A stretch of DNA of 32,000 nt from Candidatus Saccharimonadota bacterium (GTDB taxonomy: Archaea; Nanohalarchaeota; Nanosalinia; Nanosalinales; Nanosalinaceae), in assembly GCA_001761425.1 (NCBI GenBank), contig CP012986.1, positions 990,001 through 1,022,000 of the forward strand, read 5' to 3'. The notes below the pieces were generated by a model, which did no database searches, was not told the DNA's origin, and saw only the letters and a program-made list of their open reading frames with translations. The translations under genes and the position numbers were made by a program. How positions within the stretch are numbered: position 1 is the stretch's first letter; every line of letters begins with the position of its first letter. This document shows positions 1 to 32,000 of this stretch, piece after piece.

Positions 1-27
1 CCTGAAGGCCTGAAAAAATTTTTGACT

Positions 28-585
28 TTAGTTTTCAGTTTCCACAGCCAGTTCTATACCGTGACTACGGATTAATTCTGTCCCGTTCCGGTTTGTGTTG
101 AAGATCCTCTCGTACAGGTTGTCTTCTTCAATCAACTTGGTTAAATACTCCGTAGGCGAAAGCTTCACTGACCGACATCCAATATTTAGAGGTAGCGTAG
201 AATTCGAGATAGTTCCCTCGTAGATTCCACAGTGATGCTCGACATAAATCGGAGTAACACACCTTAATCCCGAAGTATTTACTCCAATACGTTCATCGTT
301 CAAACTTCCATAACATTTCAGTTTCCCAGGACATGAAGCATGATACTCTGCCTTACTGGAGACTCCAATCCCACAGGACTTATTTGAAACATGCTGAGAT
401 AAATCTGCTCGCGTAATACCATTCATTAAAGCAGTAAAAGGTTCACTAACCAACCACCCTGAAACTCCTAGAAATAATACCAGAGTGACCACTGTTACTT
501 TGCTTTTACCTAAGCTCCTGAACATAAAAGAAACATCTCCTTGGTTTCTGATAATTTTTAGAATTTTAATTATTGCGTCATCCAA
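28..585 (-). CDS. hypothetical membrane-anchored/secreted Cys-rich protein
   Basis: ORF track. A hydrophobic N-terminal anchor (VTVVTLVLFLGVSGWLV) is followed by about 140 aa containing 8 Cys. The protein is not acidic, unlike its neighbours. The start is uncertain (Met at 585 or at 525). No family recognised. Confidence 0.45.
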   Translation of the reverse strand: MDDAIIKILKIIRNQGDVSFMFRSLGKSKVTVVTLVLFLGVSGWLVSEPFTALMNGITRADLSQHVSNKSCGIGVSSKAEYHASCPGKLKCYGSLNDERIGVNTSGLRCVTPIYVEHHCGIYEGTISNSTLPLNIGCRSVKLSPTEYLTKLIEEDNLYERIFNTNRNGTELIRSHGIELAVETEN

Positions 586-902
586 TTGCCGTTAAGGATA
601 TTTTCCGTTGTCTCTGCTGTGGTTGCAACTGGTTCTCCAGAGGAAGTACTCGCGTGATGCACTCCTGCTACATAGGCGTCTCCGCTTCCTTTGAGATTAT
701 TACTCCAACCTGCTACATAAGCTACTTCTTCATTTGGATCAAAGGAGACATCACCTATTTGAACTGTGCCTCCATCCAGATTTAGAATATTTCCGGTTAT
801 ACCAACTGCACCAACGCCTTTGACGAATTCACGCCGATTTAAATTGTCCACGAAACTCTCACTAACAATCAACATATTTCTCTCGTTTAAGTATTTTTGC
901 AA
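570..902 (-). CDS. small secreted protein with a twin-arginine (Tat)-like signal
   Basis: ORF track. The motif NRREFVKGVGAVG fits the S/T-R-R-x-F-L-K Tat pattern. Position 902 is a TTG; the first in-frame ATG is at 875, which is the likelier start. Confidence 0.5.
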   Translation of the reverse strand: MQKYLNERNMLIVSESFVDNLNRREFVKGVGAVGITGNILNLDGGTVQIGDVSFDPNEEVAYVAGWSNNLKGSGDAYVAGVHHASTSSGEPVATTAETTENILNGNWMTQ

Positions 903-991
903 ACATATCTACAAAAAAGTTAACAGAAGGCCTGAACTCCAGAAAAACAGGCTTTCATCCACGAACTCGACAGTAAGATGTAAGGGATGGA

Positions 992-1744
992 TTAACCGTA
1001 AAGATGTTTGACCGCTTCATCAGCCAGTTCTCTGGTTTCCTCCTCTGAAAGCTCTGGAAGCTCCTCAACTTCAAGGCCTTTCTCCCTTATTATCCAGTGG
1101 AAGATTTCGAAAGATACGGGATAACCTTCTGCATTCTTCCAGTCATCGCCTCCATGGTCAAAGAAACTGCTTTCAGGCCTTTCCTTCTCCAGTTCGTCCA
1201 TAATCCTTTCGTGGTCGAAGTCATTTCCAAGAGTTCTGAAATTGGGCTTCCAGCCGTAGCCTTTCACCTCGTCAACTTTTCTGGCAGAGTTCGTGGAATG
1301 GCCCTCAAAAAGCACGCTGTTATAGTTAGAGCCATTCAATCTTTCTGAAAGCTCCTCGTCGCTGTAATGACTATAAAAATCGATGTGAGAGCCTTCATGG
1401 ACTGTCATGTTCTTCAGCGCAGGCCTCCAGTCATCTCTGGAATCGTTCGCATAGAGGAAGATAAAATTTCTTTCAAAACTGTCGAACCAGGAGCCGAAAG
1501 TGAAGCCGTAAACATGGAAATTTGTCCCTGCGTCCTCACCCCACTTTTCCCTGATCTTTTCAGGATCTGCAAGGCCGAAAACTACCTCTGCATCGCCTTC
1601 TCTGCCTAAGACTTCCTCCGCATCAGATAAGGCCTCTTCTATAACTTCCCTGTACTTCTCAACTCCTACAGGCTTTTCAAGCACTTCCTCGAAATCTTCC
1701 CAGAGGTAGTCATCCTCCTCCGGATCATAGGTTTGAAATTTCAC
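992..1744 (-). CDS. putative Zn-dependent metalloprotease-like protein (HExxH)
   Basis: ORF track. HEGSH motif in the context MTVHEGSHIDF. Acidic composition. The family assignment (DUF2268-like) is from memory only. Confidence 0.5.
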   Translation of the reverse strand: MKFQTYDPEEDDYLWEDFEEVLEKPVGVEKYREVIEEALSDAEEVLGREGDAEVVFGLADPEKIREKWGEDAGTNFHVYGFTFGSWFDSFERNFIFLYANDSRDDWRPALKNMTVHEGSHIDFYSHYSDEELSERLNGSNYNSVLFEGHSTNSARKVDEVKGYGWKPNFRTLGNDFDHERIMDELEKERPESSFFDHGGDDWKNAEGYPVSFEIFHWIIREKGLEVEELPELSEEETRELADEAVKHLYG

Positions 1745-1779
1745 TGGAGAAACTTGCGGAGATTAAACTTTAGTAATTA

Positions 1780-2475
1780 TCACCTGTACTCTTCCAGCGA
1801 GACAGCTCCATCCATATTCTGCTCAAAAACCGGATCCATCTCCGAGTGAGAATCCCTGATACTCTCTGAAAGGCCTTTACCCATGTAGAAGCTTCTCAAA
1901 GGCTGACCTTCGCTGAAAAGACTTACCTGGTAATCGATCTCAGGGAAAGGCATTACCTCCTCGAAGTACTGAGTGTCGTGAAGGCCTTCAGCCTCTTTAT
2001 AGAGTGCGGATGCTACTTCTCCCGTCCTCTCGATAGGTTCTCCATCGCCTGTAAGATAATCGCGAACGACCACGAAATCAAGATTTTCCAGATCTCTGGA
2101 AAAATCCTCTCTGCTTCTTTCCATGTCCCTGGCTCTTCTCCATCTACCTATGTCCTTGATATACTCCTGTCTCTCATCCTCATGCATCTTGATACTGGCA
2201 TAGGCCCCGGCAGTAGCACCGGCTAGCGGAGGCCCAAGCAGAAGAGCCATCTGATCGTTACTGCCCAGCATCTCGAGAAGGCCGAAATTTTCAAGGCCTT
2301 CAGTTGCTCCGAGGCCAGTAGCAAGGCCTCCGCCGACAAAGGTCAGGTACTTCCTCGCCAGGTCGCTGAAAGAACCTTCTCTGGAAGGTTTCTCACTCTC
2401 CAGGTAATCTGCGAGTTCGCTGTGAGGCCTCGGCAGCTCCCCGTCGTAAACTATGGATTTTCGGAAATCCTCCAT
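1780..2475 (-). CDS. hypothetical acidic protein with Gly/Ala-rich hydrophobic segments
   Basis: 231-aa ORF on the same strand as the next gene, 35 nt from it. No motif recognised. Confidence 0.45.
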   Translation of the reverse strand: MEDFRKSIVYDGELPRPHSELADYLESEKPSREGSFSDLARKYLTFVGGGLATGLGATEGLENFGLLEMLGSNDQMALLLGPPLAGATAGAYASIKMHEDERQEYIKDIGRWRRARDMERSREDFSRDLENLDFVVVRDYLTGDGEPIERTGEVASALYKEAEGLHDTQYFEEVMPFPEIDYQVSLFSEGQPLRSFYMGKGLSESIRDSHSEMDPVFEQNMDGAVSLEEYR

Positions 2476-2544
2476 AGAAAAATGTTTGGAACTGTAAAGT
2501 AATAAAAAGTGTTTCTTCCTCTTTAGGTGTTCCCAGGTAGAGTG

Positions 2545-2552
2545 TTTATAAA
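2545..2552 (+). promoter_or_regulatory. TATA box (TTTATAAA) for a leaderless rps3ae transcript
   Basis: TTTATAAA is centred about 27 nt upstream of ATG 2575. No Shine-Dalgarno sequence lies between them. Confidence 0.4.
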
Positions 2553-2574
2553 GTTTTGAGGTGGAACGTTTGGT

Positions 2575-3129
2575 ATGGCTAAGGCTGTAATTCAGAAAAA
2601 CTGGTACGAGATTCAGGCGCCAGACATCTTCAATGTAGACTCAATTACGGAGACTCCTGCCGAAAAAGATTCACAGGTACAGGGCAGGAGAGTCAAGGAA
2701 AGCCTGAACGAAGTCATGGACGATACAGACAAATACTACGTAGACGTATCCATGAGAGTCACAGAAGTCGAAGGAAACAAGGCCTTCGCAGAGATCGACG
2801 GAATGGAATGTTCCTCCGAATTCGTCTCAAGAATGATCAGAAAAAGAAGTGACAGATTCGACCTCGTGCACGACGTCACAACAGAAGACGACAGAGAAGT
2901 CAGAGTAAAGATCGTCGGCGGAACACTCAAAAAGACCAGCTCAGCAACTCTGAACGCAGTCAGAAACGAACTAGAAGACATCCTCGACGAAAAGGCCTCC
3001 GAGCAGATGTACAACGAATTCATGGAAAACATCTTCCTCGACAAAGTACAGGAAGACCTCAGAGACAAGGCCAACGAAATCTACCCATTCAGAGAGCTCG
3101 AGATCAGGAAAACAGAGCTCAAAGAATAA
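2575..3129 (+). CDS. rps3ae: 30S ribosomal protein S3Ae (eS1)
   Basis: N-terminus KNWYEIQAPDIF, then GRRV, then IYPFRELEIRKTE. Length and motifs match the archaeal S3Ae family as I recall it. Confidence 0.85.
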   Translation: MAKAVIQKNWYEIQAPDIFNVDSITETPAEKDSQVQGRRVKESLNEVMDDTDKYYVDVSMRVTEVEGNKAFAEIDGMECSSEFVSRMIRKRSDRFDLVHDVTTEDDREVRVKIVGGTLKKTSSATLNAVRNELEDILDEKASEQMYNEFMENIFLDKVQEDLRDKANEIYPFRELEIRKTELKE

Positions 3130-3193
3130 CAAACTTTTTCTCTCCCCCTACCTACCTTTCCCATTAAATCCATTCGGTTTCTATACACTAAGT

Positions 3194-3571
3194 TTAATCC
3201 GTCAAGGCCTCATACTCCGAACCATGCATATCCCTGTTATCCTGCGGAAAGAAACGAACAGTAGCATCGCCCGGAATCTCATGATAATCACCTACACCGC
3301 AGTCATACACTTCTCCACCAACCAGATCAACATAAACAGAATCATCGATAACCACCTCAACATCAGAGACACCACCTCTTTCATAAGTCGCAACACCAGG
3401 CCTCGAAGAATGCATATCCCCCAGATAATGGAAAACCAGATCACCGTCACCAAGAGAAGGCCTGGAAGAATCCTCGACAACACCCTCAACAAGGCCCTGC
3501 TCCAGCTCCTCCAGATCACCTTCCTCAAAGAAAACATACAAATCCTCACCCTCAACAAAATCAGCGATCAT
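3194..3571 (-). CDS. hypothetical highly acidic protein
   Basis: 125-aa D/E-rich ORF consistent with the local proteome style. Preferred over the overlapping plus-strand ORF 3224..3604. Confidence 0.4.
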   Translation of the reverse strand: MIADFVEGEDLYVFFEEGDLEELEQGLVEGVVEDSSRPSLGDGDLVFHYLGDMHSSRPGVATYERGGVSDVEVVIDDSVYVDLVGGEVYDCGVGDYHEIPGDATVRFFPQDNRDMHGSEYEALTD

Positions 3572-3693
3572 TTTTCTACAACAAAATTAGGCCTCAAAAC
3601 TTAAGTCAAAACAAAAATCCCAAACGCAACCTCCTATAAAACTTAACACCACCAACAAAATCACCCAAACAGCAAAACCTTTTTTTTGCCATA

Positions 3694-3740
3694 GGCCGGT
3701 AGCTCAGTACGAAGCAAAAATGCTTCTCAACCCGGCCACC
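3694..3740 (+). pseudogene. collapsed tRNA-Lys-like mini-element (acceptor-like stem plus hairpin)
   Basis: Positions 3694-3708 (GGCCGGTAGCTCAGT) are identical to tRNA positions 3772-3786. The hairpin GAAGCA-AAAA-TGCTTC (3711-3726) matches the base of the intron hairpin (AAGCA...TGCTTC). CCGGCCA (3732-3738) pairs with GGCCGG and resembles the tRNA 3' end. Confidence 0.35.
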
Positions 3741-3770
3741 GACCAAACATATCACAGATCCCCAGAAATG

Positions 3771-3924
3771 GGGCCGGTAGCTCAGTCTGGCAGAGCACTC
3801 GGCTCTTAACTGGTTACGCTGAGGTTAACACACAAAAAAGCATTCGACCACACGAATGCTTCAGAAAAACCAAACGTCCAGCAGAGACACCGAGCGGTCG
3901 CGGGTTCAAATCCCGTCTGGCCCA
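3771..3924 (+). tRNA. tRNA-Lys(CUU) with an 80-nt intron at the canonical 37/38 position (intron 3809..3888)
   Basis: Manual fold:
- Acceptor stem GGGCCGG / CTGGCCC.
- D stem GCTC / GAGC.
- Anticodon stem CTCGG (3798-3802) / CCGAG (3890-3894), anticodon CTT at 3805-3807.
- T arm GCGGG-TTCAAAT-CCCGT, discriminator A at 3924.
- Bulge-helix-bulge: CTCT (3803-3806) pairs with AGAG (3883-3886), flanked by 3-nt bulges; outer helix CTGG (3810-3813) pairs with CCAG (3878-3881). Confidence 0.8.
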
Positions 3925-4068
3925 CTCCCAGTTATGTTGTAAGGTGTGGCAACGGACGGAAAAACAGCATTTCAAAACCTGGACTGATTTCATTCTATCA
4001 TATTCTTCTGGAAGTCACGGAACCTTCTCGCATACCTATTCAAGGATAGGCAAAGGAGGTGTAAAACC

Positions 4069-4356
4069 GTGAGCCTGGAAACAGAAGAGAAGAACAAGCT
4101 TCAGAACAAGAAGGAAGACATCCTAGATAACTGTAAGATCTTGCCGGAGGACGCTGAATGGGCAACCGAGGAATACGAATCCAAGATCGAAGACCAAGGT
4201 GCAGAAAAACCGGGAACCAAAGCACTCTACATGAGAGATATCGAACGTATCCTGGAAAAACTTCCATGTAGCATCCACGAACTACCAGACATGACTTACG
4301 GTGAGCTTCTGGAACTCAACGAGAAGATCTTGAATTCATCAACAGCTTCCCCATAA
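4069..4356 (+). CDS. hypothetical 95-aa protein, first gene of the island
   Basis: GTG start preceded by a perfect Shine-Dalgarno GGAGGTG (4055-4061) with 7-nt spacing. No family recognised. Confidence 0.45.
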   Translation: MSLETEEKNKLQNKKEDILDNCKILPEDAEWATEEYESKIEDQGAEKPGTKALYMRDIERILEKLPCSIHELPDMTYGELLELNEKILNSSTASP

Positions 4357-4425
4357 TCCATTGAAAGATCATGTGTTGTCAAATTATTTATTTTGTCTGA
4401 GTTTTTTGAACCAAGTTAAACAGGA

Positions 4426-5637
4426 TTGGGCCTAATTGTGTCGCAATTAAGTCCTTCTATGAGTTTAAAAGAAGATATAGGGGAATTAGTGGAAGCCATA
4501 CCAGTTTGTTTAAGTTTGGGTTTAACATTAAGAGAATGTATGGAAAAGGACTTCCTTGAAGTAGGTAGAAGAGATTATGAATGCTTGGATGGATTCAGTT
4601 CGTACATTCGAGATGAAGTACGGTTAGATGAACTCACAGGCAAACTCAATATCATTGGTGCTGTCAACGATTTTCACAGCAAACAGGCCTTGATTAACTC
4701 TCTGAGTAAATCTTTCAATATCATCAATGATAATGGTAATTTGTTCCTTTTAGAGGCTCATAAAGGAGAAGAGCCATATTACATGCTTTACGATAATGAC
4801 TTTCCTGTCTTCTTCACTACTGCTAGAAAAACTGAGGGTCCTCGGAGTAAAGGCAATATTAGCAATACATTATTCAGGCATATTGAATGGGAAGCTAATT
4901 TAGGCCGAATGTGGGTCAGTCAGGCTCACATGGAGGAGATTAGAATGGATATTGTTGAACAGTACCAAAATATTCTGATCCCACAATTCTCGGCTAAGAG
5001 AAACAAGAATGTGAATATAGAAGCTAAAAGGAGGCCAGATTATGACAGAACAATTCAGTATTCCGCAGATGATGGGCTTAAGACATATAAAGAGATGAAG
5101 AGGCAGTATGGCGTGCTGCCTACTACAATGAAGTTTGAAAAGCCAGGTAAATTCAAGTTCAAGGTCTCCACAGACGGAGTTTTTACCATAAATAGAGGAG
5201 GACTTGATGAATCGGTGCGCTTGATTAAAGAAACAATTGATCGTCTAAGACACATCAAAGGAGCAATTGACACTTCAGAATACCGGATGAAGAAAAACAA
5301 GTATTCTTCAGATTCCGCAATACCGAGAAGCAAGCCTTGGGCTATTAACCTAAAAAATGGCTTAGACGGGAGAGATGTTAGAAATTTTAAGAGAGCTATT
5401 GAAGATGAATATTGGGGATTCACTGTTTCTGAGTTTAACAGTAGCCTGAAGGGAAGGCCTCATATGTCTGCCACACTTGTTGATTCAAGCAGATTTGGCA
5501 GGATAGCTGTAAAATCCAAAGATGGTATCCTCAGAGTATATCCCAGAGAAGATACGGGCATAGATGAAGCACTGAGAGTTTACGAGTATGTTACAGATCA
5601 AATAGACAATACAGCTACAGCTACAGCAGTGAATTAA
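4426..5637 (+). CDS. hypothetical ~392-403 aa protein, roughly neutral/basic, unknown family
   Basis: Long ORF. Position 4426 is TTG; the first ATG is at 4459. It is rich in K/R/N/I, unlike the acidic host proteome. Its stop lies 3 nt before the next gene's ATG. Confidence 0.6.
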   Translation: MGLIVSQLSPSMSLKEDIGELVEAIPVCLSLGLTLRECMEKDFLEVGRRDYECLDGFSSYIRDEVRLDELTGKLNIIGAVNDFHSKQALINSLSKSFNIINDNGNLFLLEAHKGEEPYYMLYDNDFPVFFTTARKTEGPRSKGNISNTLFRHIEWEANLGRMWVSQAHMEEIRMDIVEQYQNILIPQFSAKRNKNVNIEAKRRPDYDRTIQYSADDGLKTYKEMKRQYGVLPTTMKFEKPGKFKFKVSTDGVFTINRGGLDESVRLIKETIDRLRHIKGAIDTSEYRMKKNKYSSDSAIPRSKPWAINLKNGLDGRDVRNFKRAIEDEYWGFTVSEFNSSLKGRPHMSATLVDSSRFGRIAVKSKDGILRVYPREDTGIDEALRVYEYVTDQIDNTATATAVN

Positions 5638-5640
5638 GGC

Positions 5641-6741
5641 ATGAAGATGGAAGAAGTTGACTACGAGGATGAACTCAAGGAAGTACCTAATCCAGATATC
5701 AGTAAGGTTAGAGAGTATTACAAAGACTTTAAGTCTGAGATAGATGAAGATCAGAAGAGAAAGGAACTTAGAGACTCATTAGATACGAGGAAAACGCATG
5801 ATAGTTTGGTTGGAAAAATAGCTTCTGCCTTTCATCAAGCTGAGGAGGCTGAAGGGAGTGATACAGGATATGAATTTGCTTTTACAGAACCTTTAGAGGA
5901 GAGAGGAATTCCCAATGGAGATATTCTACTTGTCAAGGAAGAAGAGGAAGGCATCAAGCTGTGTATAGTAGAGTGCAAATCTGGTTCAAAATATCCTAAA
6001 TGGTTCAATCAGATCTCAAAAATAAAGGAACAGCTTCAGGAAGAAGATAATCGGAGAGAGATTAAAGCTCAGATAGACTGTAGAGATAAGGAAATTAACT
6101 TCATACAGTATGTAATAGCCACCAGCGGCAGGAATCTAAGCGATGTAGATCCGAGCAGATATGAAGCTAATTATCCAGATAGTATTGCCATTTGGGGTGT
6201 TGATGAGATCCAACAATCTCTTTATGCTAAAAATGGTTACACTTGTAATGACAAAGATATAGCATCGAAAGTGGGGGAAGGTATTGATTATGGCAGGGTA
6301 GAGAATCCTATAAAGTACACGATTTCTAGTCATCCTGTAATAATATTACAGAGCGTGCTATTTGATATAATTAAATCCAATGCAGAAAATAGTCGATTTA
6401 AGGAATTTAATGAAGAAGAATTTTATGAGGAATTCGAAAAGAATCTTCAAATGGGTGTAGAAGGATCTAACAAAAATGATTTGGTTAATGGAGTCATTGA
6501 AAGCATTCTTAGTTTTGGAGAGGATATTAGAATAATTTCAAGCGATGAAGAGGATTTGAGAGGTACTAAGGATTACAGGATTATGTTCAGAGGTAAAAAA
6601 CCTCCTATGGCTCGCAAAGCAGTTAAAGAAAAGTTTTTGAGGAATAGGCCAGTCAGAAGAGTTGCAGAGGATGCCTTCCGACAAGCTCTGGAAAAATATA
6701 GAAACGAGGATAAACAGGGCGGCCTGGATGATTTTACGTGA
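5641..6741 (+). CDS. PD-(D/E)xK (NucS/Hjc-like) nuclease-fold protein with a C-terminal PIP-box-like peptide
   Basis: IPNGD94ILLV...KLCIVE111CK113SG matches the D...(D/E)xK core. It also parallels the NucS motif seen in this window (GFIDVFARDENENYVVIEVKR). The C-terminus reads QGGLDDFT. Confidence 0.6.
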   Translation: MKMEEVDYEDELKEVPNPDISKVREYYKDFKSEIDEDQKRKELRDSLDTRKTHDSLVGKIASAFHQAEEAEGSDTGYEFAFTEPLEERGIPNGDILLVKEEEEGIKLCIVECKSGSKYPKWFNQISKIKEQLQEEDNRREIKAQIDCRDKEINFIQYVIATSGRNLSDVDPSRYEANYPDSIAIWGVDEIQQSLYAKNGYTCNDKDIASKVGEGIDYGRVENPIKYTISSHPVIILQSVLFDIIKSNAENSRFKEFNEEEFYEEFEKNLQMGVEGSNKNDLVNGVIESILSFGEDIRIISSDEEDLRGTKDYRIMFRGKKPPMARKAVKEKFLRNRPVRRVAEDAFRQALEKYRNEDKQGGLDDFT

Positions 6742-6830
6742 ATTCTATTTTGCGTGAAAGTTTTCGCACAGGGCTTTGGTTTATAGGGTATTCGGGTACG
6801 CAGTTTTCCCCAGATCTATGAACATGGGTT

Positions 6831-7055
6831 ATGGTATGGGGTGATGATTGGGAAGCTATCAGCACGGCCCTCCTCGCAGTGATTTTTTCTGCAGGAGGTG
6901 CTACTCAGGCAGGGATCGCAACGATCTCCCTGGACGGTCTTTTCAGTCTGTCATCTACAATGACTACGTTTGCAACTATTCCAATCAGTTTCGGGTTTGT
7001 TGCTGCGATTATTTCTTTAGCAGCTATCTACATGATGAAAGGCCTGACACAGTAG
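6831..7055 (+). CDS. hypothetical small (74 aa) membrane protein
   Basis: ORF composed of two to three hydrophobic segments (ISTALLAVIFSAGGA, FATIPISFGFVAAIISLAAIYMM). It ends inside a hairpin. Confidence 0.35.
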   Translation: MVWGDDWEAISTALLAVIFSAGGATQAGIATISLDGLFSLSSTMTTFATIPISFGFVAAIISLAAIYMMKGLTQ

Positions 7056-7062
7056 GCCTTTT
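7038..7062. terminator. hairpin AAAGGCCT-N8-AGGCCTTT followed by a T-run, between convergent genes
   Basis: 8-bp perfect stem (7038-7045 / 7054-7061) with an 8-nt loop. A T-tract follows on the plus strand and an A-tract precedes it. It sits between the 74-aa ORF and the minus-strand gene that ends at 7071. Confidence 0.35.
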
Positions 7063-7070
7063 GAAGATTC

Positions 7071-7874
7071 CTATGGTTCAACAGGAAAGAACGTTTTTGG
7101 AAAATGTTCATTTCCCTTAGGCCAATGTTGATCAAGAAACTCTACTAACTCCTCTTTTGGCTTATTCTCATAGTTATCAAATCTGAGATACGAGTGATGT
7201 AGCCTCGAGTTTCCACTTGACGCATCCGCTACATATGTAAATAGCACTAAAGAACCTATCTTCCTGTCAAACACCTCAAAGTTTTCCCTCACCCACTTCT
7301 TTACCTTTTCTCTGGAGATATCCTCATCTCTATCGGCAGAACTAAAGTAAATATTAGTCATATCAACAAAAAGAGCATTACTCTGGTTATAGTAATCTTT
7401 GCCAGATTTGCTACCTATTGTTTGCTTTATCTTTTCTTCAATGGTTCTATCTCCTCCAGAAAAATGCGAACTCTGGCACTCAATATCTACATTTTTATCT
7501 TGAACATCAAAGTCAGGAGGATCTGGATGTTCAAAATCAATATCTTTTCTGATAAGTGACGCAGCAACATCTATCTCAAACCTTGTACCGAAATAATTAT
7601 CATAATCTTCCTTTTTTAATTCCTCTCTAAATTCATCAAAAAGTTCTTCTCTAGTACTTTTCACTTCAGAGAGATGTTTTGCGAACATCTTCAGTCTTAG
7701 AAGGTTGTAGTCTCTTCTTTCATACTCTCCGGCGTTATGAAGCCTTATCGTCTCCTCTGCCACATCCCGCATATAATCCGTAATCTGATCATTTTCACCA
7801 GGAAGAAACTCTGTATCCAATAATTCAGCCAGTTCCGACTGAACGCTTCCGAAACGCATCATAAAATCTAGCAT
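7071..7874 (-). CDS. hypothetical 267-aa protein, possible degenerate PD-(D/E)xK-like fold
   Basis: Long ORF. The pattern FE100IDVAASL...PDFD123V...VDIE132CQ134 resembles a nuclease core but has Q in place of K. The region is low GC and has no AGGCCT. Confidence 0.5.
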   Translation of the reverse strand: MLDFMMRFGSVQSELAELLDTEFLPGENDQITDYMRDVAEETIRLHNAGEYERRDYNLLRLKMFAKHLSEVKSTREELFDEFREELKKEDYDNYFGTRFEIDVAASLIRKDIDFEHPDPPDFDVQDKNVDIECQSSHFSGGDRTIEEKIKQTIGSKSGKDYYNQSNALFVDMTNIYFSSADRDEDISREKVKKWVRENFEVFDRKIGSLVLFTYVADASSGNSRLHHSYLRFDNYENKPKEELVEFLDQHWPKGNEHFPKTFFPVEP

Positions 7875-7983
7875 TATTATCTGCCTTAGAATGGACTACT
7901 TACTGCAATGATAGGTTTTTCTTTCACTTAAGTTTTCGGTAGGCCTTAAAAGTGGCTTTTTCCAAAAATGGTGGAGAGGGGTT

Positions 7984-8397
7984 ATGGCGAGTGCTGATGA
8001 GATTCTGGATGTTTCTGAAAGCGAGTTGAAATCTGAGGATCTTTCCGGTGAGGACTGGTCCAGGCTTGCTTCAAGGCCTTCCAGTGGTAGGGATTATCGG
8101 ACTTATGGGATCGGTGGTATCGATGGTTCCGGTACTCTGAGATTGGAGGAGGCGCCTGAAGGCCTTGTCTGGGATTTTATCGTGGTGTATGAGTTCGGTT
8201 TCGCAGGTGAGGAGGAGCCTGTTTCCAGTTTGCTGGATGAGGATCCTGATGTTCATACGATTGATCTGCCGTATAACGTGTTTGATGACGTGGAGGAAGC
8301 TGAGAGTTACATGGATTTCGTGGTGGATTACGGCGTGGAAAATGTTCTGGATGAGTACGGTGTGAGGTCTGCGAAGTCCCGTTCCTGTAATCTTTAG
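7984..8397 (+). CDS. hypothetical highly acidic protein
   Basis: 137-aa D/E-rich ORF. GGAG lies upstream of the ATG. Confidence 0.45.
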   Translation: MASADEILDVSESELKSEDLSGEDWSRLASRPSSGRDYRTYGIGGIDGSGTLRLEEAPEGLVWDFIVVYEFGFAGEEEPVSSLLDEDPDVHTIDLPYNVFDDVEEAESYMDFVVDYGVENVLDEYGVRSAKSRSCNL

Positions 8398-8443
8398 GTC
8401 CTGGACGTTAGAGTATTAACTTTCTTTCTGCATTTTTCTTTTC

Positions 8444-9190
8444 GTGGAACGGTACTGGGAGCTGGATTCTCTGAGAGGCCTTTCAGTCGTACTGATGATA
8501 CTGTTTAACTGGTCTTATGCCCTGAAATTCTTGAAAATCTATCATCTGTTCCCTGGAACCAGTTTCCTGTACTGGAACATTTTTCCACTGTTTGTAGCCG
8601 GTTCTTTCATGTTCATCGCCGGCATCTCGCTCTCCCTCAGCTGGAACAGGTTCAGGGACGAAGCTTCGAGAAAAGATAAATGGAGGAAGTACGGATTAAG
8701 AGGCCTGAAGATTTTCGGCCTGGGCCTTGGCATTACTGCGGTTACATGGCTAACTTTTCCAGACAGTTTCATATTCTTCGGCATACTGCATCTTTTAGGC
8801 CTTTCGATAGCGTTAAGTCCCCTGGTTATCGGAGATAGCAGGAAGACCTTTGCCTTATCAGTTTTCGTCGTCTTTCTATTTATTCTTCCTGAACTTGAAG
8901 CATCTTCTGTATTTCTTGCTTCTCTGGGTTTTTCCAGCTTGTCTTTCAGTACTTTTGATTACTTTCCTCTGGTTCCGTGGTCTGCTGTTGTCTTTACAGG
9001 TATCTCTCTGGGGCACTGGCTTTATCCGGACGGTAGGAGAAGGTTCGAGGTCGGAAGGCCTGACTTAGAGATTTCTGGTAGGCCTCTGGATTTGCTGGAG
9101 TTGCTGGGGAGGAATTCTCTTTTTATCTATCTTCTGCATCAGCCTGTGCTTGTCCTGTTCCTGGTTTTACTGGGTTATCCTGTCTTCTAG
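8444..9190 (+). CDS. multi-pass membrane protein, DUF1624/acyltransferase-like
   Basis: GTG start. The N-terminus WELDSLRGLSVVLMILFN resembles the R-x-x-x-D-x-x-RG motif of DUF1624/acyltransferase families. About 7 hydrophobic segments. Confidence 0.5.
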   Translation: MERYWELDSLRGLSVVLMILFNWSYALKFLKIYHLFPGTSFLYWNIFPLFVAGSFMFIAGISLSLSWNRFRDEASRKDKWRKYGLRGLKIFGLGLGITAVTWLTFPDSFIFFGILHLLGLSIALSPLVIGDSRKTFALSVFVVFLFILPELEASSVFLASLGFSSLSFSTFDYFPLVPWSAVVFTGISLGHWLYPDGRRRFEVGRPDLEISGRPLDLLELLGRNSLFIYLLHQPVLVLFLVLLGYPVF

Positions 9191-9214
9191 TTTTGGACAT
9201 GTGACCGGGTATGG

Positions 9215-9730
9215 ATGGAAGGTTTAATCTTTGAGCTGTCGTTTTTCTGTATGGAAGCTGTAACTGTTCTAGCTCTGGCATTTCTGGCGGTCGGTGTGAT
9301 AGGTTCTTTTCTGCCGATGATGCCTGGAGCACTGGTCTCGCTGATAGGCCTCAGTATTTACTGGTGGAGTACCGGTTTTACAAGACCTCACGTCTTTATC
9401 GTTGTTTTACTGTATCTGACTGGTTTCACAGCTTTAATGTTTGACTGGTTCGCAGGTGCTCTAGGTTCGAAGGCTGGAGGTGCTTCAAAAAGTACTGTTC
9501 ATGCTGCAGCGGTTGCTGGAATACTTTTTTTCTTCGTAGGAGGGCCTGTAGGTACGATCATCGGTATAGGCCTTGTTGTATACCTGCGGGAGTATCTTCT
9601 GACTGAGGACTCGGACAGGAGTTTGAAGGCTGCGGTCTATACCACCGCTTCGATGCTGGGATCTACGGTTGTCCAGGGAGCTTTGACAGGCCTTATGCTG
9701 GTGACTTTGCTTTTAACCATGCTGATCTAG
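9215..9730 (+). CDS. membrane protein, DUF456-like
   Basis: Four hydrophobic segments and LPMMPGALVSLIG. Family recalled from memory. The start could instead be the Met at 9251. Confidence 0.45.
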   Translation: MEGLIFELSFFCMEAVTVLALAFLAVGVIGSFLPMMPGALVSLIGLSIYWWSTGFTRPHVFIVVLLYLTGFTALMFDWFAGALGSKAGGASKSTVHAAAVAGILFFFVGGPVGTIIGIGLVVYLREYLLTEDSDRSLKAAVYTTASMLGSTVVQGALTGLMLVTLLLTMLI

Positions 9731-9765
9731 GAAAAAGTGAAAAGACCTGAGACAAGATTTTTCCT

Positions 9766-10233
9766 ATGAGTGAATGGACTGAGGCGACATTGACCTACCT
9801 GGTCGATGATGGAGAGGTACTTTTGATCGAGAAGAAACGGGGTCACGGCGCAGGCAATTTCAACGGACCTGGCGGAAAGCTCGAAGGAGAAGAGACACCT
9901 AGAGAAGCAGCAAAGAGAGAATTTCGTGAAGAGACAAAAGTACAGGTTGAAGGCCTTGAGAAGGTCGCTGAGCTAAAGTTTTTCTTTGGAGGAGACCCTG
10001 ACCAGCACGTCCATGTCTTCAAGACAGAAAAATATCGGGGATCTGCGGAGGAGACTGAGGAAGCAAGGCCTGAATGGTTTTCTGTCGAGGAGATGCCGTA
10101 TGATGACATGTGGCCGGACGATGAGGTCTGGATGCCGAAAGTGTTCGACGGGCAGCGTTTTGAGGCCGTTTTCAGGTTCAGTGAGGACGGAAGCGAGGTA
10201 AAAAGTTATGAGTTCTCCGAGCCAGGTTTCTGA
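9766..10233 (+). CDS. NUDIX hydrolase (MutT-like)
   Basis: Nudix box GGKLEGEETPREAAKREFREETKV fits GX5EX7REUXEEXGU. Confidence 0.8.
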   Translation: MSEWTEATLTYLVDDGEVLLIEKKRGHGAGNFNGPGGKLEGEETPREAAKREFREETKVQVEGLEKVAELKFFFGGDPDQHVHVFKTEKYRGSAEETEEARPEWFSVEEMPYDDMWPDDEVWMPKVFDGQRFEAVFRFSEDGSEVKSYEFSEPGF

Positions 10234-10281
10234 GCTGTAGGCCTCCAGTTTAAAATTCTTCGTGACGATTTTTCTACCTGT

Positions 10282-11013
10282 ATGGGTTCTATCATCGCGG
10301 TCGGCGGAGGAAGCATTGATTCAGGTGAGACACTGTCGATAGACCAGAGAATAGTCGAACAGGCAGGGAAAGAAAATCCCAGGGCCTTATTCATTCCGAC
10401 AGCGAGTGAAGACTCCGAAGGATATATAGAGGCCTTTCATGAAACCTATGGCGACAGATTAGGCTGTGAGACCGAAGCATTGAAGCTTACAAAGAAAAAA
10501 CATACTGAAGAAGAGATAGAGGAAAAAATCAATTCCTCCGATCTGATCTACGTTGGAGGAGGAAACACTCGTGAAATGATCGAGACCTGGAAGGAGAAAG
10601 AAGTCGATAAATACCTGAAAAAGGCCTATGAAAACGGGAGTGTGATGTCAGGGCTTTCAGCGGGCGCGATCTGCTGGTTCGAGTACGGACACAGCGACTC
10701 CGAAAGCTACGAGCAGGACGGCGAATGGAGCTTCATACAGGTTGAAGGCCTCAACTTTGTTGGAAACGTTCTTTTCTGCCCTCACTACCATCAGGAAAAC
10801 AGGGAGGCCTCCTTCGAGAAGATGATGAGAAATAACCCTGATCTGACGGGTCTGGCGGTCGATAACAACGCTGCTGTAAAAGTTGAGGAGAAAGAGCTGA
10901 AAGTTCTGAAATCCAGGGACGATGCAAAGGCCTACATCGCCGAGATAACTGAAGGAGATTTCAAACTGCGTGAACTGTCAGAGGGAGAAAAATATCCTAC
11001 AAAAGAACTTTAA
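10282..11013 (+). CDS. peptidase S51 family (dipeptidase E-like)
   Basis: IYVGGGNT, then SGLSAGAICW (nucleophile Ser context), then CPHY. This pattern is typical of S51. Confidence 0.7.
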   Translation: MGSIIAVGGGSIDSGETLSIDQRIVEQAGKENPRALFIPTASEDSEGYIEAFHETYGDRLGCETEALKLTKKKHTEEEIEEKINSSDLIYVGGGNTREMIETWKEKEVDKYLKKAYENGSVMSGLSAGAICWFEYGHSDSESYEQDGEWSFIQVEGLNFVGNVLFCPHYHQENREASFEKMMRNNPDLTGLAVDNNAAVKVEEKELKVLKSRDDAKAYIAEITEGDFKLRELSEGEKYPTKEL

Positions 11014-13142
11014 ACCATATTTCCAGGGAAATCACGTATTACTGTCTCATATTCTCCGCCTTCACCTGCTGAATTGAACCTGTACTCCTCAGCAAGCTCG
11101 AGGAACTCGTCGATATTCTGTTCATCCAGAACTGTTCCTTCCCAGCGTTCTTCGAGGCCTCTCGCCGCGACACTCGTGATCTCAACTTCGAAGCCTTCTC
11201 TTATCAGCCACCGCATGTACCTTGGCTGGTCCTCCTGCCAAAGCGGTGTGAAAACCTTCAGGCCTACCTGTTCGGCTACTTTATCGATCCTGTCCCTCTG
11301 GTAGGTTGAGGCAAGCGCCCCAGCGACTACTCCTTCCGCGTCAAACTTTTCTTTCGCGGTTTCAAGGCCCTGTCTGAGGTCTTCAAGTTCCTTTTCTTTT
11401 TCTCCGTCTGTTTTCTGTATTACCAGCGGTAAATCAAGTTTTGAGGCCTGATTTTCGATAACTGAGTCTTCTTTCTTCGAGTCAAACATGTAGCTGTCTT
11501 TGTTTTCCGAGCGCAGGGTCAGAAGACAGGATATCTCGTTGTTTCTTCTCTCTATCCTGTATATAGCTGCGTTCGAGTCCTTCCCTCCAGAAGTGAGGGC
11601 TACAATCCTGTTGTTCGGCTTCTTTCTGAGGGAAAGGCCTTCCGCCTTTTTTTCTGGTTCTGATTTTTTGAGCGATGAAACTTTTCCAGAGTTTCTGGAG
11701 TCAGTGGAAATCTCTGATTTTCGTAGCGAGTTAAGATACTGCTGTTTGTGTTCGAATTCTTTATCTCTTGAAAGCCTGTCTATGGCTTTGTCGAAGTTAC
11801 TGCCGTACTGTGCAGCAGTTTTACCTCTCCAGGCGACTTTTTCAGGTACACCGAGCTTTTCAGCTGTCTTTCTAAGAACATACTTCCTGTAATCATCTTT
11901 TACCTTGTAATCTTCCGGTATAGTCAGTGCATGTCTGATCAAATCATGGTCAAGGAACGGAAGCCTGATTTCCCTGCCGTTTCTAAAGCTGACAACGTTG
12001 TCACGGTACAGATCGTTTTCAAACAGTGAGCGAAGGCCTGAAAGACATTCTTTGTTGAGATAACCTTGCTGTCTGTAGTATCCTGCGTAGAGCTGTTCGG
12101 AACCAAGGCCTGACATGATGACCTGCTGTGAATCCCTGGAATTTTTCAGTGCCATATGGAAGGGCAGGGCTACACCGTTTTTCACGACGCTGGTCGAAGA
12201 GATCCAGTCCACGAGCATTGGCAGGGTCTCTTCGACTTCTTCAAGGTCGGCTTCGTAGGCCTCTAGCTCTATACCCATTTCTTCGGCGATTTCACCTGCC
12301 CAGTCCATGTCTCTCGGTGTATTTACGTTGCCGTGCTGGATGCCTGCGGTGTAGGCCGTGAAATCTTTACCTAGTTCCTGTAAAGTCGCAGCGATAAGCG
12401 TGGAGTCAAGTCCTCCGGAGAAAAGGAGGCCTAGATCGCCTTCAGGTACTCTTTTCTCTACTGCGTCCATGAATTTTTCTTTTATCTCTTCAGAGGCCTG
12501 TTCTATATTTTTCTCCTGATCTACGTCTATTTCGAAGAATTCTCTGTGTTCAAACTTTTTTTCTCCTGTTTCAGTGTTGTATCTGAGTATCTGTCTTGGA
12601 TGCAGTTCCCGGCATTCAAGGCCTTCTTTCTCCATTGCCTGTTTCTCCGATGCGAAGGCAAAGTTTTCTTCTTCCTCCGTGTACCAGATCGGGTTTACTC
12701 CAAGGATGTCTCTTGCTAAAATTATTTCGTTGTCTTTGATGTATGCGAATGCATAGATTCCGTCGATTTCTTCGAGGCCTTCAAGGCCTTTTTTCTCCAG
12801 TATTTTGAGAAGTGTTTCTGCGTCATTTTCTGTTTTCCAGCCGTGTTTTTTGTTCAGTTCTTTCCAGTTGTATATTTCGCAGTTTGCGGTGAGAAGGCCT
12901 TTTTCTTTGATCGGTTGTTGGAGTTCTCCGATTACTGAGTGGAGGTAATGGCCTATGGCGAAGTTTTCTGTCGTTGAGATTTTGCAGGAGCTTCCTCTGT
13001 GGCTTAGATGATTGTTCAGGGCCTTTGCTGTTTCGGTGTTTTCTGCTCCTGTTATTCCGCACATGTTAATGTCTGGGTATGTGAAGACTTTTGAGTCTCC
13101 AAAAAACTGGCTGGAGGAGGAAGTGTTTGTTACTGGATTCAC
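11010..13142 (-). CDS. fusion protein: glutamine-dependent asparagine synthase-like (GATase II + PP-loop) plus a C-terminal Dph6/DUF71-like PP-loop ATPase
   Basis: - MCGITG lies at residues 27-32, so the likely true start is ATG at 13064; 13142 is GTG.
- LLFSGGLDST is the AsnB PP-loop.
- A basic linker follows.
- IVALTSGGKDSN...PLWQ...GEGGEYETVIRDFP is typical of the diphthine-ammonia ligase/MJ0570 family. Confidence 0.75.
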   Translation of the reverse strand: MNPVTNTSSSSQFFGDSKVFTYPDINMCGITGAENTETAKALNNHLSHRGSSCKISTTENFAIGHYLHSVIGELQQPIKEKGLLTANCEIYNWKELNKKHGWKTENDAETLLKILEKKGLEGLEEIDGIYAFAYIKDNEIILARDILGVNPIWYTEEEENFAFASEKQAMEKEGLECRELHPRQILRYNTETGEKKFEHREFFEIDVDQEKNIEQASEEIKEKFMDAVEKRVPEGDLGLLFSGGLDSTLIAATLQELGKDFTAYTAGIQHGNVNTPRDMDWAGEIAEEMGIELEAYEADLEEVEETLPMLVDWISSTSVVKNGVALPFHMALKNSRDSQQVIMSGLGSEQLYAGYYRQQGYLNKECLSGLRSLFENDLYRDNVVSFRNGREIRLPFLDHDLIRHALTIPEDYKVKDDYRKYVLRKTAEKLGVPEKVAWRGKTAAQYGSNFDKAIDRLSRDKEFEHKQQYLNSLRKSEISTDSRNSGKVSSLKKSEPEKKAEGLSLRKKPNNRIVALTSGGKDSNAAIYRIERRNNEISCLLTLRSENKDSYMFDSKKEDSVIENQASKLDLPLVIQKTDGEKEKELEDLRQGLETAKEKFDAEGVVAGALASTYQRDRIDKVAEQVGLKVFTPLWQEDQPRYMRWLIREGFEVEITSVAARGLEERWEGTVLDEQNIDEFLELAEEYRFNSAGEGGEYETVIRDFPGNMV

Positions 13143-13169
13143 CGGGACTTCTGAAAGCTTTTCTGCTAG

Positions 13170-13177
13170 TTTTTATA
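13170..13177. promoter_or_regulatory. TATA-like TTTTTATA between divergent genes
   Basis: Centred about 27 nt from ATG 13200 and about 31 nt from GTG 13142 on the opposite strand. Confidence 0.3.
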
Positions 13178-13199
13178 CTTTGAAGTGTAGGGTATCTGT

Positions 13200-13574
13200 A
13201 TGAGTCGGAGGCTGACAGCAATTCATTCAAAGGCCCTTGAAGGAGTTGAGGTCTCCGAATTTGATTTTGGAGAAGGCCCGGCAGGCCTGAGAGCTTCATG
13301 GGAGACCAAGGCCTCTCTTGAAGACGTTGTAGATGCTGTGAACGACGACAGGGTTTTTCCCAGTTACAGGCTCGAGGAGGTTAGAGAAGGAACAGCTGAG
13401 CAGGTCGGAGTGTACCATGGAGACGGTTTCACGGATTATACGTTTAATTCCAGCGATTATCATATCCAGTTCCGGGAAAAAGATCTGGACTGGAAAGGTA
13501 GCGAAGTTGATTTCCTTCAGATTGGAGAACAGAGCTATGAGGAAGAGATCTCTGCGTACTACTCGAGGCTTTAA
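13200..13574 (+). CDS. hypothetical acidic protein
   Basis: 124-aa ORF with an ATG about 27 nt downstream of the TATA-like element. No family recognised. Confidence 0.45.
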   Translation: MSRRLTAIHSKALEGVEVSEFDFGEGPAGLRASWETKASLEDVVDAVNDDRVFPSYRLEEVREGTAEQVGVYHGDGFTDYTFNSSDYHIQFREKDLDWKGSEVDFLQIGEQSYEEEISAYYSRL

Positions 13575-14353
13575 TCAGTGCTGTAATCAGGGCCGAAGTC
13601 CTGAAGGCCTTTCTGCGAATTGTCTATTGCCTCGTATGAAGCTATAACATCTTCCATGTCGACTTCGACGAATTCGAGGCCTCTTTCTTCCAGGTAATTG
13701 AGTACTTTGTCCGTCATCTTCGGTGCGACCAGGATTCCACGTATGTTGCCGGAGAATTCCTCTTCGATCTCATCGACGTATCTCTGGAGCTGTAAAACTG
13801 TATTGTAGTCCGGGTTGCGTTTGACTTCGATGACGACGTAGTTTTCGTTTTCATCTCTTGCGAAGACGTCGATGAAGCCGGCCGGTGTTTCTTTTTCACG
13901 TTCCACGACTTTAAGGCATTCTTCAACTATATCAGGATCTTCCTCTATTGATTCATGGATGTCTACTTCATGGCCTCTGATCTTCAGATCTGATTTATCG
14001 ACCAACTGGTCTACTGTGAGGAGGTCTATTTCCTTGAAGCGGATCTCCACAACTTCATCCGGGTTCGTGCGTTTGGCTTTAAGCACTAGCTCTTCCTCGT
14101 CAGATTTGACTGTGTAAGAGTCTACTTCTGGCTGCCAGTTTTTCGGCTGGTAGTTATCAGGCCCGTGAACCAGGATCGCAGAATCCTGCTTCTTTATAAC
14201 CAGTCTTTCACCTTTATCCAGCTTCGATTTAGCCCTTCCCTGGTAATTTACCATACAGAGTCCGTTGACCTGTATCGTGAACTCACGTTTCAGGTATTCA
14301 TGGAGAACCTCCTCTGCTTCGTCGAAATCCGGGTTTTCGAGAATCTTTTTCAT
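13571..14353 (-). CDS. nucS: endonuclease NucS (EndoMS), mismatch-specific PD-(D/E)xK nuclease
   Basis: 260 aa. C-terminal domain GFIDVFARDENENYVVIEVKRNPDYNTVLQLQRY. PIP-like QKGLQDF near the C-terminus. The domain layout matches the NucS family. Confidence 0.8.
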   Translation of the reverse strand: MKKILENPDFDEAEEVLHEYLKREFTIQVNGLCMVNYQGRAKSKLDKGERLVIKKQDSAILVHGPDNYQPKNWQPEVDSYTVKSDEEELVLKAKRTNPDEVVEIRFKEIDLLTVDQLVDKSDLKIRGHEVDIHESIEEDPDIVEECLKVVEREKETPAGFIDVFARDENENYVVIEVKRNPDYNTVLQLQRYVDEIEEEFSGNIRGILVAPKMTDKVLNYLEERGLEFVEVDMEDVIASYEAIDNSQKGLQDFGPDYSTD

Positions 14354-14378
14354 ACCTCAGATGTTAGGCCCTAAGTTC

Positions 14379-14384
14379 TTTAAA
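14379..14384. promoter_or_regulatory. palindromic TATA element TTTAAA shared by divergent nucS and radC
   Basis: Its centre at 14381.5 is 28.5 nt from the nucS start (14353) and 27.5 nt from GTG 14409. Confidence 0.35.
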
Positions 14385-14408
14385 TCAGAGATAAACCATT
14401 TGCCAAAC

Positions 14409-15074
14409 GTGGATTATACTATCCAGGAACTGCCGGAGGAGGAAAGGCCTCGCGAGAAACTGGAGGCCTTGGGAGCTGAAGATATGACGTCTGTGGAGCT
14501 TCTATCTATTATTTTACGTACCGGAACCCAAGGGAAGAACGTCAAAGAGCTTTCATCTGAGATCCTGAACGAGCATTCTATCAGCGAGTTAGGGAATCAG
14601 GGCCTTGAATCTCTTAAGGACTTCGAGGGTATCTCACGGGTTAAGGCTGGCCAGCTGAAGGCCTTGGGCGAGCTTTCGCGTAGAGCTGAGAGAGCTGAGC
14701 GAGAAACTATTGAGAACCTGTCAGATGTCCGTGCTGAGGTCGGTGATATGAAGTTTCTTGATTCAGAAATTTTACGGATCTTTTACCTGAACTCAGGGAA
14801 TGAAGTTGTCGGCGAGGAGGAGTTTGACGGCAGTGTTTCAGATGTAGGCCTGGATGTTCAACAGATCTTTCGCTCGGCTATTGAGTGTAAGGCCTCTGCT
14901 GTGATCCTGGCGCATAATCATCCTTCCGGTGAAAGCATGGCTACGAAACAGGATTTGAGGACGACGGAGGAAGTGATTGAGGCCGGTGAGAATCTGGGTA
15001 TTGATGTTCTGGATCATGTGGTTGTAGGTGAGGAAATGTCCAGTTTGAGGGAAGAGTCAGGCCTTTGGAACTAG
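14409..15074 (+). CDS. radC: RadC-like JAB/MPN domain protein
   Basis: ELPEEERPREKL, then ELLSIILRTGTQGKNV, then the JAMM motif LAHNHPSGE...DHVVVG. The GTG 14409 start gives the canonical RadC N-terminus. ATG 14361 is an alternative. The 14265 extension overlaps nucS. Confidence 0.8.
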   Translation: MDYTIQELPEEERPREKLEALGAEDMTSVELLSIILRTGTQGKNVKELSSEILNEHSISELGNQGLESLKDFEGISRVKAGQLKALGELSRRAERAERETIENLSDVRAEVGDMKFLDSEILRIFYLNSGNEVVGEEEFDGSVSDVGLDVQQIFRSAIECKASAVILAHNHPSGESMATKQDLRTTEEVIEAGENLGIDVLDHVVVGEEMSSLREESGLWN

Positions 15075-15187
15075 GTTTTGCTTTTTTAATATGTTTCGGA
15101 TTCTGAGGCGACCGTATTTAAAGCTTACTAGTTGTCCTCTTATTGTATCTATACGTGTTCTACCCGCGAGAGGTAATGTGATAATCA

Positions 15188-15424
15188 ATGGCTATGGATG
15201 TACGAGACCACAGGGCTGTTCCAGAACATAGAAAAATGGATGAAGAAGAAGTTGAAGACCTTCTCGAGAAGTTTGATGCCGGGAAGGATGATCTTCCGAA
15301 GATTGAGCGGACTGATGCTGCTTTGAAGCAGATGGACGCTGAGGAAGGTGATGTCATCGAGATTGTTCGTGACAGTCCTACGGCGGGTAAAACCAATTAT
15401 TATCGTGTCGTTGTTGACAAGTAG
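15188..15424 (+). CDS. rpoH: DNA-directed RNA polymerase subunit H (Rpo5)
   Basis: HRAVPEHRKM, then LPKIERTD, then GDVIEIVRDSPTAGKTNYYRVV. First gene of the rpo operon. Confidence 0.85.
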   Translation: MAMDVRDHRAVPEHRKMDEEEVEDLLEKFDAGKDDLPKIERTDAALKQMDAEEGDVIEIVRDSPTAGKTNYYRVVVDK

Positions 15425-15449
15425 ATTTTGAGTAGGTGTCATACTAATA

Positions 15450-16907
15450 ATGAATGAAGAATTCCTAGAGCAGTTGATCCAGAAGAATCTTGTAAAACAC
15501 CAGATTGAGTCCTATAATCGTTTTGTTGAGGAGAGGATTCAGGCGATTTTAAATGAGGTTGGAAGTATTGAGCCTGAGCTTCCTGACGGTGAGGATCTTG
15601 TTATCAAGATTGTAAGCGTAGATATCAGGAGGCCTAAGATTCATGAGGCGGATGGTTCTGTCCGAGAGATCACGCCTAGAGAGGCCCGTATGCGTGATTT
15701 GACTTATTCTTCGGAGATCAAGGTCGAGATGACACCTATTTTTGAGGGAGTTAAGCAGGATACTGAAGAGGTTACTATTGGAGAGATCCCGGTTATGGTC
15801 GGTTCTGACCTGTGCTGGACTTCTGAGTGGGACGAAGAGGAGATGAGAGCAAATGGCGAAGATCCTAAGGATCCAGGAGGTTACTTCCTGATCAATGGAG
15901 CCGAGAAAACTCTTATCGCTATGGAAGAGCTTGCGAACAACAAGCCAGTTTATCAGAAGGACGGTGAAGAGGAGAAATGCCGTATCAACTCCGAGAACGA
16001 GGGATATGTTCAGAGACATGTTCTCAGAAGGGATAAGGATATTGTAAACATAAGCTTCGCTAACGTGAAGAAGACTCCAGCTATCGCACTTGTCAGAGCT
16101 CTCGGTTACGAGACAGACAAGGAAATTGTAGAGTCTATCGGAGAGGAGTACTCTTCAGATGTTTACCTCAACCTGTACGAAGTTGATGCTTCAAACCAGG
16201 AAGAGGCCTTTGAGTACGTTGCAAATCAGGCAGGAATCACTTCTGACGTTGAGGAAAGGGTAGAGAGCATCTTGGACGAATATCTTCTTCCTCACTTGGG
16301 GCAGGAACCTGGAGCTAGAGAAGAGAAAGCGGAGTTCCTTACGAATATGATCCGGAACACTATCGCCCTCGGAAAAGGAGATATTGAAGAGGACGATATC
16401 GACCACTACGCGAACAAGAGACTGAACCTCTCGGGAGAGCTACTTGAGATGCAGTTCAGATCCGTTTTCCTCGGTAAGTGGGGACTGGTCGCACGTATGA
16501 AGTACAACTTCCAGAAATCTGCAAAGAGAGGAAGACTTCCTTCCCTCCAGAGTACAATCGTTGCAGACACCCTGACGAAGCAGATAATGGGAGCCATGGC
16601 GACAGGAAACTGGGTAGGAGGAAGAACAGGAATCTGTCAGAGCCTGGAAAGAAACAACAGGATCAAAACACTGAGCCACCTCAGAAACGTCAACTCGCCA
16701 CTTAGCGCGGACAGACAGCACTTTGAGGCAAGAGACCTTCACCCAACACACTGGGGAAGAATCTGTCCGATCAAGACCCCGGAAGGTATGAACATCGGAC
16801 TGCGCACACACCTCGCTATGTCAGCAAACGTCTCTACAGGAATGAGCGAGATGAAGAAGAACTCACTCAAGGCAAAGCTGGAAGAGGTAGGGATTGACGC
16901 AAGATAA
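15450..16907 (+). CDS. rpoB2: DNA-directed RNA polymerase subunit B''
   Basis: 485 aa. N-terminal half of RpoB (HQIESYNRF, then GYFLINGAEK, then HPTHWGRICPIKTPEG). Confidence 0.95.
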   Translation: MNEEFLEQLIQKNLVKHQIESYNRFVEERIQAILNEVGSIEPELPDGEDLVIKIVSVDIRRPKIHEADGSVREITPREARMRDLTYSSEIKVEMTPIFEGVKQDTEEVTIGEIPVMVGSDLCWTSEWDEEEMRANGEDPKDPGGYFLINGAEKTLIAMEELANNKPVYQKDGEEEKCRINSENEGYVQRHVLRRDKDIVNISFANVKKTPAIALVRALGYETDKEIVESIGEEYSSDVYLNLYEVDASNQEEAFEYVANQAGITSDVEERVESILDEYLLPHLGQEPGAREEKAEFLTNMIRNTIALGKGDIEEDDIDHYANKRLNLSGELLEMQFRSVFLGKWGLVARMKYNFQKSAKRGRLPSLQSTIVADTLTKQIMGAMATGNWVGGRTGICQSLERNNRIKTLSHLRNVNSPLSADRQHFEARDLHPTHWGRICPIKTPEGMNIGLRTHLAMSANVSTGMSEMKKNSLKAKLEEVGIDAR

Positions 16908-16918
16908 AGGTGAACAAG

Positions 16919-16996
16919 ATGAAAATCAATACTATGACTGAAGAACTGGAAACAAAAGTTACAAAACTAAAAAAGGCCTTCAAAGGTGTTTTCTAG
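16919..16996 (+). CDS. candidate 25-codon micro-ORF bridging rpoB'' and rpoB'
   Basis: AGGTGA (16908-16913) lies 5 nt before ATG 16919. The product is MKINTMTEELETKVTKLKKAFKGVF. Its stop TAG (16994-16996) directly abuts the rpoB' ATG at 16997. Confidence 0.25.
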   Translation: MKINTMTEELETKVTKLKKAFKGVF

Positions 16997-18796
16997 ATGA
17001 CAGATGTATTCTTAGACGGTGAGATTCTCGGAGAGATCGACGACCCTTCTGAAGTTAGACATCAGCTGATTGATAAGAGACGAGAGGGAGATATCGGCAA
17101 GGAAATCTGTGTCCACTACGCAGAGGACAAGGATGAGGTCAGGATTAATTCAGACTCTGGAAGAGTTCTGAGGCCTGTCATCATCGTTGAAGATGGAGAA
17201 GCTCTTCTCAGCGAGGAAGATATGCAGGAACTGACCGAGGGAGAAATCTCTCTAGAAGATCTTGAGGACGAAGGTAAGATCGAGTACATGGACGCTGAGG
17301 AAGAGGAAAACGCCTATGTGGCCATGGACCGAAGCGAAATCACCGATGAGCATACTCACCTCGAGATCGATTCAGAGATTATCAATGGACTCTCTGCTTC
17401 ACTAGTAGTCTACCCCGAGCATAACAGAGGAGACCGTGTGAACTTCGGAGCCAAGATGTCCGGACAGGGCCTTGGAATGCCGACGAGAGAGTTCCACCAG
17501 AGATTTGATACGCGTGAAAACGTCCTGACATACGGACAGACCCCTATCGTTACTACAAACACTTTCGATACTATTCTGGGAGACCATCCAATCGGACAGA
17601 ACATGGTGATCGCCCTCGGTTCCTTCGATGGATACAACATCGAGGACGCAGTTATCATGAACGAATCCTCAATGCATAGAGGAATGGGGCGTTCTACATA
17701 CATGAGAACGTATCAGACAGAAGCCCAGCGTTTCTGGGGAGGCCAGAAAGACGAGATCGAAGTCCCTGACAAAGACGTCAGAGGATACAGACGTGAAGAG
17801 GCCTACCAGCATCTGGATCAGGACGGCATCGCAAATCCTGAGACAGAAGTCGACTCAGATGATGTTCTGGTCGGCAAGACTTCTCCTCCAAAATTCCTTG
17901 GTTCTGGAGGCGGAGAAGAGGTCAAGATGGGCCTCGCGGACAGAAGAGAGACCTCCCTGACCGTAAGACACGGTGAACAGGGTAAAGTTGACAAGGTTCT
18001 TGTCTCTGAGACCGGCGATGGGGACAAACTGATCAAGATGAAGATGAGAGAATACAGAGTCCCAGAGCTTGGAGACAAGTTCGCTACAAGACACGGACAG
18101 AAGGGAACAGTTGGAATGCTTGTGTCTGAGGAAAACATGCCTTTCACAAGACAGGGAATTACTCCGGATATGATTCTTTCGACTCACGCTATCCCAAGCC
18201 GTATGACAGTGTCACAGATTATCGAGCTTCTTGCCGGCAAGGTCGGAGCTCTAAGAGGAGAACCTGTGGACGGTTCAGCTTACCACAATGAATCCAAAGA
18301 CGAGATGAAAGAACAGTTAGAGGAACTCGGATTCCAGTCTTCAGGTAAAGAAAAGATGTACAACGGCCTAACAGGACAAGAAATGGACGCAGAGATCATG
18401 ATCGGTCCAGGATACTACCTGAAGCTAAGTCACATGGTTGGAGACAAGGTCCATGCAAGAGCACGCGGGCCGGTAACACTTCTTACAAAACAGCCAACAG
18501 AAGGCCGCTCGCAGGAAGGAGGCCTCAGGCTTGGAGAGATGGAAAAAGACGTCTTCGTGGGGCATGGAGCTTCTCTGCTGCTTAAGGAAAGATTCGGTGC
18601 GGACAGTACCGAGATCAAGGTCTGTGAGAACTGCGGTGAGATAGCCGTTGAGGACCGGGAGGAAAACAGGACTTACTGTCCAAACTGTGACTCATCAGAT
18701 GTTGGAGAGTCAGAGATCCCACATGCCTTCCTCTTATTGATGAACGAGTTGAAATCCATGATGATGGATACAGAGCTTGATCTGGAGGAAGAATAG
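16997..18796 (+). CDS. rpoB1: DNA-directed RNA polymerase subunit B'
   Basis: 599 aa. C-terminal half of RpoB (GDKFATRHGQKGT, then LGEMEKD, then a C-terminal Zn ribbon CENCG...CPNC). Confidence 0.95.
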   Translation: MTDVFLDGEILGEIDDPSEVRHQLIDKRREGDIGKEICVHYAEDKDEVRINSDSGRVLRPVIIVEDGEALLSEEDMQELTEGEISLEDLEDEGKIEYMDAEEEENAYVAMDRSEITDEHTHLEIDSEIINGLSASLVVYPEHNRGDRVNFGAKMSGQGLGMPTREFHQRFDTRENVLTYGQTPIVTTNTFDTILGDHPIGQNMVIALGSFDGYNIEDAVIMNESSMHRGMGRSTYMRTYQTEAQRFWGGQKDEIEVPDKDVRGYRREEAYQHLDQDGIANPETEVDSDDVLVGKTSPPKFLGSGGGEEVKMGLADRRETSLTVRHGEQGKVDKVLVSETGDGDKLIKMKMREYRVPELGDKFATRHGQKGTVGMLVSEENMPFTRQGITPDMILSTHAIPSRMTVSQIIELLAGKVGALRGEPVDGSAYHNESKDEMKEQLEELGFQSSGKEKMYNGLTGQEMDAEIMIGPGYYLKLSHMVGDKVHARARGPVTLLTKQPTEGRSQEGGLRLGEMEKDVFVGHGASLLLKERFGADSTEIKVCENCGEIAVEDREENRTYCPNCDSSDVGESEIPHAFLLLMNELKSMMMDTELDLEEE

Positions 18797-18807
18797 GTGA
18801 TCAAACA

Positions 18808-21273
18808 ATGGAAGATATAGACAAACTTGAGTTCGGCGTAATGAGTTCGGAAAAACTCCAGAAAATCGCAGTCAAGGAGATCGACAAGGCTGAAGTCTAC
18901 GACGCAGACGGATACCCTGTCGAAGACGGAGTGATGGACCCAGGCCTCGGAGTTATAGACCCAGGTATGACATGCCAGACCTGCGGAGGCCGTATCAGAG
19001 AATGTAAAGGCCACTTCGGCATCATCACACTATCCAAGCCAGTGGTCCACGTACTGTACGCTAAAAAAGTACGCGATCTTCTCAGATTCGCGTGTAAGGA
19101 ATGTCAGAGCCTTCTGATGAAGGACGAGGACAAGCCTTACAGAAAATCGAACAGAATGTCCGAATGCCCGGAATGTGGCTACGATGTAGAGGAAGTCAAA
19201 CTTGACAAGCCTTACAGCTACAGAGAAGGCGGAGAAGAACTGAAACCTACAGAGATAAGAGAAAGATTCAAGGAAATCCCCGACGATATCGCAGCAAAGA
19301 TAGGGATGGAAGGAGGAAGGCCTGAAGACCTTGTACTAACACACATCCCTGTTCCACCAGTGACGATGAGGCCTTCAATCACTCTTGAGACAGGAGAAAG
19401 AAGTGAGGACGATATCACTCACAAGCTTGTAGACGTCATCAGGATCAACAAAAGATTGCAGAATAACATCGAAATCGAGGCCCCGGACTTTATTATCGAC
19501 GATCTCTGGGAGCTACTGCAGTACCATACTGCGACGCTGTTTTACAACGATCTTTCAAGCGTTCCACCGGCAAGACACAGATCCGGTAGAAGCCTGAAGT
19601 CCCTTATCGAGAGGGTTCAGGGTAAGGAAGGTCGTTTCAGACAGAACCTGATCGGTAAACGTGTCAATTTCTCGGCAAGAACAGTAATTACACCGGACCC
19701 GAACATCGGGATTAACGAGGTAGGAGTTCCGGAAGTAGTAGCAGAGAAGATGACAATCCCGAAAAAGGTTACAGAGAGAAACTACGAAGAAGCTATGAAA
19801 TGGATCGACAACGGTCCAGACACTTTTCCAGGCGCTAACTACGTTTTCCAGCCAGACGGATCTAGAAGAAGGCTGACAGATGAGAACGTAGAAGAAATAA
19901 AAGAAGCTATAGAACCAGGATCAGGATGGAAAGTCGAGAGACATATCAAGGACGGCGACACAGTACTTTTCAACAGACAGCCAAGTCTCCACAGAATGTC
20001 AATCATGGCACACAAGGTAAGAGTACTGCCTTACAGAACATTCCGACTCAACCTGAACGTCTGTGCACCATACAACGCAGACTTCGACGGAGACGAAATG
20101 AACCTGCACGTCCCACAGACAGAAGAAGCACGTGCAGAAGCAGAAGAACTCATGCAGGTCCAGGAACACGTCAAATCCCCAAAGATGGGAGGACCGATTG
20201 TCGGCATGCTTCAGGACTACGTATCAGGACTATACCTGCTAACACAGGAAGACAAAACCGTCTCACGTGAAAAGGCCTTTAATCTTCTCGCAGACGCAGG
20301 AGAACACGACAAGGACCTTCCTGAGGGAGAGGAAGTCTCAGGAAGAGATCTTGTATCACTGTTCATCCCAGAAGACATCTCCCTGACGATCAACGAAGGC
20401 GAAGAAGATGAAGTAGTAATCGAGGAAGGAGAACTTGTCAAAGGAGTTCTAGACGACGACGCTGTATCAGACTACGGTGGAGAAATCATCCAGCAGCTGA
20501 AGATCGAATACGGAAGCGACATGGTAGCAGAGTTCCTCAACCGCGTCTCAAGAGTAGGAGCAATCTTCCTGACAAACAGAGGATTCAGTATAGGCCTCGA
20601 AGACCTTGAGGTACCTCAGGAAGCTACTGATCAGATCCATGATATTATCGACGAGGCCCTGGACGATGCTGAAGGCCTTCTTCAGGAATACGAACAGGGA
20701 AAAATGGAAGCGATCACAGGACAGACACTGGAAGATACCAGAGAGATCAAAGTCTCCAAAAGGCTTAACGAATCGTTCACAGAGATCGGAGACATCATTA
20801 ATGACTACTTCAGTGAAGAATCTTCCGCCTATGTCATGGCAGACTCAGGAGCAAGAGGTTCCATGCAGAACGTCACAACAATGGCAGGTATGCTTGGACA
20901 GAACTCTGTCCGTGACACAAGGATCGAGAGAGGCTACAAGAAGAGAACCCTAAGCCATTTCAAGAAAGGAGAACTCTCACCGAAGTCCAAAGGCTTTGTA
21001 GGAAGCAGCATTATCGAAGGCCTTGACGCACAGGAAATGTTTTTCCATCAAATGGCTCAGAGAAAGGCCCTCGCCGACAAGTCTCTTAACACGAAGACTT
21101 CCGGATACATGTACAGGCGTGTTTCGAACGCGCTTCAGGACTTGACAGTCGAATACGATCAGACTGTAAGGAACGCTCAGGGAGACATCGTCCAGTTCAG
21201 AGCTGGAGAAGACGGAGTTGATCCACAGAAATCGGACAGAGGAGTAATATCCACAAACATCAGTACCAATTAG
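18808..21273 (+). CDS. rpoA1: DNA-directed RNA polymerase subunit A'
   Basis: 821 aa. Zn motifs CQTCGG and CKGHFG, and catalytic [10 protein letters not shown]. Shine-Dalgarno AGGTGA lies 7 nt upstream of the ATG. Confidence 0.95.
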
Positions 21274-21282
21274 GTGACCAAA

Positions 21283-21345
21283 ATGACGAAATTCGAAGAA
21301 GACAAATTTCTGGCATTCCAGAAAACACAGGGTGTTTCGGAATAA
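21283..21345 (+). CDS. candidate 20-codon micro-ORF bridging rpoA' and rpoA''
   Basis: AGGTGA (21272-21277) overlaps the rpoA' stop and lies 5 nt before ATG 21283. The product is [20 protein letters not shown]. Its stop TAA (21343-21345) overlaps the rpoA'' ATG (21345-21347) as TAATG. Confidence 0.25.
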
Positions 21346-22460
21346 TGACAGAAGAATTCAGTTGGAAAGAACGGGCAAAGGAACTGCCTGAAAAATATCA
21401 AGGCCTTGACCTTGACAGTGAAACTCAGGAAAAACTAGAGGAAAGATATGAGCAGATGCAGTACGAGCCCGGTGAAGCTATCGGCATCGTCGCCGCACAG
21501 TCTCTGTCCGAGCCAGCTACACAGCTGACTATGGAGACGTACCACCAAGCTGGTGGTGCACAGGTCGACCTGACCGCAGGCCTTCCACGTCTGATCGAGA
21601 TCGTTGACGCACGCAGAGAGCCTGATACACCTTCTATGGAGGTTTACCTCACGGACGAGTATGACAGTGAGGAAGATGCAAAGAACTTAGCAAGGAAGCT
21701 GAGGGAGATCAAGTTCGAGAACCTGGTGAAACAGGATACCATCGACATCATGCAGCTTGAAGTCGAATACGTACTGAACGAAGATCTTCTCGGCGACTAC
21801 AATGTCGACATGTCTGATGTCAAGACCCGTGTACAGGACGAGGTCAGGAAGGCAAAGATCAGTATCGATGGAAACAAAGTCACCCTGACATCCTCGGAAG
21901 ACGATTACGATCTAAGAGATCTCAAAGATCTCAAAAACGACACTGAAGAGGCCCGTATTAAAGGCCTGAAAGGTATCGAACAGGTTGTCATAAACGAGAA
22001 AGACGGCGAATGGATGCTTCAGACAGCCGGAACTGCTTTGAGAAAGACCTTGAAGATGGAGGAGATCGACAGTACCAGGACTACTTCCAACCATCTTTTC
22101 GAGATCAAACGTGTTCTAGGTGTAGAGGCCTTGAGGCGCAAAATCATCGATGAGACCAACTCCACTCTGGAAAAACAGGGTATTGGAATCGATGACAGGC
22201 ACGTCATGCTTCTCGCAGATATGATGACAAAGGACGGAGAGCTTAACGGTACGACACGTTACGGTATCGTTGGAAATAAGGAATCCATGATCGCACGTTC
22301 CGTCTTCGAGGAGACAAAGAAGCATCTGCGTGAAGGAACACTTCGTGGAGAGGAAGATCCTCTTGACGGCGTTGTAGAAAACATCGTCACCGGTCAGCCT
22401 GTCCCAGTCGGTACTGGAGCAGTCGACCTCAAGCCAAAGTTCAATCCTGACAGCGAGTAA
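21345..22460 (+). CDS. rpoA2: DNA-directed RNA polymerase subunit A''
   Basis: 371 aa. [25 protein letters not shown], and the trigger-loop region is conserved. Confidence 0.95.
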
Positions 22461-22575
22461 AAAACCTCATATCCATTCCTCATATTTCTATCTTTATTCT
22501 CTTCCTCTATAACCCAGTTAACTCCGGGTAAAGAGGCCTTTTACAGCTTGCTCGGAAATCCCGAACACCGGCCCC

Positions 22576-22584
22576 TTTATAAAA
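22576..22584 (+). promoter_or_regulatory. TATA-like TTTATAAAA upstream of nusA
   Basis: The only strong TATA-like element in the 181-nt gap between rpoA'' and nusA. It lies about 60 nt before ATG 22642. Confidence 0.3.
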
Positions 22585-22641
22585 TCTGGGTACGTTTTAA
22601 CGTAATACAGACTTAACAGATAAAGTTTCTAACGTGATAAT

Positions 22642-23064
22642 ATGGCAACAGCGACTTATGACACAGAAATGATCCGCACGATCAACATGTTCGAATCGAT
22701 CACGGATGTCGAGGCAAGAGACTGCCTGATCAAAGACGAAGAAGCCTACTTCATCGTACCTGAAGGAAAAGCAGGAATGGCGATCGGAAAAGGAGGAAAG
22801 ATCGTTCAAAAGGTACAGGACCAGCTAGGTAAAGACGTCAAGATCTACGAGTACAACGACAACCTCGGAGCTTTCATCAACAATCTCGTACCGACAGACC
22901 TCAGAGGAGTAGACATCAAAGAAGAAAACGGACACAAAACAGTTACAATCAGCGTCCCAAGAGACAACAAAGGCAGAGTAGTCGGAAAAGACGGCAGCAA
23001 GATCGACTCCATCAGAGACATCCTCGCACGAACACACAACGTCGACGACGTAACAGTCGAATAA
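22642..23064 (+). CDS. nusA: archaeal NusA-like transcription factor (two KH domains)
   Basis: 140 aa. GKGGKIVQKV and GRVVGKDGSKI are GXXG KH motifs. It occupies the conserved position after the rpoA genes. Confidence 0.85.
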   Translation: MATATYDTEMIRTINMFESITDVEARDCLIKDEEAYFIVPEGKAGMAIGKGGKIVQKVQDQLGKDVKIYEYNDNLGAFINNLVPTDLRGVDIKEENGHKTVTISVPRDNKGRVVGKDGSKIDSIRDILARTHNVDDVTVE

Positions 23065-23202
23065 TAGACGTTTCTTCACGCGGATCAAACAGCACCTTCA
23101 AAAAGTTCTCACAGAGGCCAAGTCTAACCTTATCCAGAAAGGCCTACAGACTATCCGCATCTATCACCTTTTTGTTTACCGAAAACATAGTCTAGAATAC
23201 GG

Positions 23203-24786
23203 ATGAGAAAAAACCCGGTGAAACAGGATATAGCGGACGTACAGAGACTTCAGGAGATAATTTCAATACTGGCGGAAAATGAGGCCTCACATCTGGTAAA
23301 GAAACTAGGCCTATCCTCCTACATGTCAGCCCGTCACAGGCATAAAAGCGAGAAACCTTCTCCAGAAAGACTTAGAGAAGTTCTTGAAGAACTGGGACCT
23401 ACATTCATCAAATTCGGACAGATAATGGCCCAGAGACCTGACCTCGTACCGGAGAAATATATAGAAGAACTGGAGAAACTTGAGGACAATGTAAAGGCCT
23501 TTCCAAGCGAAGAAGCCAAGGAGATAGTTGACAGAGAGATAGGCCTTGAAACTTTCGATGATTTCACTGAAGAGCCTGTCGCAGCTGCCTCTATCGCACA
23601 GGTTCATGAGGCCTGGCTCAACGGCGAAAAAGTAGCAGTCAAGGTCCGGAGACCTGGTATCAAGGACCAGATGACTACAGATCTTGATCTGATGAAATTC
23701 ATGGCTTCGAAAGGCGAACAGCATTCTGAGAAACTGAATAAGGTTAAGATAACCAAGATAGTCGATGAGTTCGCGGAATGGACCCTGGACGAGCTGGATC
23801 TGGAGAAAGAAGCAAGTAACGCGGAGACATTCCAGAGAAACCTTGAAGACGAGGAGAACGTAAAGGTACCAGATGTCTACCCGGAACATACTACACAGAA
23901 AGTTCTCGTGATGGAGTTCGTAGACGGTACTAAATGCACGAACGATGAGAGGATAGACGAGCTGGATCTTGATCGGAAGATGATTGCCGAAACAGGTATC
24001 AGAGCAGGCCTCAAACAGACAATAAGAGATGGTTTCTTCCACGCAGATCCTCATCCCTCCAACTTCCTGATACAGGAAGACAACACCTTTGTATACCTAG
24101 ATTTCGGTATGATGGGAACTATCTCGCCCAAGACCAAGGACCAAATGGGCCTCATCCTGATGCACACTCTGAACGAGGATATAGAAGGTGCGATGTCACT
24201 GATCCGGGACATGGCCTATGTGGAGGAAAATGCGGACTTCGAAGGCCTGAAACAGGATATCGAGCAGAAGATGCTGGAACTCAGAAACTCAAGTTTGAAA
24301 GATAACAGTATAACATCTTTAATGCTTGAGATAACAGTCAGTGCCTCACAGAAAGGAATTCACATGCCATCTTCATTTGTCCTGATGGGAAAGACCCTTC
24401 TAACTCTAGAGTCGGTAGGCCTGGCGATTTACCCACAGTTCAAGATGAGGGAAGAATATACTAAGATGGCGCAGAAGATGCTGTTGAAGAACAATCAGCC
24501 CAAAGATCTGATACAGTCACTAGCCATTGACCTAATCCAGAACAAAGAACTGATTTCCAAAGCACCCAGCAAAATCAGTCAAACGATAGACAGCATCAAC
24601 CAGAAACAGAGAAAAGAGATAATACATGAAAAGGCCTCGGACAACAAGAAAGCTGTCATCGTCGCAGGCCTTCTTATCTCCGCAGCAATATTCGCGGTAA
24701 ACTCTCCTATACCTTCTTCAATTATAACCCTTATCACGGTTACAGAGATCATACTAGCCTTTTTTCTGATGAATGAGGCCCTCTAA
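23203..24786 (+). CDS. ABC1/UbiB-family atypical protein kinase with a C-terminal membrane anchor
   Basis: LGPTFIKFGQIMAQRPDLVP, then AAASIAQVHEA, then VAVKVRRPG, then HADPHPSNF. Hydrophobic C-terminus. Confidence 0.8.
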   Translation: MRKNPVKQDIADVQRLQEIISILAENEASHLVKKLGLSSYMSARHRHKSEKPSPERLREVLEELGPTFIKFGQIMAQRPDLVPEKYIEELEKLEDNVKAFPSEEAKEIVDREIGLETFDDFTEEPVAAASIAQVHEAWLNGEKVAVKVRRPGIKDQMTTDLDLMKFMASKGEQHSEKLNKVKITKIVDEFAEWTLDELDLEKEASNAETFQRNLEDEENVKVPDVYPEHTTQKVLVMEFVDGTKCTNDERIDELDLDRKMIAETGIRAGLKQTIRDGFFHADPHPSNFLIQEDNTFVYLDFGMMGTISPKTKDQMGLILMHTLNEDIEGAMSLIRDMAYVEENADFEGLKQDIEQKMLELRNSSLKDNSITSLMLEITVSASQKGIHMPSSFVLMGKTLLTLESVGLAIYPQFKMREEYTKMAQKMLLKNNQPKDLIQSLAIDLIQNKELISKAPSKISQTIDSINQKQRKEIIHEKASDNKKAVIVAGLLISAAIFAVNSPIPSSIITLITVTEIILAFFLMNEAL

Positions 24787-24834
24787 CATCTACCCTGAAA
24801 TATGTATAAAGGCCTCTGCCTAGGGGGAAGTGGG

Positions 24835-24842
24835 TATAAAAA
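24835..24842 (+). promoter_or_regulatory. TATA box TATAAAAA for leaderless rps12
   Basis: Centred about 30 nt upstream of ATG 24869. A second TATAAA lies at 24805-24810. Confidence 0.4.
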
Positions 24843-24868
24843 GGTTAACTTCGATTTCTGTGTTACGT

Positions 24869-25291
24869 ATGGGACTGTACAACGCACGTAAAATGAGGAA
24901 GAAACGCCAGCAGTATCGCTGGAGTGACAAGGATTACAAGAGAAGAATGCTTAACTTGAAGGAGAAGGCAGACCCACTTGAAGGATCTCCACAGGGTCGT
25001 GGAATTGTACTGGAAAAACGTATTATCGAGGCCAAGCAGCCTAACTCTGCACTGAGAAAGTGTGTGCGTGTACAGCTTCTTAAAAACGGTAAACAGTTGA
25101 CTGCTTTCGTTCCAGGAGACGGAGCGATCGATCATATCGACGAGCACGACGAAGTACTGATTGAAGGTATCGGAGGAGCAGACTCCGGACCTAAGGGAGA
25201 TATCCCGACAGTACGTTACAAAGTCATCAAGGTGAATGGTGTTTCACTTGAACAGCTCGTCGCTGGAGAACAGCAGAAGCCAACGAGGTAA
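24869..25291 (+). CDS. rps12: 30S ribosomal protein S12 (uS12)
   Basis: [20 protein letters not shown], then [16 protein letters not shown] chose ATG 24869 over the GTG at 24830 in the ORF track because it matches the family N-terminus and the TATA spacing. Confidence 0.9.
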
Positions 25292-25297
25292 TCATTA

Positions 25298-25927
25298 ATG
25301 ACAGATTCAGCAGCAAAGCTCGACCTGGAAGACGAACTCCTTACAATGGGCAAATGGGATGCATCAGAAGCCACAGTATCCGATGACGGACTGGTAAGAT
25401 ACATCAGTCTTGAAAACATCCTTGCACCAAGATCAAAAGGAAGACACGTCGAGAAACAGTTCTACAAGGCAGACGTCCCGATCGTAGAAAGACTTCTCAA
25501 CAGGCTCTACGTCGCAGGACACAGAGGACAGAAACACTACATCACATCCGGAATCAACACCGGAGACAGCGAAAAACTCTGGAACGTAATCGAAGACGCC
25601 TTCGAAATGATAGAGGAAGAGACCGGCGAAAACCCAATCCAGGTACTCGTCGACGCAATCGAAAACTCCTCACCAACCGAAGAAGTAGTAACATACCAGA
25701 GAGGAGGAGCCAGAGCAAGAAAAGCAGTACTTGTAAGCCCACAGAGAAGAGTCGACCTCGCACTCCGCTTAATAGCACAGGGCGCATACGAAAAAAGACT
25801 CACAGACCCTGACTCAGCAGCAGAAACACTCGCCAACGAAATCTCACAGGCAGCCAACGGCAACAACGACATCAGAGCAGTCAGAGAAAAGGAAAGAAGA
25901 GAAAGAGAAGCAGAAGGCGCACGATAA
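25298..25927 (+). CDS. rps7: 30S ribosomal protein S7 (uS7)
   Basis: 209 aa with a C-terminal REKERREREAEGAR tail. Conserved position after rps12. Confidence 0.9.
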   Translation: MTDSAAKLDLEDELLTMGKWDASEATVSDDGLVRYISLENILAPRSKGRHVEKQFYKADVPIVERLLNRLYVAGHRGQKHYITSGINTGDSEKLWNVIEDAFEMIEEETGENPIQVLVDAIENSSPTEEVVTYQRGGARARKAVLVSPQRRVDLALRLIAQGAYEKRLTDPDSAAETLANEISQAANGNNDIRAVREKERREREAEGAR

Positions 25928-26011
25928 GGCCTTCAACCCTTTCTTCCAAATTTCCCCATCACATATCCACTTTTTCCAGTTTACTTTTCGCCATTTAACT
26001 CATAATGTTTC

Positions 26012-26037
26012 AGGCCTCAATACTGTATTAGAGGCCT
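26012..26037. terminator. hairpin built from two AGGCCT copies downstream of rps7
   Basis: AGGCCTC (26012-26018) pairs with GAGGCCT (26031-26037). AATA/TATT adds 4 bp after a 1-nt bulge. The loop is 3 nt. Confidence 0.3.
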
Positions 26038-26099
26038 TCTAAATCCATGACACAAAACGAAAGATTCTGTCCCAAGCCGAAAACCGGAGGTTTTCTGAT

Positions 26100-26480
26100 T
26101 TGACTCAAAACCAGCGGTTTTGTCCCAACTGCGGTTCGACTAATGTCGAATTCGACACTGACCACACCAATGTCATAGGTGAGATAATAGCGAACCAGAA
26201 CAAGTGGGTGTGCAACGAATGCGGTTACAGAGGCCTTATGCCGCATCTTTCTCAGGATGAGAAAGATAGCTCAGAGCAGCAACCCGAGGGGTTGATGCGG
26301 CCAGAAGGAGACCCAGAGAAGTTTAATGAAGGCCTTGAAGAAGATGGCGAGATAGGATTCGATCCTGTCGAGCAAGAGACCCTGGATACCAGCCTAGGTA
26401 ATGCTTATTTCAAATATTTTGTCTACATCAGTTTTCCGGTAACAGTGCTGTATATACTGTTCAGGTTGCTAACAGGATGA
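26100..26480 (+). CDS. zinc-ribbon protein with a C-terminal transmembrane segment
   Basis: CPNCG, then CNECG, an acidic linker, then FVYISFPVTVLYILFRLL. TTG start. Confidence 0.55.
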   Translation: MTQNQRFCPNCGSTNVEFDTDHTNVIGEIIANQNKWVCNECGYRGLMPHLSQDEKDSSEQQPEGLMRPEGDPEKFNEGLEEDGEIGFDPVEQETLDTSLGNAYFKYFVYISFPVTVLYILFRLLTG

Positions 26481-26633
26481 ATTAATAGTTAGGCCTCCGG
26501 TTTGGTTTTTACAGGCTGTACCTATCACCTTTTAAATCTTGTAAAGACTTTCTGTGTTATCACCGGTGAAATTGGAATATGAACGAAACTCAAAGAATTT
26601 CTCAAAGACCAGAAAATTACGGAGTGATTTTCA

Positions 26634-28823
26634 ATGTCAGATAAAGAGCTTGATGCAATTAAAGAGGTAATTAACGATCCTGAGCACATCAGGAATATCG
26701 CTATTGCCGCACACATCGACCACGGAAAAACTACACTAACAGACAACCTGCTGGCGAGAGCTGGTATGATCTCGGACAAACTTGCTGGAGATCAGCGTTT
26801 CATGGACTTTGACGATCAGGAGGCAGAGAGAGGTATCACCATTTACTCTGCTAACATCTCAATGGTCCACGAATTTGACGATGAAGACTATTTGATCAAT
26901 CTTATCGACACTCCAGGGCACGTTGACTTCGGAGGAGACGTTACCCGAGCTATGCGTGCTGTCGACGGAGTAGTAGTCCTTGTCGACGCTGTCGACGGCG
27001 TTATGCCTCAGACAGAGACTGTTATGAAACAGGCACTTCAGGAAGGAGTTAAGCCAGTGCTTTTCATCAATAAAGTCGATCGCTTGATCGAAGAAATGCA
27101 GTTGACACCTGAAGAAATGCAGAAAAGATTTACTAAAATCATCAGAGGAGTTAACAACGCCCTGAGAAAGTACGCAGATGAAGAAACCGCAGAGGAATGG
27201 AAAATGTCCGTACAGGACGGAACAGTAGCATTCGGATCCGCACTCAAGAACTGGGCAATCTCCATGCCTCACATGGAAGAAACAGGCATGACCTTCGGAG
27301 ACCTGATCGACAGAGTAAACGAAGGAGACCACGAAGGCCTCAAAGAAGACGCACCTATCGAAGAAGTCGTACTTGACATGGTCGTAAAACACCTTGTCAA
27401 CCCTCAGGAATCCGCAGAATGGAGGATGCCAAAGGTATGGCCTGGCGACGTGAACACAGAAGTCGGACAGGACATGCTTGAACACGATGAAGACGGAAAA
27501 CTTGTAGGAGTCGTCACAAACGTAGAAGACGATGAACACGCAGGAACAATCGCTACAGCAAGACTCTTCGGAGGAACAATCCGTGAAGGAGACGAGCTTT
27601 ACGGTCTAGGTTCCCAAAAAACAGAGAGAGCACAGCAGGTCGGAATTTACTCTGGACCAAGAAAGCTCACAGTCGACAGCGTCCCAAACGGAAACATCGT
27701 CGCAATCACAGGCCCAGACTTCTCAACAGGAGAGACATTCATCCGCGACGGAGAAGAAGAGATCCAGCCGTTCGAGCAGATCGAACACGTATTCGAACCT
27801 GTCGTTACAAAGTCAATCGAACCAAAGAGAACTTCCGATCTTCCAAAGCTGATCGAAGAACTCAGAAAAAGATCCAAAGAAGACAACACAATCCAGGTCG
27901 ATATCGACGAAGAAACAGGAGAGACAAAGGTCTCAGGCCTTGGAGAACTGCACATCGAAGCAAAGATCGAAAGACATCTTGAAGAGAAAGGGATCGATAT
28001 CAACGTCTCCGAGCCTATCGTAGTCTTCAGAGAAGGTATCGAAGACGAATCCCCGGAAGTCTCAGGAAAGTCTCCGAACAGGCACAACGAACTCGTCATG
28101 TCTGTAGAACCACTACTCGAATCAGTCAGGAAGTTCCTCAAGGAAGACTACAAAGAAGTCAAGATGCAAGCAGACGAAGAACAGGAGATCAAGGAAGCAA
28201 TGATCGATGCAGGCCTTTCAAGAGACGAAGCAGACAACGTCATGACAGTCCACGAAGAAAACCTGCTAATCAACGCATCCAGAGGTATCAAGAACCTACG
28301 TGAAATCGAAGAATACCTGGTTGATGCTTTCGTAGAGTTCACGGACGAAGGCCCTATGGCCGGAGAACCTGTAATAGGCCTCAAGGTCGAGCTTCACGAC
28401 GCATCACTGCACGAGGACGCAATCCACAGAGGACCAAGCCAGATGATCCCGACAACGAAGGAAGCGATGACAAAAGGATTCCTCCAGGCAAGTCCAAGAA
28501 TGATCGAGCCAAAGCAGAAGCTGAGGATCGATACACCGACAGATACCATGGGAGACGCCATGACAGAAGTCTCCAACCGTAGAGGAGACGTCATCAACAT
28601 GGAAGAAGAAGGAGACTCATCAGTCATCAAATGTAAACTCCCGGTTGAAGAGCTGTTCGGCTTCGAAGCCGCACTCAAGTCGGCTACAAACGGTAAAGGA
28701 TTCTTCAGCCTGATCGACATCATCTACGAACCTCTACCGATGAACCTGGAAGAGGAAAAGATCATGGAGATCAGAGAAAGAAAAGGCATGAAGAAAGAGA
28801 TGCCAAGCCTTGAAGATGAGTAA
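26634..28823 (+). CDS. fusA: translation elongation factor aEF-2
   Basis: 729 aa. G-domain AHIDHGKTT, DTPGHVDF, NKVD. Diphthamide-site context HEDAIHRG. Confidence 0.95.
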   Translation: MSDKELDAIKEVINDPEHIRNIAIAAHIDHGKTTLTDNLLARAGMISDKLAGDQRFMDFDDQEAERGITIYSANISMVHEFDDEDYLINLIDTPGHVDFGGDVTRAMRAVDGVVVLVDAVDGVMPQTETVMKQALQEGVKPVLFINKVDRLIEEMQLTPEEMQKRFTKIIRGVNNALRKYADEETAEEWKMSVQDGTVAFGSALKNWAISMPHMEETGMTFGDLIDRVNEGDHEGLKEDAPIEEVVLDMVVKHLVNPQESAEWRMPKVWPGDVNTEVGQDMLEHDEDGKLVGVVTNVEDDEHAGTIATARLFGGTIREGDELYGLGSQKTERAQQVGIYSGPRKLTVDSVPNGNIVAITGPDFSTGETFIRDGEEEIQPFEQIEHVFEPVVTKSIEPKRTSDLPKLIEELRKRSKEDNTIQVDIDEETGETKVSGLGELHIEAKIERHLEEKGIDINVSEPIVVFREGIEDESPEVSGKSPNRHNELVMSVEPLLESVRKFLKEDYKEVKMQADEEQEIKEAMIDAGLSRDEADNVMTVHEENLLINASRGIKNLREIEEYLVDAFVEFTDEGPMAGEPVIGLKVELHDASLHEDAIHRGPSQMIPTTKEAMTKGFLQASPRMIEPKQKLRIDTPTDTMGDAMTEVSNRRGDVINMEEEGDSSVIKCKLPVEELFGFEAALKSATNGKGFFSLIDIIYEPLPMNLEEEKIMEIRERKGMKKEMPSLEDE

Positions 28824-28982
28824 AGGTTTCCCCTCTCATATCTTTTCCAATCTTTCCTTACAGACCAATTTCTGTGTAAAACCTGAGGCCTTTTAGAGAG
28901 GTTTTCCAGTATTTGACGCACAAAACCCTTTTTAAAGTTTAACAGGTAATCTGATTTTATACGCTTTACAGGTGATCAAAAA

Positions 28983-30269
28983 ATGGCTGATAAACCACAC
29001 ATTAATCTCGTATTTATTGGACACGTTGACCATGGTAAATCCACTTCAATTGGACGACTACTATGGGGAACGGAAAACCTTCCAGAAGAAGAAATGCGTA
29101 AGCTAGAAGAAGCTGCTGAGGAAGCAGGTAAGGAATCTTTCAACTTCGCCTTCGCGATGGACAATCTCGAAGAGGAAAGAGAAAGAGGAGTTACAATCGA
29201 TCTGGCCCACCAGGAGTTCGACTCTGACAATTACTATTTCACGATTATCGACGCTCCAGGGCACAGAGACTTCATTAAAAACATGATTACAGGAGCTTCT
29301 CAGGCTGACGCTGGAGTTCTAACAGTCGCAGCAGACGACGGAATCCAGCCTCAGACAAAGGAGCATGCTTACCTCTCCAAGACGCTGGGAATCGACCAGT
29401 TGATCGTCTCAGTTAACAAGATGGATCTTGAAGACTACAGCGAAGGAGCTTACGACGACATCAAGGACGAAGTTTCCGAGATGCTCCAGGGAGTCGGATA
29501 CGACCCAAGCGACATCCACTTCGTACCTATCTCCGCATTCGACGGAGAAAACGTTGTCGAAGACTCCACAGAGATGGACTGGTACGACGGTCCTTCACTC
29601 ATTGACGCACTGGACGACCTGGACGAACCTGAAAAGGCAATCGACCTACCGCTCAGAGCACCAATCCAGGATGTATACAACATCTCAGGAATTGGAGCAG
29701 TCACAGTCGGAAGAGTCGAGACAGGAGAGATCAACGCAGGAGACGACGTAGTCTTCGAACCAGCAAGTACAAGACTCAACAGGAACGTCGGTGGAGAAGC
29801 AAAGTCCATCGAAATGCACCACGAAGAAGTAGAAAGAGCAGAACCAGGAGACAACATCGGATGGAACACAAGAGGAGTCGGAGAAGACGATGTCAAGAAA
29901 GGAGACGTCGCAGGACCAGCAGACAATCCACCAACAGTTGTCGAAAAGTTCGAAGCACAGGTCATCGTCCTAAACCATCCAAACGTCATCTCCGAAGGAT
30001 ACACACCAGTATTCCACGTCAACACAGCACAGGTTTCATGCACATTTGAAGAAATCAAATCCACCATGAACCCAAAGACAGGAGAGACAATCGAAGAAGA
30101 CCCAGACTACATCAAACAGGGTCAGGCAGCAAAGGTCACAATCAGACCACAGCAGCCACTAGTCATCGAAGCAAACGGAGACATCCCACAGATGTCACGC
30201 TTCGCAATCAGAGACATGGGACAGACAGTCGGAGCCGGACAGGCCCTATCCGTCGAAGAAAAGGAATAG
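28983..30269 (+). CDS. tuf: translation elongation factor aEF-1alpha
   Basis: 428 aa. [21 protein letters not shown]. Shine-Dalgarno AGGTGA lies 7 nt upstream. Confidence 0.95.
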
Positions 30270-30301
30270 AAACTCCTCGAGAGTTTTGAGTTCCATCTTC
30301 A

Positions 30302-30320
30302 AGCCATGCACTGCATGGCT
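30302..30320. terminator. 19-bp perfect palindrome AGCCATGCA-C-TGCATGGCT followed by T-rich sequence
   Basis: Read directly from the sequence, 33 nt after the tuf stop. T-rich tracts (CTCTTTTTT) follow it. Confidence 0.3.
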
Positions 30321-30397
30321 CACCCCATTTCTCTTTCCATATATCTCTTTTTTCAACTTAACTTCCGAATGAAGCATCTGACAGTCCAATAAACCAG

Positions 30398-30405
30398 TTT
30401 TTTAA
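30398..30405 (+). promoter_or_regulatory. TATA-like TTTTTTAA for the acyltransferase gene
   Basis: Centred about 28 nt upstream of GTG 30430. Confidence 0.3.
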
Positions 30406-30429
30406 CAAACTGTAACAAAGAATTTTCCA

Positions 30430-31539
30430 GTGACTGAACGGATTGACAGCCTCGATACCCTGAAAGGCCTTGCGATCATCTCAGTGATCTACATTCACAG
30501 CAAGTTCTTCTTCAGCTCCCGGGAGATAGCTGAGGCCCTGAATTTTGTACTTGCAAACACTTCCCGGTTCGCCGTACCTGCCTTCTTCCTTACCTCAGGT
30601 TTCCTCCTAGGCAGAAAAATCAAAGAGAAAAACGATTTATCATTCATCCGAAGACAGCTTGAGAGCATAGGCCTGTACTATCTACTTGCCTCAGCGATCT
30701 ACATAATACCTACAGTAGCTATCCTCCATGCTAACCAGTACCTGAAGCTAGAGGTAGTATCTAACTGGTTGAAGCCTGTAAACATAGGAGTTCAAGGCCT
30801 TTTCAACTTCCTATACCTCGGAAAAGCAATAGCTCCTTTCCTGTGGTTTTTCACAGCACTTTTCTACTCCCTGATAGGAGTGTATGCATTCACAAGAAAA
30901 TACAGCGCTAAGTATCTAGTCCTGGGTTCCGCAGTTCTCCATGCATCACTGGTACTCTCGAACACGTACCTGTTCTGGGAAGGCCCTTTGCTTCCTGTAG
31001 AGGACGCTCTCTTCTTCGGCCTTCTTTTTACCTCAACCGGTTTCTGGATAGAGAAACAGGATTTTCAAAAGCTCTGGAGTGAAAAGACCCTGCTCGGACT
31101 GACAGGCCTTTTCTTTCTACTTAACCTTCTGGAAAGAGTGTTTATCTCCCTGAAAGTTCCTTCATGGGACATTTATTTCTGGGAGGGATTTTTCTGGGGT
31201 CCTTACTCGCTGTTCACAGCCCCGATGACAGTTTTTCTCTTTCTCTACCTACTGAAAAAACCAGATTTGGGAAACGACAGCAGGATCAACCTCTACGGAA
31301 AGTATACCCTGACAGGCTATATTCTACACCCTATAATTATCGGAGGACTTGTAGGCCTGAGCCTGGTACTTGAAGCTCTTCTACCCCTCCAGATTATGGG
31401 CACTCTGGCCTGGGACCTGGTTCTTTTCCCCTTTGCCTGTGTCCTGACTATGGAGACAGCAGTAAGAAACCAGGACAGGTTTAACTACGCGGTCAGAAAG
31501 ATGAAGGCCTTCGGAGAGAAAGCGAAGCGGTTCAGGTAA
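30430..31539 (+). CDS. acyltransferase family 3-like integral membrane protein
   Basis: N-terminus IDSLDTLKGLAIISVIYIHS (D-x-x-[KR]G...H motif) and about 10 hydrophobic segments. Confidence 0.65.
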   Translation: MTERIDSLDTLKGLAIISVIYIHSKFFFSSREIAEALNFVLANTSRFAVPAFFLTSGFLLGRKIKEKNDLSFIRRQLESIGLYYLLASAIYIIPTVAILHANQYLKLEVVSNWLKPVNIGVQGLFNFLYLGKAIAPFLWFFTALFYSLIGVYAFTRKYSAKYLVLGSAVLHASLVLSNTYLFWEGPLLPVEDALFFGLLFTSTGFWIEKQDFQKLWSEKTLLGLTGLFFLLNLLERVFISLKVPSWDIYFWEGFFWGPYSLFTAPMTVFLFLYLLKKPDLGNDSRINLYGKYTLTGYILHPIIIGGLVGLSLVLEALLPLQIMGTLAWDLVLFPFACVLTMETAVRNQDRFNYAVRKMKAFGEKAKRFR

Positions 31540-31584
31540 TAGGCCTTAATATCATTTATAAGATTTAACTCCGAACGGTTTTGT

Positions 31585-31893
31585 ATGCAGAGAGCAAGAG
31601 TAAAGCTGAGAAGTACCGACCAGGGAAAGGTTGACAGCCTGGCAGATGAAATCCTCGAGATCGGCGGCGAATATAACGCAAAGGTTTCAGGACCTGTACC
31701 GCTTCCAACACAGGAAATGGAAGTGACAACGAGAAAAGCTCCAGACGGAGAAGGAAGCTCTACAATCGAACACTACGAGATGCACGTACACAAAAGACTC
31801 ATCGATATCACAGAGTCCGAAAGAGCTTTGAGACAGGTCATGAGAGTCCACGTACCAGAAGGCGTAGACATCGAAATCGAACTACAGGAATAA
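31585..31893 (+). CDS. rps10: 30S ribosomal protein S10 (uS10)
   Basis: 102 aa. ARVKLRSTD, then SGPVPLPT, then HKRLIDI. Confidence 0.9.
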   Translation: MQRARVKLRSTDQGKVDSLADEILEIGGEYNAKVSGPVPLPTQEMEVTTRKAPDGEGSSTIEHYEMHVHKRLIDITESERALRQVMRVHVPEGVDIEIELQE

Positions 31894-32000
31894 ACACAAG
31901 GCCCTTCAAACAGGGAAAAACCTGTCCAAATTTAAAACTTCTAACAACTACTTTTTCTACACAGATTTGACGTACAGTTGACTAAGAGAAATGGGCCATT

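Follow-up and report, generated by a model that had tools for sequence, protein, structure and literature searches.

Why does a single palindromic hexamer, AGGCCT, recur throughout a stretch of nanohaloarchaeal DNA, and what keeps it there? The window (the whole 32-kb stretch analysed here; GC content 45.8%) is part of a nanohaloarchaeal contig of 1.125 Mb that is closely related to Candidatus Nanohalobium. In line with the first-pass annotation, which had estimated about 110 copies and a more than 15-fold enrichment, an exact count gave 111 copies against 6.9 expected, or about 16 times chance, at a mean spacing of about 285 bp:

Positions 6..31546, no strand: the set of 111 dispersed AGGCCT copies (exact list; first start 6, last start 31541).

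In 100 dinucleotide-preserving shuffles of the window, the motif averaged 6.87 copies (SD 3.05) and never exceeded 16. AGGCCT is the top-ranking hexamer, followed among unrelated hexamers by GAAGAA at 67 copies, and every other palindromic hexamer occurs at most 17 times.

We considered whether base composition, a bias in codons or dipeptides, or a longer repeat in dispersed copies could produce this abundance as a by-product. Markov models of order 0 to 4 predict 6.4, 6.7, 19.7, 57.9 and 104.5 copies, the last of which lies near the observed 111. This climb with order is circular, however, because the sub-words mostly sit within AGGCCT itself: the motif accounts for 111 of 149 AGGCC and 111 of 129 GGCCT pentamers, and for 111 of 184 GGCC. 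Elsewhere, GGCC is at expectation (73 versus 62.5). Octamer counts match the heptamer-based prediction (AAGGCCTT, 25 versus 23.4) and flank preference is mild only (A at -1 in 51/111, T at +6 in 51/111). Since the flanks lack extended conservation, the unit is the bare hexamer rather than a longer repeat.

Reading frames also bear on this explanation. On a provisional gene list, the xxA GGC CTx frame (Gly-Leu) dominates with 54 copies, as a by-product of dipeptide usage might; xAG GCC Txx holds 24, AGG CCT 13, and 20 copies lie beyond the genes. At 18942, 19318, 19369 and 20273 the frames had been assigned correctly. Yet permissive peptide contexts, about 71% of which are filled by AGGCCT in the window versus 6% in relatives, are occupied alike in all three frames (71%, 59% and 79%), and intergenic DNA, where the motif had also been reported, is denser than coding DNA (16 sites in 2.86 kb, or 5.6 per kb, versus 3.3 per kb; refined gene list). 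Synonymous shuffling inside genes yields 15.4 copies against 91 observed, and relatives with the same proteins and similar GC lack the enrichment. The by-product explanation is thereby refuted and has next to no probability left. The signal resides at the DNA level, not the protein level, which bears out the original view that it is no codon or dipeptide artefact and needs an active process.

Comparison with related genomes, as the first-pass annotation had advised, separates rich from poor relatives. Fifteen non-redundant rich loci together carry 844 copies against 54 expected in 242 kb, whereas poor loci carry 72 against 85 in 402 kb; the sister lineages at chance level include two labelled Nanohalobium sp., and three loci are intermediate. 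Rich loci fill 64-76% of their permissive contexts, locus L014 fills 49% and poor loci 0-15%. AGGCCT is the sole outlier hexamer in the rich genomes (TACAGG is enriched group-wide, to an equal degree in both kinds of locus), and the poor ones have no enriched palindrome in its place. Between rich genomes, 43-86% of sites are conserved, a figure that may include convergent re-creation at the same permissive positions. Average hexamers reach 15-34% (67% in the closest pair), so that AGGCCT exceeds them two- to fourfold; in rich-poor genome pairs of similar divergence, only 7-15% of sites are shared. These data show that one nanohaloarchaeal lineage has a genome-wide process, working at the DNA level, that generates and retains AGGCCT wherever it can be tolerated, at synonymous sites in all three frames as well as in intergenic DNA. 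It probably also works via amino-acid changes in weakly constrained proteins, since rich genomes have more peptide contexts able to encode the motif (4.74 per kb versus 3.10 per kb in poor loci). The trait has a scattered phylogenetic distribution: poor lineages branch among rich ones, and intermediates are rich in half-sites. Such an on/off pattern is what dependence on a gainable and losable gene predicts.

Within the window, copies and permissive contexts are distributed as follows:

Positions 1780..2475, minus strand: hypothetical 231-aa gene, 5 AGGCCT in 696 bp, 5/6 permissive contexts realised.
Positions 8074..15064, no strand: densest stretch, 41 AGGCCT in 7.0 kb (5.9 per kb), metabolic and accessory genes.
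Positions 15450..22460, plus strand: rpoB'', rpoB', rpoA' and rpoA'', 16 AGGCCT, 16/22 permissive contexts realised.
Positions 23203..24786, plus strand: ABC1/UbiB-type kinase gene, 10 AGGCCT, 10/14 permissive contexts realised.
Positions 24830..25927, plus strand: rps12 and rps7, zero internal AGGCCT, zero permissive contexts in both.
Positions 28983..30269, plus strand: EF-1alpha gene (tuf), zero AGGCCT, 2 permissive contexts, both unrealised.

The 231-aa gene, singled out early as dense, encodes a protein with no match in Pfam. The densest stretch comprises HGSNAT-like, DUF456, NUDIX, peptidase S51, AsnS-Dph6 fusion, NucS and RadC genes, with 13/16 permissive contexts filled in AsnS-Dph6 and 6/7 in RadC. 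The kinase gene shares 9/12 motif columns with a related locus (L001) at a protein identity of only 73%. RNA polymerase genes are lower in density (1.4-3.6 per kb per gene) and normal in occupancy; their motif columns also read AGGCCT in other rich genomes, and AGGACT, AGGTCT, AGACCT or CGTCCN in poor ones. As claimed from the outset, tuf, rps12, rps7, rps10, nusA and rpoH contain no copies at all. The accompanying idea, that the motif is least tolerated under protein constraint, is supported and can be refined: counts are indeed low in conserved genes, but mainly because permissive peptide contexts are almost absent there (S12 0, S7 0, S10 0, NusA 1, EF-1alpha 2), not through sparing by the process, and occupancy is 67% in core informational genes versus 74% in other genes.

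Two sharp voids have a different cause. The motif had been described as nearly absent from 12-927 and 3595-7940, and these intervals hold 0 and 4 copies:

Positions 12..927, minus strand: void 1, two ORFan genes (185 and 110 aa), GC 40-42%, zero AGGCCT.
Positions 3771..3924, plus strand: intron-containing tRNA gene (Rfam RF00005, 51.8 bits, 82-nt insert).
Positions 3925..7940, no strand: void 2, pleolipovirus-like gene island, GC 37-40%, 4 AGGCCT.

Both voids are low-GC, lineage-specific DNA: homologues of the void 1 genes were found in none of the related loci, and the island genes too are missing from every related locus compared. The single permissive context of void 1 is unrealised, and 2/11 are realised in void 2 (2/12 for both together). 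In the island, a 403-aa ORF matches phrog_24372 (E=8e-82) and shares 34% identity (E=1e-64) with a protein of the pleolipovirus Haloarcula virus Harhisp1, a 366-aa ORF matches phrog_35712 (E=2.5e-26), and a 74-aa gene weakly matches VP3; Harhisp1 likewise has two adjoining genes of similar size. The tRNA gene, probably tRNA-Lys (CUU) and not detected by ARAGORN, adjoins the left edge of the island, and its 5' end recurs as a 16-nt copy at 3693-3708 (repeat family D4); the gene may have served as the integration site. The island shows that recently acquired, virus-like DNA is not yet affected by the AGGCCT process.

Site spacing adds a further constraint. Pairs less than 45 bp apart are depleted (pair correlation 0.11-0.52), gaps below 40 bp number 40 against 106 expected, and gaps of 100-200 bp are in excess (238 versus 169). 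Occupancy rises from 33% of contexts with another site 6-20 nt away to 83% beyond 200 nt (Fisher P=3e-7), showing that the process is density-dependent, with a nearby site lowering the chance that a context is filled. Avoidance of hairpins between two self-complementary copies could explain part of the 6-20 nt interference. We found no clear periodicity; peaks near 220 and 400 bp reach about 3 SD before multiple-test correction.

A DNA-uptake or recombination signal that spreads through molecular drive, like USS and DUS and, in a recent proposal, HIP1, could account for some of this. AGGCCT DNA, perhaps methylated, would be preferentially imported or recombined among symbiont cells, with gene conversion spreading the motif. 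Models of uptake drive predict even spacing with diminishing returns, and spacing here is indeed more even than random, with diminishing returns, while the motif is missing from foreign DNA. Interference over 45-200 bp, however, falls far short of a plausible uptake-fragment size, and the density is roughly tenfold that of USS or DUS. Natural competence has, to our knowledge, not been described in DPANN archaea. Sites have no orientation, and the proposed pairing as terminators in the manner of uptake sequences is absent, close pairs being depleted. A 6-bp palindrome is also barely specific, with about 0.3 per kb calculated by chance for a host genome of 65% GC. HIP1 boosts transformation efficiency in a methylation-dependent manner (bioRxiv 10.1101/2024.09.10.611283), a correlation links it to type IV secretion genes (bioRxiv 10.64898/2026.06.24.733823), and a VirB4/TraG-like ATPase domain is found in the giant surface proteins of nanohaloarchaea (PMC10266531); even so, we regard an uptake signal as unlikely.

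Equally improbable, in our view, are sites for an abundant architectural protein (nucleoid, segregation or chromatin phasing), of which selection would keep one per 100-300 bp with no need for methylation. The exclusion zone of about 45 bp, the excess of 100-200 bp gaps, the gradual rise of occupancy with isolation and the conservation of sites between rich genomes fit this proposal, and a chromosome-structure role has been argued for HIP1 by Xu et al. (PMC5861425). Against it stand the lack of a candidate protein, of clear periodicity and of a replacement palindrome in poor genomes, together with repeated loss in sister lineages, which is unexpected if the sites are essential.

One-mismatch variants, expressed as observed/expected in rich loci relative to poor loci, bear on a third proposal. 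A site-autonomous very-short-patch drive, combining an AGGCCT m5C methyltransferase with a T:G-specific endonuclease or glycosylase (Vsr-like or Mig-like), would convert T:G mismatches in near-cognate sites to C:G, each near-site ratcheting independently to AGGCCT. Such systems have precedents, since E. coli Dcm/Vsr raises CCWGG and lowers CTWGG, and the archaeal plasmid pFV1 couples a GGCC methyltransferase with the T:G glycosylase Mig.MthI. Central-position variants are mildly depleted in rich loci, and AGACCT/AGGTCT showed the largest absolute deficit among one-mismatch variants in a first pooled comparison. The depletion predicted for the transition variants is nevertheless weak and unspecific: AGGTCT/AGACCT stands at 0.80 (95% CI 0.68-0.95) and AGGCTT/AAGCCT at 0.94 (95% CI 0.76-1.16), versus 0.63 and 0.73 for the transversions AGCCCT/AGGGCT and ATGCCT/AGGCAT. 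Site realisation moreover depends on neighbours, which an autonomous drive does not predict, and neither a Vsr nor an m5C methyltransferase gene was seen in the nanohaloarchaeal loci examined. We know of no documented very-short-patch footprint approaching a 16-fold enrichment with 71% occupancy. The drive as originally put forward is thus not supported, and we hold it to be a little less credible still than the two preceding proposals. The sole DNA-repair gene of the window is noted as context, not as a shown component:

Positions 13571..14353, minus strand: NucS/EndoMS mismatch endonuclease gene (Pfam NucS_N and NucS_C).

NucS presence does not separate rich from poor genomes, because homologues occur in both.

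As a whole, the evidence is best explained by AGGCCT being an archaeal equivalent of HIP1 and its alternates, the highly iterated palindromes of cyanobacteria, a reading to which we give a probability of roughly 0.45, the element probably being tied to a lineage-specific AGGCCT-recognising protein. The one-mismatch variants are skewed to the outer positions (GGGCCT/AGGCCC 3.6-fold up, inner variants 0.63-0.97), a bias shared with HIP1, as described by Elhai (PMC4390886). In Synechococcus PCC 6312, CAGGCCTG is over-represented (PMC5861425). The agent would be a protein that reads the palindrome in dimeric form. The most plausible candidate is an AGGCCT DNA methyltransferase of the StuI type, serving to mark DNA and being either orphan or fully protective. 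A mutation creating a marked site with no close neighbour would gain a fixation advantage, either because selection favours a mark at intervals of a few hundred base pairs or through a repair ratchet directed by methylation, as put forward by Elhai for HIP1; were the enzyme lost, sites would decay. AGGCCT-specific methyltransferases are known, as in Alcanivorax, with methylation at nearly all of its 1674 sites (PMC12128166), and the near-absence of GGCC from two other nanohaloarchaeal loci (L009 and L016) suggests that GGCC-targeting enzymes circulate among nanohaloarchaea. Counting against the methyltransferase, the sole published nanohaloarchaeal methylome, that of Ca. Nanohalococcus occultus, shows GDGCHC, not AGGCCT (PMC10266531, PMC11001535), and a scan of about 650 kb of nanohaloarchaeal loci and of the 50.8 kb surrounding the window turned up neither methyltransferase nor restriction genes. 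For HIP1, too, the tie to methylation amounts to a correlation and a proposed model, which weakens the best explanation. Elhai's ratchet cannot apply literally, because NucS is present and no MutS/MutL-type strand-directed repair was seen in the nanohaloarchaeal stretches examined. We found no earlier report of this AGGCCT abundance in the literature. HIP1-like palindrome abundance, still unexplained in cyanobacteria, would now have an archaeal counterpart in one lineage of small salt-loving symbionts.

An exact scan found 111 copies of AGGCCT in the 32,000-base window (GC 45.8%), against a mean of 6.87 (SD 3.05, maximum 16) in 100 dinucleotide-preserving shuffles, in good agreement with the manual estimate of about 110 copies and more than 15-fold enrichment in the first-pass annotation. 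It is the most frequent hexamer of the window, ahead of GAAGAA, the next unrelated hexamer, at 67 copies; all other palindromic hexamers have at most 17. Of 184 GGCC tetramers, 111 lie within AGGCCT and the other 73 match expectation (62.5). Octamer counts in the window are accounted for by heptamers (AAGGCCTT, 25 versus 23.4), and the flanks show only a mild bias to A at -1 and T at +6 (51/111 each). Because bases further out (-8 to -2 and +7 to +13) occur at near-background frequencies, a longer dispersed repeat (REP, MITE and similar) could be ruled out, there being neither shared flanks nor a unit beyond the hexamer. The Markov expectation for AGGCCT in the window rises from 6.4 at order 0 to 104.5 at order 4, but this rise is circular, since the pentamers concerned mostly are the motif (111 of 149 AGGCC, 111 of 129 GGCCT). 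The earlier suggestion that a Markov-corrected ratio near 1 would speak against enrichment should therefore not be applied at maximum order, a correction that would have masked the signal and that calls for caution in k-mer statistics generally.

By exact protein matches, the window corresponds to about 996.5-1028.5 kb of the 1,125,078-bp JGI contig 3300010222 Ga0136257_100001, and the identical Logan assemblies of SRR2630167 carry the same DNA. Together with joined flanks it forms the longest contiguous stretch studied, with 192 sites in 50.8 kb, so that the enrichment runs on beyond the window at the same density. One 8.3-kb contig, 1.4% diverged from the window, shares 24 sites with 0 substitution differences (about 2 expected); one metagenome scan returned no relatives above 80% protein identity, so that this material is too slight for polarising gains and losses of sites at the population level.

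The gene order of the window is archaeal (Pfam: rpoH-rpoB''-rpoB'-rpoA'-rpoA''-nusA ... rps12-rps7 ... EF-2 - EF-1alpha ... rps10), with a split rpoB; accessory genes and a gene for the mismatch endonuclease NucS/EndoMS are also present. Between EF-1alpha and rps10, breaking the usual tuf-rps10 adjacency, lies a gene for a membrane protein of the acyltransferase-3 family (30430-31539, + strand), which has 6 AGGCCT copies. The NucS/EndoMS gene stands head-to-head with a RadC-like JAB-domain gene (13571-15074), directly upstream of rpoH. RpoB' shares 89% identity with its counterpart in a MAG labelled Candidatus Nanohalobium sp., and the best 20 RpoB' matches are nanohaloarchaea or close kin. 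We compared loci (numbered L001 onwards) from these relatives, classed as rich, intermediate or poor by AGGCCT density; the NucS and RadC-like genes are both conserved in rich and poor relatives. In the rpoB region, the rich class comprises the window and L001, L002, L006, L008, L014 and L015 (1.7-3.6 per kb), whereas L003, L004, L005, L007, L009-L013 and L016-L020 do not exceed chance. A second comparison used the region of AsnS-Dph6 (11010-13142, - strand), a single 710-aa ORF in which a glutamine-amidotransferase and asparagine-synthase module is fused to a diphthamide-synthase (Dph6-like) domain, a fusion kept across nanohaloarchaea and other DPANN loci. This region added 11 rich loci (2.1-5.8 per kb), one intermediate (L228, 0.73 per kb) and 17 poor ones. 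With near-duplicates removed, the pooled rich loci hold 844 sites versus 53.8 expected in 242 kb (15.7-fold), and the pooled poor loci 72 versus 84.9 expected in 402 kb. None of the non-nanohaloarchaeal DPANN and euryarchaeal loci counted (L021-L045, L238-L288) was rich.

AGGCCT is the sole outlier hexamer of the rich genomes, if sub-words overlapping it are set aside. Another hexamer, TACAGG/CCTGTA, with 39 copies in the window, is enriched about threefold in rich and poor nanohaloarchaea alike; it is a group-wide bias unrelated to AGGCCT and provides a useful negative control. No alternative enriched palindrome was found in the poor genomes. In two of them, L009 (JALDAJ010000001) and L016 (JACOQA010000003), GGCC occurs only 7 and 12 times in 21.8 kb each at 46-49% GC, which is classic restriction-site avoidance and the opposite of the window's genome. 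Three contigs of viral or plasmid-like type in IMG/VR, with no apparent relation to nanohaloarchaea, have AGGCCT dispersed along them at 1.7-3.6 per kb: L171 (10.8 kb, GC 52%; encoding Rep3, ParA, integrase and DnaB-primase), L196 (13.9 kb, GC 65%) and L090 (3.6 kb, GC 36%). These suggest that the enrichment may occur in other lineages too. Dense AGGCCT triples, among the matches listed (at least 120), are mostly tandem repeats and unrelated bacterial elements.

Neighbour-joining trees (RpoB+RpoA and AsnS+NucS) place most rich genomes in one clade. Poor L003, L004 and L213 are nested inside this mainly rich clade, the first two sharing a genus label with rich L001 and L002, and rich L006/L008 and L015 fall outside it. 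Intermediate densities are seen in L014 (CP046106, the complete genome of strain M3_22; 1.7 per kb), its sister L227 (2.1 per kb) and L228 (about 0.7 per kb). L014 has 67 half-sites (AGGCCN/NGGCCT) for 37 full sites, compared with 82 for 192 in the window's genome, and these three look like lineages in which AGGCCT is decaying. In a test for relics, the resemblance to AGGCCT was only marginally greater in the mixed clade's poor genomes (4.1-4.6 of 6 positions) than in distant poor genomes (3.9-4.6); synonymous sites are saturated, so that one gain with several losses is not distinguishable from several gains.

The signal acts at the level of DNA. With a provisional gene list, the window has 54 copies in frame xxA GGC CTx, 24 in xAG GCC Txx and 13 in AGG CCT; with a refined list, intergenic DNA holds 16 copies in 2.86 kb (5.6 per kb) and genes 3.3 per kb, which upholds the initial reading that the motif occupies all three frames and intergenic DNA. 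No position or context shared by the intergenic copies was found in the window, and a promoter or terminator role was rejected for want of a common context or fixed position. Synonymous-codon shuffling within each gene left 15.4 copies, against 91 observed. We then define a permissive context as a peptide stretch able to encode AGGCCT synonymously (Arg-Pro; X-Gly-Leu; Lys/Gln/Glu-Ala followed by a T-initial codon), and occupancy as the fraction of contexts that do so.

Occupancy of permissive contexts by AGGCCT
Window, frame AGG CCT: 71%
Window, frame xAG GCC Txx: 59%
Window, frame xxA GGC CTx: 79%
Window, core informational genes: 67%
Window, other genes: 74%
Window, two void regions: 17% (2/12)
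Rich genomes, conserved gene set: 64-76%
L014 (intermediate density): 49%
Poor genomes: 0-15%
Pooled rich: 71% (708/993)
Pooled poor: 6% (62/1014)

Occupancy is similar across frames, indicating that the raw excess in the Gly-Leu frame reflects the commonness of the peptide and not a frame-specific process. Together with the shuffling, this contradicts an enrichment limited to one frame by dipeptide usage, and we regard the chance that AGGCCT is a compositional artefact as negligible. Permissive contexts are themselves more common in rich genomes (4.74 versus 3.10 per kb in poor ones), the Gly-Leu, Arg-Pro and Lys/Glu/Gln-Ala-X contexts being 50% more frequent, an excess which suggests that the process has probably changed amino acids too. 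Within the window they number 7.9 per kb in weakly constrained genes and 2.6 in core genes.

Sites are also conserved between related rich genomes above background. At orthologous codon-aligned positions, rich genomes have AGGCCT in common where poor ones have AGGACT, AGGTCT, AGGGCT, AGACCT or CGNCCN. Across ten rich-rich pairs, 43-86% of AGGCCT sites are conserved versus 15-34% of average hexamers (67% in the closest pair), figures that may combine true retention with re-creation at the same permissive positions, since third-position identity is only 0.46-0.61. Between the window and poor genomes of similar divergence the relation is reversed, with 7% of AGGCCT sites conserved versus 22% of average hexamers for L004 and 15% versus 23% for L003.

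AGGCCT sites are spaced more evenly than random. The 812 gaps in 13 rich loci average 284 bp; those below 40 bp number 40 versus 106 expected from an exponential distribution, and those of 100-200 bp number 238 versus 169. The coefficient of variation of the gaps is below 1 in 10/13 loci (0.55-0.93), despite gene-to-gene heterogeneity, which should raise it. Near 220 and 400 bp the pair correlation has bumps of about 3 SD before multiple-test correction. Where two adjacent permissive contexts lie closer together than 40 nt, both are filled 30 times, versus 52 expected under independence, and with trivially overlapping contexts removed, occupancy rises with distance to the nearest other realised site (below 45 nt versus the rest, Fisher P=3e-7).

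Interference between AGGCCT sites
Pair correlation, 0-15 bp: 0.11
Pair correlation, 15-30 bp: 0.50
Pair correlation, 30-45 bp: 0.52
Pair correlation, beyond 45 bp: about 1
Occupancy, nearest other site 6-20 nt: 33%
Occupancy, nearest other site 20-45 nt: 67%
Occupancy, nearest other site 45-100 nt: 69%
Occupancy, nearest other site 100-200 nt: 79%
Occupancy, nearest other site >200 nt: 83%

Part of the shortest-range interference could be selection against small hairpins, which cannot account for the graded tail. Half-sites with a GGCC core are likewise depleted within 40 bp of a full site, an avoidance that inner one-mismatch variants do not show.

One-mismatch variants fall into two classes when their observed/expected ratios in rich loci are divided by those in poor loci: outer variants are raised 1.2- to 3.6-fold, and inner variants lie at 0.63-0.97.

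One-mismatch variants of AGGCCT, rich/poor ratio
Outer, GGGCCT/AGGCCC: 3.62 (95% CI 2.77-4.72)
Outer, TGGCCT/AGGCCA: 1.36
Outer, CGGCCT/AGGCCG: 1.20
Inner, AGACCT/AGGTCT: 0.80 (95% CI 0.68-0.95)
Inner, AGCCCT/AGGGCT: 0.63
Inner, AGTCCT/AGGACT: 0.85
Inner, AAGCCT/AGGCTT: 0.94 (95% CI 0.76-1.16)
Inner, ACGCCT/AGGCGT: 0.97
Inner, ATGCCT/AGGCAT: 0.73

These ratios bear on a site-autonomous drive by very-short-patch (VSP) repair. In enterobacteria, the Dcm/Vsr footprint consists of raised CCWGG and lowered CTWGG, and the archaeal M.MthTI/Mig.MthI pair acts on GGCC; under the first hypothesis put forward for this DNA, AGGCCT would resemble both as a methylated palindrome favoured by context-specific mismatch correction. 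The marked, specific loss of AGGTCT/AGACCT or AGGCTT/AAGCCT predicted on that basis was not clearly borne out. Depletion of these deamination products is weak or absent, and transversions at these positions are no less depleted. In addition, a VSP drive expects independent sites, whereas occupancy here depends on neighbouring sites, and the effect is an order of magnitude larger than that of Dcm/Vsr. Such a drive would also call for a genome that encodes an m5C methyltransferase along with a T:G-specific endonuclease or glycosylase. We therefore consider such a drive quite improbable, somewhat more so than the uptake and architectural alternatives discussed below.

Two regions of the window, at 12-927 and about 3.9-7.9 kb, are nearly devoid of the motif. 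They have a GC content of 37-42%, against 45-49% elsewhere in the window, and no homologues of genes from either were found in any related locus compared. Among the conserved genes, S12, S7 and S10 contain 0 permissive contexts, NusA 1 and EF-1alpha 2, and it is for lack of contexts that these genes lack AGGCCT. The absences recorded in the first-pass annotation are thus of two kinds: those in tuf, rps12, rps7, rps10 and nusA come down to few or no contexts, and the two sharp voids alone mark low-GC, lineage-specific DNA. The larger void comprises a virus-like island, with a tRNA gene at its left edge.

3771-3924, + strand: intron-containing tRNA gene, probably tRNA-Lys(CUU), with an 82-nt insert; detected by Rfam and missed by ARAGORN
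3925-7940: pleolipovirus-like gene block, absent from relatives, in which proteins of 403 and 366 aa have matches in PHROG families

The viral family matches, both strong, are to phrog_24372 (E=8e-82) and phrog_35712 (E=2.5e-26). The pleolipovirus Haloarcula virus Harhisp1 encodes a protein with which the 403-aa product shares 34% identity (E=1e-64); two adjacent Harhisp1 genes are similar in size to the island pair, one of them being the gene matched. A small gene beside the pair has a weak match to VP3, and no IMG/VR relatives of the 403-aa protein were found. A 16-nt exact copy of the tRNA 5' end lies at 3693-3708, 78 nt upstream of the tRNA gene, which may be the integration site of the island; two independent assemblies end at or near the island edges. 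In our reading, the larger void consists of viral DNA that integrated recently and that the process would have yet to convert.

A lineage-specific, genome-wide, density-dependent process thus favours the creation and keeping of AGGCCT in resident DNA. HIP1 (GCGATCGC) of cyanobacteria shows a similar pattern (PMC4390886, PMC5861425): a short GC-rich palindrome, at least 15-fold over-represented, scattered as single copies in all frames of coding DNA and in non-coding DNA, conserved between related genomes and present or absent by lineage. One-mismatch variants of HIP1 are likewise concentrated at the outermost positions, according to Elhai (PMC4390886). Judged by fold enrichment, dispersal, conservation and outer-position variant bias, AGGCCT would on sequence grounds belong with the HIPs. 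The differences are that the host is an archaeal DPANN symbiont and not a cyanobacterium, that AGGCCT is a hexamer and HIP1 an octamer, and that AGGCCT, at ~3.5 per kb, is about three times denser than the ~1 per kb that Elhai gives for HIP1 (PMC4390886). Sites interfere below 45 bp, an effect that the available portions of PMC4390886 and PMC5861425 do not describe for HIP1; the latter does describe a periodic distribution of HIP1 along the chromosome on a 10-90 kb scale. Moreover, NucS but no MutS/MutL-type repair was seen in the stretches examined, which we set as a further difference from HIP1.

Alternate HIPs offer a related comparison, since there too another palindrome takes over in particular lineages: CAGGCCTG, which contains the same AGGCCT core, is over-represented in Synechococcus PCC 6312, and GGCGCC, GCCGGC and GCsGC are found in others (PMC5861425). 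Unlike in these, the flanks of AGGCCT are weak and lineage-variable (A at -1 in the window's genome, G in rich L015), and the poor nanohaloarchaea have no replacement palindrome. No report of AGGCCT enrichment in archaea, including nanohaloarchaea, was found by full-text literature searches; the kind of signal is already known from cyanobacterial HIPs.

Uptake sequences provide a second point of comparison. USS of Pasteurellaceae and DUS of Neisseriaceae have from hundreds to thousands of copies, tolerated for the most part where sequence constraint is weak; they are oriented, non-palindromic 9-12-mers present at about 1 per kb, often as inverted pairs in terminators. AGGCCT resembles them in being spaced more evenly than random and missing from foreign DNA. 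Unlike them, it is a 6-nt palindrome without orientation, and the proposal that its copies pair up as terminators does not hold, close pairs being depleted to 0.11-0.52 of expectation below 45 bp and intergenic copies being single. An uptake or recombination drive draws support from the report that HIP1 enhances transformation, an effect that depends on methylation (bioRxiv 10.1101/2024.09.10.611283), but given that the defining features of USS/DUS are missing here, we consider it unlikely. The same low likelihood attaches to a non-methylating architectural protein as the agent. Neither of these, nor a VSP drive, is mutually exclusive with methylation.

The explanation that we favour, tentatively and with a probability of roughly 0.45, is HIP-like and linked to a methyltransferase. 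HIP1 has known cognate methyltransferases, and according to Elhai a methyltransferase of matching specificity was found whenever an alternate HIP is abundant (PMC4390886). Methyltransferases of AGGCCT specificity exist, as in Alcanivorax, where nearly all 1674 sites are methylated (PMC12128166); the one published nanohaloarchaeal methylome has a different motif, GDGCHC (PMC10266531, PMC11001535). A counterpart for AGGCCT was not found in the sequence searched. Regular-expression scans (motif IV, motif I and m5C motifs) of the archaeal loci compared, among them ~650 kb from nanohaloarchaea, revealed no methyltransferase or restriction gene, the single NPPF match being a DUF11 surface protein. 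Searches by phmmer with M.HhaI, M.HaeIII and Dam queries gave no match in the loci examined, and PADLOC, NCBIfam and Pfam identified no such gene among hypothetical proteins in and beside the window. This negative result weighs little, because it covers ~51 kb of the 1.125-Mb genome and ~650 kb of relatives. A lineage-specific methyltransferase, gained and lost, would fit the scattered on/off distribution of the motif. The diminishing returns near other sites could then reflect selection for one mark every few hundred base pairs or, following the logic of Elhai's model, a repair ratchet that would misfire only where no correctly marked site is close by.

To our knowledge, nearly all study of hyper-abundant palindromes has been in cyanobacteria. 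The origin of HIPs has been argued for three decades, with biased repair, selection on chromosome structure and a role in DNA uptake as the contending views. AGGCCT represents a second, independent system in a different domain of life. Comparison of gene content with motif density across rich, intermediate and poor sisters could name the responsible enzyme, the intermediate genomes provide a view of decay after enzyme loss, and the density dependence and the unmarked viral island give quantitative handles for models. In practical terms, AGGCCT is a strong marker for binning metagenomic contigs and flags foreign DNA. For the organisms themselves, the motif biases codon usage in rich genomes and probably amino-acid usage as well. 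As a long shot, less probable than any of the mechanisms weighed above save compositional artefact, these DPANN ectosymbionts might label their own chromosome, at intervals of a few hundred base pairs, with a dense AGGCCT 'barcode', probably methylated, by which to tell self from host or viral DNA. Such a barcode could conceivably protect self DNA while imported host DNA is scavenged for nucleotides, or direct DNA exchange and repair among symbiont cells. If so, Archaea would gain a first sequence of the self-recognition or uptake type, with the on/off sister lineages as a natural experiment for the 30-year-old HIP1 problem.

Follow-up and report, generated by a model that had tools for sequence, protein, structure and literature searches.

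A gene pair encoding a predicted PD-(D/E)xK nuclease and its strictly linked partner in horizontally acquired DNA beside tRNA-Lys of Nanohaloarchaea archaeon SG9: a candidate defence or conflict module

A stretch of approximately 4 kb that follows a tRNA-Lys gene in the tiny, halophilic Nanohaloarchaea archaeon SG9 raises two questions: whether this DNA is foreign to its host, and which of its genes belong together. We addressed both in a window of 32,000 bp (the whole stretch of DNA analysed; contig CP012986.1, positions 990,001 to 1,022,000), in which a first-pass annotation had described positions 3925–7940 as a foreign, low-GC island carrying a five-gene cassette with a nuclease and a small membrane peptide. 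The foreign origin, the nuclease motif and the co-occurrence of the two central genes, referred to here as A and B, were upheld, whereas the five-gene unit and the membrane peptide as one of its parts were not.

The tRNA-Lys(CUU) gene (3771–3924, forward strand) was identified with Rfam (RF00005, 51.8 bits) and its anticodon was read from the sequence of the loop (CT-CTT-AA); ARAGORN did not call it because of an intron of approximately 80 nt at 3809–3888. This gene is the left edge of a variable region, and the island starts at its 3′ end, with the tRNA as a flank on one side only. Between 3925 and 7940 the GC content is 39.2%, while the remainder of the window has 46.7%, and no other 4-kb stretch of the window is as low in GC; all of 200 non-overlapping 4-kb windows fell between 45.5% and 48.7%. 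Third-position GC (GC3) is 0.32–0.37 for gene A, gene B and a third gene, orf267, as against 0.49–0.59 for the flanking genes. At a finer scale the island is composite, with low-GC blocks at approximately 4300–6750 (A and B) and 7050–7900 (orf267) separated by a spacer of native-like composition (46–48% GC). The hexamer AGGCCT, which had been said to saturate the window outside the island, occurs 111 times in the whole window against 6.9 expected. It has exactly four copies between 3595 and 7940 (at 4685, 5455, 7040 and 7054), where its density in the remaining sequence predicts approximately 15.4 (Poisson P = 6.5e-4); each of the other 4-kb windows contains 6–26. Two of the four sites lie in a terminator-like hairpin in the spacer, AAAGGCCT-N8-AGGCCTTT (7038–7061), which had been noticed previously and is real. 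Enrichment in this hexamer is characteristic of the SG9 lineage, with 1–4 copies per kb in close relatives, and is absent (0.1 per kb) from the lineages that carry the nearest homologues of A and B.

Comparison with relatives agreed with composition. In related nanohaloarchaeal contigs the order is S3Ae, tRNA-Lys and then, within approximately 0.8 kb, homologues of the window genes at 9215–13142; A, B and orf267 were not found at this syntenic locus, and in the closest relative similarity to SG9 stops exactly at the 3′ end of the tRNA. The stretch after tRNA-Lys is thus horizontally acquired DNA. That it is instead ordinary host sequence, with native genes that evolve fast or decay without special function and a low GC that is local noise, is barely credible. 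The native-like composition of a 95-aa ORF and of the spacer, together with our failure to find an integrase or an att-like direct repeat in the SG9 region, would fit such a reading; against it, no other part of the window deviates as far in composition, the syntenic relatives are without A and B, and both genes are intact and full length with their conserved motifs kept, at 76% (A) and 65% (B) identity to genes inside an integrase-bounded element of Nanohalobium constans.

All five ORFs listed in the first-pass annotation are present at the positions it gave. Gene A (4540–5637, forward strand) encodes a protein with an AF_0896_M domain (Pfam PF27341, precomputed) and matches phrog_24372 (PHROG 24372; E 8e-82). 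It had been read as a near-neutral product of 392–403 aa, using upstream starts at TTG 4426 or ATG 4459; its homologues are 360–365 aa and align from M39 of the longer reading, so the conserved start is ATG 4540, giving a basic protein of 365 aa (pI 8.8). The family comprises 191 clusters at 50% identity, nearly all of 350–380 aa, and shares a conserved core (F150/R165/R170/Y174/D178/Y190/G191) with no invariant or nearly invariant histidine. The structure model of A (pLDDT 55) has no recognisable fold, so that any role for A is a guess; we propose that it is a sensor or regulatory partner of B.

Gene B (5641–6741, forward strand) begins 3 nt past the stop codon of A and encodes 366 aa. It matches phrog_35712 (PHROG 35712; E 2.5e-26). 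Its predicted assignment to the PD-(D/E)xK nucleases draws on a confident model (pLDDT 89.7, pTM 0.86) and a conserved motif. In the model a nuclease core (approximately aa 78–200) is followed by a C-terminal region, which we read as winged-helix-like, and then by a long helix. Conserved motif residues are E83, D94, E111-C-K113 and Q156. The D94 and E111-x-K113 pattern noted earlier is therefore retained among homologues: D94 is kept in 46 of 47, E-C-K throughout the clade that includes SG9, and an E-x-K (VECK or GEAK) in distant members from Thermoplasmata and Halorubrum lacusprofundi. In a haloarchaeal clade with a three-gene arrangement, which includes the Harhisp1 provirus, the lysine is replaced (x-C-E-[VI]), and these proteins may be altered in catalysis or inactive. 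Foldseek matches of B were weak, all with E > 0.01, and consisted mostly of PD-(D/E)xK enzymes (Cap4, SdaI, PaqCI, FokI, HamA, Shedu, MmcB) together with winged-helix domains. Nuclease activity of B is a prediction from motif and model.

The three other ORFs are neighbours unrelated to the pair. The 95-aa acidic ORF (4069–4356, forward strand) does have the strong Shine-Dalgarno sequence attributed to it (GGAGGTG, 8 nt upstream of the GTG at 4069); its composition is near-native (45.5% GC, GC3 0.53), and the genes that precede the pair at other loci showed no significant similarity to it. The hydrophobic 74-aa product of orf74 (6831–7055, forward strand), an ORF in the native-like spacer, has one predicted membrane segment (aa 43–61), and no equivalent follows B in loci L002 and L037; the idea that a small membrane peptide forms part of the module is thus not supported. 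Convergent with orf74 across the hairpin is orf267 (7071–7874, reverse strand), a low-GC gene in its own right, whose family is uncharacterised and known from the SG9 record and metagenome-derived sequences only. Conserved in this family are E100, HPDPPDF (116–122), E132-C, H137 and K148. Of the nuclease-like pattern first seen in it, E100 (nearly invariant) and E132 (invariant) held up, while D123 and Q134 are variable and the acidic positions conserved instead are D118 and D121 within HPDPPDF; a nuclease-like motif is possible. We found no match to orf267 in Pfam, the PDB or phage sequences, and its homologues occur without A and B. A gene of 267 aa occupies the corresponding position in N. 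constans but is unrelated to orf267 (20% identity). As none of these three ORFs travels with the pair or accompanies it anywhere else, only A and B belong together.

The linkage of A and B is strict. They are adjacent and in the same order at 19 distinct loci, the Harhisp1 provirus among them, which come from Nanohaloarchaeota, Halobacteria and Thermoplasmata; in one set, B directly follows A in 14 of 14 distinct loci. The order recurs in H01, in a Thermoplasmata metagenome-assembled genome (hhalign 96.8%) and in plasmid pHLAC01 of Hrr. lacusprofundi (92%); a Haloarcula plasmid carries A with only a candidate B downstream, whose motif region did not align. The distance between the genes ranges from −4 to +11 nt, the shortest being a 4-nt overlap. 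In 9 of 14 loci the pair comes after the gene for a membrane protein of approximately 200 aa, which differs from orf74 and is absent from the SG9 window.

Integrated elements and plasmids carry the pair as cargo, and its neighbourhoods are rich in defence genes. By raw count, at least 8 of 16 loci have restriction-modification (R-M), BREX-like, SNF2-helicase or toxin-antitoxin genes within 7 kb. In N. constans the pair is part of an element bounded by tRNA-His on one side and an integrase on the other, and is accompanied by R-M genes of types I and II; in H01 it accompanies an integrase, DUF5906 and an MmeI-type enzyme; in Haloterrigena it is near a type I R-M system; in other haloarchaea near a type IIG enzyme, a PLD-SNF2 helicase or BrxC/PglY; and in the Thermoplasmata genome near an integrase, a resolvase, Dam methylase and HEPN. 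Its GC content is approximately 40–47% inside haloarchaeal DNA of 53–68%. The suggestion that the two genes would co-occur elsewhere, in defence islands or proviruses, was thereby confirmed. PADLOC returned nothing significant for the pair and Pfam and NCBIfam defence models did not match it; profile searches likewise bore out that ATPases, helicases, methyltransferases, integrases and catalogued defence families are all absent from the SG9 island.

Several loci place the pair beside replication genes (Orc1, PolB, DUF5906), an arrangement that would be just as expected if the pair served the DNA metabolism of the element itself. B would then act as a structure- or site-specific nuclease, assisted by A, in replication initiation or resolution, recombination, or site-specific cutting for integration or homing. 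Orc1 (Rep) adjoins the pair in Harhisp1, Orc1/Cdc6 genes lie near it in haloarchaeal loci, PolB in Hrr. xinjiangense, the DUF5906 replication-type NTPase in H01, and DUF7845/DUF7114 genes beside tRNA-Thr in two loci; a winged helix joined to a nuclease also suits site-specific endonucleases. We nevertheless consider this unlikely, as the accompanying replication and integration genes differ between loci whereas the pair does not, and SG9 and others (e.g. L018, beside MutS) have the pair without any replication or integration gene. An IMG/VR scan found no copy, which also weighs against the defence reading preferred below, and in the phage collection the pair was absent from pleolipoviruses other than Harhisp1, so that it belongs to the accessory genes of that virus family and not to its core.

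That the pair is carried exclusively by mobile elements and plasmids would also suit an addiction module that stabilises its carrier, with B as a nuclease toxin, A as the upstream, co-translated neutraliser, and the SG9 copy as a surviving remnant of such an element. A comes first, the 4-nt overlap is typical of many toxin-antitoxin operons, and SG9 kept the pair though every other element gene was lost. A also weakly resembles RnlA toxin N-terminal domains (Foldseek probability 0.6–0.7 on a poor model), and Pfam RnlA_toxin_N was found in 2 of 49 family members at E 0.03. Yet both proteins, at approximately 365 aa each, far exceed typical type II partners, A has no recognisable DNA-binding antitoxin domain, and Harhisp1 already has a RelE/CopG pair beside A and B. 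Since many toxin-antitoxin-like systems are defence systems, this reading overlaps with the one we prefer, and as a separate explanation it seems quite improbable.

The most likely interpretation, to which we give roughly even odds (0.5), is that SG9 acquired a self-contained two-gene operon, the functional core of the island, that acts as a conditional nuclease in defence or superinfection exclusion. Because a virus, several plasmids and various integrated elements of other archaea carry it, usually beside known anti-virus genes, the pair is a credible candidate for a new defence or conflict module; the earlier reading as defence, abortive infection or addiction likewise came from the neighbourhood. 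The operon circulates among halophilic and other archaea as cargo of integrative elements and plasmids, and has reached at least one temperate pleolipovirus. With genes 2–11 nt apart or overlapping by 4 nt, A and B would be made in step from one transcript. B would be a metal-dependent DNA endonuclease (E83, D94, E111-x-K113, Q156) placed on DNA by its winged-helix-like region, and A may bind it as a sensor or licensing subunit, such that B would cut only upon detection of invading or non-self DNA, or of an infection cue. Such a complex could shield the cell, or the carrier element, from competing viruses and plasmids.

Among known systems, FokI, SdaI and PaqCI, which are weak Foldseek matches, combine PD-(D/E)xK cleavage with a winged-helix(-like) region as modelled for B, and the frequent R-M genes next to the pair at other loci recall such enzymes. 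However, no cognate methyltransferase lies beside the pair in SG9 or most loci, the nuclease core of B precedes its winged-helix-like region, and the obligatory partner A has no counterpart there. RnlA-RnlB and LsoA-LsoB share a two-gene, mobile, anti-virus logic, and the N-terminal domains of RnlA weakly resemble A by two independent routes, a similarity below significance that comes partly from a low-confidence model; A is without a HEPN R-x(4-6)-H motif, and the predicted nuclease is a separate PD-(D/E)xK protein. Hachiman HamA-HamB, Shedu, CBASS Cap4 and Can2, defence systems whose PD-(D/E)xK nucleases act with a partner or a sensor domain, use the effector chemistry predicted for B, and resemble the pair in two-component logic and defence-island context. 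Their nucleases rank near the top of the structural matches of B, which are weak (E ≥ 0.07, not significant); unlike these systems, the pair has no helicase, SAVED/CARF or DUF4263 domain and no PADLOC model match, and A (PF27341) is unrelated to their partners. The closest known relative is in Harhisp1 (Haloarcula virus, betapleolipovirus provirus, MW344767), a complete, inducible provirus (PMC7911831), whereas the SG9 region has no virus genes. The Harhisp1 pair falls in the three-gene clade: upstream of it is the gene for a membrane protein (HarHp1_110) that SG9 lacks, its B is without the ExK lysine, and the pair adjoins Orc1 and RelE/CopG. HarHp1_105 (34% identity over 88% of A) and HarHp1_100 (26% over 93% of B), both annotated as hypothetical, are nevertheless true homologues of A and B, with the same order, the same tight coupling and the same two PHROGs.

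The ~4 kb segment that follows tRNA-Lys in the 1.1 Mb genome of Nanohaloarchaea archaeon SG9, described in its preprint as assembled from Atacama halite (bioRxiv 10.1101/029934), has a GC content of 39.2% (3925-7940), compared with 46.7% in the remainder of the window and 45.5-48.7% for every non-overlapping 4-kb window used for comparison. The palindrome AGGCCT is the commonest hexamer of the window, with 111 copies (about 3.8 per kb) against 6.9 expected, and between 3595 and 7940 there are 4 copies against 15.4 expected (P = 6.5e-4), two of the island's four forming a hairpin at 7038-7061. Close relatives have densities of 4.2, 1.9 and 1.1 per kb; the figure drops to approximately 0.1 per kb in Candidatus Nanohalobium constans and in Nanohaloarchaea archaeon H01, and other relatives have none. 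The enrichment is a lineage-specific signature, and its scarcity within the island therefore marks imported DNA. The low GC, AGGCCT scarcity and hairpin reported in the first-pass annotation were all borne out, and its five ORFs, the GGAGGTG before orf95 and the 3-nt gap between genes A and B were likewise as described. At a finer scale the island is composite: A-B and orf267 (7071-7874, minus strand) are low-GC blocks separated by a native-like spacer that contains orf74 (6831-7055, plus strand), and orf95 (4069-4356, plus strand) is near-native in GC and GC3. We also noted a mild preference for A-AGGCCT-T flanks among the AGGCCT copies (e.g. 6-11, 928-933 and 31541-31546). Literature searches, including those covering Nanohaloarchaea, returned no paper on the enrichment, for which a signal for uptake or recognition, a motif tied to methylation and a repair bias are candidate causes.

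A scan with S3Ae, a ribosomal protein encoded beside the locus, turned up 13 contigs of related nanohaloarchaea, allowing the locus to be compared as the first-pass annotation had proposed. Two of these (L027 and L028; S3Ae 80% identity) carry S3Ae, an orf125 homologue, tRNA-Lys and msrA, followed by homologues of 9215-9730, 9766-10233 and 11010-13142, and have a syntenic interval of ~0.8 kb in place of the 5.3 kb of SG9, from which A, B, orf267, orf95 and orf74 are all absent. The island genes are likewise absent from the locus in L031 (S3Ae 73% identity), and L026 (93%), the nearest relative that is informative here, is similar across the tRNA and its intron as far as the tRNA 3′ end, where the similarity stops. 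Adjacency to a tRNA gene, atypical composition and absence from relatives are the marks of a tRNA-integrated genomic island; the segment bears all three and was acquired horizontally; that it is ordinary host DNA, a reading with which the near-native orf95 and spacer would agree and the absence from relatives would not, is very unlikely. The same syntenic interval lacks orf137 (acidic, no family) and an HGSNAT-type acyltransferase gene (8444-9190), which lie within 7984-9190 in SG9 and have native composition, msrA filling the space in the relatives; variation downstream of tRNA-Lys therefore reaches beyond the low-GC island.

The tRNA-Lys gene (3771-3924, plus strand) is the single tRNA identified in the window by Rfam. 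It was missed by ARAGORN because of an intron of ~80 nt at the canonical 37/38 position, and its anticodon loop, CT-CTT-AA, identifies it as tRNA-Lys(CUU). A Pfam scan detected no integrase domain in the island ORFs and a repeat search found no att-type copy of the tRNA 3′ end. Integrase-mediated insertion at tRNA-Lys was accordingly rejected, and the island is at best a decayed insertion or remnant. The sole tRNA-related repeat lies upstream, where 15 nt (3694-3708) reproduce the tRNA 5′ end exactly (3772-3786) and begin a ~50-nt element at 3694-3745 (GGCCGGTAGCTCAGT-ACGAAGCAAAAATGCTTC-TCAACCCGGCCACC). The ends of this element are able to pair like an acceptor stem and enclose a hairpin; it is kept in L026 and more weakly in L028, and candidate identities are a mini-element resembling a tRNA, a processing signal and a remnant. 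The intron itself (3809-3888) is unusually long, contains the hairpin GCATTCG-N6-CGAATGC, and varies across relatives: its conservation in L026 is 90%, L027 and L028 have a version of ~60 nt, and L031 has no intron.

Within the island, the central genes are A (4540-5637, plus strand, 365 aa) and B (5641-6741, plus strand, 366 aa). A longer 403-aa form of A is 100% identical to AQV86_05425 of SG9; its homologues begin at the equivalent of M39, so that the conserved gene is the 365-aa form. For A the database searches returned 10 relatives and for B 29; the nearest (76% and 65% identity) are in N. constans and H01. A genome scan contributed ten further haloarchaeal loci; a scan of IMG/VR with the A profile found no locus. 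The pair thus recurs in other genomes, as the first-pass annotation had suggested checking: A and B are strictly linked, B directly following A in 14 of 14 distinct loci analysed together, with a tight spacing of 2-11 nt or a 4-nt overlap that is consistent with co-translation. The same arrangement is found in H01, in a Thermoplasmata MAG (downstream gene hhalign 96.8%) and in Halorubrum lacusprofundi pHLAC01 (92%). A Haloarcula plasmid has a like layout, in which the downstream gene is a candidate B only; the motif region of this gene failed to align. The PHROG matches are phrog_24372 for A (E 8e-82) and phrog_35712 for B (E 2.5e-26), both of unknown function, and in the phage collection each protein matches only Haloarcula virus Harhisp1, a betapleolipovirus provirus that is inducible and sits at tRNA-Ala (PMC7911831). 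Its homologues, HarHp1_105 and HarHp1_100, are adjacent and lie between a membrane protein and Orc1, beside RelE/CopG. In nine of the 14 loci, Harhisp1 included, a third conserved gene lies upstream and encodes a protein of ~176-244 aa, most members being predicted to have one or two membrane segments near the N terminus; it is absent from SG9, N. constans, H01 and the three haloarchaeal loci whose B is nearest to that of SG9. The distant copy on pHLAC01 (L039 6611-8795, strain ATCC 49239, HLAC_RS16615/HLAC_RS16610) has an ISH3 transposase and a gene related to helicases as neighbours, and its carrier is a cultivable model haloarchaeon.

The remaining ORFs were not found travelling with A-B, and we rejected the five-gene cassette envisaged in the first-pass annotation. 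The 15 homologues of orf267 are all metagenome-derived, A-B is absent from the examined contigs that carry them, and the convergent gene of 267 aa that N. constans has after B shares 20% identity with it and is unrelated. Neither orf95 (hhalign E 0.17, BLASTP E 0.47 and 0.022 against the upstream genes of other loci, none significant) nor orf74 (no counterpart detected near other A-B copies) has a detectable equivalent at other loci. A bacterial promoter and terminator scan was uninformative, the genome being archaeal. In a separate observation, OapB/OapC/Amphi-Trp genes adjoin both an orf267 homologue on a nanohaloarchaeal contig (L007 3302-8798) and the A-B element that an integrase bounds in H01 (L037 16045-21098), which hints at a shared integration hotspot in Nanohaloarchaeota.

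Beyond A-B, and beyond the upstream membrane gene in nine loci, flanks are mostly unrelated between loci and the few recurring neighbour families are confined to two or three loci each. A-B is carried on mobile elements, in settings characteristic of the mobilome. In N. constans the pair lies in a ~17-kb element extending from tRNA-His to a tyrosine integrase, with type II and type I R-M systems nearby; in H01 it accompanies an integrase and a DUF5906 replication-type protein, with an MmeI/Eco57I-type enzyme nearby; and in the Thermoplasmata MAG it accompanies an integrase, a resolvase and IS110, with a Dam methylase and HEPN nearby. Two further loci (L005 and L013) have DUF7845/DUF7114 genes beside tRNA-Thr, Hrr. 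xinjiangense has a PolB context, and the copies of Hrr. lacusprofundi and Haloarcula sp. JP-L23 are plasmid-borne. Elsewhere, A-B lies near an MmeI/Eco57I-type enzyme (Halopenitus), a type I R-M system (Haloterrigena), a PLD-SNF2 helicase (Hrr. aquaticum; PADLOC HKD+Snf2 / DrmD-like), BrxC/PglY (Natronosalvus) and RelE/CopG (Harhisp1). At least 8 of 16 loci have known defence or conflict genes within 7 kb of A-B, as would be expected of the defence-island setting raised in the first-pass annotation; the frequencies are raw counts, and the association is suggestive only. A role of A-B in processing the DNA of its own carrier element is a reading that we consider unlikely. At six or more loci (L001, L003, L004, L005, L017 and L018) A-B has 40-47% GC within haloarchaeal DNA of 53-68%, suggesting that it spread recently from donors of low GC or that selection favours AT-rich sequence. 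A large pentapeptide-repeat protein is encoded near A-B in both Harhisp1 (L001 11924-13240) and the JP-L23 plasmid (L040 5186-6652); this may be a recurrent association, and the protein is perhaps a DNA mimic or counter-defence factor.

Protein B can be assigned by motif, as a putative member, to the PD-(D/E)xK superfamily, its conserved positions (E83, D94, E111-C-K113 and Q156-Y157) supplying the predicted catalytic residues E83, D94, E111-C-K113 and Q156. The motif of this superfamily consists of an acidic residue and, on the next strand, (D/E)-x-K, as a rule with a Glu before and a Gln/Lys after them. D94 is kept in 46 of 47 homologues, and E-C-K is intact throughout the clade containing SG9; distant proteins retain E-x-K (VECK in Thermoplasmata, GEAK in Hrr. 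lacusprofundi). The D94, E111-x-K113 core proposed in the first-pass annotation therefore holds for the SG9 clade and distant members but not for the haloarchaeal three-gene clade, including Harhisp1, where the motif reads x-C-E-[V/I] and the lysine is replaced. BamHI too has a Glu in place of this Lys, and the loss need not therefore mean inactivity. Loss of the lysine goes with gain of the third gene in L001, L003-L005, L010-L012, L017 and L018. In the AlphaFold model of B (pLDDT 89.7, pTM 0.86, 29-sequence alignment), as we read it, N-terminal helices would precede a mixed alpha/beta core at approximately aa 78-200, followed by a helical region and beta hairpin resembling a winged helix, which carries an invariant D311-Y-R313...G318 motif, and a long terminal helix. 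Foldseek searches of the PDB and BFVD gave no significant match (best E 0.07 and 0.017); the weak lists nevertheless consist mainly of PD-(D/E)xK enzymes (Cap4, SdaI, PaqCI, FokI, AF2093, HamA, Shedu, Can2, MmcB-like and UL24) together with winged-helix domains. The fold of the superfamily, with its alpha-beta-beta-beta-alpha-beta core, is thus only suggested for B.

Protein A and every homologue have a precomputed match to the uncharacterised Pfam family PF27341 (AF_0896_M). A HMMER scan of 1.84 billion representatives yielded 191 clusters, the named members being from Halobacteria and Thermoplasmata; nearly all are 350-380 aa, indicating a stand-alone protein of fixed architecture. Across 49 diverse members D178 and G191 alone are invariant, F150, R165, R170, Y174, Y190, G213, P335 and D356 are nearly so, and the conserved central block reads F-T-A-x-R ... 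R-P-x(4)-R-T-I-x-Y-x-G-x-D-G ... Y-G-V-L-P. The AlphaFold model is poor (pLDDT 54.7, 10 sequences) and least confident at this block; its weak Foldseek matches to AdoMetDC-like sandwiches, RnlA N-terminal domains and TBP-like folds are leads only. Independently, 2 of the 49 members touch Pfam RnlA_toxin_N (E 0.03). Internal repeats were not detected by hhalign, and PDB sequence and profile searches with A, B and orf267 returned nothing meaningful. A does depart from the acidic norm, as first remarked, but it is basic rather than near-neutral in the three nanohaloarchaea (pI 8.4-8.8) and acidic in haloarchaea (pI 4.6-5.2), and its charge is a lineage trait.

From the acquisition of the island, the linkage of A and B, the conserved nuclease motif, mobile carriage and defence-gene neighbourhoods we infer that A-B is a nuclease-based conflict module that would act against competing viruses or plasmids for the cell or carrier element, a reading to which we assign a probability of about one half. 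B would be its effector and A an obligate partner that probably serves as sensor or licensing subunit. A fuller version, which we put forward tentatively, is that A-B is an undescribed archaeal immune or exclusion system in which a novel-fold AF_0896_M protein would sense incoming virus or plasmid DNA and license a winged-helix PD-(D/E)xK nuclease. Such a system would have been swapped between DPANN nanohaloarchaea and haloarchaeal hosts via pleolipovirus-like and other integrative elements, and the membrane protein added in the haloarchaeal form may tie it to cell-envelope events. Halorubrum lacusprofundi and Haloarcula hispanica, which carry A-B on pHLAC01 and in Harhisp1, are cultivable and genetically workable, which makes the hypothesis directly testable. 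Nanohaloarchaea depend on haloarchaeal hosts, and Hrr. lacusprofundi is the host of one (PMC6642349); the presence of A-B in nanohaloarchaea, and at ~40% GC inside haloarchaeal DNA of 53-68% GC, points to gene flow across the symbiont-host boundary. Apart from CRISPR and R-M, known defence systems appear to be sparse in archaea (PMC12988326), so that genuinely archaeal ones are largely undiscovered. A-B unites two uncharacterised families in a compact module with strict linkage; it has a putative nuclease effector, its setting is that of a defence island, and an inducible provirus is among its carriers.

In keeping with the first-pass annotation, which recognised no named defence family, the defence models of PADLOC, Pfam and NCBIfam gave no match to the pair; the best PADLOC-DB v2 scores (E 0.0095, 13.5 bits, for A against PDC-M25B; E 0.021 for orf95 against JetA) were too weak for assignment, and neither B nor orf267 matched. 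No description of the pair was found in the literature, archaeal defence surveys included. R-M systems encode a cognate methyltransferase with the nuclease, whereas Pfam and NCBIfam detected no methyltransferase domain in any island ORF and the (D/N/S)PP(Y/F/W) motif is absent among the conserved positions of A; the R-M genes near A-B at other loci are complete systems in their own right. Unlike a pleolipovirus provirus, with its VP1-family membrane protein, spike, NTPase and Rep, the island ORFs match only the two accessory families of A and B in PHROG and Pfam scans. RnlA/LsoA toxins have a C-terminal HEPN domain with R-x(4-6)-H, whereas the family-wide alignment of A contains no invariant or nearly invariant histidine for such a site and the resemblance is a weak one to the N-terminal domain. 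The overlapping two-gene layout fits a type II toxin-antitoxin system. In such systems the partners are below 150 aa and include a DNA-binding antitoxin that relieves growth arrest by the toxin; A and B are 365 and 366 aa, sizes that do not fit, and no antitoxin-type domain was found. We regard an addiction role as unlikely. We rate A-B as belonging with mobile two-gene nuclease systems and, if A has a novel sensing mechanism, it could become a distinct archaeal system.
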